Assembly (NCBI GenBank): GCA_008632985.1
Contig: QPGO01000256.1
Span: forward strand, 62,001-87,288
From: Psammoneis japonica
Taxonomy: Eukaryota
Length of the DNA stretch: 25,288 nt
Direction: 5' to 3'
In this document: positions 1 to 25,288 of the stretch, piece after piece
Layout: the number at the start of each line of letters is the position of its first letter
Numbering within the stretch: the first letter of the stretch is position 1
The notes under the pieces: generated by a model
The model's input: only the letters and a program-made list of their open reading frames with translations
What the model was told of the DNA's origin: nothing
The model's database searches: none
Program-made: the position numbers and the translations under genes

Positions 1-266
1 TTCTTGGCCCACTCTTTAGTACGAGCCTGTGCCTCGGCACGCTGTTCCTTCCTCGATTTCTTCGCCTTGATGGACTCCTCCTCGACTTGCTCTTCTTCAG
101 AGACGTCACTGTTCTGCTCAGTCATATCCTCGTCGTCATCTTCCTCCTCCGCTTCGCTCATGATAACATCCTCGTCCTCGACTCGTGTGGTGCTCTTCAT
201 CTTCTCGGCCCACTCTGCAGCACGAGCCTGTGCCTCGGCAAGCTCTTCCTTCTTCGATTTCTTCGC
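1..266 (-). repeat. Intragenic ~65-bp direct repeat, two copies 201 bp (67 codons) apart
   Basis: 1-65 ttcttggcccactctttagtacgagcctgtgcctcggca...tcgatttcttcgc versus 202-266 ttctcggcccactctgcagcacgagcctgtgcctcggca...tcgatttcttcgc. Confidence 0.85.
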
Positions 267-569
267 GGTGTTGGACGACGTGGTGGGCGTCTTCGTCGCG
301 GTAGCACTAGCCGGTAGAGCCTTTTGGGTAGAACGTGAAGGAGTGTTTCTTGCACTAGCCCGTGTCATCGTTGTCGTAGTCTTACGAGTGGGCGTGGTAC
401 GGCGACGTTTTGTCGGACGACTCGCTTCAGGCGGAGACTTTCCTTTTGCAAAATCAGCAGCAACACGGTCCTGTATCGCTTTCTTCTGTGCCGCTGTCAT
501 TTTCTTTTTCGTCTTGTCGGCGGTAGACGACGACTCCGTGATAGAGTCACTCTTGTGTTTGGGTGGCAT
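1..569 (-). CDS. Hypothetical low-complexity protein, 5' part only (runs off the window start); basic/Thr-rich N-terminus, acidic tract, repeated AKKS(K/R)KExxAEAQARxxEWA motif
   Basis: ATG at 569 (minus), open to position 1: MPPKHKSDSITESSSTADKTKKK...AKKSKKEELAEAQARAAEWAEKMK...EEEDDDED...AKKSRKEQRAEAQARTKEWAK. Absent from the ORF track because there is no stop in the window. The + strand ORF 4..651 is its antisense shadow. Confidence 0.75.
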   Translation of the reverse strand, partial: MPPKHKSDSITESSSTADKTKKKMTAAQKKAIQDRVAADFAKGKSPPEASRPTKRRRTTPTRKTTTTMTRASARNTPSRSTQKALPASATATKTPTTSSNTAKKSKKEELAEAQARAAEWAEKMKSTTRVEDEDVIMSEAEEEDDDEDMTEQNSDVSEEEQVEEESIKAKKSRKEQRAEAQARTKEWAK

Positions 570-601
570 GGTGGTGAACGTCAATAGCAATACTGTAATA
601 G

Positions 602-648
602 CAACAACAACAACACACTCGAGCGGTTGTCAACAACAACAACAACAA
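602..648. repeat. Two short (CAA)n microsatellite tracts upstream of the minus-strand gene
   Basis: caacaacaacaac at ~602-614 and caacaacaacaacaacaa at 631-648. Confidence 0.7.
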
Positions 649-874
649 TAAAAGTCGATGTGATGCGGGTCAGTCAGATTTTTGCGAAATCCAACGATCA
701 CTTTCATCTACGGGTTGTGTGGTATTATTCCAACGTAAGTAGCTTTTGTACTCGATTCTATGTAAGTTTTCGAACTGAATCATGTGCACGACTCAACCGT
801 CACCATTGATTCAGTCGACTCAATCCCGAATCTTTTATCTTTTCCTGACGGCATGACACCGCATCAAGTCGACC

Positions 875-2307
875 ATGACGTCTCCGGAAATGACAAACCG
901 TAGTTCTTATCGACGTTATGGCAATAGCAAACGCCTTACGTATGTGTTATTTTGGTTCTTGGTGATTGTCGTAATTGCTGGTGGCTCGGATAAAGAGCAA
1001 ACATGCCAAGCGGGAGACAACGAGTGCGCGGCAGCTGCTGATGTCGAGGAAGATGATTCTTGTGTAGACAAGCACGAACAATGCGGCTTGTGGGCTTCCA
1101 AAGACGAGTGCGTCAGCAATTCCGACCATATGCAGAAAAATTGTCCCAAGAGTTGTGGCGTTTGCAAAAAGAAAAAGCTCACAGAAAGCGCATGGGGAGT
1201 TCCTCAGGATTCGTCCGACTCTCGGGTGGAGGACGTTTTGAAAACGACCGAGGATTACATGACCAATCAAGTCATGGTGGAGGAAAAGTACAAAAACATT
1301 CGATCTCATTGTCAGAATCGTCACGAGCTATGTGCCTTTTGGGCCGTCGTTGGTGAATGCGAGGTCAATCCACAATACATGGCTCTCCACTGTGCACCGA
1401 GTTGCCAATCATGCGAACTCTTGGACTTTCAAACACGATGCCCCTACGACAAAGATGCACCTACTGCTCTGACTCACGAGGGAGAGTTGAATACCATCTT
1501 TGAGCGCATCATGACGCTACCTCATTACCAACAATTCGGGCCAAAAGCGCTTTCCAAACCAAACGGCAAGGACGAGGGCGTGATTGAAGGACCGTGGGTA
1601 GTCACGCTTGAACACTTTTTGTCTTCGCAAGAATGCAAAGAGCTGATTGAATTGGGTGCTCTAGAGGGATACGAACGATCTTCGGATGTCGGTGAAGCCC
1701 AGTTTGATGGAACGTACGATTCGTATGAAAACGAGGGACGCACATCCACCAACGCCTGGTGCGTGGACAAGTGTTACGAGAATGCCACGGTCCAGACGGT
1801 TCTAGCGAGAATGGAAAACTTGACTGGGATCCCCAAGGAAAACTACGAGTACTTGCAAATGCTTCAATACGAGGAAACGCAACGTTATCAAACTCACCAC
1901 GACTACATTGAGCATCAATTGGAACGGTCCGAGGGACCGAGAATCTTGACGCTCTTTTTGTATCTCAACACTGTGCCCCAAGGCGGTGGTACGAATTTTC
2001 CAACATTGGGTAACTCCAAGGACGGCTTAACGGTGGACGCCGTGGAGGGTAAAGCCTTGCTATGGCCGTCAGTTCTAGATAAAGATCCAAACAGAAAAGA
2101 TGGAAGAACGACTCACCAGGTGCGGCGCTTGTCCGCCTCCATACTCCAAAAAGTTACTGAGACATGTGTGTGACTCACAATACTGTTTCTTCTGTTTGCA
2201 AACAAAACATTTAGGCGTTACCCGTGATTCGTGGCAGGAAATGGGGTGCCAATGCCTGGATTCATCAGCGCGACTTTCAGGATCCCTTTAATCGATCTTG
2301 TGATTAA
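875..2307 (+). CDS. Prolyl 4-hydroxylase alpha-like 2OG-Fe(II) dioxygenase with ShKT domains; exons 875-2119 and 2215-2307
   Basis: N-terminal hydrophobic signal/anchor. ShKT-type Cys motifs (CVDKHEQCGLWASKDEC...CPKSCGVC; CQNRHELCAFWAVVGECEVNPQYMALHCAPSCQSC). P4H motifs RTSTNAW, YQTHHD (HxD), RILTLFLYLN..GGGTNFP. Removing intron 2120-2214 (GTGCGG...CTCAC...TTTAG) restores HQ|ALPVIRGRKWGANAWIHQRDF, placing the distal His and the 2OG-binding Lys. Confidence 0.92.
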
Positions 2308-2569
2308 ACGAGACGAGGACTGTTGGTAGTTCATGAACATATACTGTGCTCTACATTTAGTTGTTTTGAAACTTTGATCGGGATAGTCGACTCTGCATGG
2401 CCTATAGCGTTTCTTTAGTCGACAACCCTATGCCGTCACATGCCGATGCGACTCCATGACGCATATTTTGATTTGGCACACGATGGTGGAGCTGCAGCAA
2501 CTACGAGATAATCAAAGCAGAATGAGCTTGACAATGTCATACAGAATTCTCTGCTCAAAACTGTGGATA

Positions 2570-2642
2570 TGACGTGAGTGATAAGTGATGGTTCGAAGAT
2601 GCGAAGCCTAATATAATACACCACCGCTGACGTCTGACGTCA
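2570..2642 (+). promoter_or_regulatory. Cluster of TGACGT (bZIP CRE/aureochrome-type) motifs upstream of the FG-GAP gene
   Basis: TGACGT at 2570-2575 and 2628-2633, TGACGTCA at 2635-2642, about 115-190 bp upstream of the ATG at 2758. Confidence 0.35.
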
Positions 2643-2757
2643 AGAAACGAAAGGAGTTCTCATTTTTCTGAGAAACGCGACACTTGTTCACATAGATGAT
2701 GATCTTTATTTGTCACATTCTCTTGTTCTCGCTCGTTTCAATAAACCAAAAGTAAAC

Positions 2758-5235
2758 ATGAACCGTTCCAACAAGCCGCCGACCAAGTTTTATGATGACA
2801 CCTATGAAAGGGGTGGGCATGGTAGAAATGTGGAGGAGGAAAAACAAGAGACAGTTCAAGAAGATCAAGAGGAGCAGCAAGAGAGGGAAGAAGCTCCTGT
2901 TACTGGAGCCTATGCAGTCAATCGTGATGGCGTGGTGCCGAGAGCCGGAAGAAATCCTGACAGCGTCACTCTCATGTCGGAACCCGAGAGCATTGATGCC
3001 TCTAGTGTTGTCACCCCTGGTACCCGCAATCAAAGCGAGCTACTTGTCCAAGCTCAACTTGCTCAAGTGACGGATGAAGAAGTGGCTCGGCTTCAAGAAG
3101 AAAATATTCTTCTTCGCCGATCCATTCCTTTGGCACAAGCCCAGGTTGCGGAACCTTTCGGGACGCCCTCTGATGACACCGAACACCATGTCGACTCAAC
3201 TGCTTCGAACAGCAAGAACGATGTTGATCCTAATGACGAGGAAAAGAAACTGCGTTACAACTGTTACATCATCGGAGGAGTTGCTGTTTTAGTCATTGCT
3301 GTAATTGTTGGAGTTGTTGTAGGAGTGAAGCCCTGGGACAACGGTGGAGGAAGCGGCGAGCAGTCAATGAAAGAATCTACCGGATTGGTCATGAGTTTGA
3401 TTGGCTTGGAAGCAGTGTTTGACAAGGCCGACTCGGACTTATGGGCTACCGTATCCAAGGAGTACATTGAGGACTTTTACAACAGTCGCCGACGCCGCTT
3501 GTTGCGCTCTTTACCGACGACCATTATTCACAATGTCGAAACTGCACTGGAAGTAACCGACACTAGTGTCGTTAAAGGTGGCAGTAACAACAACGGCACT
3601 GATTCTTCATTGGTTGTCACGTATGCCCAATCTATCATGTATAGATTCGAGGAAGAGGATGTTTCTATTGATTACTTGGTGACTGAACCATTCAGAACGT
3701 CATCCAGAAGAATGGCATACGTGGACGGCCTACAGGACGCGGGTGTCGCTCAAGGCGAGAACGTATTCGACAACTTGGCTGGCGTCAGCATGGGATCGAC
3801 TACACCAAATCCCTCCTCTCCGTATCCGACAAACACACCGACACAAGATCTCATGTCGCCTCCATCAACACTTGCTCCGACACCAACGCTGACTGCGCCT
3901 TCCACCCAAGAGTTAACACGATCTCCCACAGTCGACCCGACTTCTCCACCTACTGCAGCTCCTACCACTCCAAGTCCTACCCAAGCTTCCACGGTAGCCC
4001 CCGCCACTCTGGCTCCCACTCAAGCCCCGATGCCTTTGCCGCCAAATGTGACGTGGAATCCCGTCGGACAAGTCCTGCACGGCAAAGCTGCAAACGATTT
4101 TTTTGGCAGATCCGTCTGCTTGTCACGAGATGGAATGGTCATGGCGGTTGGAGCAAAGGAGATGTCGTCTGATCCCGGTTATGTTTCCGTCCATCGATAC
4201 AATCAAGCTACAAAAGAATGGATGAATGTGGGTCAGGAACTAGTTGGACAAGCCGACAATGACAAATTTGGCAATTCCGTGTCGTTGAATGGCGATGGTA
4301 CGATCCTTGCTGTCGGCGCCCCCCGTGGCGGATCGGACGCTGGACATGTACGAGTGTTTGAATACAGCCCTTTATCTGATGGTTGGGTTCTGCTTGGAAG
4401 CGACATTATTAAAGGACAATCCGTTGGCGGCGGTCGTTTTGGTTGGACTGTGTCACTCTCGGATGACGGAGGTATTCTTGCTGTGGGAGCTTTATCGGAC
4501 GATACGGAAAATGCTGAAGATTCTGGATCAGTGCGGATGTTTGAATACAATCACGGCACCTCATCCTGGAAGCAGCTTGGACAGACCCTGATTGGTCAAG
4601 TGGCAGATGACAATTTTGGTTTGTCGGTTTCCTTAAGTAGATCGGGTAGCATTGTTGGCGTTGGAGCGAATTTGGATGATTCGGGTGGACGCGATGCTGG
4701 TCAGGTGTCGGTGTATGAATACAATTTTTTGACGTTAAGATGGGATCCATTGGGAAGTCCAATCAATGGACAAGTCGAAGGCGGTTGGTTGGGATCATCG
4801 GTTTCTCTTGATGACAGTGGTTTGATCGTGGCCGTGGGTGCACATGGGACAAGCAACGAGAGAGTTGTCGTATATGCAAACGATCGCAAAGCGTCCTCGT
4901 GGAATCAACAAGGCCAAACTCTTTTTACGACTCAAGAAGACGACAAGTTTGGTTGGTCTGTGTCGTTGAGCGGAAATGGTGATGTCTTGGCTGTTGGAAG
5001 TTATTGGCATAACGTGAACACTAGACCACGCGCGGGTCAAGTTGCAATATTTCAGTACGACACCAACAGCGCCCAGTGGAATCAAGTAGGCTATCCCTTA
5101 AATGGTGCCACTTCATCCGAAAGTTTTGGATATTCTGTGGCCTTGTCCGCAGATGGGAGCCTCTTTGCAGTTGGTGCCCATCGCCGTGGTTCTTGGTCCG
5201 GTTCCGCATATGTATTCACGGCAACCAAAACTTAA
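2758..5235 (+). CDS. Single-pass membrane protein with Pro/Thr-rich stalk and C-terminal FG-GAP (integrin-alpha-like) beta-propeller repeats
   Basis: Intronless ORF, first ATG 2758. TM segment YIIGGVAVLVIAVIVGVVVGV, RRRRLLR motif, repeated PT(x)AP linker, and about seven repeats of FGxSVSLSxDGxxLAVGA...G.V.V(F/Y)xY...W..(L/V)G. Confidence 0.88.
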   Translation: MNRSNKPPTKFYDDTYERGGHGRNVEEEKQETVQEDQEEQQEREEAPVTGAYAVNRDGVVPRAGRNPDSVTLMSEPESIDASSVVTPGTRNQSELLVQAQLAQVTDEEVARLQEENILLRRSIPLAQAQVAEPFGTPSDDTEHHVDSTASNSKNDVDPNDEEKKLRYNCYIIGGVAVLVIAVIVGVVVGVKPWDNGGGSGEQSMKESTGLVMSLIGLEAVFDKADSDLWATVSKEYIEDFYNSRRRRLLRSLPTTIIHNVETALEVTDTSVVKGGSNNNGTDSSLVVTYAQSIMYRFEEEDVSIDYLVTEPFRTSSRRMAYVDGLQDAGVAQGENVFDNLAGVSMGSTTPNPSSPYPTNTPTQDLMSPPSTLAPTPTLTAPSTQELTRSPTVDPTSPPTAAPTTPSPTQASTVAPATLAPTQAPMPLPPNVTWNPVGQVLHGKAANDFFGRSVCLSRDGMVMAVGAKEMSSDPGYVSVHRYNQATKEWMNVGQELVGQADNDKFGNSVSLNGDGTILAVGAPRGGSDAGHVRVFEYSPLSDGWVLLGSDIIKGQSVGGGRFGWTVSLSDDGGILAVGALSDDTENAEDSGSVRMFEYNHGTSSWKQLGQTLIGQVADDNFGLSVSLSRSGSIVGVGANLDDSGGRDAGQVSVYEYNFLTLRWDPLGSPINGQVEGGWLGSSVSLDDSGLIVAVGAHGTSNERVVVYANDRKASSWNQQGQTLFTTQEDDKFGWSVSLSGNGDVLAVGSYWHNVNTRPRAGQVAIFQYDTNSAQWNQVGYPLNGATSSESFGYSVALSADGSLFAVGAHRRGSWSGSAYVFTATKT

Positions 5236-5439
5236 AAATTGTACCTCTTATGTTCTTCCTTTCCTATCGGTTGCACTGCATTTGTAATTCATTTCATGGC
5301 AGTGCAAGGACGGCAACATCGACATCAAGGGACGATGAGAGTTGCAATCAGCTTGATCTTGAACGCATTTCGCATTGCAAAATTAGTTCGCACAAATCTC
5401 TCATCAGCGCACCAACCACGAGTGGCTCCATCATAATGA

Positions 5440-8200
5440 TGGCTCCACACAGTGTGTTTTGCCAGAGTCCATTTGGCAACAGCCTAAAAAAGCAGGACAT
5501 CTTCCTGAAGAAGATGTGCATTCTTGTTCAGAAAAAAATGTCCGCATTGCTAGATTGTTTTGCTTTAAAATTTTTTGCTGGTGGCATCAAAACTCACTGC
5601 TTTTGGATCTCATTAATCTTGTCTGCTTCTGTTTCTTTGAGGTTGGCACTCAATTTTGCTTGAGCAAGATCCCTCCAAGCCCTCTTTCTGGCAACAAATG
5701 TGACACCTGCCCAAGGATGTGAGAGGAGTGAGGTGCATCTGTCCTTCCCCAATGCAGCTTCAATGGCTGATCACCACCCATGCTGCTCAGGGGTTTGTCC
5801 TGCTGTGTTGGAGGTGGGTTTTGGCAGAGTGAACTTTTGCCAGGGTGGTTGACACAGCTCGTCCCCAACTTTTGTTGCAGCCTTTTTCACCAGGAGTGGC
5901 CACAAATTCACAAGCAAAGAGGTGCTGCTGTCAGCTGCTGTGGCATCACATTGATCCAAAATTGAGAAAGCAGCGTGGTTGCTCAGGGAATTCACCAGAA
6001 GCAAGACTTGGTGCCATTTTCAGACTGGTTTCATGTGCACACTTGTGCTTTGGCACAGATGCCATTTTGCCAGTTTTTAATTTGTTGCTGTGATGCACAG
6101 CAGCCAGTGTCAAGTGACAACAGTCATTTCTTTTCATTCTTGGAGAAGCATTGGATTTCTGATTGGCAACGTTCATTGGCTTGTCTGCACTGGATGTGGC
6201 TCCATCATCTGTGAGTTTGCCAATGTCACACTGGACTTTTCCAAAGCTGCAAAGTCCACCTGGTGGTGGTGACATGTCAACTCACAAGGCTAGAGTTGGT
6301 GGTGCTGGAGCAGAGGCAATTGGATCCAGGGGATGCACCTTGTTGTGTCCCATGCCATGGACAAGCAGGCATCGGCCAAGTCAACCACAGTTTGACAAGT
6401 TCCCATGCAAAAGAAGTGTGGTGAGCTCTTGGTCCAGCCCGTGGGGAGCACCAGCAGCAAGGCCACCAGTGGCTCCTCTCCCAGTCCCAAAGGGAAAGCT
6501 GTTCTGAGCTTGGCCATGTCCTCCAGGCACAACCCAACTCTGCAGAATCTGTCCAAGAGATCCAGATCTATCATGTGAATGAATCTGCTTGGAGTGTGTT
6601 GCAGAACACTCAATCCAGTGCATGGCCAAATTGCATGGCCTCCAGTGGAGCAGGCTTGTGTGTCTTGTTGTTGAGACCACAGATGCTGCCTGCAACCAAC
6701 CCCACGGTGCAGTCTCCAGTGGATGGATGGCTGCCACAATCAACAGCCACCCAAATCTTGGAGGATGCCCTGTCTTCAGCAGTGAGTTGGACTGGGGCTC
6801 CATCACAGCAAAGACTTTCCAACAGCCTGGCAGCTGGATGGGGCAGCTCACTCACAGACCATGGTGCCAAATGAACTCCCTGTGTGGATGTTTCTCAAAA
6901 TGGAGCCAGCCTGAAGATTGTGAGAGTTTGATGCCTTCAACCACTGACTCACTCCAAGGGGGCTGCTGGTGTTGGTCAGGCAAGTTGGCAGGTGAGGGCT
7001 GCAGGTGAGTCCACTGACTTGCTGCTGGCCCAACACTTCAGGTGGAGAATGCCGCCAGTGTGGCTGCTGGCACCACCACTCCATCATCTTGAGGGTTGGG
7101 CAAATGTTCATGTGCAAAGGCACTCATGGCAGTGTGCTCACATCATGGTGCTGGGTTGTGACAGGTGCCACATTGCTCACAATTTGTCAAAGCACGTGCC
7201 TTTGAGAGGACAGTGGGAGAGGCAAATCTCACATGGGGCTCCACTGATGTTTGTTTGTTGAGGTGCAAAGCACTGCCACAGAGTGAGCAAACAAATTCCA
7301 GCCTGTTCTCACAGGGCCGGGGTTTGTGACAGCAGCTCCAATCATGCCAGTGGAGAGTCAACACTGCCTTGGGGATCCTTGGTTGATTTTGGACCCTGGC
7401 CCATCAGATGGGTCAGAAGTGAGAGCACACACTTTGTCAGGTGTTGGCAAGCAGTCTGGAATGCATGGGACTCCTCCTTGCATGAGTCAGCACAAGACTC
7501 CAGTCATGATCTGGATGACCTCTCAGCAGATCCACGGCAGAACATTGCCTTTGAGAACTCTGTGTGCTGGACTGTTTGAGAAGATCCACCACCATGTCCC
7601 GCCAGTCTTCCTGGCAGAACTCATTGCCTTGAAAACCAAAGATGTGCCCATCCTAAAGGTGAGGTTGTGACCAACTGTAAGTGGGAGAGGGTGACAGATG
7701 CAAGTGACTTGACAGCCGGCACACTGCAGCTTGGCAGTGCACACATGGCCACCGCTCTCTGGATCATGCACAAGAAGCAGGTGTTCCAGAGTGCAAGTGT
7801 GGAAGCCACAAACATCCATGGCACAATGGCTGAGGAGGTTGGTGGTGCATTCTCCACCCAAATGATTGCTTTGATCATCTGCTTGTCTTGAGAGTTTTGG
7901 GAGGTGCGAGTGTGGTGCTTCAGCAGCTGTGAGGGGGACAACAGGAGCCACGCTGAAGCATGGTGTGTGTCACTTTCTTTTTCAACATTGCAACTGCTGC
8001 TGTGGTCAATGGGTGGCAACAAGTTGCAAAACAGAATGCCATGGCATTCCGATCCGTTCAAGGTTGTGGGCGGGGCCAGCCATCCATGGCTGGCCTGGGC
8101 CAGGCACGGGCCGTACCTTGCCAGACACGTCTGTCCGTCCCATCGCAGCTCCAGTTGAGGGAAATCGAAAAGTGGTTATGTCGTACGCAGATCTATGTAG
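5440..8200. mobile_element. Decayed transposon block (boundaries approximate), almost devoid of TpA and CpG
   Basis: Abrupt compositional change between two genes. By hand, 5 TA in 5641-8100 and about 15 CG in 5641-8040. Contains an RT remnant. No termini could be defined. Confidence 0.75.
6370..6860 (-). pseudogene. Frameshifted reverse transcriptase remnant of a tyrosine-recombinase (DIRS/Ngaro-like) retrotransposon
   Basis: Minus-strand fragments LPHPAARLL..L..DGAPV, GLN...APLEAMQFGHALD, IHMIDLDLLDRFCRVGL (cf. KxDLSDGFYR) and AFP.G.GEEPLVALLLVLPTGWTKSSPHFFC (cf. LPMGWxxSPPYFC), in RT order. Recognised from memory, not searched. Confidence 0.7.
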
Positions 8201-8400
8201 GGGCCCTAGGTAGAAATGCACATGAAATTGTACTAAATATCATCTATAGCATTGAGGAGATTCAAATTATATGTAAATACAATTTTGAATATAATTATTA
8301 CAGTACAAACCCCTGTACATTTCTACACAACTCCATTTCCCGCGGTTTTTGCCTCCAGAGAAAAAATGATAACCTTACTCTCTCACAACAAAGCAACACC

Positions 8401-11400
8401 ATGGACGACGACTCGAATCTTTTACCGTCCGACAACATCATGCCTACAATGAAAAGTCGCAACAACAACGACGACGACTCGAGTAGTACTATCAGTAGTA
8501 GCAGTGACTCGTCGTCGTCCTCCGAAAGCCACGACGATTCGTCCAGCAGTGACGATGATGATTCTTCCGCGAGCAGCACCAACGACGTGGAGATGAATCC
8601 TTCCATCATCCATCAAGACTCCACCAACAATACAATTCCTGCTACGGTCGCGACGACGACGACGATACAACGACCAAGTCCGGTACAAAATCCATATCGT
8701 CCTTCCAAAGTAGAACCTCATGCTTCCACCGCTACGAGTGCTCCACGTACAGATTCTACGACGAGCAACAACGGTACTGCTTTGTCATTCCAAAAGAAGA
8801 AAAAGAACGAACCCACCGCATCCGTTTTTCCAAAAACTACCGCGTCCACTTCGCTTGTTCCGCCACATCGTCAAGAACAGAAACCACAAGTACCAGCCTC
8901 GACGGACGATTTGTTATCGTGCTTTTTTCAAGACTCCACGACGACCAACAACGACAACTGCGGTAGTAGCAGCAGTGCTTTTTTTGACAAGCACAAGCCG
9001 ACAGTAGCTGCATCTGATCTTCCGATCGCTACTTCTGCTTCGCAGCCGTCTCGTAAGCAACAAGAACAACCAGCACCATCACCCGCCGTCAATAGTACTA
9101 CTACTCCAGACGATTTCCTGTCGAGACTTGAACATGAGTCGTCATCCATTCCACAAGCTCAAGTCATCAATCCTCAAGAGATTCTTGCTCGTCGATGTTG
9201 TTCCAACAAGAATACTCCAGTATCCTCCAAAAAGCAACCCGTCGTTGTGCATTTATTGACACGCCAAACCCGTCCCAACCGTCCGTGTCTTGCAGTCAAG
9301 CAAGTGTTCGCCAATAATCATCATGATGGTGCAGCACAAGACTTGTTTCCATTCCAACAGTTCAATCCCATGCAATCGGAAATGGCATACCGTGTGGTCA
9401 ATCATAATAATTCGTCTCCAAAGAACATTGTTCTTTCGGCACCGACGGGAGCAGGCAAGACGAGTATTTTTGAAATGGCCATGGCGCGCATCATCTTGTC
9501 GTCGTCGTCGAACCAACAAGAACAACAAAAAATGGTGTACATGGCTCCAAGCAAGGCACTCTGTCAAGAGCGTTTCGAGGATTGGTCTAAGCGATTTGGA
9601 ACTCGAATCCACATTGCAGTGTTGACGGGAGACACTCTTGATGAGCAAGAATCGGCCTTTGCGACATTGGCATCGGCACAATTGATTTTGACCACACCGG
9701 AAAAATGGGATTCACTATCTCGGACATGGACGCATCATCACTTTGACCTGTTTGCCGCTGTCAAATTGTTCATGTTGGATGAAGTCCACTTGTTGGGTGA
9801 TGCGAGCCGTGGAGCGTGTTTGGAATCCATCATTTGTCGAACCAAAATGATTCAAGAAATCGTTCAAGCCTGCAAGGATGTGAACGGGTGAGTACAACGC
9901 AAGTTGAGCATTTGTACCGTAGTATCGCTTTTGTATCATTTCAAAACAACTCACCGACTCGTATCTATTTTTTCTCCGTCTAATGTCATACTACAGTTTC
10001 TCCCACGACACTCTTCCACAGCCATCAATACTCCAATCGGATTTACGAATCATTGCCGTTTCGGCCACACTTCCCAATTTGGCTGATATCGCTTCCTTTC
10101 TTCAAGCCAACGAGTGTTTTTGTTTTGACGATTCCTATCGTCCCGTTCCACTCACCACGCACGTGGTGGGATTGGGAAACATAATCAAGGGCAACACCTT
10201 TCTCTTTAATAGGAGTCTCAACAAACACGTGTCGCAAATCCTACAGCGCTTTTCGAGAAACAAGCCAAGCATTTGCTTTTGTCATACCAAAAAGGAAACG
10301 GAGCAACTCGCCGTGGAGTTGGCAGCGTCAAATAAGAATCCAAAGGAACCGAGGGCTCTACACACCCTCGCAGCCAAGACCAAGGTAGTGCAGTTGCAAA
10401 AGTGCTTGATGGGGGGATTTGCCTATCATCATGCCGGACTGGATGCCGACGATCGCAAGCTTGTCGAAAACGCCTTTGTGGCGGGTCAAATCTCATGTTT
10501 GTGTGCCACATCGACACTGGCCATGGGTGTCAATTTACCAGCGCACCTTGTCATCATCAAGGGCACGAGCGCGTGGCGTGGACAAGGAGGTCATCAAGAC
10601 GTGGATCGAGCGCAATTGTTGCAAATGATGGGACGAGCCGGACGACCCGGTTTTGATACCAGTGGGACGGCCGTCATTATGACGGATCACGCCTCCAAAA
10701 GACGTTATGAACAAGTCTCAAGTGGACTGTTGTCCACCGTTGAAAGTCAATTGCCCAATTCCTTGGTGGAGGTCTTGAATGCGGAAATTTCACAGCGAGT
10801 CATTGGATCCGTCGACCAAGCCATGTCGTGGATCAAGAAAACTTTTTTCTATCGTCGAGTGAGAACCAATCCGTCTCATTATGGTATGCTTATCAGGACG
10901 CCGGCGGATTTGGATGCTCAACTGCGGGATCTCGTTGTGCAGTCGATTGAAACGTTGAGCAGGCAAGGAATTGTATCAATTACTAGCAACGAAACGGTGG
11001 TTCCAATGCACGCCTCTCACGTCATGAGTCAGCACATGGTGGACTTTGATGCCATGAAGAGGATTGAGTGTCTACCGCACGATGCGGGACAACTCGACTT
11101 GCTTCAAACCCTGACGGAAATAGAAGGACTCCACCGACCGGTCCGTCGCGACGAGAAACGGAAGCTAAACAATATCCACAAAATGATTCGGTATCAGCTT
11201 CCCGGCCCACCCAGCAAGATTCGCATTCAAACTCCGCAACAAAAGGCCTTTGTCTTGTTACAAGCCGCCATTGGACAGCACAAATTCGACGACTACACGC
11301 TCCGTCAAGAAGTATCGTCTGTGGTGGAGTATGCGACGCGCATGTTGACGGCGGCCCAAGAGTACAGCGTGGACGCAAGCAAGCACGGTCAAGTGGCGCT

Positions 11401-13472
11401 GCAGAGCTTGCGGTTGCGACGGTCGCTGGCGACCAGCCTTTGGGGTGCTGGCAAGGAGGGGTTGGTTCTCAATCAGCTCTTGGGCATTGGGCTCAACACG
11501 GCAAAGAAGCTGAAATTCAACAAGATTCTGTCCTTTCAGGATGTCTTGCATACTTCGGCCGAGGATATTGAAAAGGCGGCGGCTCGATCTGGTGGATTCG
11601 GAAAGGACCTGAGGGTGGTGGTATCCAAGATTCTCAAGAGTACTCTTACCTTGACGGCCAAGGTGGAGAACGATAAAGATTCGAATCATTCTAAAGAGAT
11701 TGTTTGTACGTTTGCCAAAAACACCAGCTACGACGCCTTGATGGAGAGTTCCGCGTCGACTGGTAAGGACGCCACTGCCAATACCCGTCTCGTTACGTAC
11801 ACTCTTGCAGTTTACACGGATCGGCCAGGCGGATGTCTCCTGTTTCAGTCCAACATTGCTGGTCCCGGCGAGTACCGAATTCCGTGCCCGCCCGAATTCG
11901 GAAAAGTGTTTGTTCACGCCGTGTCTAATCTTGTTGGGCTTGACGAGTATCTTGAACTCCAGGGAAACGCCGAGGTGGTGAAATCCAAGTTCACCGCAAA
12001 CCCACTAAAATCAAAGGAATCGAAAAAACCGCGCAATACTTCCAATGCGTCCATCGACACGAAGAAAATGGCTCCCTCTCATTCTCAGTTTCGAGACTGC
12101 GTCAAGAACGTTGGAGACTTTCGTATCAAGAGCAAGCCCCCAGTGAAAAGCAAGAGATCATTGTTTCAGGGAAGCAAAAAGACTCCTGCAAAGGGAACCC
12201 ACGCAAATGGCAATAGTAATTTGACAGTCACCCCGTCACCGCCGCCACTGAGTATGGCGGCGGGTAGCGCCAACACTACCGTCGAGCGTGCTCCGCAGCC
12301 AATGGCTACAAGTACCAGAACATTCAATAACAACAGCAACTGGAGCCCACCTCGAAATCGCACACCACCGAGAAGCGCTGCTAGGTCAACATCGTCGGAA
12401 GCCAAGCCGTGGAAGAGGGCGAAAACCGAACAAAAGAATCTTCAGAAGCGAGCATTTCGGACCAAGAGCGAGAATCCTTTTGCGGAGTATTCGTTCGACC
12501 CGTGAGTAGAATTTCTCGCTTTTTGATCTGCACGAACTTTTGTTGAACTCGTTGTGCTCACTCTCTTTCGCTTCATCTAATACATTCAGGAATGACATTG
12601 AAGGCACCCTATTTCAGGCTGCCACAAAAAGCCAAGGGGAGCATATTCAACAAGAGGCACCCTCCGTGATCCCTCCCGGCACGTTTGAATCATTGCGGGC
12701 CGCTCACCAAACTCCGCAGTACCGACACTCGAGCGCCCCCTATGGGGCATCGGGAAGGGTGTTTAATCGCGCATTCAACACCGGACACCGCAAGAGAAAG
12801 GGAACAGGCCCGCGAATTCCAGAGACGGAGCTACTTCATATGAAAGCCGCGGAGCAAGAGAGACATGCACGAGAGCAACTTCAAAATAGCAGCCGGCGCC
12901 ATGACTCTCAGCAGTCAGGCATCTTTTTAAAGATGAGGAACGCCAGGCCAACTGTCTTTCCTCAAAACCATCCGTTCAATGACAATGTCTGCGGTGGTTC
13001 TAACATGATGGAAGAGTCGCTTGCTTCACCACCTCGATGCAATGACAGCTTGGGAGGGTCTATGGTTGCTGATGAGTGGGGTCCGCCGGAGCCAAGCTAT
13101 CGGAACGCACAAGGAAACTTTCAAGACGAAAGAGGTGCAATGCCCTGGTATGGATATTCTCTTGGTGCAGAGCCACCCAAGTACGGAGGAAACATAGCTA
13201 ACGAGCCCGTATACACTGGCGATTCCTCGACATGGGATACTTTCGAGACCCAAGGGGATACATTCGTCGGCCAAGAAAACCGACCAATCGGTTCGCAAGA
13301 TGAATGGCACCAGTCTCAACCAGTGGTGTACAGAGTACCAGTAGAAACTTCCAGGACCCCAAGAGGCGTAGTAGAGCCCACCCCAAGGTCCAGCTTTATT
13401 GAGCAGCAACCGAATTCACAACGTTCAAAGAGAAATTTGGAGGAAGAGAAGCTGCTCGAAGCTTTTTTCTAG
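8401..13472 (+). CDS. MER3: Meiotic DExH-box Ski2-like DNA helicase MER3/HFM1 with Sec63 domain; exons 8401-9887, 9997-12501, 12590-13472 (1624 aa)
   Basis: Motifs FNPMQSE, SAPTGAGKT, MAPSKALCQER, TTPEKWDSLSR, LDEVHLLGDASRGACLE, IIAVSATLPN, YHHAGL, TSTLAMGVNLPAHLVIIKGT, QMMGRAGRPGFDTSG, then a Sec63 region. Introns 9888-9996 and 12502-12589 (both GTGAGT...CTCAC...CAG, phase 2) join three ORFs in frame, 4875 nt total. The start codon is the likeliest choice, not proven. Confidence 0.9.
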
Positions 13473-13558
13473 GGAGAAAAGACAGCTCAGGCCGCGTGTT
13501 GGCTTCGGTCTCTAAGTTTCTTTCTCTGTAACTATATAACAACAGCATTCTCCAAAAA

Positions 13559-16500
13559 CTATCGCCACAACTTGATTGCCCCATCATATGAGCAACTGAG
13601 TAAGGTTCTTATGGGATACGAGATCATTTTCAAATCTGTAATAGAGTCATGATGTTTCGTTTCAGGTTTGGAAAGACCCCGCTGAAGCTTTCGCGGAATT
13701 TTTGAACTCTCAATTTCGCCGACACCCAAAGGCTCATTTTCCCTGCAAGTAATGAGTCGGCCGTAGTCAAAGTCGACACGAGCAAAGGTAGGCCTCTGTT
13801 GCCCCCCACTAATCGTATAACATTTCGTCGGAGACAAGAAATCAAAGTAACGAATATGGCAGTCGCTGCCTCCTGTTATGAGGTAGTCCCTCTTTTCGTG
13901 GCCACCAACGCTACCAACCATTCCCGTCATGCGACCTTTCGAGGCCGTGGATGCAAAATCAAAGCTATCAGGTAGACGGATATGCTTTCTCATCGATCGA
14001 CTGTGGTAATTCGTTGTGATTGGCACCTCGCGAAGAGACGGCAATGTTGTTGCTGGTGGATCCATGTATCCAGTACCAGGCTCAATGACGCGGAAGCATT
14101 GGCAACAGCTACTGCTTGCAATATCAAACATGGAGCACTCGTTGGGGCCGCATGCTGCAAACATGTACGGGCGTGCGTCGTTACTCGAGACGTTGTGCCC
14201 ATGAGGTAGTGCTGAATAGGATGTCGCAAGACGGTTCACAGGAGAAGCGCTGCTATGCTGCCACAGCTTTACCATTTGCTGAAACCGTATATCCCACAAG
14301 GCAAGGAACCCACGACTTGTACCAGTCACCATCCAATGACGATCGTTACCAAGTGACATGCTCGTCAGATACCCAATGTCAGGCCGGTGTTTCAAGATAA
14401 AGGGCTCTCTTGCACTTCTCAAGTCCCATGAATGAACCAAACCTTTTTGAGTGGCAAAGGATAGGATGGACGCAGAAGGGGTATTGAAATGAGAAACAGC
14501 AAGTACTTCTCCTTCCACTGGATCGATTTTGCGAATAAGACTACTTCCTGAAACCCTTGACATTTCGTACGTGTCACTGGTTCCTGCAGCAAACTTTTCC
14601 GCGATTTTCTTACTCGTTGTCACTGCGTCAACACGCCACACGTGCACAGACCCGTCACTGGCACCAGAAACTACAGAATGACTATTCTCGACAATTGCAA
14701 CATCATTGATTCGGGGATAGGCATGGCCTGCATCCTCAGTGTGACCAGAATAAGTCAGACTGCTCTCGAGAATCCCGACAGAGTCTTCTGCTTGTCGAAG
14801 CTCCCAAACACGACATGTACCATCGTGACTTGCTGATACAAAAAAGCCTTGATCTTTTGTAACCGCCAGTCGAGATACAGGAGCAGAATGGCCACTTTTC
14901 AAAGAGCTACTGGCTAAAAGGGCATCAGATTTTGGTCTCCATTCTCTAGATGACGTATCCTTGGGAGAAGCGGACGATGGGCGCTGAGATGTCACGGCTT
15001 GTCGACTACGTTCGCGTAGCACACCAAGGTTTGGAGGGAGTGGCGGCACGCTAAGGCCTTTCAACTTCGATGTGAGTAACATGGTATCGACATCGGACGG
15101 GTCCAATCGCGCTTCTGCGCCCCATTCACCAGTCGACGCAGAATCGATAACTTTCGATTCCGATGATGTCAGGATTTGCTTGGCATCGGCTTCTGTCAGA
15201 CGCTTGTCATCCGGAAACACGTCACCCTCTGAAGTCATGGCAGCGTCTAGCAATGCTTTGTCCTCTTCCGCTGGAGTTGACAGAGGCATGAGGGAGAGAC
15301 CATAGACCTTGCTCAGTGTAGCAACAGAGCGAATTCCGCATGTCTCGGAGCAATACGACCCATTGCTCTGAGAAAAGTCTCTCAAATCACTATACCACAT
15401 TGGCAAGTGAGCCGATCTCTGACCAGTGTATCTTTGGCTTGGAAACTTGACCTGTTGAGCGAGTTTCGGGTTACCTTCGATTGCATTTGCAAGATTACTC
15501 CGGAGAAATTCCTTCCGAGAAAGCGGGTCAAATACAAGTTTTCGGCTTCTCGACAACATGCGCAGATAGCTCGTGACTTGGCTAGAGTTTGATCCCACAA
15601 GAGGCTGAGAGGGAGAATCAATGCCTGCGGTATGCATATGGCTTGGTCCGTTGCCTCCATCGTTACCATCCTGTACGTCAATACCAATTGATGTCCACTT
15701 GCCCGAAGTCGGCGAGAAGGATTGCAGCTTGTCCAAGTTGTCCAGCTCCTCCCTAAGCCTTTCTTTTGTCCAAGGAGGATATAGGCAAGCTCTTAGTCCT
15801 TCTGAAGTGGTCAAATGGCGTTCCGTCGGTTCAAACCTTAGATATGGTCGAAGAAGAGGCACCAAGAACACATCTCGATCTGGAAATCCCATGGCCACAG
15901 AAGCTGCATTGACCAACTTGATGGCCCCGTTGCGAACATAAGCTGACGGGTACAACAAGAGTGGTGAGTACCTTTCAAACAAACCAATGTTCTTCCCGTT
16001 GCTTCTCGAACGACCCGTGGCATCAGCTTCTGAAGAGTACGCCGGCGTCCCGACAAGAGCGGAACGTGAAAGCAATCCCAATTCAACCAACGCAGCCAAG
16101 CATAGCAGTGCCTGACTCATGACTAGGTCTTCACCGTCCACGAGTGCAGTCTCCAAACAGGGCAATACAAAGTGCTCTGTGGCAGCCCTACCGACAATGA
16201 AACAGAGCGAGGGTAAATGTTCAAAGAGCGACGCCCGCAATTGCCAATCTCGTCGATCATTAAGAAAGGCAAGAATCTGAGGCAAAATAAATGCAATGAC
16301 TCCGTCACGACCAAAGAAGTTACACAACCGCGGCAAATCATGGAGCAAGCCCAACTTGGGTGGAGACGATTGCTCCGACTGATCGGTAGCAATATGCATG
16401 ACCCACCGCGACACCATTTCATGCAGACCGGCAAGTTCGACATTGTACGTGTTGCTAATGAGCGTCTTGTCACCGGCCGATGATGTAATCTTTTGGTTTT

Positions 16501-18757
16501 CCAAAGGAGTCGACGACCCTGACGATGCCTTTGCATTGTCCAAGCCTATCGAACCGCTGTCGTGCGGACTCTTTTTGCTACTGCTATTGTCATCTCCCAA
16601 GAGATTTGCAACATCATCGGCAAAAACGTTATCCTTTGTTTCGTCCTTTGCTTCCTTGGTTTCATGGGCATGACTTGCACCACCACCACCCACGGCTTCG
16701 TAAAGTCGTACAGCATGTGATATATCCAAGAATCTCAAAGACGTTTCCGCCAAGAGCGGAATGCATTCGGAAAATGCAATTCTCACGACAAGCGATTGAT
16801 CCGTCAAGAGATGAGCCACACGTTTAAATATGTATTGCGGAAACACTTTTGAATCCGACGGCGCAAAGCTCTCGATCCGTGCCAAGGTACTCGTGAGTAC
16901 ACGAATGGCACCGGCTCTCACAAGGGCGTCTTGATCGTGCAACAAATCAATCGTGGTGGGTACAATGCGTTGCAGACGAGCATCGTCGGTACAAGCATGG
17001 CGGCCAAGCCGCTGCAAGAGTTGCAATCCAACAAATTTGCTAGACGGCCGTTGGACGTGACGAATCGTGACGAGAATCAATTGCAAAAAGAGCAAAAGGG
17101 AACTCTTGCAAGATGGAGACCGGGACTCGTTCTTGTCAGTCACGTCGGTAGGAGGCTTTGATTCATCATGATGCTCTGGCTTCAACCGGCCTGCCGCTTC
17201 AGGTTCCGGTGCGACGACATTATCAATGGTTAGAGAATCTAGCTTGTCAAGCAATTCTTGGGTTTCCTTCATCAACTTGTCCAGGTCATTCTCTTGTGGA
17301 TGGTTATCTTTGTCCCCGCCTACATCTTGTTGTTGTTGTAGATCCGTCTCCTTGATATCTTCGTCGTCGTCCTCATTCTTGTCCAGCTTGATAATGGTTT
17401 CACCCAAGATTTGATCAAAATAGGCTTGTCCAGTCTCATCATGAATACCAAGACAGGCAAACAATACTCTATCATAATAGGAGGCCGCCATGGCAATACG
17501 AGCATCGGGTGTAATGACTGTTTGGTTCTTGGGAGCACAAATCACCTTTTGAAACAGCTCGGTAAACAAATCAAATGTCTCCGGCATGACGGGGGACCAA
17601 GAAGTGGATGGCTGTGACGTTGTTATGTTTTTTGCGTCCGAGGTTGAAGTACTCCTGTCAGCGTCTCTTCCACTACTACTCCCTTGTGGTTGTTGTTGTT
17701 CGAGTCGTTGCAAATACTCCTTTGCCGACAGTCGCTCTTTGGGATTTAAATGCAACATGTGTCGACAGGCAGCACGGGTCGAAGACGATTCAATCTTGTG
17801 TAGATTGGATAAAAGTGCCGCCGTCAGGGTGCCCTGTCGACGATATTCCATCAAATCCCCCAAATCCATGGCACGTTCACCGTTCAAAAAGAGTTCCATC
17901 ATGCAACAACCGACACTAAAAATGTCACTGGCCGGTGTCAATCGTGTCAAGCGTGTGTTGTTTGTTTCTGTGTTTTGAGCCGTAATAGTAGATGTTCTCG
18001 AGGGAGTATAGAAACGTTCCGGTGCCAAATAACAACGCTTTTCAGCACGCGGTGACGTTGTTTTTGTTGTGGAAGAATGTTGTTGTAATTGTTCTTGAAA
18101 ATAATACAAATACATGGACGGATCATCATCGGGTAAGGCCGTCACGTTGTGTTTATAGGATGAAACATCCAACAAAATTACATGATTCCAACTCGTCAAA
18201 CCGATATTTTCCGTTGTGAGGAAACCGTGCACCACGTTTTTATCATGCAAGTGTTGTACCGCACGCAACAATTGTCGCAAGACCCATTGTTTTTCCACAA
18301 CGTGCAAAAAGGGCCGACACGCCAATCGATCCGACAGTGTCGTGTACACGTGACTTCGCATGACATAAATCGGAATCATGGTGGCATTCGGATTGGCAGC
18401 AGCCGTAGACATAGGAGTCCCCACTTTCCAATACAAAAAAGGTGCCACATTTACCGAAGCATTATCTCGTAGTACTTGTTTGATGCGACGCAATTCAGCC
18501 TCTTGTTGTTCCAACGATTCCTCCAATTGCTTTGCAGGTACATACATGGACTTGACGACTACCAAATTACCAAGGGATGAATTCTTGAGCAAAAAGGTTT
18601 TGGACATGCGGCCCGAACCGGGAACCAAACGTTGCTCCACACTGTAGTTGGGAAAATTCCCAGCCAAGTCCAACTCCTCGTCTTGTATTGAGATTGTTGT
18701 TGTTGCACTTGTTGTTGTACTTGGAGGAGTGGATGACGAGGAGTGATGAGCGCCCAT
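13559..18757 (-). CDS. VPS15: Phosphoinositide 3-kinase regulatory subunit 4 / Vps15 (kinase-like domain, HEAT repeats, WD40), 1732 aa, apparently intronless
   Basis: MG start (MGAHHS) matching the myristoylated Vps15 N-terminus. Motifs TLSDRLACRPFL..VEKQW, LPDDDPS, RCYLAPERF, DIFSVGC, RLQRIVP, FPQYIF, AFLNDRRDWQLR, and WD40 motifs FVSASHDGTCRVWE and SCSYDGAIKLWR. Confidence 0.95.
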   Translation of the reverse strand: MGAHHSSSSTPPSTTTSATTTISIQDEELDLAGNFPNYSVEQRLVPGSGRMSKTFLLKNSSLGNLVVVKSMYVPAKQLEESLEQQEAELRRIKQVLRDNASVNVAPFLYWKVGTPMSTAAANPNATMIPIYVMRSHVYTTLSDRLACRPFLHVVEKQWVLRQLLRAVQHLHDKNVVHGFLTTENIGLTSWNHVILLDVSSYKHNVTALPDDDPSMYLYYFQEQLQQHSSTTKTTSPRAEKRCYLAPERFYTPSRTSTITAQNTETNNTRLTRLTPASDIFSVGCCMMELFLNGERAMDLGDLMEYRRQGTLTAALLSNLHKIESSSTRAACRHMLHLNPKERLSAKEYLQRLEQQQPQGSSSGRDADRSTSTSDAKNITTSQPSTSWSPVMPETFDLFTELFQKVICAPKNQTVITPDARIAMAASYYDRVLFACLGIHDETGQAYFDQILGETIIKLDKNEDDDEDIKETDLQQQQDVGGDKDNHPQENDLDKLMKETQELLDKLDSLTIDNVVAPEPEAAGRLKPEHHDESKPPTDVTDKNESRSPSCKSSLLLFLQLILVTIRHVQRPSSKFVGLQLLQRLGRHACTDDARLQRIVPTTIDLLHDQDALVRAGAIRVLTSTLARIESFAPSDSKVFPQYIFKRVAHLLTDQSLVVRIAFSECIPLLAETSLRFLDISHAVRLYEAVGGGGASHAHETKEAKDETKDNVFADDVANLLGDDNSSSKKSPHDSGSIGLDNAKASSGSSTPLENQKITSSAGDKTLISNTYNVELAGLHEMVSRWVMHIATDQSEQSSPPKLGLLHDLPRLCNFFGRDGVIAFILPQILAFLNDRRDWQLRASLFEHLPSLCFIVGRAATEHFVLPCLETALVDGEDLVMSQALLCLAALVELGLLSRSALVGTPAYSSEADATGRSRSNGKNIGLFERYSPLLLYPSAYVRNGAIKLVNAASVAMGFPDRDVFLVPLLRPYLRFEPTERHLTTSEGLRACLYPPWTKERLREELDNLDKLQSFSPTSGKWTSIGIDVQDGNDGGNGPSHMHTAGIDSPSQPLVGSNSSQVTSYLRMLSRSRKLVFDPLSRKEFLRSNLANAIEGNPKLAQQVKFPSQRYTGQRSAHLPMWYSDLRDFSQSNGSYCSETCGIRSVATLSKVYGLSLMPLSTPAEEDKALLDAAMTSEGDVFPDDKRLTEADAKQILTSSESKVIDSASTGEWGAEARLDPSDVDTMLLTSKLKGLSVPPLPPNLGVLRERSRQAVTSQRPSSASPKDTSSREWRPKSDALLASSSLKSGHSAPVSRLAVTKDQGFFVSASHDGTCRVWELRQAEDSVGILESSLTYSGHTEDAGHAYPRINDVAIVENSHSVVSGASDGSVHVWRVDAVTTSKKIAEKFAAGTSDTYEMSRVSGSSLIRKIDPVEGEVLAVSHFNTPSASILSFATQKGLVHSWDLRSAREPFILKHRPDIGYLTSMSLGNDRHWMVTGTSRGFLALWDIRFQQMVKLWQHSSASPVNRLATSYSALPHGHNVSSNDARPYMFAACGPNECSMFDIASSSCCQCFRVIEPGTGYMDPPATTLPSLREVPITTNYHSRSMRKHIRLPDSFDFASTASKGRMTGMVGSVGGHEKRDYLITGGSDCHIRYFDFLSPTKCYTISGGQQRPTFARVDFDYGRLITCRENEPLGVGEIESSKIPRKLQRGLSKPETKHHDSITDLKMISYPIRTLLSCSYDGAIKLWR

Positions 18758-18952
18758 GACTGAACAAAGAAAAGAGTTATAGAGTAGCAATATAAAGTGG
18801 CTGTGTTGTAAGGATGATAAAAAATCAGAGCATTCAGAGTGATAAAGTAACTTGGCTGTCCGATTCAATCTTGTGATGTGTTTGTCAGTATGATTGGGTG
18901 ATTGGTGCCCACAGATATTGAGCCCCAAAAGACCGTTTTGCACCGAAGATAA

Positions 18953-19899
18953 CCCTTTGACACATGGCCACTGTTATTTGGGGCCTGGCCCCAAATAATG
19001 CGCCATTCTGATTGGTCTAAATAAATAAATCCACAAGTAAATTTTGGCGGGAAAATAACGGCTAAATCGCTTGGGGCCTGGCCCCAAATGCACAAGGTTC
19101 GAGTGACGAATGTGCTCGAGGCATTGAAAGATTTTCATGGCTGTTTACGTCGATTGTTGCACTGGTGTGTTGAGCGATCACACGCGAAAACCCAGACGAG
19201 AAAACGAGATTTTTTGCCTCCGCAACAGCATCCATAGATGGCGACTCGACCGCCATTTCGGTGGCCGGAGAAAATGGCGGGAAAGCTGCAACCGTCATGC
19301 AGGAATCTCAGATTTCAGAATTGTTTGTTGGTGGAAACAAAAAATGAAAAGGAGTGGTTGAAAGTGCCGCATGGCAACAAACATCAAACCACCACAAGTT
19401 TGATTCTTGTTCTTGCTTGTTGACACAAAGTCAAATCTTACGGTGCCAAAATGATCAACAATCAAAATGAAAGTTGCGATGTAGATAAACCAAGCATGGT
19501 TGTTTTGATCGTGTTGTTTTCATTCATCTCAGACAACAATGAGGTGCTCGCCGTGTCGCGAACCTGACATTGTCGACTTCCCCCTGATTTGCCATGTTGT
19601 TTGCTCATCTGTGATTGACACACCGTTGATTTGGATGGAAAACAACCATGTGGCTAAAGTGACAACCAAACAGACACACATGAACACACAGAGTTCATGC
19701 TGTGAAGACCTGTCAGAACAGAGAGCAAATGGGGTCTCGCGTCCTGAAACCGCCATCATCGAGTCGTCGTGGTTCCCGTTTGCAAGAGCAGGCATCGTGC
19801 TCAAATCATGGTCGTCAAGATTCTGTCAGACAAAATGTCTGACCGTTAAATTCTCATTTGGGGCCTGGCCCCAAACAAGCAATTTCATGTGTCAAAGGG
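18953..19899. mobile_element. Non-autonomous piggyBac-like DNA transposon (947 bp), 195 bp upstream of the VPS15 start
   Basis: Perfect 14-bp TIR CCCTTTGACACATG (18953-18966) / CATGTGTCAAAGGG (19886-19899). At both ends a 7-bp spacer is followed by the palindrome TTTGGGGCC(T/A)GGCCCCAAA, with a third copy at ~19071-19088. Flanks are ATAA (18949-18952) and ACAA (19900-19903), consistent with a mutated 4-bp TSD. CCC...GGG ends suggest piggyBac. No transposase recognised. Confidence 0.8.
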
Positions 19900-19903
19900 A
19901 CAA

Positions 19904-20562
19904 CAGACGGAAAATCTGAAAAATGCACGCACACACGAAAAGTGGGGGATGAGCACGCAGGCAACTCTTTACAAACTGTGCAGGAAATGTGCCAGGGTTT
20001 GTGTAGAATTTGACAATGACACAATTCCATTTTGATGGCGACAAGTGGAAACACACATGGTTTTCCAGTGCAAATTTGACAGCGACGCCACAGACGGAAT
20101 CATTGTCAACACACCAAAAACTGCATCAGGTTTTCGATCACAGGGAATTCCTTGTTTGGCGCTTGACTTCCCCAGACAAGGAAAGACAAGGAACCAAGAA
20201 AAGGAAAAATTAATTGGTCATTCAATGTGCAGTTGCAACCATCATGATCCTTTCATCCAGCTAGAAGTTGATTTGTCCAGAGCCTCTGGCTGCCAAAACA
20301 CCTCTTTTTGTGCAATGCACTCAATGGGTGAGGCAGACACCACTGGGGGGCACTTTCTCAAGGACAAAAAGATGTGCTTCCACGGGGTTTCTTCAAGTGC
20401 AATCTGCTTGAAGCAAGCCCACAAAAGCTCAAGTTGGTGTGGCAAATCTGGCGCACATTGTGCAACAAAACAAAAGAGGAAAGCCTCTTTGTTTCCTTCA
20501 TTCAACAAGCCAATGAGGGGGGAATCAAGATGTCCCGTGAGCATGAGAGCGGGGTTTTGGGT
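19904..20562. other. TpA-depleted decayed sequence of unidentified origin, probably another repeat fragment
   Basis: Same compositional signature as the flanking transposons; no protein motif recognised. Confidence 0.4.
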
Positions 20563-20841
20563 TGACAGAAATTGAAGGGCAAATGGCAAGAATTCAAACA
20601 ACAACTCCTCACTGCTGTCTAAATGGCAGATGAGTCTCCACTCAGAGACCGTCACAGGAGCCAAAAGACGTGCAAGTCGGCACAATCGGGCTGCTGTTGT
20701 CATTCTTGTGAGCTGTGTGGCTCAAAAGCAAACTGCATCGCATGCACACGTGTGGAGCTGAAGAGCACAAAAAACTGTGTGCGGTGAACTAAATGGCATG
20801 CGACATTTTGCGCACACCCAAATCTTGTTCAAATCCTGTCA
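20563..20841 (-). repeat. 3' LTR (279 bp) of the copia remnant, preceded by a polypurine tract
   Basis: Minus strand reads ACTGGGGAG (PPT, 20842-20850), then TGACAGGATTTGAA...TTCAATTTCTGTCA, with TG...CA ends and short terminal inverted repeats. Lies just downstream of the RNase H remnant. Confidence 0.9.
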
Positions 20842-21241
20842 CTCCCCAGTTTGCTTGAGGAGTCACAGAAACAGATTCGAAGTCGGATTGGTTGAAAGCC
20901 TTGGGATCGAAGTTCCAAAACATTAGAGGATGAAGGAGGTTCCAGATTTGGGAGCAACCCCAATGCTTGCTGAGGATGTCAGCCGGGTTGCGGGAGCCTT
21001 CGATGGAATGAAACCTGAGGAAACCGGAGGCAATCGCCTCACGCACATGATGGAATGAGAGGGTGGTGTGTCACTTGTGCAACTTGGAGTGCGGGATGGC
21101 AGCACTGTCCACAACCGACTCTTGTTGTTTTCAGGAAGATCATCATTTGCAGGCCACGGAGAGACACTGCTCCGGAACAGACAATGTCGACGGGCCCGTC
21201 TGTGAGGTGTCCATCAGCAACAAGCCTTGCTTTGTGCCGTC

Positions 21242-21638
21242 GACGCGTTCCAGATGCAGGTGGGAATCCGTGTGACATTGGGCCCGTAGACTTCTGCATG
21301 CGGAGCTCCGCAGTAAAATCACACGGCAATTAAAATGTCAATGATCGCCAACAGAAAATGAGGCAATTTTGCGAATGCACAAACTCACACATGATTGAAG
21401 TGCATCATTTTTTACTTGGCCAGTTGCATTCTTCAGACATTGAAGAATGTAACTGGCGCACTGTTGTTTCTATAAATTTGTCATATAAAACGTCTGGGGC
21501 TTCGCAAAACAGCGAGTCTGGACAATTTTTTTTAAATGTCACACGTAGAAATCTACGTGCAAAACACACGACGGATGACAAAAATTGTTGTTGTCACACG
21601 TCAGCACTGCGAGCTCCCACCTGGGGCTGGAACGCGTC
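21242..21638. mobile_element. 397-bp MITE nested in the copia RT, 4-bp TSD
   Basis: TIRs GACGCGTTCCAGatgCAGGTGGGA / TCCCACCTGgggCTGGAACGCGTC. TSD CGTC at 21238-21241 and 21639-21642. Excision restores DVKHDG-R-HKARLVADG. Confidence 0.9.
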
Positions 21639-21943
21639 CGTCCATCATGTTTGACATCACAGATGAGATGCACCCGGATCTTCTTGTGTCCTGATGGAGC
21701 ACTGGAATCATTGTGGTGTCTGCAGTTGTGGAAGACCTTGCACTCATCAAGCTGTCAGACAACGCCACAGAGCCCGCATCATCAAAGCCATTGTGTCTCC
21801 CCACTTGCGGTTGCCATTGCACTCATCAAGGGCCATGGCATGCTTGCAGTCCCGTGGCACTTCATGCCCGTGCTTGCATCATGGCACAGTGCAAAAGGAG
21901 CGCAACTTGGCTTGGTTGGCCATGCGGAACAGCTTCTTCTGAT

Positions 21944-22222
21944 TGACAGGATTTGAATGGGATTTGGGTGCACGCGAAATGTCGCACGCTGTTTAGTTTG
22001 CCGCACACAGTTTTGTGTGCTCTTTAGTTCCGCGCGTGCGCGCACGATGTAGTTTGCTTTTGAGCCACAAGGCTCACAAGAACAATGACAGCAGCCCAAT
22101 TGTGCCGACTTGCATGTCTTTTGGCTCCTGCAACAGTCTCTGAGCAGAGACTCATCTGCCATTTAGACAGCAGCAAGGAGTCATTGTTTGAATTCTTGCC
22201 ATTTGCCATTCAATTTCTGTCG
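21944..22222 (+). mobile_element. Solo LTR (279 bp) of the same copia family, inserted in opposite orientation into the pol region
   Basis: Colinear, gap-free match to the reverse complement of 20563-20841. TSD CTGAT at 21939-21943 and 22223-22227. Removal restores GWRRFCKMTLH-QKKLFRMANQAKLRS. The terminal CA reads CG. Confidence 0.93.
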
Positions 22223-23680
22223 CTGATGAAGGGTCATCTTGCAAAAGCGTCTCCATCCTTTGGTTTCTAGAAGGCCGTGCTCACGCACGCAGACAGCACA
22301 GGTGATGGGGTTGTCCTTGGCAATGACGGCAAGGGGTTCGGACGTGATCTCCCCATTCTCCCATTCAAGCATGACGTTGCAGCTTGAGCCTTTCCAAGAG
22401 GGATCATGGGGTTGCAATGGTCCCTCGTGCAACACGATGCATCGGAACTTCCAGAGGGCAGTGTCCTCGTCTTCTTGCTCAATGTGGTGCATGATGTCAT
22501 TGCAGGCCAGGACTTCCTCACATTCGTCATTGTTGATGGAGCAAATGAACTTGACCAGTTCAGGATTGTCTCCGATTTTCCAGTCATGGTCCTCAACGGC
22601 TTTGACGATGCGGGCTCTGTGGCGTTGTCCATCCTCTTGTGGCTTCATGAGGAAGGTGCGTTCTGTGATGTCCTTGGGGTCAAAGACCGGCATTTTGGGC
22701 ATCCTGATTGCCTCCCCATCTGGTGAATCTGGCAAATCCTGGGAGTCGTGGCGGGATTTAATGACAGGTTCAGCAGATTTCTTGTCAGGAGGATCAAGAT
22801 GCAGGTTTGGAGCAGAGATGGATCACGGGCGGGGCGCACGTTGGAACGGCAGGGAATCTTCTGAGTGTCGTCAGAAAGAATCTTGACCATCATTTGGTGG
22901 CCAATGTGCTTGGCAATGCCAACGTCAGTGTCATTGGGCTTCGCGTTGGAGCGGGCAGAAGGTGCAAATCCGGGAGGTTTCTCACCTGAACGGGCAGAAG
23001 GAGGCCGTTCAGGTGCCAGGAAACGTTGCAAGTCACCGGGTGGCAGGGGCTTGCGCCTGGTGAGATGAGCCAGAATGGGGTTGGCATCGGCTGCATCGCC
23101 ACCTACGAGCACAAATGAAAGTAGAATCAAGCATGAAAAGTGAAAATTGTGAGATTGAATTTTGCTCTGTGATTTTTGGTTTCTCCGAATGAGCTCTCAA
23201 TGGCCTAAAGCTTCTGCACTGCTTCTACAGACAAAAGGCCTTTCGGAGAATATATTCGTGACAACAGATTGTCCGGATGCGATTGCTGTTGACACGTAAG
23301 ATGTCAACATCGTCAATCGATCGTATTTGCAATTTTCGACATCCGATCAACTCTGTGTGGCATCGTTCTGTCCTTTGTACGCATCCACGACTGTGGTACG
23401 ATTGACATATATAATATATAATTCCAAATATGTATATAACAGTCGCATGCTGCATTCGCCTCCCTAATTGCGCATTAGAGTTATTCGTTAAGTGGAATAA
23501 TTTGACTGACATTGACACTGTCAATAATGTCTCCACGTTAACTGTATTGTGCCATTAGCAATGACTGTTGTTGTTTTATATTATAGGCCAGCATAGGGCC
23601 GGCCGTTTCACTTTCCAAATGTCTTTCGAGAGTGTCATGGTTTGTCTCACGCTCTATGTGTATATGTAACGGTGCATGTG

Positions 23681-23694
23681 TATATATATATATA
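23681..23694. repeat. (TA)7 microsatellite within a TA-rich island
   Basis: tatatatatatata. Confidence 0.7.
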
Positions 23695-24341
23695 AATATA
23701 CTGTAGTATTGCGTCGAGTGGACAGAAGGAGCAATTGTCCTGCTGTTCTTTCATGGTATCGATTGTACATAGCATTCTGCCCAGCACTCGATGTACAGTG
23801 CGCTCCTAATTGGCGTTCACTTACTTTACTTACTTGTGGATTTCGCCATATTGCTCTATTGCACTACCACGTTTCATAAGTAGTAATTAACGATGGTCAA
23901 GGATATGACCATTTCGTCTTGACATTCAATCCTGTGATGGTTGTGAATTCCATCATGGATTTTTTGTACTTTAACCATCTGTCAGTTGGATTTTAATCGT
24001 CATTTGGACGTTTCTTTTTGACATGCCGGTGTCATTTTGTCTTTCCGAAGGCACTGCTTTCGTGCACTAAGTGGATAATGTCCATTTTTCTTTTCTTTTT
24101 CTGAATCTTTGGCACCCCTGTGGCAGGGGAGCTGTGTGTGTGTGCGTGGTTGTGCGCGCACGGCTTCGCCGTGCGTTGAGTTTTAATGTCAACATCCGCA
24201 CGAATGTGTGTGTTCCACAAGTAAAAATTCCCATTCCACAGCTCCCCTGAAACTCCAACCACCAAAAACCGAGGGGTCGGAAGCGCACTTTCGGGAGCTC
24301 TTTTTCTCCGCACAAAAAACACGCGTTTCATCGACTCGACC

Positions 24342-25168
24342 ATGATGATGCCTCGTAGTTCTTCCCCATCGCCTTCCCAGGACGCCGATCCTGCTGACAC
24401 CGTTGCTGACAACACTGACACAACAGGTGATGTCATCATTCCGGTTCTCGTGGGTGTGACACGCACAAAATAAGATGCTACAAACTCACACTGTTGTTTG
24501 CACGCTCCACCGCCTCCCACAGATGCTGTCACGAATTCCAACACCGCACCTGCGTTTCGGGCCCCTGGCATGCCCGATGCTGTCACTCCTGCCCTTGCTG
24601 CCGCAGGTGCTGTTGATGCTGTCATTGCATTTTGCCAATGACGTCCACAATGAAATGCTGACAACTCACACTTCTTTCATTCTCGCCCCACCGCCTCCCA
24701 CAGATGCCATCACGAATTCCAACGCCGCACCTGCGTTTCGGCCCCCCAGCATGCCCGACACTGTCGCTCCTGCCCTTGCTGCCGCAGGTGCTGTTGATGC
24801 TGTCATTGTCTTTTGCCAATGACGTCCACAACGAAATGCTTGTAACTCACACTTCTTTCATTCACGCCCCACCGCCTCCCACAGATGCCATCACGAATTC
24901 CAACGCCGCACCTGCGTTTCGGCCCCCCAGCATGCCCGACACTGTCAACCCCACCCTTGCTGCCGCAGGTGCTGTTGACACTGTCATTGTTTTTGCTTTG
25001 GAAGGAGCACAATGGATGACGGATGACGGCGGACCAGGAAACCCACGCAACCACGGCCTGCTGATGGACGACACATCAATGGACATGAATGGTGCCTCTT
25101 GGTCAGCTCTCGAGTGCAGTCCAATCTTCAGAATGTGCAGGCACATTGTGCAGCTCTCTGTAAATTAG
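24342..25168 (+). pseudogene. Candidate spliced gene or pseudogene built from duplicated 84-nt exons; exons 24342-24426, 24523-24606, 24704-24787, 24885-(24968 or 25168)
   Basis: Three 96-97 nt GT...CTCAC...pyrimidine-rich...CAG segments, all phase 1. Splicing gives MMMPRSSSPSPSQDADPADTVADNTDTT then three copies of DA(V/I)TNSN(T/A)APAFR(A/P)P(G/S)MPD(A/T)VxP(A/T)LAAA. Lies in TpA-depleted DNA, so probably repeat-borne or dead. Confidence 0.5.
24470..24996 (+). repeat. Tandem repeat, 181-bp period, about 2.9 copies
   Basis: CCGCCTCCCACAG ends at 24522, 24703 and 24884. GCCGCAG|GT junctions at 24606, 24787 and 24968. Confidence 0.92.
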
Positions 25169-25288
25169 AAACCTGACAACAAGCAGGCATGCTTTCACAG
25201 TTTTTTAGTTTCAAGTTGGAGAGGTCAGCGAATTGGCATTTGTTTGCAGGCGACTTGGCAAGGTTTCAAATGGTGCATGTGACTTGGC

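Follow-up and report, generated by a model that had tools for sequence, protein, structure and literature searches.

Near-complete replacement of TpA by TpG or CpA in transposon remnants of a window of the diatom Psammoneis japonica genome

The window is the whole stretch of DNA that was analysed, 25,288 nucleotides of Psammoneis japonica (GCA_008632985.1 QPGO01000256.1:62001-87288). Host genes, including an FG-GAP gene, HFM1/MER3 and VPS15, lie next to blocks of unusual composition and to mobile-element remnants. The following features were mapped.

5430..8110, no strand: block 1, intergenic between the FG-GAP gene and HFM1/MER3, with few TpA and CpG
6323..6858, minus strand: divergent reverse transcriptase (RT) remnant inside block 1 (phmmer, tblastn)
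19240..20563, no strand: block 2, TA-depleted DNA (9 TA, observed/expected ratio (o/e) 0.09; CG o/e 0.57)
20564..20844, plus strand: inverted-repeat arm 1, 281 nt, pairing with arm 2
20906..21239, minus strand: copia polyprotein remnant, C-terminal pieces with an internal deletion (tblastn, about aa 1350-1385 and 1765-1836 of P0002)
21240..21637, no strand: nested insert of some 400 bp, breaking the reading frame of the copia remnant
21638..21941, minus strand: copia remnant, about aa 1258-1350 (tblastn); four conserved Tyr changed to three Cys and one His
21941..22221, minus strand: inverted-repeat arm 2 (TA o/e 0.22), an insert within the copia remnant
22211..23082, minus strand: copia remnant, about aa 552-589 and 1033-1262; three conserved Tyr, all TGC
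23200..24050, no strand: spared TA-rich block with (TA)n runs (66 TA, o/e 0.90; CG o/e 1.11, no CpG decay)
24050..25288, no strand: block 4, TA-depleted repeat including a 181-bp tandem array (24501-25045)

The region 20906-23082 gave 24 matches, down to E 4e-66, of which 17 carried PF07727 (RVT_2-bearing copia proteins), and could be followed in five collinear tblastn pieces. On these protein matches it is classed as the remnant of a Ty1/copia LTR retrotransposon; the RT core and the LTRs have gone from the present copy. The nested insert and arm 2 were absent from other copies, in which contig joints connected 21236/21238 to 21638-21648 and 21914/21941 to 22303/22314, respectively. The nested 400-bp insert must be younger than its copia host. 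The summed contig depth of the copia zone reached 30,000-94,000, compared with 57-112 in unique DNA, and copia is therefore a high-copy family. Block 1, with a depth of 58-74 in run contigs of at least 80% likeness against 57-112 in its unique flanks, is single-copy now, a measure of present copy number only. The RT remnant within it had 285 phmmer matches (best E 2e-13), the matched proteins having a weak RVT_1 match under the Pfam cut-off. An earlier note on this DNA had described block 1 as DIRS-like and block 2 as piggyBac-like. Beyond the divergent RT, the first element class was unsupported, and the second label found no Pfam match (30 ORFs at E ≤1, and also at 0.01) and no PDB match. 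Foreign origin was demonstrated for the copia and RT elements only.

The TpA o/e was 0.04-0.16 in four blocks, delimited for counting as 5600-8000 (B1: 6 TA, o/e 0.04; CG o/e 0.09), 19250-21000 (B2: 12 TA, o/e 0.10; CG o/e 0.56), 21650-23200 (B3: 8 TA, o/e 0.09; CG o/e 0.61) and 24050-25288 (B4: 11 TA, o/e 0.16; CG o/e 0.77). The host genes of the window held 427 TA (o/e 0.49; CG o/e 1.02). The 6942 bp of the blocks thus contained 37 TA against about 419 expected at o/e 1, which rules out chance. The loss of TA in the old blocks, with the genes keeping theirs, is real. The o/e of TG and CA was 1.4-2.0 in the blocks compared with 1.21 in the genes. Among the ten strand-symmetric dinucleotides tested, only TA and CG were low in the blocks and only CA/TG was high (o/e 1.58-1.86 by the strand-symmetric count); AA/TT and AG/CT stood at 1.07-1.35 and 0.80-1.14, respectively. 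The five TA previously counted in 5641-8100 were found again, at positions 6078, 6291, 6569, 7654 and 7678, and the TA-free run of about 1.08 kb extended from 6570 to 7653. The copia coding segments mapped by tblastn contained 3 TA in 1341 bp (o/e 0.04). In block 1, CG was sparse from 5420 to 8050 and TA from 5290/5620 to 8114; the two domains have common edges, and the TA-poor span covers approximately 2.6 kb. Near genes, where the earlier note saw the depletion fade, the depleted domains end about 300 bp before the gene starts of HFM1 and VPS15. TA was mildly scarce across the entire window.

The direction of the change could be read from the codons of the copia remnant. All nine conserved Tyr codons were replaced, eight by Cys (TGY) and one by His (CAY), as the earlier note had proposed; in the C-terminal piece 20906..21239 they are now TGT and TGC. 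The nine changes were all transitions, with none to Phe, Ser, Asn or Asp. Other conserved residues were kept (F 9/9, N 8/8, W 7/7, P 15/15), and in the other conserved NA codons a second-position A>G change was found in 2 out of 83 cases (H 0/16, Q 0/7, N 0/8, K 2/21, D 0/18, E 0/13). The same pipeline applied to seven related loci showed Tyr kept at 34-55 conserved columns, with 0-3 Cys or His, and all 79 related copia loci had a TA o/e of 0.49-1.01. The Tyr codons and the 79 relatives that keep their TA demonstrate that the loss was caused by mutation and not by inherited composition. In the RT remnant of block 1, the codon for a Tyr that 138 of 146 homologue rows share reads TGC (Cys), and TGT and TGA stand in place of two conserved Arg.

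Duplicated segments within the window showed the same change. In the extended inverted-repeat alignment (20540-20860 against 21925-22245), 39 of the 55 mismatches were transitions. Between the 281-bp arms, 22 of the 40 mismatches fell in 11 CA/TG dinucleotide pairs, compared with about 1.7 predicted from CpG ancestry, and the copies of the tandem array differed by 3, 6 and 2 such pairs. Such pairs between copies had been noticed before; their presence in arms and tandem copies indicates that mutation came after duplication. In the window's transposon remnants nearly every TA has become TG or CA, and the adjoining genes keep TA.

Fungal RIP changes C to T, mostly at CpA, creates TpA and requires duplicated sequence. 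The diatom blocks resemble it in their local, near-saturating transition hypermutation, by which mobile DNA is permanently disabled and adjoining genes are spared. Unlike in RIP, they lose TpA and gain CpA and TpG, and RIP was rejected as the cause on this opposite pattern. RIP acts on duplicates, whereas block 1 now has a single copy and a block with many copies escaped. Judged by present copy number, the process is therefore probably not restricted to repeats in the sense of RIP, contrary to what had been suggested at first. The decay of methylated CpG by deamination of 5-methylcytosine also operates in these blocks (CG o/e 0.09-0.77), in the same domain and with the same products, TG and CA. 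It cannot remove TA, however, and the loss of TA exceeds that of CG in B2-B4. The earlier note had set the TA loss apart from both processes, and a directional TpA>TpG/CpA change, distinct from CpG decay and RIP, is what was found.

Both strands were hit, in agreement with the earlier reading: both products, TG and CA, were enriched in every block, one of the Tyr changes was to His, and the arms differed by the CA/TG pairs already described. The 37 surviving TA of the blocks comprised 20 YTAR, 17 one-sided and 0 RTAY contexts, compared with 50, 245 and 159, respectively, among the gene TA (n=454; Fisher p = 2e-9). The composition of the survivors reveals a preference for 5'-TAY-3'. The TAY:TAR hazard ratio varied from 3.6 to 29 with the assumed ancestral baseline, which indicates a 3.6- to 29-fold preference that is not absolute; the contexts of the CA/TG pairs between the arms (RTAY 2/11, one-sided 9/11) also count against an absolute one. 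Most survivors were TAA (18/37) or TAG (14/37), so a 3' purine protects and does not promote. All six Tyr codons preceded by Y became Cys, and the three preceded by R gave two Cys and one His. On the sense strand of the copia segments TG (1.78) exceeded CA (1.44), somewhat beyond the 60% share of a symmetric rule, which leaves room for a transcript-linked component. Because the data are strand-symmetric, A>G at TAY and T>C at RTA are indistinguishable from sequence alone.

The loss of TA varied together with CpG decay. Across eight segments of the window, which are neighbours and not independent samples, the TA and CG o/e were correlated with a rho of 0.95 (p = 4e-4). The nested insert was only partly depleted (TA o/e 0.40, CG o/e 1.09; its 12 TA being 1 RTAY, 9 one-sided and 2 YTAR), compared with 0.04 and 0.55 in its copia host. 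In B2-B4 the loss of TA was near complete and that of CpG only 25-45%. In the copia remnant 7 of 21 conserved Arg codons have become His, Cys, Gln or stop. The covariation is consistent with silenced, methylated chromatin, and the link to heterochromatin that had been suggested stands in this form; the CpG decay suggests that the depleted blocks are silent. The TAY preference, the covariation of TA loss with CpG decay and the present single-copy state of block 1 are new in the present analysis. The spared block between B3 and B4 had 31 of its 66 TA in the RTAY context and a depth of about 11,800 (23309-23975). It had been described as a spared young insertion; of this, the TA-rich state was confirmed and the youth is conjectural. 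That such a high-copy block, with its many RTAY sites and (TA)n runs, remained untouched counts against the explanation preferred below.

The earlier note knew of no description of such a process, a view that is now outdated. In mutation-accumulation lines of Bigelowiella natans (Mettrop et al., bioRxiv 10.64898/2026.01.13.699255), integrated viruses that are silent were seen to undergo TpA>TpG/CpA hypermutation de novo. According to the accessible text of this preprint, 231 of 302 de novo mutations lay within two silent integrated viral regions, one of which was single-copy; with a single exception the 231 were A>G or T>C changes, every such change lying on TpA. RT and DDE domains were enriched among the TpA-depleted CDS, and the authors favour an ADAT-like adenine deaminase, the same proposal as in the earlier note, without a biochemical test. 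So far, this single 2026 preprint on an unrelated alga is the only report, in the literature accessible to us, of a TpA-specific process. The two cases share A:T>G:C changes at TpA only, yielding TpG or CpA according to the strand, the targeting of foreign or silent DNA with host genes spared, and the possibility of a single-copy target. They also share the long-term footprint, TpA depletion with CpA/TpG enrichment, seen there in clusters and in RT- or DDE-bearing CDS. They differ in the host, a diatom here and a chlorarachniophyte (Rhizaria) there, and in the kind of evidence, since the B. natans events were observed as they arose whereas the diatom case is known from its end state. The depletion is far deeper in the diatom, with a TA o/e of 0.04-0.16 against a Rho of 0.45 given for the B. 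natans NCLDV region. The accessible text of the preprint contains no 3'-neighbour rule, no link to CpG decay and no mention of diatoms. The diatom window appears to extend a process of the B. natans type to a second host lineage.

We consider it somewhat better than an even chance that the blocks record a targeted TpA>TpG/CpA transition process acting on transposon DNA in silenced, CpG-methylated chromatin. In this model A would be changed to G at 5'-TA on either strand, preferably at 5'-TAY-3'. Over time nearly all TA would be erased, every Tyr codon becoming Cys or His and TAA and TAG being removed. Mobile elements would thereby be permanently disabled, and genes and promoters a few hundred bases away would be left untouched. 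The most likely chemistry would be that an enzyme deaminates adenine in DNA to hypoxanthine, a base replicated as G, and the process is likely of the same kind as the de novo mutation of the B. natans lines. We infer that the chromosomal DNA is mutated where it lies, that chromatin state directs the process and that a deaminase is the agent. The earlier argument for genomic DNA as the target retains the fact that both strands are hit and loses, with the piggyBac-like label, its support from a DNA transposon; genomic DNA, rather than RNA or cDNA, is therefore the likely target. As had been noted, no responsible enzyme is visible in the window, where no deaminase gene (HxE-PCxxC) is encoded.

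Known adenine deaminases offer partial parallels. The substrate of ADARs is dsRNA, with G preferred on the 3' side; to our knowledge these enzymes are confined to animals. They favour a U/T as 5' neighbour (cited in bioRxiv 10.64898/2026.01.13.699255). Hyperediting of dsRNA of the ADAR type was rejected here, as the 5' T is present but TAA and TAG are the contexts that survive, and both strands are hit. The amphioxus BjADAT2 deaminates A in DNA, in the context GAA according to the accessible text of PMC10354150; the A>G outcome is common to this enzyme and the diatom blocks, and the context (GAA versus TAY) differs. That the one ADAT2 shown there to edit DNA favours GAA, and not TA, counts against the deaminase reading.

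A wider proposal is put forward tentatively, as possible rather than probable. At least two SAR lineages, the diatoms and the chlorarachniophytes, may share a programmed, adenine-directed DNA defence with a TAY preference, for which we suggest the name "A-RIP", acting in place on silenced, methylated chromatin at any copy number by means of a natural DNA adenine deaminase. If this were true, an ancient A-RIP would strip Tyr codons and TA-rich signals several times faster than methyl-CpG decay.

Hypermutation of retroelements by APOBEC3 or ADAR is the model for the first alternative, in which an adenosine deaminase edits retroelement RNA or cDNA at UA/TA and the mutated copies then integrate. 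Both classifiable elements, copia and the RT element, are reverse-transcribing, no DNA transposon was verified among the depleted blocks by the Pfam and PDB searches, and many contigs are close to the TA-poor copia copy. The TG excess on the copia sense strand and the 8:1 ratio of Cys to His point the same way, although this ratio is also the prediction of a symmetric TAY preference. Against such editing, the sites hit on both strands include some that can be reached from the antisense strand only, the loss of TA follows CpG decay, which occurs in place, and the younger nested insert is less depleted. The 2.6-kb TA-poor domain of block 1 has the edges of the CpG-poor domain, and the B. natans signature arose de novo in a single-copy silent chromosomal region (bioRxiv 10.64898/2026.01.13.699255). 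Editing before integration is unlikely.

The same chemistry might instead have acted in one ancient episode, after which a TA-poor non-autonomous variant was amplified by trans-mobilisation or segmental duplication, so that the TA-poor state of the locus would be inherited and nothing would be targeted now. The depth of the copia zone would fit, and 3683 of its 8967 contigs were at least 95% similar to the present TA-poor copy (1332 at 99% or more, 2351 at 95-99%), likeness classes that are unreliable since repeat contigs are short and fragmented. With so many similar contigs, the TA-poor state of the copia locus may have been copied after a single episode and not acquired in place. However, independently mutated copies converge when a process nears saturation and has a fixed context preference, arms and tandem copies differ by CA/TG pairs, the signature recurs in single-copy B1 and in the unrelated B2 and B4, and the depletion is graded across segments. 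We regard this scenario as quite improbable.

No more credible is the proposal that thymine is the damaged base, with T in the RTA context oxidised by a TET/JBP-type reaction or otherwise modified (e.g., to 5-formyluracil, which mispairs with G), giving T>C. The strand-symmetric data fit T>C at RTA as well as A>G at TAY. Thymine hypermodification with a dinucleotide preference exists in some protists, which speaks for this proposal; our literature search for it gave no paper. Neither the window nor the literature examined offered support, and the B. natans authors, without a biochemical test, favour adenine deamination (bioRxiv 10.64898/2026.01.13.699255).

Error-prone patch repair of the Pol-eta type at T:G mismatches of methylated CpG, mutating nearby A:T, was a candidate of the earlier note and is very improbable. 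It would account for the covariation of TA loss with CpG decay and for the common domain edges. Its WA>WG motif predicts AA>AG as well, and the data contradict it: AA/TT was not depleted (1.07-1.35), and A>G was found in 2 of 29 conserved AA codons (K, N) compared with 8 of 9 TA codons. Polymerase errors would include transversions, whereas the Tyr changes had none, and the loss of TA is near complete in B2-B4 where that of CpG is partial.

That the elements were always TA-poor, or that TA was selected against (e.g., by UA-cleaving RNases), is an even fainter prospect. The mild scarcity of TA in the window, with genes at 0.49, would agree with it. However, Tyr is encoded by TAY only, yet all nine conserved Tyr were lost in a dead, deleted and interrupted element, which refutes this explanation for the copia remnant; the relatives keep their TA, and the surviving TA show a context bias opposite to that of the genes. 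Least credible, to the point of being negligible, is a sequencing or assembly artefact, such as systematic miscalls at modified bases. In its favour, the run contigs all derive from a single sample, possibly the one used for the assembly, and the platform is not on record. Against it, the signal has sharp local limits and is consistent from codon to codon, and two contigs matched 5300-12466 with 0 and 3 differences, whereas the runs they came from departed from the window at 79 positions within 12437-16816 and hence do more than repeat the assembly.

Sliding windows showed three stretches nearly free of TA, at 5500-8000, 19250-23200 and 24000-25288. Four blocks (B1-B4) were considered, in which 37 TA dinucleotides were left compared with approximately 419 expected at an observed/expected ratio (o/e) of 1.

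TA and CG content of the depleted blocks and of the host genes
B1, 5600-8000: 6 TA (o/e 0.04), CG o/e 0.09
B2, 19250-21000: 12 TA (o/e 0.10), CG o/e 0.56
B3, 21650-23200: 8 TA (o/e 0.09), CG o/e 0.61
B4, 24050-25288: 11 TA (o/e 0.16), CG o/e 0.77
Host genes: 427 TA (o/e 0.49), CG o/e 1.02

The manual tallies of the earlier note, five TA in 5641-8100 and none in 6570-7653, were exact, and its observation of TA loss is confirmed. TA and CG had the only low values of the ten strand-symmetric dinucleotides and CA/TG the only high one, the o/e of TG and of CA being 1.4-2.0 in B1-B4 compared with 1.21 in the genes. The values for AA/TT (1.07-1.35) and AG/CT (0.80-1.14) in the blocks were unremarkable.

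No usable Pfam match was obtained with 30 block ORFs at E 0.01 and 30 ORFs at E 1. The blocks are invisible to Pfam in part because the loss of TAA and TAG keeps each of the six phases open over long distances and in part because the proteins are heavily damaged. Across 5000-8200 and 19200-25288, numerous ORFs of 60-215 aa overlapped one another in the six frames, with TGA as the sole remaining stop owing to the loss of the two others. Such long spurious ORFs devoid of Pfam matches will mislead gene callers and transposon annotation. A homologue search with the minus-strand segment 22181-22822 retrieved 24 polyproteins of the copia type (17 carrying PF07727), and tblastn delineated a remnant with a large internal deletion, split by two elements:

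23082 to 20906, minus strand: broken copia remnant
21941-22221: 281-nt element, one of two inverted-repeat arms
21240-21637: insert of about 400 bp

The contig joints listed indicated two nested insertions absent from other copia copies. On the minus strand of B1, a word-based search with the ORF 6290-6739 found no homologue, and an exhaustive phmmer search recovered a divergent reverse transcriptase, represented by a stretch of about 180 residues. B4 includes a tandem array with a 181-bp unit. Comparison of the minus-strand segment 19529-19825 with the PDB gave spurious designed-propeller matches only, and what we take to be a faint likeness to a piggyBac motif there carries no evidential weight. 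The labels "DIRS-like" and "piggyBac-like" used in the earlier note were thus not borne out by the Pfam searches, the reverse transcriptase of B1 or the PDB comparison, and the claim that DNA transposons were hit lost its support with the second label. When B1, B2, B4, the 400-bp insert, an inverted-repeat arm and the TA-rich spared block (23200-24050) were compared by blastn and tblastx with 79 metagenome loci related to the copia remnant, only the copia upstream piece and low-complexity sequence were matched.

Tyrosine is encoded by TAY alone (Y, pyrimidine; R, purine), so its codons provide a direct test of TA mutation. At the conserved columns of the copia alignment (at least 70% agreement among homologues), all nine tyrosines of the window copia were replaced, eight by Cys (TGY) and one by His (CAY), every change being a transition. 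Phe (9/9), Asn (8/8), Trp (7/7) and Pro (15/15) were kept. A second-position A>G was seen in 2 of the 83 other conserved NA codons, so the change is TA-specific and no general A>G drift. Seven related loci passed through the same pipeline kept Tyr at 34-55 conserved columns, with 0-3 Cys or His. The TA o/e was 0.49-1.01 in 79 of 79 metagenome relatives, a scan which favours intact elements and is no gauge of how frequent the process is elsewhere. The B1 reverse transcriptase has TGC where 138 of 146 homologue rows share a Tyr, and GGC at another conserved Tyr, for which the frame is less certain. The view that the blocks were mutated, as opposed to having inherited their composition, is borne out by the tyrosine replacements, the other NA codons and the normal TA content of the relatives. 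CpG decay was also visible in the remnant, 7 of 21 conserved Arg having become His, Cys, Gln or stop. Seven metagenome copia loci (L041, L042, L066, L033, L063, L006 and L027) displayed a CG o/e of 0.06-0.27 and a TG + CA o/e of 1.39-1.60 at a TA o/e of 0.49-0.78; judging from these values, their hosts appear to have methyl-CpG decay without the TpA process.

CA/TG pairs between copies are ambiguous in principle, as an ancestral CG decayed on opposite strands also yields them. The 281-bp inverted-repeat arms differed by 40 mismatches, of which 22 made up 11 CA/TG pairs, and showed six retained CG/CG pairs and nine half-decayed ones. From these last counts about 1.7 CA/TG pairs of CpG ancestry are predicted, so most of the 11 must stem from an ancestral TA that, once the arms had separated, was mutated on a different strand in each. 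Neighbouring tandem copies in B4 likewise differed by 3, 6 and 2 CA/TG pairs, and this line of evidence in the earlier note holds.

The 37 surviving TA were unevenly distributed with respect to their flanking bases: 20 were YTAR, 17 were one-sided (RTAR or YTAY) and none was RTAY. The 454 TA of the genes comprised 50 YTAR, 245 one-sided and 159 RTAY (Fisher p = 2e-9 against the survivors), and the pooled copia relatives 17%, 50% and 33%, respectively. The simplest reading is that A would be most mutable in 5'-TAY-3'. RTAY would then present a favoured site on either strand, and YTAR on neither. In a two-rate model the TAY:TAR hazard ratio was 3.6 with the relatives as ancestral baseline and 29 with the host genes. 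The TAY context was taken as a quantitative preference and not as a strict rule, since the 11 CA/TG pairs that distinguish the arms lay in one-sided contexts in 9 cases and in RTAY in 2. Tyrosine codons preceded by a pyrimidine had all become Cys (6/6), and the three preceded by a purine had become Cys twice and His once. A sense-strand (transcript) bias was set aside as the origin of the 8:1 Cys:His ratio, for which the flanking bases account.

The location of the blocks was compared with that of the genes, which are compact, intron-poor and eukaryotic:

875-2173, plus strand: prolyl-hydroxylase-like protein with ShK domains
2710-5235, plus strand: FG-GAP repeat protein
7960-9891 and 9983-12505, plus strand: HFM1/MER3-type helicase, two ORFs
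13559-18943, minus strand: VPS15

In B1 the CG-poor (5420-8050) and TA-poor (5290/5620-8114) stretches had common edges and ended about 300 bp short of the likely HFM1 start; B2 started about 300 bp upstream of VPS15. TA and CG o/e rose jointly over eight segments (Spearman 0.95, p = 4e-4), a suggestive statistic as the segments are neighbours. The 400-bp insert, which is younger than its copia host because it is nested within it, had a TA o/e of 0.40 and a CG o/e of 1.09, compared with 0.04 and 0.55 in the host coding pieces. This pattern fits two clocks, TpA loss and CpG decay, that would both tick in situ within one silenced, methylated chromatin domain, the TpA clock being several times faster than the CpG clock in B2-B4.

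Copy number was estimated from contigs of two runs of one sample, with at least 80% likeness to the window. Summed contig depth was 58-74 in B1 compared with 57-112 in unique flanks, indicating a single copy; it reached 30,000-94,000 in the copia zone and about 11,800 over the TA-rich 23309-23975. The now-unique B1 is saturated, and a high-copy block with abundant RTAY and (TA)n has been spared. The "repeat-restricted" label of the earlier note thus does not hold in the sense of RIP, and the process appears independent of present copy number. Within the high-copy spared block, (TA)n/TATA-rich microsatellites are intact at 23408-23437 and 23681-23707, and the surviving (TA)n runs lie only 200-500 bp from fully TA-depleted DNA.

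The sequence evidence supports the core proposal, a mutator that turns TpA into TpG or CpA in silenced mobile DNA, and we lean, with somewhat better than even confidence, towards an action in place on chromosomal DNA. It is possible that a single mutation episode was followed by amplification of a TA-poor copy, as many contigs are at least 95% like that of the window; however, a near-saturating process with a context preference makes independently mutated copies converge. Mutation before integration would be the other alternative to the favoured action in place. Patch repair by Pol eta, suggested earlier, is disfavoured by the AA/TT ratios and by the transitions at all nine tyrosines.

RIP and methyl-CpG decay, the classical routes by which parasites are mutated, are both cytosine-based. 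An adenine-side, TpA-specific counterpart is so far reported in just one 2026 preprint, on a single chlorarachniophyte, Bigelowiella natans (bioRxiv 10.64898/2026.01.13.699255), so the process, which the earlier note believed to be undescribed, no longer is. Of the 302 new mutations in its mutation-accumulation lines, 231 lay within two integrated viral regions; with a single exception these 231 were A>G or T>C, and every such change was on TpA. The rate there was about 6e-7 per site per generation, with events in some lines only; one target region was single-copy and transcriptionally silent (bioRxiv 10.64898/2026.01.13.699255). An ADAT2-like DNA adenine deaminase was proposed as the agent (bioRxiv 10.64898/2026.01.13.699255); the sole ADAT2 shown to deaminate DNA favours GAA for adenine (PMC10354150), unlike the TAY of the window. 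Neither diatoms nor the bases next to TpA nor any tie to CpG decay come up in the accessible text on B. natans (bioRxiv 10.64898/2026.01.13.699255). In the literature searched, no description of a TpA process in diatoms was found, the accessible parts of a 2025 diatom transposon preprint and of Maumus et al. 2009 included, and no paper associated 5-hydroxymethyluracil with dinoflagellates and TpA.

The window appears to present the same kind of process as B. natans, in an instance that is new, deeper and phylogenetically distant. What it adds is the TAY context, a preference and not an absolute rule, the CpG-decay link and the independence from present copy number. A saturated footprint in diatom transposon relics suggests that, within the SAR supergroup, the process is broadly distributed or of ancient origin. 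The window predicts a TAY preference among the mutated B. natans sites, co-localisation with CpG methylation and independence of copy number. Diatoms can be transformed and are open to knockout, which makes the mechanism testable. A natural deaminase of adenine in double-stranded chromosomal DNA, if real, would be relevant to base editing.

Over 5300-12466 the contigs showed 0 and 3 differences from the window, and over 12437-16816, 79 differing places and 15 gaps; the contigs are therefore not simply the assembly itself. The step near 12.4 kb may mark the border between two haplotypes or strains, or a local loss of heterozygosity. At seven listed places in repeats the window stands alone against all other contigs; at just one of these (25129) it has CA and they have TA.

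The best named relatives of the helicase, a meiotic crossover enzyme, belong to two diatoms, Cylindrotheca fusiformis (48% identity) and Fistulifera solaris (45%), so the window comes from a diatom without close named kin. The gap of about 90 nt between its ORFs is probably one short intron. The initial 140 nt or so of the upstream ORF lie inside the TA-free block, where they are open because TAA and TAG are missing, and the gene probably begins near 8400. A 310-aa ORF (12540-13472, plus strand) situated between the helicase and VPS15 matched no Pfam entry at E up to 1. At the left window edge, an open-ended plus-strand ORF contains a 75-nt direct repeat whose copies (1-75 and 202-276) are 87% identical.

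Follow-up and report, generated by a model that had tools for sequence, protein, structure and literature searches.

One-sided TpA and CpG loss in a transposon copy inserted upstream of VPS15

Why has one end of a transposon kept its TA dinucleotides when the other end of the same copy has lost them? The question is raised by a repeated element lying upstream of the VPS15 gene in the window, the 25,288-nucleotide stretch of Psammoneis japonica DNA analyzed here. The locus offers a natural experiment, in which one element with one insertion age comprises two parts that differ in position alone.

The element and its setting

The gene and the structural features of the element are arranged as follows.

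13559–18757, minus strand: VPS15 CDS, with the first in-frame ATG at 18757 and a protein that begins MGA
18758–18952, unstranded: single-copy spacer of 195 bp that separates the element from the VPS15 ATG, of normal composition (TA O/E 0.67)
18949–18952, unstranded: left flank ATAA, presumed 4-bp target-site duplication
18953–18966, plus strand: left TIR, CCCTTTGACACATG, found as an inverted-repeat match
18974–18998, unstranded: left subterminal palindrome, TTATTTGGGGCC T GGCCCCAAATAA, perfect 12+1+12
19069–19091, unstranded: second copy of the palindrome core
19854–19878, unstranded: right subterminal palindrome, TCATTTGGGGCC T GGCCCCAAACAA, with both outer TAs now CA and its perfection lost
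19886–19899, minus strand: right TIR, 14/14 complementary to the left TIR
19900–19903, unstranded: right flank ACAA, presumed copy of the target-site duplication with TA>CA

The VPS15 product carries Pfam matches to VPS15-like_hel (1.8e-18), Pkinase (7.2e-11), and WD40 (1.4e-17). The segment from 18953 to 19899 is one member, 947 bp long, of a multi-copy family of non-autonomous TIR DNA transposons, and 195 bp of upstream sequence separate it from the VPS15 start codon. Its left end consists of CCCTTTGACACATG, 7 nt, and then TTATTTGGGGCCTGGCCCCAAATAA (18974–18998), and its right end, read as the reverse complement of 19854–19899, consists of CCCTTTGACACATG, 7 nt, and then TTGTTTGGGGCCAGGCCCCAAATGA. 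Both ends therefore read as the initial annotation had given them, with both TAs changed at the right end, and the same is true of the flanking letters ATAA on the left and ACAA on the right. When at most two mismatches are allowed, chance predicts 0.32 TIR matches in the window, where exactly two occur, the two ends of the element. The palindrome is a 19-nt, GC-rich sequence whose core occurs three times in the window, every time within the element (six strand hits versus 0.01 expected). The spacer between the two left palindromes (18999–19068) is TA-rich, and an ATTGG sequence (CCAAT on the VPS15 strand) is present at 19011–19015 in the left part of the element. The two flanks match at three of four positions, which would occur by chance with a probability of about 5%, and this is the only copy with visible flanks.

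Copy number was assessed as the summed depth of Logan contigs from a public sequencing run, at a likeness of at least 80%. At this likeness, 445 contig pieces match the element region. Contig depth is 770–2441 within the element versus 169–299 in the left flank bins (18400–18935), stepping at the left junction from 299 (18869–18935) to 1137 (18936–19002) and falling to 708 in the bin that contains the right junction (19874–19940). One contig of 3021 nt represents a family variant in which 98 other letters replace 19091–19192. No contig of the public run joins 18952 to 19900, and thus an empty-site allele was not seen among these contigs. Run X2 yielded one matching contig, which covers the left flank alone, and run X3 yielded no match.

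None of the six stop-to-stop ORFs of at least 70 aa that lie in or overlap 18953–19899 has a Pfam match at E ≤ 0.05, and a Pfam search of the window did not find a DDE_Tnp_1_7 transposase. The combined TIR-plus-palindrome pattern was found at 0 loci in viral_contigs and 0 in metagenome_contigs. The 39 metagenome loci bearing the 19-nt palindrome proved unrelated when compared by BLAST with the element and its flanks, having the palindrome alone in common and a longest match of 33 nt.

Transposons of the piggyBac superfamily are distinguished by a TTAA target-site duplication and by short TIRs that start with CCC and finish with GGG. The present element resembles them in its TIRs (CCCTTTG...CAAAGGG, thus also starting with CCC and finishing with GGG), its 4-bp A/T-rich flanks, its subterminal repeats, and its lack of a transposase in this copy, and differs from them in being flanked by ATAA and ACAA rather than TTAA. 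A literature search on piggyBac and diatoms returned nothing on the element at 18953–19899. One study places piggyBac among the class II elements of Phaeodactylum tricornutum (PMC4504042).

Private changes and the adjoining erased regions

The raw distribution of TA along the element is strongly skewed. TA occurs eight times in 18975–19063 and then at 19146, 19235, 19439, 19482, 19486, 19655, and 19847, giving eight within the first ~111 bp and two within the last 400 bp; the annotated fall from eight in the first ~120 bp to two in the last 400 bp is thus confirmed by counting the positions. Expressed as TA/(TA+TG+CA), the contrast is 8/25 in 18953–19072 versus 7/166 in the remainder (Fisher p 1e-4). 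The TA-only change-point (19063/19072) coincides with the start of the second palindrome. Moreover, 19073–19260 is TA-poor (O/E 0.18) and has no private change, and the portion of the gradient that spans it is therefore probably attributable to the family. The raw gradient is probably in part intrinsic to the element family, including both the TA-rich spacer and TA-poor 19073–19260. The annotated contrast of eight TAs, although correct as a count, hence draws on TAs in the spacer that probably belong to the element itself.

We defined as private any letter of this copy at odds with that of most other genomic copies, drawing on the best 40 of 195 differing places and on contig pieces rather than a full-copy alignment. 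By this measure the element divides into two parts.

18953–19260, unstranded, 308 bp: unmutated third, in which 10/10 TA and 19/19 CG match the majority of other copies, among the places listed
19261–19899, unstranded, 639 bp: mutated two-thirds, with at least 17 private TA/CG>TG/CA changes plus two palindrome sites, 28 TA/CG kept, and a TA O/E of 0.10

Among the best 40 of 195 places, 28 differences lie in the element: three in 18953–19260, none of them YR-type, and 25 in 19261–19899. The listed differences of the right part comprise ten sites that are CG in the other copies and TG or CA in this one, four that are TA in the others and CA or TG here, three TG↔CA doublets, and five non-YR positions. 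Changed sites number 0/29 on the left versus 17/45 on the right (Fisher p 1e-4, or 2e-5 including the two palindrome sites), and the probability of zero left hits at the right-hand rates is 4e-7. The left 308 bp is equally repeated (depth 1137–1916), yet is without a private TA or CG change. The position-dependence that had been proposed from the sequence of this copy is upheld by the absence of private TA/CG>TG/CA changes on the left and the presence of 17 on the right, the side that faces a TA-depleted island. At the listed places the asymmetry is not shared by the family: sites that read CA or TG in this copy are TA or CG in the others.

The two right-palindrome sites and the flank fall outside the best 40 of 195 places and were judged against the left end. 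At the left end the palindrome is a perfect 12+1+12, which these changes have disrupted on the right, and the derived state is thus that of the right end. Both palindrome sites and the altered flank position show T>C on the plus strand. Strand coordination of the TA changes across the element (seven CA versus three TG on the plus strand) is not significant, nor is strand bias in 19900–23100 (CA 322 versus TG 307).

Sorted by kind, the private changes include 10–13 of CpG type and 6–9 of TpA type, and the two kinds of loss end at a common edge within the element. An account centered on TA needs correcting to that extent, as the CpG-type changes are the more numerous. The right part has lost 55–64% of its inferred ancestral TA. 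Private A:T>G:C changes comprise four certain TpA sites, the two palindrome sites, and at most three doublets, versus two outside TpA (19412 and 19490).

The depth of contigs bearing this copy's letter at the private sites is 0–280, mostly about 100–200, which is near the depth of the single-copy flank, and the variants are therefore private to this locus. Non-YR differences, again among the best 40 of 195 places, number three in 308 bp on the left (19007, 19235, and also 19191, in one contig) versus five in 639 bp on the right (p 0.72). This equal divergence implies that both parts are of the same age, as had been annotated for the two ends, and that neither was recently converted. On the best reading of these sites, the mutation edge would lie at ~19200–19262, that is, 450–500 bp upstream of the VPS15 ATG and 250–310 bp inside the element. 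The ratios of changed to kept sites in four bins of the mutated part are 2/4, 5/11, 6/4, and 6/9, which have the look of a step and plateau, in small numbers.

The mutated part of the element is continuous with a repeat island, and the window contains a second erased domain.

5540–8050, unstranded: second erased domain, with 8 TA and 17 CG remaining in 2.5 kb (TA O/E 0.05, CG O/E 0.10)
19900–23200, unstranded: TA-depleted repeat island of 3.3 kb, with its right edge at 23094–23226 (TA O/E 0.13 and CG O/E 0.62 in 19900–23100)
20564–20844, plus strand: arm A of a 281-nt inverted repeat
21941–22221, minus strand: arm B of the same inverted repeat

The island neighboring the element was mutated in situ. 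Its segment 19941–20400 is multi-copy (depth 1661–5046), and its two repeat arms are separated by 26 difference events, among them nine CA↔TG doublets, eight CG↔TG/CA differences, and two TA↔CA/TG differences, together with others. To judge from the two arms, a CA↔TG doublet would mean that an ancestral TA or CG was hit independently in each of them. The arms also hinted at protection of TA in a CTA context, which is ruled out by a mutated CTAA site at 19667. The erased regions have a TpA O/E of 0.05–0.13, a TG+CA O/E of up to 1.5–1.99, and a GC content of 0.44–0.54; the TA O/E is 0.41 for the whole window and 0.52 for the VPS15 CDS. Erasure amounts to ~40% of sites in the right part of the element versus ~90% of TA in the island. 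The second erased domain ends at 8045–8114, 290–355 bp before the inferred ATG (8401) of a helicase gene.

The 56 stop-to-stop ORFs of at least 70 aa in 5400–8150 and 18940–23200 gave three Pfam hits, all sub-threshold and ascribed to chance. In the Protein Atlas, the island ORF P0001 matches clusters of hypothetical proteins in which Bacillariophyta is commonest, the phylum being known for one member (a weak hint of a diatom), and the helicase query matches only Streptophyta, Archaea, and similar taxa.

Explanations of the one-sided footprint

We consider it somewhat probable that the element copy beside VPS15 underwent region-directed erasure of TpA, and of CpG along with it, up to an edge at ~19200–19262. 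The transposon would have landed at the border of the repeat block, 195 bp from the VPS15 start codon on its upstream side, and a process acting after insertion on the chromosome stretch, not on the element, would have converted TpA to CpA or TpG and CpG to TpG or CpA across the block. This process would have extended into the transposon over the two-thirds adjacent to the block and left the promoter-side third untouched, with its footprint ending stepwise at ~19200–19262. The chemistry would most plausibly pair deamination of adenine at TpA with that of 5-methylcytosine at CpG, within chromatin that is silenced and methylated. From the pattern of the changes, we infer that they arose at this locus and that the edge may correspond to a boundary, in chromatin or in methylation, that the active VPS15 promoter imposes. 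Taken together, the data suggest a TA-erasing process that is aimed by chromosome position and halts a few hundred bases short of a working gene. Some considerations weigh against region-directed erasure: the one-sidedness could largely reflect ordinary decay of methylated CpG, the three-of-four match of the target-site duplication permits mutation before transposition to this site, and the element is possibly younger than the island, which would explain the weaker erasure of its right part.

Selection could yield the same outcome if a mutator struck the whole element in some lineages and those that were hit were lost, the left third serving as part of the VPS15 promoter. VPS15 is a gene of essential type, and the left end does lie 195–500 bp upstream of its ATG and carries, besides the ATTGG at 19011–19015, a TA-rich run. 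Selection on whole tracts is conceivable in light of the mutation bursts reported for Bigelowiella natans, which are line-specific, with at most 45 mutations in one line (10.64898/2026.01.13.699255). Even so, selection seems unlikely, as 29/29 TA/CG sites are intact in 308 bp, a result that site-by-site selection would not yield; a pentamer of the ATTGG type is expected ~0.6 times in 308 bp when both strands are counted; and the left part is not visibly constrained, the non-YR rate being the same on both sides (3/308 versus 5/639). The pattern might instead be assembled from ordinary causes, namely a TA gradient of the family's own, normal CpG decay, and a genome-wide bias against TA. Such a composite is consistent with the TA O/E values of 0.41 across the window and 0.52 in the VPS15 CDS, with the coincidence of the TA-only change-point and the second palindrome, with the TA-poor stretch at 19073–19260 that lacks private changes, and with the 10–13 private changes of CpG type. 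We nonetheless think it improbable, given that YR changes number 0 versus 17–19 by side while non-YR divergence is equal, that 55–64% of the inferred ancestral TA is gone on the right, that TA O/E drops to 0.13 in the island and 0.05 in 5540–8050, far under the genic 0.5, and that CA↔TG doublets between the repeat arms are unexpected if unmethylated TA had undergone ordinary decay.

The two remaining alternatives place the origin of the asymmetry elsewhere. A copy half-mutated at an earlier locus might have been excised and re-inserted, its island-facing orientation being coincidental. The TIRs, which are free of TA and CG, have kept their perfect match, so that a mutated copy could have stayed mobile, and the case that the target-site duplication makes for change in situ amounts to one base in a three-of-four match. 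There is little to recommend this history when set against the near single-copy depth of the private variants, which no sister copy has, the position of the mutated side, which looks towards an island altered in situ and runs on into it, the occurrence of an identical TA>CA change in the flank immediately beyond the element (ACAA versus ATAA), and the one-in-two chance required for the orientation to match. Conversion or recombination could also have produced a chimeric copy, whether through a clean donor for the left part or a mutated donor for the right. The family is multi-copy, the edge is step-like, and the 3021-nt contig documents a variant in which 19091–19192 is replaced by 98 letters. 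A chimera is nevertheless highly improbable: single-copy depth marks the right-hand variants as private, with no mutated donor seen, and the left part has its own non-YR differences at the density of the right part, which indicates that it was not recently overwritten.

With regard to how region-directed erasure would find its target, a genome-defense mutator that reads chromatin rather than homology is a tentative proposal that we hold to be quite possible, though short of probable. TpA deamination and methyl-CpG decay would then proceed in a silenced, probably CpG-methylated domain whose edge is fixed 300–500 bp upstream of active starts, a distance drawn from two edges, for which one of the two ATGs is inferred, and the copy straddling the edge would have recorded it to ~60 bp.

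Related systems and implications

In ascomycetes, RIP introduces CpA to TpA transitions that leave DNA AT-rich and TpA-rich, is triggered by homology, and leaks beyond the repeat. The footprint described here is similar in consisting of dinucleotide-context transitions on repeated DNA that ignore the exact limits of the repeat. Its direction is the opposite, however, with TpA erased and CpA and TpG increased, and whereas RIP acts by homology on the whole of a duplicated segment, one-third of a repeated element has been spared in this case.

Directed hypermutation of nuclear DNA by A:T>G:C change at TpA has one earlier report, from an unrelated alga, and the available text of that report does not address how the target is delimited. 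There, TpA-restricted A:T>G:C hypermutation of integrated NCLDV and virophage DNA was directly measured in B. natans (Mettrop et al., bioRxiv 10.64898/2026.01.13.699255). According to the preprint, the hypermutated tract exceeds the previously mapped viral insert by ~21 kb, low-TpA coding sequences are enriched in transposase and reverse-transcriptase domains, and the authors propose the involvement of an adenosine deaminase (10.64898/2026.01.13.699255). The two cases agree in that TpA becomes TpG or CpA within defined regions, whose limits need not match those of the foreign element. They differ in the organism, B. natans being a chlorarachniophyte and the genome here diatom-like, and in the nature of the evidence, a measured rate there and a fossil footprint here. 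The targets are viral inserts in B. natans, and transposon and repeat DNA at the present locus. In addition, the B. natans changes are given there as almost exclusively A:T>G:C, whereas CpG>TpG/CpA loss also occurs here up to the same edge and may represent a second, co-localized process. Finally, the edge here is resolved to ~60 bp within a 947-bp element beside a gene start, whereas the accessible account of B. natans gives coordinates for its two regions on the kilobase scale, with no reference to where genes begin.

Chromatin of the kind described in P. tricornutum offers a plausible guide for such a process. There, H3K9me2/3 and H3K27me3 are found mainly on TEs, and H3K4me2 and H3K9/14Ac on genes, in passages that do not deal with mutation (PMC4504042). 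A silent domain of this type could guide a region-directed mutator and stop before an active promoter, and the decay of CpG on the mutated side is consistent with methylation of the domain, as on diatom transposons. Our literature searches turned up no report of TpA-directed hypermutation from a diatom.

The pattern at this locus points to a process aimed at a chromosome stretch rather than at a sequence family, with TpA and CpG losses that reach an edge together, upstream of the start of a housekeeping gene. It thereby turns the vague idea of a "reverse RIP" into predictions that can be tested at named coordinates, concerning accessibility, histone marks, and methylation. Sequence footprints of this sort might map the edges of heritable heterochromatin. 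If a mutator that reads chromatin is indeed at work, the past edge of germ-line silent chromatin would be readable from DNA alone, and transposon ends that land near promoters would escape erasure and remain available for co-option. Such footprints could also explain which transposon fragments stay intact enough for co-option as promoters.

Structure and copy number of the element

The element beside VPS15 is a non-autonomous terminal inverted repeat (TIR) transposon, and the initial annotation was correct in all its sequence statements on the ends and on the flanks, ATAA on the left and ACAA on the right, which agree at three of the four positions of the presumed target-site duplication. The TIR motif with up to two mismatches occurs in the window only at 18953-18966 and 19886-19899 (0.32 occurrences expected by chance). 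A GC-rich subterminal palindrome lies 7 bases inward of each TIR, and its core, present three times in the element, is absent from the rest of the 25-kb window (six strand matches against 0.01 expected). No Pfam match was found in the six stop-to-stop ORFs of at least 70 aa inside or overlapping the element. We take the CCC...GGG ends and 4-bp A/T-rich flanks to be piggyBac-like; against membership of that superfamily, the flanks differ from TTAA and no transposase was found in the window.

Features of the element, the repeats and the helicase gene
18953-18966: left TIR, CCCTTTGACACATG, 14 nt, perfect match to the complement of the right end
19886-19899: right TIR, complement of CCCTTTGACACATG, bounding the element on the right
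18977, 19070 and 19857: GC-rich palindrome core, TTTGGGGCCTGGCCCCAAA, 19 nt
20564-20844 and 21941-22221: inverted repeat arms inside the island, 281 nt, 86% identical, 1096 nt apart
7960-12505, + strand: DEAD / Helicase_C / Sec63 / winged-helix helicase, in two ORFs (7960-9891 and 9983-12505)

A fraction of 0.70 of the words sampled from 18400-20400 is present in the public sequencing run X1, and 445 pieces of its contigs align there at a likeness of at least 80%. Summed depth is 169-299 on the left flank (18400-18935, eight bins), rises to 1137 in the bin with the left TIR, ranges from 770 to 2441 through the element, dips to 708 in the right-junction bin (19874-19940) and reaches 1661-5046 over 19941-20400. 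By these depths, the element is repeated several-fold and lies between single-copy DNA on the VPS15 side and a different repeat on its right. These contigs carry another letter at 195 places, 163 of them transitions. A 3021-nt contig, which matches 18951-19090 and 19193-19330 with 98 other letters replacing the 102 between (19091-19192), is an element subfamily with a different internal segment. No further copies were found in viral or metagenome collections.

One-sided changes private to this copy

Ancestral states were read from contig letters at the best-supported 40 of the 195 differing places, rather than from aligned full copies. Among these 40, 28 fall inside the element and were classified by dinucleotide context. 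The left part (18953-19260) holds three (19007 T/C, 19191 C/A and 19235 T/A), none of which converts TA or CG to TG/CA. The right part (19261-19899) holds 25: ten sites are TG/CA in this copy and CG in 81-100% of the depth; four are CA/TG here and TA in 68-100% of the depth (19525, 19667, 19682 and 19696); three are adjacent TG/CA doublets that appear as the opposite doublet in other copies (19444/5, 19540/1 and 19757/8), so that their ancestor was TA or CG; and five places are of other kinds. This copy's letter at right-part sites is found at a depth of 0-280, mostly about 100-200, approximating that of the single-copy flank, and the variants are therefore confined to this locus. The asymmetry in TA and CG change is thus specific to this copy.

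Counting changes among the same 40 of 195 places, none of the 29 TA/CG sites at risk on the left is altered, against 17 of 45 on the right (17 changed, 28 kept; Fisher p = 1e-4), in agreement with the one-sided TA loss originally proposed. The left palindrome is perfect over 12+1+12 nt and the right one is disrupted by two TA>CA changes, indicating that the right state is derived and making the pair an internal control; adding these two sites, for which, as for the flank, the other copies' states lie outside the best 40, gives p = 2e-5. Differences of other kinds among these 40 places are equally dense on both sides (3 in 308 bp and 5 in 639 bp; p = 0.72). The two parts therefore share one divergence time from the family, as had been asserted for the two ends, and neither looks to have been recently overwritten by conversion.

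Among the best 40 of 195 places, the first private change lies at 19262, with the CG at 19259 intact, and beyond it the changed fraction is 30-36% for CG and 55-64% for TA. Since change there is only partial, the edge may reach left to about 19200; the cumulative probability of the intact-site run is 0.05 at 19205. An edge at ~19200-19262 falls 250-310 bp into the element, at a distance of 445-505 bp upstream from the VPS15 ATG. That private TA/CG changes at these 40 places occur only to its right supports the suggestion that the mutator is position-dependent. The changed/kept counts in four bins beyond the edge (2/4, 5/11, 6/4 and 6/9), small as they are, resemble a step more closely than a slope.

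The raw TA gradient was likewise counted correctly, with eight TAs in 18975-19063 and two in the last 400 bp. The TA-only change-point falls at 19063/19072, exactly at the start of the second palindrome; a TA-rich spacer separating two palindromes holds all eight TAs found in the first 110 bp, and 19073-19260 has a TA observed/expected ratio (O/E) of 0.18 yet holds no private change among the 40 best-supported of the 195 places. The difference between this spacer and the 190 bp that follow it is therefore probably a family property or a result of older changes common to the copies, and does not belong to the copy-specific event.

Erased domains and neighbouring genes

Continuous with the mutated part of the element, the repeat island (19900-23100) has a TA O/E of 0.13 and a CG O/E of 0.62, and its right edge lies at 23094-23226. 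The arms of its inverted repeat differ by 26 events: nine adjacent CA<->TG doublets, eight CG<->TG/CA, two TA<->CA/TG, three transversions, one other transition and three composite events. A CA<->TG doublet requires two adjacent substitutions unless a TA or CG ancestor received one change in each arm, on either strand; the doublets therefore show that the island was mutated in place, after duplication. A further inverted pair of 36 nt occupies 21758-21793 and 22594-22629. At 19969-19998, six X1 contigs represent a sister version of the repeat right of the element, reading TCATAAAC, GTGTGGG and GCTGG in place of the TTACAAAC, GTGCAGG and GCCAGG of this copy; a second repeat family has TA/CA/TG swaps of the same kind. 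Two overlapping minus-strand ORFs in different frames (213 and 183 aa; 22184-23196) are found at the island's right end. The 213-aa ORF resembles hypothetical-protein clusters that are commonest in Bacillariophyta (Atlas score 0.95) and has Cys at seemingly former Tyr places (e.g., ...GSSCNVMLEW...). The region is probably a copy, now mutated, of a repeated gene. Just past the island, 23350-23900 is TA-rich (TA O/E ~1, with TATATA runs), and TA is therefore not generally avoided in the non-coding DNA of this genome.

A second erased domain, gene-free and 2.5 kb long (5540-8050), retains 8 TA (O/E 0.05) and 17 CG (O/E 0.10), with TG+CA O/E of up to 1.9-2.0; none of its 25 ORFs has a Pfam match. 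Its edges are sharp, at 5419-5423 (CG) and 5614-5620 (TA) on the left and at 8045-8114 on the right. The split between the two helicase ORFs probably reflects a short intron, and the first 440 nt of the upstream ORF are likely non-coding; we infer that the gene starts at ATG 8401, 290-355 bp beyond the domain's right edge. That the two edges lie at similar distances from gene starts is suggestive of a relation to those starts, no more.

VPS15 is a long minus-strand ORF left of the element (Pfam: VPS15-like_hel, 1.8e-18; Pkinase; WD40). The first ATG in frame is at 18757 and gives a protein starting MGA; the element begins 195 bp upstream of this codon. One X1 contig has 30 other letters in place of 123 nt (18595-18719) from the part of VPS15 that encodes its Ser/Thr-rich N-terminus, and may represent an allelic length variant. 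At 19008-19029, where the element's left end is spared, CTGATTGGTC forms a CCAAT box on the strand of VPS15, at 254-258 bp upstream from the ATG, and is followed by TAAATAAATAAAT; about 0.6 CCAAT-type pentamers are expected by chance in 308 bp, and co-option of the element end is only a lead. The window also contains a ShK-prolyl-hydroxylase gene; together with the Atlas match of the 213-aa island ORF, a weak lead, this gene supports a diatom as the source of the DNA. Three tandem copies of a 181-nt unit at 24503-25045 (91% and 72% identity to the first) form a very TA-poor array, with one TA in 24501-25000, apparently repeating an exon-intron-like unit that follows an ATG at ~24342.

A proposed mutator domain ending ahead of the VPS15 promoter

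The explanation we favour, with some reservation, is that the mutator follows a silenced, CpG-methylated domain that would be nucleated on the repeat island and end ahead of the active VPS15 promoter, so that a transposon lying across the domain edge would be erased on one side only. The joint loss of CpG and TpA with a common stopping point fits such a domain; we infer both the chemistry and the part played by the promoter. Selection on a co-opted left end is a less probable account, as 29 of 29 sites there are kept while other differences, among the best 40 of 195 places, build up at a normal rate; selection against whole bursts reaching the VPS15 promoter is possible.

Mutation at an earlier locus followed by transposition to this one would sit well with TIRs that contain no TA or CG, but we consider it improbable: the right-part variants are private to this copy, the island towards which its mutated side points was itself mutated in situ, and the same TA>CA change is present in the right flank. 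Ordinary decay acting on intrinsic composition accounts for part of the TA gradient and leaves unexplained the contrast of 0 against 17-19 changes (best 40 of 195 places), making it similarly unlikely as the whole explanation. Least probable is a chimeric copy formed by conversion, given the equal background divergence on both sides.

The only matching published case found is a 2026 preprint on Bigelowiella natans (10.64898/2026.01.13.699255). In that study, mutation-accumulation lines acquired 231 changes in two integrated viral regions, of which 230 are A>G or T>C, every one at TpA, at rates ~1000-fold above background; one hypermutated tract extends ~21 kb past the previously mapped insert, and the authors propose an ADAT-like adenosine deaminase. 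The likeness lies in TpA to CpA/TpG change on both strands of a bounded region whose limits are independent of those of elements; the Psammoneis locus differs in that CpG>TpG/CpA joins the TpA change with the same stopping point. A literature search found no published account of such a process in diatoms. In Phaeodactylum, H3K9me2/3 and H3K27me3 are found mainly on transposons, and H3K4me2 and H3K9/14 acetylation on genes (PMC4504042). The locus provides a case in which an edge lies beside a gene start, ancestral states are available from multi-copy contigs, and CpG and TpA are lost at one edge.

Follow-up and report, generated by a model that had tools for sequence, protein, structure and literature searches.

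Post-insertion loss of TpA in Psammoneis japonica transposons depends on a six-base sequence context

Transposons already inserted in the genome of Psammoneis japonica are subject to a mutator that causes A>G at TpA on one strand or the other, leaving TpG or CpA. The neighbors of the TAs that escape offer a fingerprint for locating a DNA-mutating enzyme. We analyzed a window of 25,288 nt (GCA_008632985.1, QPGO01000256.1, positions 62,001–87,288, forward strand), which has the following features, in window coordinates.

5440..8100, no strand: second TA-erased block, with CG erased too; 7 of 9 surviving TAs are YTAR.
8200..18770: host genes, a helicase with a Sec63 domain (+) and a VPS15-like kinase (−), taken as unmutated control.
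18950..19899, no strand: ~950-bp repeat whose ends are hairpin-like (GGGGCCTGGCCCC), with partial conversion (12 aligned copies, 42 TA-type sites).
19500..23100, no strand: TA-erased block of nested repeats (TpA o/e 0.08–0.21 per kb), where 27 TAs remain, 14 of them YTAR.
19956..20563, no strand: repeat family of ~600 bp (19 aligned copies, 27 TA-type sites).
20563..21241, − strand: rearranged Ty1/copia LTR-retrotransposon fragment with LTR-like sequence.
21242..21637, no strand: young MITE-like insertion of 396 bp, carrying terminal inverted repeats and retaining 39% of its TA sites.
21638..23096, − strand: heavily converted Ty1/copia fragment, whose family (36 copies, 209 TA-type sites) was used for the rate model.
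23105..24115, no strand: member of a multi-copy repeat family that is TA-rich and has escaped conversion here, whereas its counterpart on contig C82 has been converted.
23940..25288, no strand: third block poor in TA, containing a tandem repeat of 181 bp; YTAR makes up 6 of its 14 surviving TAs.

TpA o/e in the genes stays at 0.4–0.7. Positions 20564–20844 are an inverted copy of 21941–22221 (86% identity), and the RT of the copia family at 20563..21241 corresponds to PF07727. The MITE is missing from the second haplotype (contig C82). Across 23105..24115, C82 differs from the window by 54 TA>TG/CA changes and 2 in reverse; the idea of a single-copy region to which conversion had spread on one haplotype was dropped when the region proved to be a repeat.

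An earlier note on this DNA had claimed that the TAs surviving in 19500–23100 are mostly YTAR, and had read this as the fingerprint of an enzyme with a TAY target motif. All 12 survivors that it listed are YTAR (one lies at 19655, not 19654), and the exceptions that it named are all real. YTAR accounts for the 14 of 27 TAs given above and for 12 of 15 when the MITE is left out; in the window's gene-rich DNA (1–5200 and 8201–18800) its share is 61 of 530 (Fisher p = 1e-6 and 5e-9, respectively). The TA count inside this block is small. The pooling of many repeats, which the note had set as the decisive test, gave the same result: in 19 pieces of 10 kb, taken from large contigs at round coordinates, YTAR made up 64 of 111 TAs in 500-bp windows that were TA-poor (TpA o/e <0.1), whereas in windows with o/e of at least 0.3 it made up 860 of 5415 (p = 6e-23). 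TA-poor windows occurred in 11 of the pieces, and in all but one of these YTAR reached a share of 40% or more; the exception was 1/10. Of the 209 TA sites inferred to be ancestral in the copia family, only 34 were YTAR, and ancestral composition therefore cannot account for the excess. The enrichment of YTAR among survivors is confirmed. YTAR sites were themselves also mutated (survival 0.39–0.53).

The nature of the change was examined in the 36 copia copies, which were chosen as the top BLAST hits of a single query rather than drawn at random. At the 209 sites, the cells read TG 1968, CA 1501, TA 1151, CG 10, and other 33; changes were almost exclusively transitions (3469 versus 33 other and 10 CG), in a site set whose filter favors the purity of these counts and is blind to sites converted identically in all copies. 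The near absence of CG is explained by the initial hit abolishing the TA. Without the site filter, 17 Tyr columns in 20 copia copies contained Cys 127, His 76, Tyr 66, and Arg 2, and the same columns in 120 outside RT homologs contained Tyr in 1908 of 2015 cells; the replacement of a conserved Tyr by Cys or His fixes the direction as TA>TG/CA. One outside protein (P0120) carried Cys or His in 6 of the 17 columns. The earlier note had also expected Tyr codons after a pyrimidine to become mostly TGY and CAY to follow mostly purines. Both tendencies were present but weak: TG was the outcome in 920 of 1384 changed cells for Y-TAY (66%) and in 773 of 1366 for R-TAY (57%), and a purine preceded 593 of 1057 CA outcomes.

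Across 15 TA-type sites, the paired LTRs of 14 elements disagreed in 83 of 210 cells, and 52 of these disagreements were CA versus TG. Because sister LTRs disagree, the conversion occurred after insertion. Editing of retroelement RNA by ADAR would be expected to give sense-strand A>G and like sister LTRs, whereas the coding-strand bias in the copia family was 1.05 and the LTR differences fell on both strands, an outcome that RNA editing cannot produce. These data bear on the reading that needs no special mutator and invokes ancestral composition, stop-codon avoidance, CpG decay, RNA editing before reverse transcription, or chance. The few TAs in 19500–23100 suit it, as does the fact that TG and CA are also the products of CG decay. 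However, the ancestral YTAR share was low, the pattern recurred in 19 other pieces and in short repeats with no evident coding function, and the Tyr replacements set the direction. This reading is already refuted, and we assign it almost no probability.

The conversion rate depended on the bases on both sides of the TA. Relative to A, the rate in the copia family was 3.1 (C), 1.3 (G), and 3.6 (T) at position +1 and 0.48 (C), 0.48 (G), and 0.42 (T) at −1; three other families pooled (100 sites) gave 4.3, 2.2, and 4.8 at +1 and 0.40, 0.51, and 0.33 at −1. A 3′ pyrimidine therefore makes a site 3- to 5-fold faster than a 3′ A, and a 5′ A makes it about 2-fold faster. The family at 23110–23960, with just 1 of 9 copies converted, gave an uninformative estimate of 0.53 for C at +1 (interval 0.04–3.0). 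Bases at ±2 contributed about 2-fold, T at −2 or A at +2 slowing the site further; in the 19 independent pieces, A at +2 was found in 57% of YTAR survivors versus 35%, and in other contexts in 56% versus 26%. These outer bases explain the three exceptions within 19500–23100 (TTTACA, TGTAGA, and TGTAGT). The fastest context was ATAT, followed by ATAC/GTAT; TTAA and CTAA/TTAG were slow, and T-Y-TA-R-A was the coldest. Rates fitted to copia predicted the ranking of survivors in the 19 pieces (Spearman −0.95, 10 contexts). YTAR sites remain because their rate is slow.

Most of the flank effect was symmetric across the duplex, the two strands of a site sharing most of it (the log-likelihood improved by 251 with just the symmetric term and by 137 with just the strand term); the symmetric term is based on survival, which nucleosome placement or context-dependent I:T repair may also shape. 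The choice of strand was raised 1.6- to 1.7-fold by a 3′ C in both data sets and only 1.2-fold by a 3′ T. The proposed TAY motif thus stands insofar as a 3′ pyrimidine speeds A>G, but a strand-specific TAY is not the whole rule, and the interpretation as an enzyme fingerprint is partly supported. The dominance of the symmetric part, with A-tract-like TTTAAA contexts coldest, would also be expected if the lesion were flank-blind at any TpA and the pattern arose from repair efficiency or access (A-tract stiffness, nucleosome position). We consider this very improbable, since the strand choice at 3′ C requires a strand-specific step and the 3′-Y bias at non-TA adenines follows TA loss.

That bias was seen in 26 heavily converted copies, where AAY>AGY occurred in 71 of 3359 cells versus 27 of 4888 for AAR, and CAY changed in 102 of 5938 versus 53 of 7247 for CAR; it was absent in 6 lightly converted copies. 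A bias limited to heavily converted copies is as expected of a mutator fingerprint. The leak was small. In the heavily converted copies, ~87% of TA sites had changed versus 0.6–2.1% of other adenines; CAY changed in 17 per 1000 cells and TA in about 870 per 1000, an approximately 50-fold difference, and AA was mutated about 40 to 150 times less than TA.

Bacterial TadA has TACG as its tRNA substrate. In our data, TACG was unfavored (0.71, interval 0.47–0.91), hairpin context had no effect (rho −0.03), and distance to CG sites explained nothing (rho −0.12, p = 0.07). Tracts of hits along one strand were not found, the autocorrelation staying within 0.011 at all distances, although a nominally positive signal (3 of 200 permutations) came from one distance bin out of the four. 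A TadA/ADAT2-type deaminase with a strand-specific TAY preference, acting on transiently single-stranded DNA (bubbles, R-loops, or forks) and in line with what the Bigelowiella authors suggest, is therefore rather unlikely: a single-strand or stem-loop substrate does not fit these results, nor does it fit the mainly symmetric flank effects and the lack of coding-strand bias. The discrimination between TA and CAY is also far stricter than YAY. On the other side, TadA-like and ADAT2-like genes are present in the genome, and the combination of 5′ T and 3′ Y, with AAR as the least-mutated non-TA context, resembles the editor ABE7.10, which favors YAY and disfavors AAA (PMC10188366).

An error-prone polymerase of the Pol eta or Pol iota type, inserting G opposite T during repair synthesis aimed at silenced repeats, would account for A>G on either strand and in a duplex context with no deaminase involved, and the AAY leak bears a faint resemblance to Pol eta's WA motif. 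Pol eta has WA hot spots including AA and also makes transversions. At the TA sites here, however, transversions were nearly absent (33 other versus 3469, with Tyr columns almost only Cys or His), AA lay far below TA, 3′ G, which slippage would favor, ranked below C and T, and background transversions were not raised in converted copies (3.3 per kb versus 3.8 per kb in lightly converted copies). We regard this route as quite improbable. Deamination of adenine in duplex DNA fits the data better than either Pol eta or a TadA-type editor of single strands.

Some copies were mutated and others of like apparent age were spared. The 6 lightly converted copies resembled the heavily converted ones in CG survival (0.61 versus 0.57), in non-CG C>T, and in background transversions, which indicates that TA loss was not set by age alone. 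In the MITE family, 13 of 30 copies were converted and 17 unconverted, a grouping that similarity-based sampling could yield. All 8 copies examined of the 23105..24115 repeat, a family with about 40 matches, were unconverted, so high copy number is insufficient for conversion. Many multi-copy elements likewise escaped, and the block at 5440..8100, which has only distant matches (65–82% elsewhere in the genome for 6300–7300), was erased. Across copies, TA and CG survival were only weakly correlated (rho 0.30, p = 0.08), too little to establish a methylation link. Near-complete erasure affected 111 of 380 sampled 500-bp windows; about 29% of the sampled genome has thus been reshaped, and any dating of its transposons is biased by the process.

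We judge it slightly better than even that a post-insertion TpA mutator deaminates adenine in duplex transposon DNA at a rate dependent on at least six bases, and this is our best explanation. Adenine would be deaminated to hypoxanthine in genomic DNA and read as G by replication. The enzyme itself we infer only from this pattern. It would engage each TA site as a duplex and singly, as suggested by flank effects that are mostly strand-symmetric and hits that do not run along one strand, and a contact to a 3′ C may bias the choice of adenine. Recruitment would probably be to silenced (CG-methylated) transposon chromatin and not via repeat pairing, and genome defense is the likely role.

Searches of the genome with the profiles PF00383, PF14437, PF18778, and PF08210 and one protein query pinned no enzyme to the signature and returned housekeeping-like deaminases, which from sequence features we take to be dCMP deaminase, TadA, ADAT2-like, guanine-deaminase-like, and RibD-like proteins. 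The ADAT2-like gene (L113), assigned by sequence, is of a kind found in most eukaryotes. The genome also has one AID/APOBEC-like gene, whose upstream ATG is out of frame; this family converts C to U, opposite in direction to the signature. With the replicated six-base rate table, the enzyme hunt becomes a direct test: a candidate should follow the order ATAT > ATAC > GTAC > CTAC > TTAC > CTAG > CTAA > TTAA and favor the strand that reads TAC. It should also be indifferent to TACG and to hairpins, with some leakage at AAY and CAY.

A scan of viral contigs with a mutated window peptide revealed no relative. The best 80 of 554 metagenome copia relatives had TpA o/e of 0.45–1.02, none erased, with 2 of 764 windows below 0.2; this says little, as the scan depends on Tyr codons and selects against converted copies. 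A literature search for diatom TpA depletion or repeat-induced A-to-G, with most subscription journals outside its coverage, returned nothing matching; PMC9998398 deals with DNMT5 and transposon methylation in Phaeodactylum.

RIP in ascomycete fungi changes C to T at CpA, raises TpA, and is triggered by the pairing of similar repeats. It resembles the process here in riddling already inserted repeats with dinucleotide-specific transitions on both strands and, probably, in serving genome defense, but the direction is opposite: RIP creates TpA from CpA, and the process here removes TpA. DddA-type double-stranded DNA cytosine deaminases have a strict 5′ T and a duplex substrate, and deaminate C rather than A. 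Apart from the target base, which is A here, a strict 5′ T with duplex action and no strand tracts is the pattern that our data suggest. To our knowledge, there is no natural adenine deaminase acting on double-stranded DNA. ABE7.10 is alike in acting on A>G in DNA with 5′ T and 3′ pyrimidine favored and AAA disfavored; unlike the process here, it is engineered, works on single strands, and accepts CA, whereas here 5′ C is nearly excluded and the flanks act mostly symmetrically.

The single published description of a TpA to TpG/CpA process that we found concerns the unrelated alga Bigelowiella natans. According to the main text of the preprint, integrated NCLDV and virophage DNA is hypermutated at TpA, mutation-accumulation lines yielded this same substitution, and the process is active in some lineages only, at about 6e-7 per site per generation; its authors propose adenine deamination with ADAT2 as candidate enzyme (Mettrop et al., 10.64898/2026.01.13.699255). 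That text presents no analysis of flanks and does not contain "trinucleotide," "context," or "diatom," and its Table S2 or Fig. 2B could carry flank data. As far as the preprint shows, both systems change A>G/T>C at TpA in nuclear DNA, on both strands, in foreign or mobile targets, and unevenly across targets. Here too, changes are almost only transitions, confined to TpA apart from the small AAY/CAY leak, and genes are spared. The targets there are viral inserts, whereas here, in a diatom-like stramenopile, they are several transposon kinds with a six-base rule; the rate was measured there and is inferred from copies here. Applying the rate table to the Bigelowiella list of 231 de novo mutations could separate common origin from convergence. 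Tentatively, and with clearly less than even confidence, we suggest a natural duplex adenine deaminase, the A counterpart of DddA, that is guided to silenced transposon chromatin, requires TpA, and reads a six-base context; the same or a convergent enzyme would make the Bigelowiella signature, giving an A-to-G defense in two SAR branches. If true, such an enzyme would be a new genome-defense chemistry and a sought-after editing tool.

The window lies in a eukaryotic assembly of 91.4 Mb and carries a prolyl-hydroxylase-like gene and genes for an FG-GAP protein, a Sec63-domain helicase, and a VPS15-like kinase. TpA o/e was 0.4 to 0.7 in genes and mostly 0.02 to 0.21, with raised CA and TG, in the blocks 5440–8100, 19500–23100, and 23940–25288. 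The following repeats were located:

18950–19899: further repeat family
19956–20563: further repeat family
20563–21241 and 21638–23096: pieces of a rearranged Ty1/copia element
21242–21637: young MITE-like insertion

In the main repeat family, a reverse transcriptase (RT) has a homolog at 65% identity that is named from Cylindrotheca fusiformis, suggesting a diatom-like host. Contig C82 of the same assembly (L271–L272) carries a second, diverged haplotype or a duplicate of 12408–24115, with other insertions and without the young MITE; the VPS15-like gene is 97.6% identical between the two. In block 5440–8100, CG is erased as well as TA (CG o/e 0.06–0.13), and matches elsewhere reach only 65 to 82%. 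A peptide from this block (6290–6739, minus strand) is reminiscent of DIRS-like reverse transcriptases, and a Pfam search on it found no domain. Three 181-bp tandem units at 24503–25045 are TA-poor. Target duplications of the young MITE family (L122–L151) seem to be 4 bp long and to vary in sequence; in 29 of the 30 copies sampled, one or both flanks are TA-poor.

To follow the loss of TpA, 36 copia copies were aligned against one real, lightly changed copy as a scaffold. At 209 inferred TA sites, the copies had TG (1968), CA (1501), TA (1151), CG (10), or other dinucleotides (33). Because the site filter favors purity of the TG/CA outcome, an independent check of direction used 17 columns where 120 outside homologs have Tyr in 1908 of 2015 cells. 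Here, 20 copies showed Cys in 127 cells, His in 76, Tyr in 66, and Arg in 2; most other cells were Phe or Leu and came from two columns in which the copia family differs. RIP was rejected because the direction is from TA to TG/CA. Both LTRs of one element are identical at the start, and sister LTRs were discordant in 83 of 210 cells (14 elements, 15 TA-type sites), with CA facing TG in 52. This result indicates that the change occurred in genomic DNA after insertion and on both strands, which excludes RNA editing. Between-copy agreement at changed sites (median 0.64) matched that predicted from site preference alone (0.65); hits are therefore largely independent. In the copia copies, the coding-strand hit ratio was 1.05, and tracts of hits along one strand were not found. 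Pure A>G change in DNA, as adenine deamination would produce, points to such deamination. An error-prone polymerase of the Pol eta type, whose signature comprises AA hot spots and transversions, mismatches the data on both and is quite unlikely.

Conversion differed among copies. With the scaffold and three intermediate copies left out, TA survival was 0.56 in 6 lightly and 0.13 in 26 heavily converted copies, which were alike in CG survival, other C>T changes, and transversions, so that age is not the sole factor. In the MITE family, losses in the 13 converted copies of 30 were 268/399 for TA and 44/329 for CG, compared with 34/524 and 2/438 in the 17 unconverted copies; converted copies thus look older too, with TA loss several times ahead of CG loss. 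A TA-rich repeat copy at 23105–24115 (approximately 40 matches) is unconverted amid two converted blocks, and the matching place on C82 is converted; all eight fetched copies of its family, a sample biased as best matches to a TA-rich query, are unconverted. Chromatin state likely selects the copies, and transposon methylation via DNMT5 is described for diatoms (PMC9998398). TA and CG loss correlated only weakly across copies (rho 0.30), so that targeting through methylation or chromatin is an inferred step.

The earlier note held that YTAR dominates the surviving TAs in 19500–23100. YTAR accounted for 14 of 27 TAs there, and for 12 of 15 once the young MITE was set aside, compared with 61 of 530 in gene-rich DNA. 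Enrichment persisted in a pool of 19 stretches of 10 kb, taken from large contigs at round rather than random coordinates and divided into 500-bp windows (TpA o/e <0.2 in 111 of 380): YTAR made up 64 of 111 TAs at TpA o/e <0.1 and 860 of 5415 at ≥0.3. TA survival ranged from 0.09 (ATAT) to 0.53 (TTAA), indicating that YTAR is slowed, not immune. The YTAR survival pattern is real.

Flank effects were quantified using a per-strand hazard model, in copia with site bootstrap and in the pooled repeats of 18950–19899, 19956–20563, and the MITE.

Conversion rates relative to A at the same position (copia; pool of three other families with 61 copies and 100 sites)
3′ C: 3.1; 4.3
3′ G: 1.3; 2.2
3′ T: 3.6; 4.8
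5′ C: 0.48; 0.40
5′ G: 0.48; 0.51
5′ T: 0.42; 0.33

Across 10 contexts in the 19 independent pieces, survivors were enriched in the order that the copia rates predict (Spearman −0.95). TACG was not favored (0.71), and neither hairpins nor proximity to CG sites had a clear effect on the TA rate. The symmetric, both-strand term alone gained 251 log-likelihood units and the strand-choosing term alone 137; positions ±2 gained 142 and 29, respectively. The strand term was chiefly 3′ C in copia (1.6–1.7-fold; T, 1.2-fold) and in the other families (1.7-fold; T, 1.2-fold), where C at +2 also had a strand effect (1.6-fold). Of the TAY target motif proposed earlier, the faster conversion before a 3′ pyrimidine stands, but the flank effect is chiefly symmetric and strand choice depends mainly on 3′ C. 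A T at −2 halved the rate, as did an A at +2; among survivors in the independent pieces, A at +2 reached 57% versus 35% (YTAR) and 56% versus 26% (other contexts). Of the 15 survivors in 19500–23100 that lie outside the MITE, 14 carry one or the other, among them the three sites there previously listed as exceptions to YTAR.

In the heavily converted copies, A>G at non-TA adenines was also raised (12.8 versus 4.9 per kb), with the excess concentrated at AAY and CAY; this links the 3′-Y bias to the mutator and not to TA-site choice. Flank-blind damage followed by flank-dependent repair is unlikely. A duplex substrate best fits the symmetric flank effects and the lack of tracts, strand bias, and any influence of hairpins. 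We lean slightly toward adenine deamination on duplex DNA, in which contact to a 3′ C would pick the strand. A TadA/ADAT2-type deaminase acting on single-stranded DNA with a strand-specific TAY motif would share 5′ T and 3′ Y with ABE7.10 (PMC10188366), but CA is nearly excluded here and the flank effects are symmetric, making this enzyme type an unlikely source.

Deaminase profile and protein searches of the genome did not find the mutator enzyme. The deaminases found are a housekeeping-like set and one gene of a small family:

L262 1057–2031 (G000:C2, approximately 247.0–248.0 kb), minus strand: AID/APOBEC-like deaminase gene (NAD1, E 8e-12; SNAD4, E 1e-12)

This gene belongs to a C>U family and has 10 relatives with E values up to 1e-10. 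Its long ORF does not share a frame with the upstream ATG, and the same holds in short-read contigs from one sample, possibly the source of the assembly. At L112 313–1785 (minus strand, G000:C79), a zinc deaminase domain is fused to a 2-oxoglutarate/Fe(II) dioxygenase, probably for nucleobase metabolism. A tandem-domain dCMP deaminase gene encodes an identical protein on two contigs (L108–L109; G000:C41 and C317), which are probably haplotigs.

P0120, an outside copia RT from an ENA contig (63% identical), has Cys or His at 6 of 17 conserved Tyr positions and is possibly a trace of this process in a second genome. The literature searched contained no report for diatoms and no flank rule; figures or supplements of the Bigelowiella natans preprint (10.64898/2026.01.13.699255) may contain flank data. 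Within that literature, the preprint is the one earlier description of this kind of process, the TpA hypermutation of B. natans, which the process here resembles: the changes are likewise nearly only A>G/T>C, confined to TpA, and found in integrated DNA of foreign or mobile origin, with genes spared. New here are the replicated six-base rate table, the separation of a symmetric from a strand-choosing component of the flank effect, and the leak at non-TA adenines that matches the rate table.

Follow-up and report, generated by a model that had tools for sequence, protein, structure and literature searches.

Fungal RIP, known from ascomycetes, is a homology-triggered, premeiotic process that depends on RID/DNMT4. 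In the chlorarachniophyte Bigelowiella natans, integrated NCLDV and virophage DNA undergoes de novo TpA→TpG/CpA hypermutation, at a rate about 1000-fold above background and in some lines only; in the text available to us, the authors propose an ADAT2-like (ADAT-type) DNA deaminase and suggest transposons as possible targets (bioRxiv 10.64898/2026.01.13.699255). As for diatoms, the LTR retrotransposons of Phaeodactylum tricornutum are described as CpG-methylated (PMC2806351, PMC9998398).

Here, we analysed a 25,288-nucleotide stretch of the genome of the diatom Psammoneis japonica (contig QPGO01000256.1, positions 62,001 to 87,288; the window), which bears two copies of one LTR. The ungapped alignment of 20563-20841 with the reverse complement of 21944-22222 (279 bp) revealed 40 differing bases, 37 of them transitions. 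The differences comprise 11 CA↔TG doubles (22 of the 40 bases), 10 CG↔TG/CA (nine, and a tenth at the terminus), 2 TG↔TA and five further events that change 6 bases. A random scatter of the 37 transitions would give only about 1.1 doubles (Poisson p=2e-8); pyrimidine-purine (YR) steps make up 144 of the 279 sites but 34 of the 40 differences (binomial p=1e-5). This recount agrees with the tally in a first-pass annotation of the window (11 CA↔TG, about nine CG↔TG/CA, two TG↔TA and about five others), which had also pointed to a CG at the 3′ terminus of one copy (22221-22222). The CG is present, and this is the sole copy ending so among 87 family members, the others all ending in CA (86/87), while the 5′ terminus is TG in 87/87.

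The first copy (20563-20841, minus strand) is the 3′ LTR of a decayed and internally deleted Ty1/copia element. A purine tract precedes it, as it does the 3′ LTRs of full-length family members: the polypurine-tract-like motif (20842-20852, minus strand) lies immediately 5′ of the LTR, and this flank is identical in kind to that of the copies typed as 3′ LTRs. The same host element supplies, on the minus strand, a 3′ internal region with a pol remnant (20853-21239, matching positions 6561-6830 and 5323-5430 of the full-length copy L090), and the pol remnant continues past the second LTR copy, at 21639-21938 (L090 positions 5041-5324, 71% identity) and 22228-22924 (L090 4347-5014; 176 codons without Tyr). 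The second copy (21944-22222, plus strand) is a solo LTR from this family that was inserted into pol in antisense orientation, with its own target-site duplication (TSD) CTGAT on either side (21939-21943 and 22223-22227, plus strand, 0 mismatches). The host remnant is older than the solo LTR, because outside YR steps its pol differs from L090 at 95 of 665 aligned bases, and the solo LTR at 2-3 of 275. A datable pair would have direct orientation and one shared TSD; the two copies are inverted, and one has a TSD to itself. They are not a cognate pair, therefore their divergence dates no insertion, and the caution on LTR dating that the first-pass annotation attached to them is misplaced for these two copies.

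Both LTRs lie within a TA-erased repeat block (19400-23100; TA o/e 0.13, CG o/e 0.64), and repeat blocks show TA o/e 0.06-0.14 vs. 0.49-0.52 in genes; the genes that flank this block have TA o/e 0.49-0.52 and CG o/e of about 1.0. One of these neighbours, VPS15, has its nearest named relatives in pennate diatoms. The Pfam search with nine window frames from the mutated blocks found nothing. A second block in the window (5450-7950; TA o/e 0.06, CG o/e 0.09), for which the rest of the genome offers no more than short matches of 65-85% and Pfam no match, is probably an old, fully erased repeat, and a 181-bp unit is repeated three times within TA-poor DNA at 24503-25045.

The LTR family occupies about 950 candidate places in the genome, and its full-length members measure about 7.1 kb. 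Two sets of candidate loci, of 17 and 40, gave LTR pairs with 5-bp TSDs at 15 and 29 loci, respectively (44 elements, 57 loci), the TSD being perfect in 42 of the 44. The primer-binding site shows an 11-nt match to the anticodon arm of the genomic tRNA-Asn(GTT) at L210:54-127, and RVT_2, the copia-type reverse transcriptase, was recognized in the family copy L100 (E=4e-26), as the sole domain of the Ty1/copia order PR-IN-RT-RH detected in the mutated frame. The TG...CA LTRs, the 5-bp TSDs, the tRNA-Asn primer site and RVT_2 assign the family to Ty1/copia. The 98 homologues of the window pol remnant mostly carry PF07727, the named ones including Cylindrotheca proteins. Since the primer site matches tRNA-Asn in the anticodon arm and not at the 3′ end, a cleaved tRNA-Asn may prime reverse transcription in this family. 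The TG...CA LTRs, short TSD and RVT_2 are shared with the diatom Ty1/copia CoDi groups; in the part of the CoDi paper at hand, the words “dinucleotide” and “hypermut” are absent (PMC2806351).

Ancestral states were read from 85 other LTR copies, the site tallies coming from 88 copies extracted as the best matches to three queries among the roughly 950 candidate places. Seven of the 11 doubles trace to TA, three to CG and one was left unpolarised. At six of them (20785, 20701, 20698, 20653, 20610 and 20602), TA stands in 17-38 of the 85 copies and in 17-23 of the 23 TA-richest, and at 20794 it stands in 7 of 85; all seven TA-derived doubles have CG in none or one of the other copies. At 20813, 20741 and 20639, CG is found in 70-76 of 85 copies, while the double at 20826 (CA in 79/85, TG in 6/85) is not polarisable. 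Family TA sites were lost at 16 of 18 positions in the 3′ LTR and at 14 of 18 in the solo LTR, and family CG sites at 13 and 10 of 22, respectively. Both window copies are converted at 14 of the 18 TA sites (seven in opposite ways, seven alike), one of them at 2 and neither at 2; of the CG sites, 7 are converted in both. The first-pass annotation had explained the CA↔TG differences by a self-complementary ancestor struck on opposite strands, and had proposed to classify each site through the genomic copies, with an origin of all of them from CG as the outcome that would speak against it. This outcome is absent, and the explanation is borne out by seven TA and three CG ancestors, leaving one site unpolarised; the near saturation that it also claimed holds for TA and not for CG.

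Two further lines give the same polarity. At the primer site, where complementarity to tRNA-Asn marks TA as ancestral to TG/CA, TA is intact in 26 copies (mean LTR TA 14), while 15 copies with TG and 2 with CA have mean values of 3-6. In the window pol remnant, conserved Tyr is read as Cys at codons 22504, 22381 and 22291 (Tyr in 93/95, 77/96 and 92/95 homologues) and as His at 22486 (Tyr in 49/96), so that the comparison with the 98 outside homologues agrees in direction with the site tallies. Family frames of 1,655-1,994 codons remain open, with Tyr contents of 0.4-2.7% vs. 2.2-5.0% in the 98 homologues. Counts of “intact” elements are thus too high, because translated copies look open yet have lost their tyrosines.

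At insertion, an element has two LTRs of the same sequence. From 43 aligned cognate pairs we took the 25 in which the 5′ LTR keeps at least 13 TA. Their 3′ LTRs have lost 219 of 395 TA (55%; 110 to TG and 109 to CA) and 28 of 501 CG (5.6%), with 16 changes of other kinds among 3,304 sites (0.5%), so that the TA/CG hazard ratio is 14. In all 43 pairs there are 565 substitutions (TA 264/502, CG 71/873, 36 other). The 3′ LTR has changed relative to the 5′ LTR of the same insertion, therefore the mutations arise in chromosomal DNA once the element has been inserted. The results clearly show, to near certainty, that TpA→TpG/CpA transitions occur after insertion on either strand, one site at a time, at about 14 times the pace of CpG decay and at a level far above the background. 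The dominant change in the cognate pairs is T:A→C:G, not the C:G→T:A of RIP. The raw LTR divergence in the 25 pairs is 4.2% vs. 0.48% at other sites; hence the overestimation of age foreseen in the first-pass annotation is real for the family, though not for the window's unpaired copies, and without masking of TA and CG sites, family ages based on LTR divergence come out about nine times too high.

The target is more specific than the TA step alone. When the next base is T or C, the hazard of A→G in TA is 0.86 or 0.73, as opposed to 0.34 for A and 0.25 for G, and residual TA in the 19400-23100 block is 24 TAR to 6 TAY (8 to 1 in another erased block of the window) vs. 123 to 207 in genes. This shows that A→G is favoured in TAY or, equivalently, T→C in RTA. 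Neighbouring conversions fall on the same strand in 85 of 179 cases vs. 85.6±6.2 after shuffling, and no same-strand clustering was found at distances of 15-400 bp (LTR columns being paired through a multiple alignment, which is slightly noisy). From the terminal CG, the first-pass annotation had surmised that A→G may extend to CA. This did not hold up: CA→CG singletons are not elevated over AA/GA→G in the 26 younger elements (41/21,970 vs. 53/36,374, p=0.24), nor is their excess significant in all 32 elements (p=0.11), and 9 of the 11 CA/TG→CG differences in cognate pairs fall at sites with CG in the majority of family copies and therefore reflect CG decay in the 5′ LTR. Since CA→CG does not exceed AA/GA→G, the terminal CG at 22221-22222 is best read as one ordinary change; on contig C82, described below, the same solo insertion ends in CA.

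The 5′ LTR and a leader of about 700 bp are spared at first, and host genes keep TA. In 32 elements of 6.95-7.2 kb, gathered with a TA-rich LTR query or through an intact primer site and thus biased towards 5′-protected copies, 68% of TA survives in the 5′ LTR together with the first part of the leader vs. 31-33% in the body and 3′ LTR, the body tallies not being independent because the copies are related; CG is kept at 96-98% vs. 92-93% further on. The border of the protected zone lies near position 700 and shifts among copies, some of which erode from the outer edge. Protection of the 5′ end stands despite the sampling bias, because 21 of the 23 TA-richest among the 88 LTRs, collected with a 3′ LTR as the query, are 5′ LTRs.

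Contig C82, which looks like the other haplotype of the locus, matches the window over 15056-24115, with 96.7% identity across VPS15; synteny was compared over C82:40000-56000. A TA-rich repeat at 23105-23809, with about 500 candidate places in the genome, keeps 52 TA in the window; in its C82 counterpart (about 50257-51018), 44 of these are changed (21 to CA and 23 to TG), along with 5 of 31 CG, and 13 further differences are seen. Two copies of one locus can thus be erased to different extents. Across the 4 kb of VPS15 (15056-19089), the window and C82 show 24 TA↔CA/TG differences, about 2.5 times the prediction from other transitions by a rough count; this excess means that confinement to repeats may not be absolute and that a weak leak is possible. 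As a separate observation, C82 has at 46015-48297 (L095) a tandemly arranged unit of roughly 1 kb bearing three copies of the LTR vs. one in the window, and is missing the window insertion 21242-21637. This insertion is richer in TA than the DNA around it, its contig depth in the public run X1 is very high, and it is probably a younger high-copy repeat.

Given that CpG decay is also lower in the protected zone, that its border varies among copies and that the two apparent haplotypes differ, the mutation likely follows a domain of silenced chromatin; the mutational process and its targeting to such a domain together make a probable account. As to the chemistry, our best guess, a tentative one, is DNA adenine deamination: a TadA/ADAT-type enzyme would be brought to silenced DNA, as proposed for B. 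natans, and would deaminate adenine in TA to hypoxanthine, which is read as G. The elements would then be crippled by missense removal of tyrosines while their frames stay open.

Searches of the genome for deaminases, Tet_JBP and C5-methyltransferases found no culprit, and the deaminase genes look ordinary. There are 10 matches to PF00383 and 5 to PF14437, without expansion, and partial matches do not single out ADAT2. The best TadA-like frame is of the bacterial type, with Asp at the position that we take to be equivalent to D108 of E. coli TadA. A frame at L187:313-1785 (minus strand) fuses a guanine-deaminase-like part with a 2OG-Fe(II) dioxygenase whose close solved relatives include a fungal thymine dioxygenase; it most likely acts on free bases. 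Among the 29 C5-methyltransferase matches, the frames L176, L177, L178 and L182 (contigs C301 and C297) lie within TA-erased DNA (TA o/e 0.07-0.11) and possibly belong to methyltransferase-carrying mobile elements struck by the same process. Another match (L179/L180, C34:43451-44431) adjoins a chromodomain-bearing frame; chromodomain DNMT4 forms have been described in diatoms (PMC9998398).

We guess that adenine deamination ranks above a modified thymine and above error-prone synthesis. Under the former alternative, the thymine of RTA is converted, within silenced DNA, to a 5-hydroxymethyl- or 5-formyluracil type of base that mispairs with G, and TA loss is the decay of an epigenetic mark, just as CpG loss is for 5mC. 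This would be rather unlikely in our estimate, even though A→G on one strand and T→C on the other are indistinguishable by sequence, independent and non-processive conversions co-located with CpG decay fit a decaying mark, and 5hmU is tied to transposon silencing in the dinoflagellate work as far as consulted (PMC11572971, PMC11071213). Against it, a rate 14 times that of CpG decay seems high for passive mispairing, and the genome gave no Tet_JBP match, a weak point since the control search also matched nowhere. Rather than serving in defence, TA loss may come about as a side effect of a base mark.

The mutagenesis motif of polymerase eta is WA. Error-prone, polymerase-eta-like repair synthesis in patches begun at T:G mismatches from deaminated 5mC would make A:T→G:C changes at TA coincide in location with CpG decay, as seen here, and a slight post hoc excess of AAY (21/6,838 vs. 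5/7,774 for AAR) agrees with it. However, AA→AG amounts to 0.06-0.3% vs. a TA loss of 55-80%, TA loss shows no dependence on the distance to CG (rho −0.03, p=0.72, 158 sites), and same-strand tracts are lacking; this improbable explanation is largely refuted. ADAR/APOBEC-like editing of the element RNA or cDNA during retrotransposition is more improbable still. A U/T before the edited A is an ADAR preference according to the B. natans report as seen in part (bioRxiv 10.64898/2026.01.13.699255), and TG exceeds CA about 1.8:1 in the coding body; this skew arises because the TAY preference acts on Tyr codons. The LTR strands are equal (110 TG vs. 109 CA), the two LTRs of one insertion differ, as do the apparent haplotypes in their state, and the cognate pairs thus do not display the one-strand, pre-integration polarity expected of APOBEC or ADAR.

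An assembly artefact, in which long reads are miscalled where TA holds a modified base, would account for changes limited to one motif in repeats, and run X1, with which we checked the assembly, may be the source sample, its library not being on record. Nevertheless, an artefact is scarcely credible: X1 contains 51% of 388 31-mers sampled from 19500-23200, and its contigs match the TA-poor pieces 19870-19994 and 20134-20239 inside the erased block exactly, with no alternative letter, coverage of the G at 22222 not being part of this match. Over 18300-24300, the one substitution listed in X1, C/T at 19034, coincides with a difference between the window and C82, and most converted states are common to both (94-96% identity). 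Finally, methyl-CpG decay as the origin of all CA↔TG sites, to which we give practically no credence, would cover three of the 11 doubles and nine single differences at CG sites, but is refuted as the sole cause because seven doubles trace to sites with TA in other copies and CG in none or one, and is contradicted also by the polarity at the primer site and the Tyr codons and by the cognate pairs.

Taken together, the results extend TpA hypermutation, earlier reported for viral DNA inserted in the genome of a single rhizarian alga, to diatom LTR retrotransposons, where it has reached saturation. The TAY preference, the independent conversions on both strands and the protected island of the 5′ LTR and leader are traits that any candidate enzyme must explain; if the cause is a natural DNA adenine deaminase, it will be of interest for work on both genome defence and base editing. 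More speculatively, diatoms and chlorarachniophytes may share a dedicated defence pathway, a mirror of fungal RIP, in which a chromatin-recruited enzyme edits adenine (or thymine) in TAY/RTA and disables transposons and viruses; such a pathway would date far back within SAR and provide the first natural DNA editor of the A:T→G:C type that is targeted to chromatin. Our literature search, outside which most subscription papers lay, found no report of TpA hypermutation for diatoms or LTR elements, and scans of other hosts gave one weak locus in metagenomes and none in viral contigs or in a phage collection.

Compared with known systems, the CpG decay of 5mC in diatom transposons, as far as the sources at hand describe it (PMC2806351, PMC9998398), accounts for the CG→TG/CA part of the changes, but it cannot convert TA to TG/CA and is about 14 times slower here. 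Fungal RIP likewise consists of dinucleotide-specific transitions that saturate inserted transposon DNA and spare most host genes; to the extent that the sources cover it, RIP proceeds by C→T and lowers GC, whereas the diatom process is A:T→G:C and leaves long frames (1,709-1,994 codons) open. The closest resemblance is to B. natans, and the comparison is limited to the part of that report at hand. There, the host is a chlorarachniophyte, the main region is single-copy viral DNA and the rate was measured de novo, while here the host is a stramenopile, and the process, read from sequence comparison, has a high-copy LTR retrotransposon as its nearly saturated target. The TAY preference, 5′ LTR protection and absence of strand clustering are seen in the diatom, and the main text on B. 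natans is without the words diatom, LTR, retrotranspos- and trinucleotide. Just as in B. natans, however, the diatom changes are TpA→TpG/CpA on both strands, run from AT to GC and, a possible weak leak into VPS15 aside, are confined to foreign or mobile DNA.

Follow-up and report, generated by a model that had tools for sequence, protein, structure and literature searches.

We found in a diatom-like genome a signature of TpA hypermutation that is real and represents a further case of a very recently described phenomenon. Within the 25,288-nucleotide stretch of DNA analysed here (the window), conserved tyrosines of a Ty1/copia-type relic have been turned into cysteine or histidine, and the effect extends past tyrosine and copia to mobile-DNA relics that total about 7.4 kb and lie in three zones. 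These replacements are probably the coding footprint of a locus-targeted hypermutation acting at the DNA level, from A:T to G:C at TpA, with a preference for TAY and on either strand. The pattern depends neither on CpG decay nor on present copy number. Our evidence base consists of this one window and of protein relatives of at most 60% identity.

Fate of the conserved tyrosines in the copia-type relic

Using tblastn with 150 relatives, we identified, on the minus strand between positions 20906 and 22923, six pieces that follow one another in the order of a Ty1/copia-type polyprotein:

22813..22923, minus strand: copia piece 0, matching P0005 (a relative of 1881 aa) at about residues 1058-1096 (tblastn and column profile); its reading frame is unlike that of piece 1
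about 22217..22831, minus strand: copia piece 1, motifs NDEC..LAC, GSSC and TCAVC, zero Tyr (phmmer and profile)
21768..21941, minus strand: copia piece 2, motif P*CKHGHEVPRDC (tblastn and profile)
21638..21754, minus strand: copia piece 3, motifs QLDEC and SGHKKIRVHLICDVKHDG (tblastn and profile)
21132..21239, minus strand: copia piece 4, motifs RHKARLVADG and IVCSG (tblastn and profile); the internal deletion comes next
20906..21121, minus strand: copia piece 5, C-terminal end of the polyprotein, motif HWGC (tblastn and profile); stop at 21073 from CGA>TGA

Membership in Ty1/copia was established by homology to polyproteins bearing PF07727 (RVT_2), a domain present in 18 out of the 24 long relatives. 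A phmmer search of 1.84 billion representatives gave 2129 matches to piece 1 at E<=0.001 (best 1.7e-69), and all six pieces align in order to relatives of 1171-1913 aa. The named relatives are diatom sequences (Attheya sp., 58% identity), the one point in favour of the putative assignment to the CoDi clades of diatom copia elements. The element is a relic and not a working member of its family. The part encoding gag, protease and integrase is absent beyond about 23130, about 380 residues (1423 to 1803 of P0005) are deleted after piece 4, and none of the pieces matches any Pfam family, so that the RT catalytic core is not recognised either. No direct repeat was found on either side of the relic that could represent flanking LTRs. 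Frame shifts add to this decay, as do two TIR-bearing insertions with target duplications (21941-22221 and 21239-21638), which split the relic.

The preliminary description of this DNA had compared the relic with eight family motifs. We checked all eight against residue frequencies at the relic positions, in up to 182 aligned stretches of relatives:

GSSC column: Tyr 0.69 in relatives
NDEC column: Tyr 0.33
LAC column: Tyr 0.91
AVC column: Tyr 0.92
P*C column: Tyr 0.80
KHGH columns: Tyr 0.43 and 0.45
RDC column: Tyr 0.65
DEC column: Tyr 0.85
SGH column: Tyr 0.71
LIC column: Phe/Tyr 0.50/0.50
IVC column: Tyr 0.95
WGC column: Tyr 0.79

The claimed conversion of conserved tyrosines was borne out. 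Defining a Tyr-consensus column as one with Tyr in at least 50% of relatives, none of the 10 such columns retains Tyr in the relic (8 Cys, 1 His and 1 Trp), against 226 retained out of 290 columns with another consensus residue (Fisher p=5.1e-7). Of the 14 nearest relatives listed for the Trp column, 12 align there and 5 of these carry Trp, so that the single Trp is probably native. Tyr is absent from all 483 codons of the relic. It was lost faster than each of the four residues proposed for comparison (Asn 9/10, Lys 17/25, Phe 9/11 and Asp 22/24 retained); His was retained in 13 of 14 columns. Moreover, the nearest relatives (48-60% identity) have Tyr at the columns that read Cys or His in the relic, and the direction of change is therefore from TA to TG or CA. 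The same Tyr-to-Cys/His pattern was found in six other predicted proteins in public collections.

Extent, context and strand symmetry of the TpA loss

The three zones and the features inside or beside them are listed below, without strand except for the open frame:

5434..8114: zone A, 2.7 kb, intergenic; TA observed/expected ratio (o/e) 0.02-0.08, CG o/e 0.06-0.13
6290..6739, minus strand: RT-like open frame in zone A (..IDLDLLDRFCR.., ..SSPHFF..), an RVT_1 look-alike lead
about 19200-23251: zone B, TA-depleted, holding the copia relic and the MITE-like elements
19200..20563: left part of zone B, TA-depleted repeat DNA with no Pfam match in six frames
20564..20844: MITE-like copy 1a, 86% alike to copy 1b and in the opposite orientation
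21239..21638: MITE-like insertion 2, inverted termini of 12+8 bases, 4-bp duplication, 12 TA
21941..22221: MITE-like insertion 1b, TIRs matching at 14/16 bases, 5-bp duplication ATCAG, TA-depleted (4 TA)
23252..23966: TA-rich island (o/e 0.83); although it is a genomic repeat, it shows no hypermutation and serves as an internal control
23967..25288: zone C, TA-depleted repeat DNA (o/e about 0.15), CpG-normal (0.88-0.9), running off the window and containing a 181-nt tandem repeat (24466-25045)

In these zones the TpA o/e is 0.02-0.2, compared with 0.4-0.8 in neighbouring genes, and the o/e of TG+CA is raised to 1.5-1.9. Runs free of RTAY measure 2872, 2568+1767 and 1321 bp; outside the zones, only one gap in the window reaches 400 bp (404 bp). 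The zone edges are sharp to about 100-200 bp, and the adjoining noncoding DNA is TA-rich (20 TA in 8201-8400).

Among the affected sequences, the copia relic, a MITE-like element and, putatively, the RT-like frame are of foreign or mobile origin, with normal neighbours. For this frame, the preliminary description had proposed a DIRS-like RT. The FCR and PHF strings on which it relied are present in zone A (at 6547 and 6421, minus strand), whereas the DIRS-like identity was not confirmed, no Pfam family being found in any frame. A language-model look-alike search related the frame to RVT_1 clusters (score 0.93), which is a lead and not a test of homology. Neither the open frames nor the six-frame read-throughs (stops as X) of zone A, the left part of zone B and zone C gave any usable Pfam match.

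In a public sequencing run, zone A has a depth of 58-74, compared with 57-112 for neighbouring genes, and is thus single copy in this run. Across zone A, contigs assembled independently from the run differ from the window at 0 of 1269 and 3 of 5898 bases, with the proviso that the run may itself be the source data. Towards and within zone B, depth climbs into the thousands from about 18640, and into the tens of thousands from about 19974. Hundreds of related contigs cover this zone, with an excess of transitions (574 vs. 125 places; run X1). The depletion is limited neither to retroelements nor to high-copy DNA, since the TIR-bearing MITE-like element is depleted and zone A is single copy. Another run (X3) spans the genes and not the zones; we drew nothing from it as to expression.

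Some repeats were spared. Insertion 2 is not hypermutated, and its TA content is normal, including TAC and TAT. It is missing from several other copia copies (joint 21236>21638 and others), and insertion 1b is also missing from other genomic copies of the element, as read from the joints. Since both insertion 2 and the TA-rich island are undepleted, the targeting is not simply directed at all repeats; age could be a partial cause of which repeats are spared. Copies 1a and 1b differ at 40 places, 36 of them transitions, with 11 double differences of CA versus TG. We considered such doubles, in the MITE-1 copies and in the tandem units, as independent TA hits and rejected them, most of their contexts fitting an ancestral CpG equally well or better.

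The sites that survive indicate the context of the change. Between the zones (7441 bp) and the rest of the window (17651 bp), surviving RTAY sites number 0 vs. 222, TA in mixed context 18 vs. 338, and YTAR 23 vs. 77 (p=3e-13 and 5e-7 for the differences in context). Against expectations derived from 372 kb of relatives' DNA, we observed 0 RTAY for 117.5 expected, 18 mixed for 177.1 and 23 YTAR for 56.9. Expected counts thus come either from mostly coding control DNA or from elements of other organisms. Relative to control, TAC/GTA and TAT/ATA are down to 0.02-0.17 in all three zones, TAA and TAG drop less (0.2-0.55), and every trinucleotide lacking both TA and CG stays at 0.58 or above in each zone. 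The A>G and T>C changes are thus confined to TpA and, judging from these survivors, the target is read as 5'-TAY-3' on either strand.

The preliminary description had also polarised the change as TA loss on both strands, which the coding-strand survivors corroborate: one sense-only YTAY site is left for 26.8 expected, and one antisense-only RTAR site for 11.9 expected. Both products, TpG and CpA, occur, and so do both outcomes, Cys and His. Among product tetranucleotides YTGY (1.66) and RCAR (1.32) are raised, and YTGR and YCAR are not. T>C changes on the coding strand are seen as Tyr>His and Val>Ala. The choice between Cys and His agrees with a TAY target: a pyrimidine before the Tyr codon goes with 8 Cys and 2 His, and a purine with 3 Cys and 3 His. 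This split involves 16 codons and does not reach significance by itself; relatives often have His at both His columns of the first group. TAY being the target trinucleotide, Tyr codons are a perfect reporter, and Cys outnumbers His.

A second, separate process, the decay of CpG to TpG or CpA, has acted on the same DNA, as had been proposed. Of the 74 columns that differ, 19 show replacements of CpG type (R>H, R>C, R>Q, R>stop, A>V, T>M, D>N, and V>I after C). This decay is strong in zone A and nearly absent in zone C, where the o/e is 0.15 for TA and 0.88 for CG, so that the loss of TA is separable from that of CpG. The cause is presumably the deamination of 5-methylcytosine in methylated transposons. 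The known decay of transposons at methylated CpG resembles the CG>TG/CA changes of zones A and B, but cannot account for the loss of TA, being uncoupled from it in zone C.

TA depletion does not characterise the family. Among 80 metagenomic loci of relatives, the TA o/e was 0.31-0.96 (median 0.66), only 7 out of 1583 windows of 800 bp were below 0.25 (minimum 0.19), and none of these loci was hypermutated.

Comparison with described hypermutation systems

C>T hypermutation targeted against mobile DNA is established (fungal RIP, vertebrate APOBEC), and a chromosomal A>G counterpart has been newly proposed in one alga. Our literature search, in which subscription journals were not covered, found no report of a TpA-destroying hypermutation in diatoms and, for any organism, only the preprint on Bigelowiella natans. 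In this species, TpA hypermutation of integrated viral DNA is reported as measured de novo in mutation-accumulation lines (the preprint gives 231 de novo mutations), and reverse transcriptase and DDE endonuclease domains as over-represented among TpA-poor coding sequences (Mettrop et al. 2026, bioRxiv 10.64898/2026.01.13.699255). According to this description, the two cases are alike in that only A>G and T>C occur at TpA, giving TpG and CpA, and in that particular regions are hit, including single-copy ones, with normal adjoining DNA. The hosts differ, B. natans being a chlorarachniophyte (Rhizaria) and the host genes here looking diatom-like. The targets described there are giant-virus and virophage inserts that are still TA-rich (3.3% and 9.2% TpA), whereas here they are near-saturated transposon relics; the process was observed under way in B. 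natans, and we see the end state alone. No CpG overlay is described there. The preference for a pyrimidine at +1 observed here is not stated in the main text of the preprint, so that the likeness is one of signature and the mechanism may differ.

Like the relics described here, mobile elements subjected to RIP in ascomycetes are riddled with missense and stop changes by context-specific transitions, with sharp limits beside intact genes. The polarity of RIP, as generally described, is the opposite (CpA to TpA, enriching TA). We considered such C>T changes at CpA for the present case and rejected them, TA being lost rather than made. In addition, RIP requires duplicated DNA, whereas here a single-copy zone was hit and two repeated sequences were spared. 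In vertebrates, hypermutation of deaminase type is reported to be fixed in integrated retroviruses and LTR retrotransposons through APOBEC3 (PMC4866542). APOBEC3 converts C to U on minus-strand cDNA, giving G>A on one strand, whereas here A:T>G:C changes affect both strands and also concern non-retroelements. ADAR hyperediting of double-stranded RNA shares with our case A>G changes and a preference for a 5' U, but is at odds with the symmetry between strands, with the base 3' of the target and with the DNA-type elements hit here.

A signature at saturation in diatom-like transposon relics places the phenomenon in a different, ecologically dominant group. Our analysis adds a sharper motif (TAY), a protein-level reporter (conserved Tyr to Cys, or to His after a purine), and the independence from CpG decay and from copy number.

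Candidate mechanism and rival explanations

Silenced mobile-DNA relics in a diatom-like genome would have been hit almost to saturation, genes and some adjoining repeats remaining untouched. The B. natans mutation-accumulation lines, as described in the preprint, suggest that the process acts on integrated DNA (bioRxiv 10.64898/2026.01.13.699255). It would be enzymatic and may serve genome defence, mobile elements being killed through missense and nonsense changes. As a conjecture, the likeliest agent would be an adenine deaminase of the TadA/ADAT2 kind acting on DNA. The tRNA substrate of such deaminases is U33-A34-C35, which has the same T-A-pyrimidine shape as TAY; in eukaryotic ADAT2/3 substrates position 35 is mostly a purine, and TAY fits them less well than bacterial TadA. 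We tentatively propose, as a possibility with somewhat less in its favour than against it, that diatoms or this lineage own a reverse-polarity counterpart of RIP, in which a DNA adenine deaminase derived from TadA/ADAT2 and guided by chromatin or RNA would read T-A-pyrimidine like an anticodon loop and remove TpA from silenced transposons as well as from foreign DNA that has integrated.

The same targeted process on DNA might rely on another chemistry, without adenine deamination: the thymine of R-T-A would be modified, e.g. by a TET/JBP-type dioxygenase into 5-hydroxymethyl- or 5-formyluracil, and mispair with G, giving T>C. As T>C at R-T-A is A>G at T-A-Y on the opposite strand, sequence cannot separate the two, and thymine modification at TpA in repeats occurs in kinetoplastids and dinoflagellates. 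In kinetoplastid telomeres, however, the modified T lies in Y-T-A-R, the very context that survives best here, and we consider this chemistry unlikely. A-to-I hyperediting of retrotransposon transcripts by an ADAR-like enzyme before reverse transcription, fixed at integration, would agree with the best-studied target here being a retrotransposon. TAG, the triplet favoured by ADARs, outlasts TAC and TAT here, and ADARs are not known outside animals. The T>C changes on the coding strand, the antisense-only loss as full as the sense-only one, and the depletion of a TIR-bearing DNA-type element and of tandem repeats all oppose RNA editing. ADARs do favour a 5' U neighbour, as stated in the Discussion of the preprint (bioRxiv 10.64898/2026.01.13.699255). 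Sense-only A>G with a 3' G, as expected of ADAR, was rejected on the strand symmetry of the loss and the better preservation of TAG, and RNA editing is altogether very improbable.

Two further explanations dispense with targeted mutation altogether. A genome-wide neutral bias against TA, combined with the decay of methylated CpG, might show through only where DNA is old and unconstrained, and the repeats without such mutations would then be young. Genes are also TA-poor (o/e 0.4-0.6) and the two unmutated repeats could be recent, insertion 2 being absent from other copia copies. The TA-rich noncoding DNA beside the zones (8201-8400 and 23252-23966) and the sharpness of the zone limits nevertheless argue against it. 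Moreover, zone C combines a near-saturated loss of TA with a CpG decay that has barely begun, which would require a background TA>TG rate far faster than the decay of methyl-CpG. We therefore judge a neutral bias improbable, though a little less so than RNA editing. The least probable explanation of all is that the pattern arose during sequencing or assembly, for example through miscalled modified bases in repeats, a kind of systematic error to which some long-read base callers are prone at methylated motifs. The public-run contigs match zone A over 7.2 kb at a depth of 57-74, subject to the proviso on their source, the relic bears real decay (frame shifts, insertions and the 380-residue deletion), and the pattern recurs in the six other public proteins, all of which speaks against an artefact.

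Were the deaminase reading true, the enzyme would be a natural DNA adenine base editor and, taken together with B. natans, DNA adenine editing would be a defence either common to the SAR supergroup or evolved twice. Whatever the agent, hypermutated relics such as these evade domain models (no Pfam match), and the annotation of repeats and genes in these genomes can therefore be expected to under-call them.

Tyrosine loss in the copia relic

Using tblastn with 150 relatives gathered by exhaustive profile search, we found a Ty1/copia-type polyprotein in six collinear pieces on the minus strand, from 22923 to 20906. These pieces are split at 21941-22221 and at 21239-21638 by short elements that have terminal inverted repeats and target-site duplications. 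The relic has a deletion of about 380 residues, its RT core and RNase H are gone, and no Pfam model matches it; RVT_2 (PF07727) is carried by 18 of the 24 long relatives.

Each piece was aligned to the relatives and residue frequencies were read per column. All the family motifs given in the preliminary description agree with these frequencies, and so does its claim that copia tyrosines became Cys or His. At the 10 columns with Tyr in at least half of the relatives, the relic presents 8 Cys, 1 His, 1 Trp and no Tyr. This Trp is probably native, since 5 of the 12 nearest relatives aligned there (among 14 listed) also have Trp. The other consensus columns are retained in 226 of 290 cases (Fisher p = 5.1e-7 vs. 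Tyr columns), with 9/11 for Phe, 9/10 for Asn, 22/24 for Asp, 17/25 for Lys and 13/14 for His. Moreover, no Tyr is found in the 483 codons of the relic, while the median of the relatives is 3.6% Tyr. Tyrosine was therefore lost faster than other residues, and the polarity of the change is shown, from TA to TG/CA. Of the consensus columns that differ (74), one-step TA>TG/CA changes account for 11 and one-step CpG>TpG/CpA changes for 19, the others being 12 other transitions, 15 transversions and 17 multi-step changes. The CpG decay described at first sight is thus found again, as R>H, R>C, R>Q, R>stop, A>V and T>M, plus D>N and V>I after C.

TA loss is absent from relatives elsewhere: in 80 metagenomic loci encoding relatives (45-60% identity), TA observed/expected (o/e) ranges from 0.31 to 0.96 (median 0.66), RTAY is plentiful, and only 7 of 1583 windows of 800 bp are below 0.25 (none below 0.19). 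The copia family as such is thus not TA poor. Cys or His at Tyr columns was found in 6 of 182 aligned stretches, belonging to public predicted proteins with 37-46% identity to the relic among the matches listed (handles P0008, P0064, P0078, P0092, P0129 and P0149), P0092 having no Tyr in 335 residues. Given these six relatives, public data probably contain further hypermutated copies.

TA-depleted zones and preferred trinucleotide

The loss is not peculiar to tyrosine or to copia. Dinucleotide counts along the window delimit three zones with sharp limits, in which TA nearly disappears and TG+CA rise up to 1.5-1.9; the genes of the window have a TA o/e of 0.4-0.7 and a CG o/e near 1.

TA-depleted zones (coordinates; TA o/e; CG o/e) and a repeat
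Zone A, 5434-8114; 0.02-0.08; 0.06-0.13
Zone B, about 19200-23251; 0.08-0.21; 0.43-0.76
Zone C, 23967 to window end; about 0.15; about 0.9
24466-25045, inside zone C, tandem repeat of three 181-nt units (89% and 84% alike)

TA loss is independent of CpG loss, zone C having lost TA and retained CG; its 181-nt units differ chiefly by CA/TG and CG/CA/TG alternatives. In zone A, spurious long open frames of 80-180 codons are present in all six frames because TAA and TAG are gone and TGA is the sole stop left, which would mislead gene callers. The "DIRS-like RT" of the preliminary description was not confirmed as such: its FCR and PHF strings are present in the minus frame 6290-6739 of zone A, in surroundings that read like RT motifs, and no Pfam model matches this frame. 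A language-model look-alike search with the zone A frame gave RVT_1-bearing clusters at 0.93, a lead only, and an RT relic is plausible.

The specificity is for TA, and within TA for TAY. In zones A, B and C, TAC/GTA and TAT/ATA are down to 0.02-0.17 of their control frequency, against only 0.2-0.55 for TAA/TTA and TAG/CTA, and every trinucleotide lacking both TA and CG keeps at least 0.58 of its control frequency in each zone. The TA steps still present were then grouped by flanking bases, against two controls: the rest of the window (17651 bp) and 372 kb of relatives' DNA.

Surviving TA steps (zones, 7441 bp; rest of window; expected from relatives' DNA)
RTAY, TAY on both strands: 0; 222; 117.5
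Mixed, TAY on one strand: 18; 338; 177.1
YTAR, TAY on neither strand: 23; 77; 56.9

RTAY-free runs reach 2872, 2568+1767 and 1321 bp in the zones, and a single RTAY-free gap of at least 400 bp (404 bp) exists in the rest of the window. Under a simple per-strand model, adenine survival comes to about 0.15 in TAY and 0.63-0.84 in TAR, i.e. a 4- to 11-fold preference for TAY depending on the control. Because the Tyr codon is TAY by definition and its adenine is always a target, Tyr is a perfect reporter and Cys the dominant product. His needs an event on the opposite strand, where TAY context exists only with a purine before the codon. Tyr codons after a pyrimidine gave 8 Cys and 2 His (both His columns are often His in relatives), and those after a purine 3 Cys and 3 His; this split agrees with the TAY model, in numbers too small for significance alone.

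Two sequences are spared. The insert 21239-21638 is MITE-like and 400 bp long, with inverted termini of 12+8 bases and a target duplication of 4 bp. It is cleanly inserted in the copia relic within zone B, has a normal TA content (12 TA, TAC and TAT among them) although highly repeated in a public run, and is therefore younger than, or exempt from, hypermutation. Between two TA-free zones, the island 23252-23966 is TA rich (o/e 0.83), exceeds single-copy genes in public-run depth some 100-fold or more and is thus a non-hypermutated repeat; its six frames have no Pfam match. Obvious candidates for the cause of this selectivity are insertion age and a guide, either chromatin or small RNA.

Probable hypermutation at the DNA level

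On the relic coding strand, 1 of 26.8 expected YTAY (sense-only) and 1 of 11.9 expected RTAR (antisense-only) survive, so that TA loss on both strands, as initially proposed, holds. The products YTGY and RCAR are raised on this strand; YTGR and YCAR are not. Editing of sense RNA before reverse transcription is disfavoured by this strand-symmetric loss and its matching products. The targets also include a MITE-like element with terminal inverted repeats in two TA-poor copies (20564-20844, 2 TA; 21941-22221, 4 TA), of whose 40 differences 36 are transitions. An assembly artefact in zone A is opposed by the public run, whose contigs reproduce it with 0 and 3 differences over 7.2 kb, although this run may be the source data of the window. 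Depths were taken from its contigs placed on the window. Zone A has a depth of 58-74, matching the flanking genes (57-112), and is therefore, at 80% likeness, single copy. Depth reaches 30,000-94,000 over the copia relic with its inserts and 7,000-12,000 over 23309-25288, unmutated island included. As single-copy zone A is mutated and the repeated island is not, present copy number does not predict mutation. Joints in the run reveal other copia copies without either insert.

The literature searched on such hypermutation yielded only fungal RIP, which makes TpA whereas the present process destroys it, and a single preprint that bears directly on the subject (Mettrop et al., bioRxiv 10.64898/2026.01.13.699255). 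Its mutation-accumulation lines of the chlorarachniophyte Bigelowiella natans gained 302 point mutations, 231 of them in two regions of integrated viral DNA, one of which is single copy; of these 231, 230 changed A to G or T to C, always at TpA (bioRxiv 10.64898/2026.01.13.699255). According to the same preprint, RT and DDE domains are over-represented in TpA-poor coding sequences of B. natans, and a DNA adenine deaminase is proposed, with an ADAT2 homologue as candidate; its text, in the portion consulted, is silent on the base after A and lacks the words "trinucleotide", "context" and "diatom". The process was measured there as new mutations, whereas the window presents its end state only, in a different lineage.

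The data support the window as the end state of a B. natans-type process in another lineage; the initial observation is confirmed and its interpretation supported. Region-targeted A:T>G:C hypermutation of DNA at TpA, preferably TAY, would have nearly saturated the transposon relics, and ordinary methyl-CpG decay would form a second layer. Analogy with B. natans, together with the DNA-type and single-copy targets, suggests that the hypermutation acts on integrated DNA; it is presumably enzymatic and may be a defence. Bacterial TadA deaminates the U33-A34-C35 loop. As T-A-pyrimidine resembles this loop, a TadA/ADAT2-derived DNA deaminase is our first guess; a thymine-modifying route, with T>C at R-T-A, would look identical in sequence to adenine deamination at TAY. 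This real, uncommon phenomenon belongs to a kind described only in 2026, to which the window adds a sharper motif (TAY) and a protein-level reporter (Tyr).

Host and neighbouring genes

The 25.3-kb window is gene-dense and eukaryotic, with long frames almost without introns.

Genes of the window
857-2173, prolyl-hydroxylase/ShK protein
2638-5235, FG-GAP protein
7957-12505, plus strand, helicase with DEAD, Helicase_C and Sec63 domains
13559-18973, minus strand, Vps15-like kinase with WD40 repeats

Among named relatives, the helicase is closest to the HFM1/MER3 proteins of two diatoms, Cylindrotheca fusiformis (48% identity) and Fistulifera solaris (45%), and the host is therefore taken as diatom-like, no finer; HFM1/MER3, as these relatives are named, is a meiotic crossover helicase. 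One contig of public run X3, which probably consists of transcript-derived contigs, skips 9869-9953 (85 nt), probably a spliced intron, and would link the two open frames of the helicase. At 12437-16816, depth in the public run takes two values (56.8 and 111.6), and one 4373-nt contig departs from the window by 79 differences and 15 gaps; the sample thus seems to contain two diverged haplotypes or strains. Finally, a 75-nt direct repeat (87% alike, 201 nt apart) lies in 1-276, within an open frame running off the window start.

Follow-up and report, generated by a model that had tools for sequence, protein, structure and literature searches.

How can a stretch of transposon-derived DNA lose nearly all of its TA dinucleotides and still hold many CG? 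The question is raised by the window, the whole stretch of 25,288 nucleotides of Psammoneis japonica (contig QPGO01000256.1, assembly GCA_008632985.1) that we analyzed. A first-pass annotation had described a copia segment at 22223–23100 with 2 TA and about 40 CG, and a block at 5.6–8.0 kb that lacks both dinucleotides. It had called the two losses uncoupled and had offered two reasons, namely that TA removal saturates before CG decay does, or that A to G and T to C changes regenerate CG. The two blocks were taken to represent different stages.

TA and CG along the window

Both dinucleotides were recounted. Segment 22223–23100 (878 bases) contains 2 TA and 40 CG, as counted before; base composition predicts 45.0 and 63.7, which gives observed/expected ratios (o/e) of 0.04 and 0.63. 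In 5600–8000 (2401 bases) the earlier number of 15 CG stands (o/e 0.09), and TA is found 6 times (o/e 0.04), not 5 times. The window's genes have a TA o/e of 0.51–0.52 and a CG o/e of 0.99–1.01. Even at the TA frequency of these genes, the probability of two or fewer TA in 22223–23100 is 3e-8, and the CG contrast between 22223–23100 and 5600–8000 has p = 1.3e-11. Chance is excluded as an explanation of the TA/CG contrast. The other o/e values measured in 22223–23100 were AA 1.16, GA 1.06, AT 1.20, CA 1.81 and TG 1.23. The loss is specific to TpA and is matched by a gain of CpA + TpG.

Three TA-poor domains, blocks A, B and C, were resolved from a 250-base profile, the location of each TA and each CG, and the counts (Table 1). 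Block A lies between two host genes and block C extends to the window end. G+C is 0.52–0.54 in the TA-poor blocks versus 0.49 in the genes. The block borders are sharp and the adjoining genes are untouched. Within the window, TA loss is confined to mobile or foreign DNA and the neighbour genes are spared.

Table 1. Coordinates of the features in the window (o/e, observed/expected ratio)
Feature	Positions	Strand	Description
Block A	5615–8113		Both TA and CG erased: 5 TA (o/e 0.04), 20 CG (o/e 0.12), CA+TG o/e 1.86
Block B	19236–23103		TA-poor, CG loss partial: 30 TA (o/e 0.12), 151 CG (o/e 0.64)
Partner copy of 281-base pair	20564–20844	plus	
Truncated copia relic	20906–23082	minus	Collinear tblastn matches of 24 relatives
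TIR element inside copia relic	21243–21639		397 bases with terminal inverted repeats (TIR), unmutated: 12 TA (o/e 0.40), CG o/e 1.04
Insert in copia relic	21941–22221	minus	Inverted copy of 20564–20844, 85.8% identity over 281 bases
Copia segment	22223–23100	minus	Copia polyprotein stretch between integrase and reverse transcriptase
Spacer between blocks B and C	23104–24067		Unmutated, TA-rich: 68 TA (o/e 0.81), CG o/e 1.06, G+C 0.40
Block C	24077–25288		TA-poor, CG largely kept: 9 TA (o/e 0.14), 65 CG (o/e 0.78)
181-base tandem repeat in block C	24466–24996		2.7–2.9 copies, 89–91% identity, TA-free, CG-rich

The neighbour genes have long uninterrupted frames and encode a ShK/2OG-oxygenase protein, an FG-GAP protein, a Sec63-type helicase and a VPS15-like kinase. 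The Sec63/Brr2-type helicase is split over the adjacent frames 7957–9891 (DEAD/ResIII) and 9923–12505 (Helicase_C, winged helix, Sec63); the probable cause is a frame change or a short intron. A host helicase compared with the ESM Atlas matched eukaryotic clusters of Sec63/Brr2 type only. The 5′ end of frame 7957–9891 lies within the TA- and CG-free zone.

To compare the placement of the two losses, we used 101 bins of 250 bases, among which 30 were TA-poor (o/e ≤ 0.2) and 11 were CG-poor. All 11 CG-poor bins were inside TA-poor bins (Fisher p = 3e-7), and CG o/e within TA-poor bins ranged widely, from 0.00 to 1.11. The processes are thus co-targeted but unequal in extent. In this one window, TA and CG o/e had a Spearman correlation of 0.55 over the 101 bins. 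At block A, the borders of TA and CG depletion lie within about 60–200 bases of each other: at the left edge TA becomes sparse between 5286 and 5615 and CG ceases after 5419, and at the right edge CG reappears at 8050, TA at 8114. The word “uncoupled” therefore describes the extent of the two losses and fails for their place.

Such joint placement could come from a single deaminase or targeted complex that acts efficiently on A at TpA and, as a slower side reaction, on C at CpG, with no methylation decay. No CG-poor bin lies outside the TA-poor ones, the borders of block A are shared, and the positive bin correlation also fits one machinery with two activities. The wide range of CG o/e within TA-poor bins speaks against it, as do the repeats and relatives described below.

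We also considered a sequencing or assembly artefact, for example the miscalling of modified bases. Contig depth on block A is 63–71, like that of the neighbour genes, versus 10^3–10^5 on block B. Contigs of run X1 reproduce 5000–6568 with 0 differences and 6570–12466 with 3. Block A is not an assembly slip, and these contigs, possibly the window's own source, are not independent proof of it. This last circumstance leaves some room for an artefact. Against one stand the agreement of the read-built contigs over block A, the coherent protein-level changes, the same signature in an unrelated metagenomic contig (L071), and the unmutated elements with sharp borders inside mutated DNA. We consider an artefact extremely unlikely.

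One of the two long X1 contigs stops at 6568 and the other starts at 6570, on either side of one of the five surviving TA in block A. Position 7054 is CG in the window versus CA in both contigs. Alleles may differ at 6569 and 7054, just where the mutable dinucleotides lie.

The copia relic and its conserved columns

The 213-residue minus-strand frame at 22184–22822 was used as the query for copia relatives. It gave 24 protein relatives at E ≤ 0.001, 40–57% identical to it, and 17/24 carry PF07727 (RVT_2). The earlier label of copia is correct, and this protein similarity indicates Ty1/copia homology to RVT_2-bearing elements. By tblastn, 22223–23100 matches residues ∼1033–1262 of the 1845-residue relative P0002 (40–57% identity). 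The element around it has no N-terminal part. Its reverse-transcriptase core is deleted, with the relatives' residues ∼1385–1765 absent at 21132/21121, and two later insertions (21243–21639 and 21941–22221) break it further.

No credible copia match was found outside the relic when the 24 relatives were compared with the whole window by tblastn (E ≤ 10), and self-comparison of the window found no LTR pair for it. The 85 stop-to-stop frames of at least 60 residues from the three TA-poor blocks, block A and 19236–20900 included, gave no credible Pfam hits; their best E-values were 0.005–0.05, for unrelated families. Because the reverse-transcriptase core is deleted and a Pfam hit of its own and an LTR pair are absent, we call it a relic, not an intact element.

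Block B was matched by 8294 contigs of run X1, and the family is therefore very abundant. Several of the X1 contigs join 21236–21242 directly to 21638–21648. Since these contigs skip the TIR element, other copies of the family are without it. The TIR element was either inserted after hypermutation or escapes hypermutation. Summed contig depth at 23116–23762 is ∼30000, so the spacer between blocks B and C is repeated DNA as well, yet it is not hypermutated. Among contigs matched at 80% likeness there were 638 variable places, where transitions dominate (A>G 134, T>C 118, C>T 143 and G>A 114, versus 11–22 for each transversion).

We aligned the relic with its 24 copia relatives and defined a conserved column as at least 60% agreement among at least 10 relatives, which gave 319 columns. 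The relic is identical to the consensus at 241 of them. All 11 Tyr columns were changed, eight to Cys (TGY) and three to His (CAY). On the sense strand this is A>G eight times and T>C three times, and the TpA change acts on both DNA strands. The 23 Arg columns gave a different picture: 14 still read CGN, 2 still read AGR and 7 were changed. The changed columns hold His (3), Cys (2), Gln (1) and a stop (1), the exact products of CG to CA and CG to TG. Transitions from CG to TG or CA are present, as in CpG decay. Loss at Tyr (11/11) and at CGN arginine (7/21) differs with a Fisher p of 4e-4. Within one element, as had been proposed, TA loss has reached saturation and CG decay has gone only part of the way.

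The 78 mismatches to the consensus consisted of 14 of TA type, 21 of CG type, 26 other single-step changes and 17 multi-step changes. In view of the last two classes, the consensus approximates the ancestor only roughly; at 40–57% identity, much of what separates it from the relic is lineage difference.

The bases next to TA were also recorded. Tyr codons preceded by a pyrimidine became TGY in 6/6 cases, and those preceded by a purine became CAY in three and TGY in two (p = 0.06). Surviving TA were counted in 5615–8113, 19236–23103 without 21243–21639, and 24077–25288. After strand symmetrisation, 50/64 were TAR, versus 39.5% expected from control copia loci (p = 5e-10), which suggests that the mutator prefers TAY over TAR.

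Repeat pairs, relatives and mass balance

The insert in the copia relic and its partner copy allow both changes to be followed after a duplication. Mismatches occupy 40 positions of the 281-base pair and comprise 11 CA|TG sites, 2 TA|TG, 9 CG|TG or CG|CA, and 7 others. The copies have 6 CG and 2 TA in common and no TA|CG site. Because these paralogues differ by CA|TG, CG|TG and CG|CA, both changes took place after duplication, in chromosomal DNA and on either strand. With random strand choice assumed, the per-copy CG loss is ∼0.43 (binomial range roughly 0.2–0.7) and ∼2/11 of the CA|TG sites would stem from ancestral CG. The per-copy TA loss of ∼0.87 is rough: CA|TG can also come from CG, so the value rests on assumptions, and it requires the 281-base ancestor to have had ∼22 TA, a rather high number.

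Editing of retroelement RNA by an ADAR-like enzyme (A to I) is expected to leave A>G on the transcribed strand alone, acquired before integration. We rejected it, as both strands are changed, the differences lie between paralogues already in the genome, and a tandem satellite and an intergenic block are also affected.

In the tandem repeat of block C, units 1 and 2 have 9 CG in common, 2 CG|CA differences and 3 CA|TG sites. Discordant CG sites are thus 2/11 in the array versus 9/15 in the 281-base pair (p = 0.05) at similar background divergence. This difference counts weakly against a single deaminating machinery. It also bears on another possibility, that the blocks are of the same age and that their CG contents differ by methylation state only, with 5.6–8.1 kb heavily methylated and no stages involved. 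Block C keeps its CG (o/e 0.78) despite TA erasure, the few CG differences between its units accompany a background divergence like that of the block B pair, and papers on CpG methylation of diatom transposons have appeared. In block A, on the other hand, no coding relic was detected. Self-comparison of the window found no repeat partner for it and no repeat linking it to block B or C, and its contig depth is far below that of block B. These three features fit an older relic, though none of them is a clock. A difference by methylation state alone is unlikely in our view. The reading of the two blocks as different stages is compatible with the data and plausible, and a methylation difference could look alike.

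To compare the counts with a mass balance, we simulated both losses on controls consisting of 25 undecayed relatives and the window's genes. Conversion of 93% of TA gave a TA o/e of 0.06 and a CA+TG o/e of 1.46, and lowered CG o/e from 1.00 to 0.85. TA conversion raises G+C, so CG o/e falls though the CG count is unchanged. A CpG o/e in TA-converted DNA is deflated by this G+C gain and should be read with caution. The same conversion with 40% CG loss gave CA+TG 1.65 and CG 0.56, and with 90% CG loss it gave 1.89 and 0.11. The observed CA+TG and CG values, 1.45 and 0.63 in the segment, 1.57 and 0.64 in block B, 1.62 and 0.78 in block C, and 1.86 and 0.12 in block A, fall along this simulated series. 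True CG loss in 22223–23100 is about a quarter to a third, below the face-value 37%. One misfit was seen. Block A has a G+C of 0.523 versus 0.479 in the simulation, so its ancestor was richer in G+C (about 0.54) or fewer CG were lost than assumed. The ancestral CG content of block A is not fixed by any recognisable relative.

Relatives of the copia segment were also collected from metagenome contigs, mostly from other hosts, and the best 80 of 196 confirmed related loci were compared. Over whole loci, this set of 80 has a median TA o/e of 0.65 and a median CG o/e of 0.75, with a TA–CG correlation of r = 0.31. Locus L071 (2766 bases) carries the same signature as the segment, with a TA o/e of 0.02 throughout and a CG o/e of 0.44. 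Locus L072 has the opposite pattern (TA 0.70 with CG 0.05), and a CG o/e of 0.26 or less with a TA o/e of 0.41 or more occurs in 11/80 loci of this best-80 set. CG loss without TA loss points to an ordinary, independent cause of CG loss. Such loci count against a single machinery, which we regard as rather unlikely. The first-pass annotation was right to treat TA loss and CG loss as separate processes, which differ in completeness in the relic and are separable among the relatives.

Two side observations were made on these loci. In L059, bin 3301–3600 has a TA o/e of 0.00 and a CG o/e of 0.08, and the adjacent bin has 1.03 and 1.45. In L072, L029 and L030, the homologous stretch has 1, 2 and 2 CG, normal TA and 0 stop codons; these elements are depleted of CpG but apparently still coding.

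In the homologous stretch of ∼600 bases, 79/80 relatives of the best-80 set have at least 5 TA versus 2 in the window. CG o/e in this stretch is 0.55 in the window, below the values of about 1.0–1.37 reached by undecayed relatives, and the CpG-rich ancestor that had been named as a way to refute the contrast is not needed. Could the CG of the segment be something other than survivors, either inherited from such an ancestor or regenerated by A to G and T to C changes? At a few positions the relic has a CG-containing codon and the relatives have Lys, Leu, Thr or His, and an Ile to Val change converted one CpA into CpG. These cases are outweighed. CpA and TpG are the only products of a change at TpA alone, so that CpG cannot result; simulated TA conversion leaves CG counts as they were; 21 replacements are CG losses; of the six A>G or T>C replacements outside TpA in conserved columns, one created a CpG; and TA|CG sites number 0 in the 281-base pair. 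The proposal that CG is regenerated is thus abandoned, and non-survivor CG as a whole is very improbable.

Two processes and their relation to known systems

The two losses are best explained by two mutation processes on the same silent transposon-derived DNA, with fast TpA loss and slower CpG decay, and we hold this to be the probable account. The first process would change TpA to TpG or CpA, that is A:T to G:C at either strand, quickly and near to completion. The second would be a transition decay of CpG to TpG or CpA, several-fold slower and variable between blocks, most simply by deamination of methylated cytosine. In the copia segment, the first process would be finished and the second about one third done; in the 5.6–8.1 kb block, both would be nearly finished. 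What is observed here is the direction of the changes, the fact that they struck both strands and continued after duplication, their unequal completeness in one element and their common domains. The account further supposes that CG decay depends on 5-methylcytosine and that block A is older rather than more heavily methylated.

Fungal RIP, in Neurospora and others, is a dinucleotide-specific transition hypermutation of repeated or mobile DNA that runs to saturation and destroys coding capacity. Its direction is C to T, mainly CpA to TpA, so that TpA is enriched and G+C is lowered. The process seen here is likewise specific to a dinucleotide, targeted to repeated or mobile DNA, saturating and destructive of coding capacity. 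Its direction is opposite: TpA is removed, CpA and TpG go up, and G+C goes up. RIP itself was rejected as a candidate, since TpA is almost absent, CpA/TpG is in excess and G+C is 0.52–0.54 versus 0.49 in genes.

Methylated transposons lose CpG by deamination of 5-methylcytosine. The CG loss in the window resembles this decay in its products (CG to TG or CA, with CGN Arg changed to His, Cys, Gln or stop in 7/21 columns) and in its limitation to transposon-derived domains, while genes keep a CG o/e of 1.0. Unlike plain 5-methylcytosine decay, CG decay in the window occurs only inside TA-erased domains; this comparison is made at the level of sequence.

The nearest known case to the TpA change is in Bigelowiella natans. 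In two integrated viral regions of this organism, TpA to TpG or CpA is almost the sole de novo change, according to the main text of a preprint (Mettrop et al., bioRxiv 10.64898/2026.01.13.699255). The same text proposes a DNA adenine deaminase for the process, and it reports that reverse-transcriptase and DDE domains are enriched among TpA-poor genes (bioRxiv 10.64898/2026.01.13.699255). A full-text search of the literature found TpA erasure described for Bigelowiella and found no description for diatoms. The words “CpG”, “diatom”, “trinucleotide”, “context”, “flanking” and “neighbour” do not occur in the preprint's main text.

The window shares with Bigelowiella, as the preprint text describes it, the change of TpA to TpG and to CpA on both strands, the restriction of this change to mobile or foreign DNA, other parts of the genome being spared, and the long-term depletion of TpA with an excess of CpA+TpG. 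Several features differ. De novo mutations were seen in Bigelowiella, whereas the end state alone is seen here. TA o/e of 0.04–0.14 in the window is near saturation, versus 0.45 in the viral region of the preprint. The targets here are an LTR-retrotransposon relic, a satellite and an intergenic block, and the host is of another lineage. A second, slower CpG decay is superimposed here, which has no counterpart in the preprint text. The result is a refinement of the TpA-erasing phenomenon, not a new kind of system.

The preprint text also touches on the idea of one machinery for both losses. Its reference to ADAT2-type enzymes, with a reported deaminase activity on A as well as C in DNA, would suit that idea, and its 0 occurrences of “CpG” count against it. 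Under the preferred account of two processes, the first would be DNA adenine deamination, by analogy with the proposal for Bigelowiella.

We tentatively suggest a more specific form of this account, in which the first process would be a fast, element-directed defence by DNA adenine deamination, independent of cytosine methylation, preferring TAY and triggered per element. The per-element trigger is proposed because the unmutated 397-base element and the 964-base spacer lie in or between saturated DNA. If the reading as methylation-independent is true, the TA-free blocks that retain CG are hypermutated DNA that was never methylated, and the targeting signal of the mutator would be something other than 5-methylcytosine, for example homology, small RNA or chromatin.

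A natural A:T to G:C mutator at TpA is known from a single 2026 preprint. The contrast between TA and CG described here gives a clear test of whether such a mutator depends on cytosine methylation. Saturated TpA loss with lagging CpG decay in one element provides an internal order of events, and two clocks of different speed offer a way to date silent DNA.
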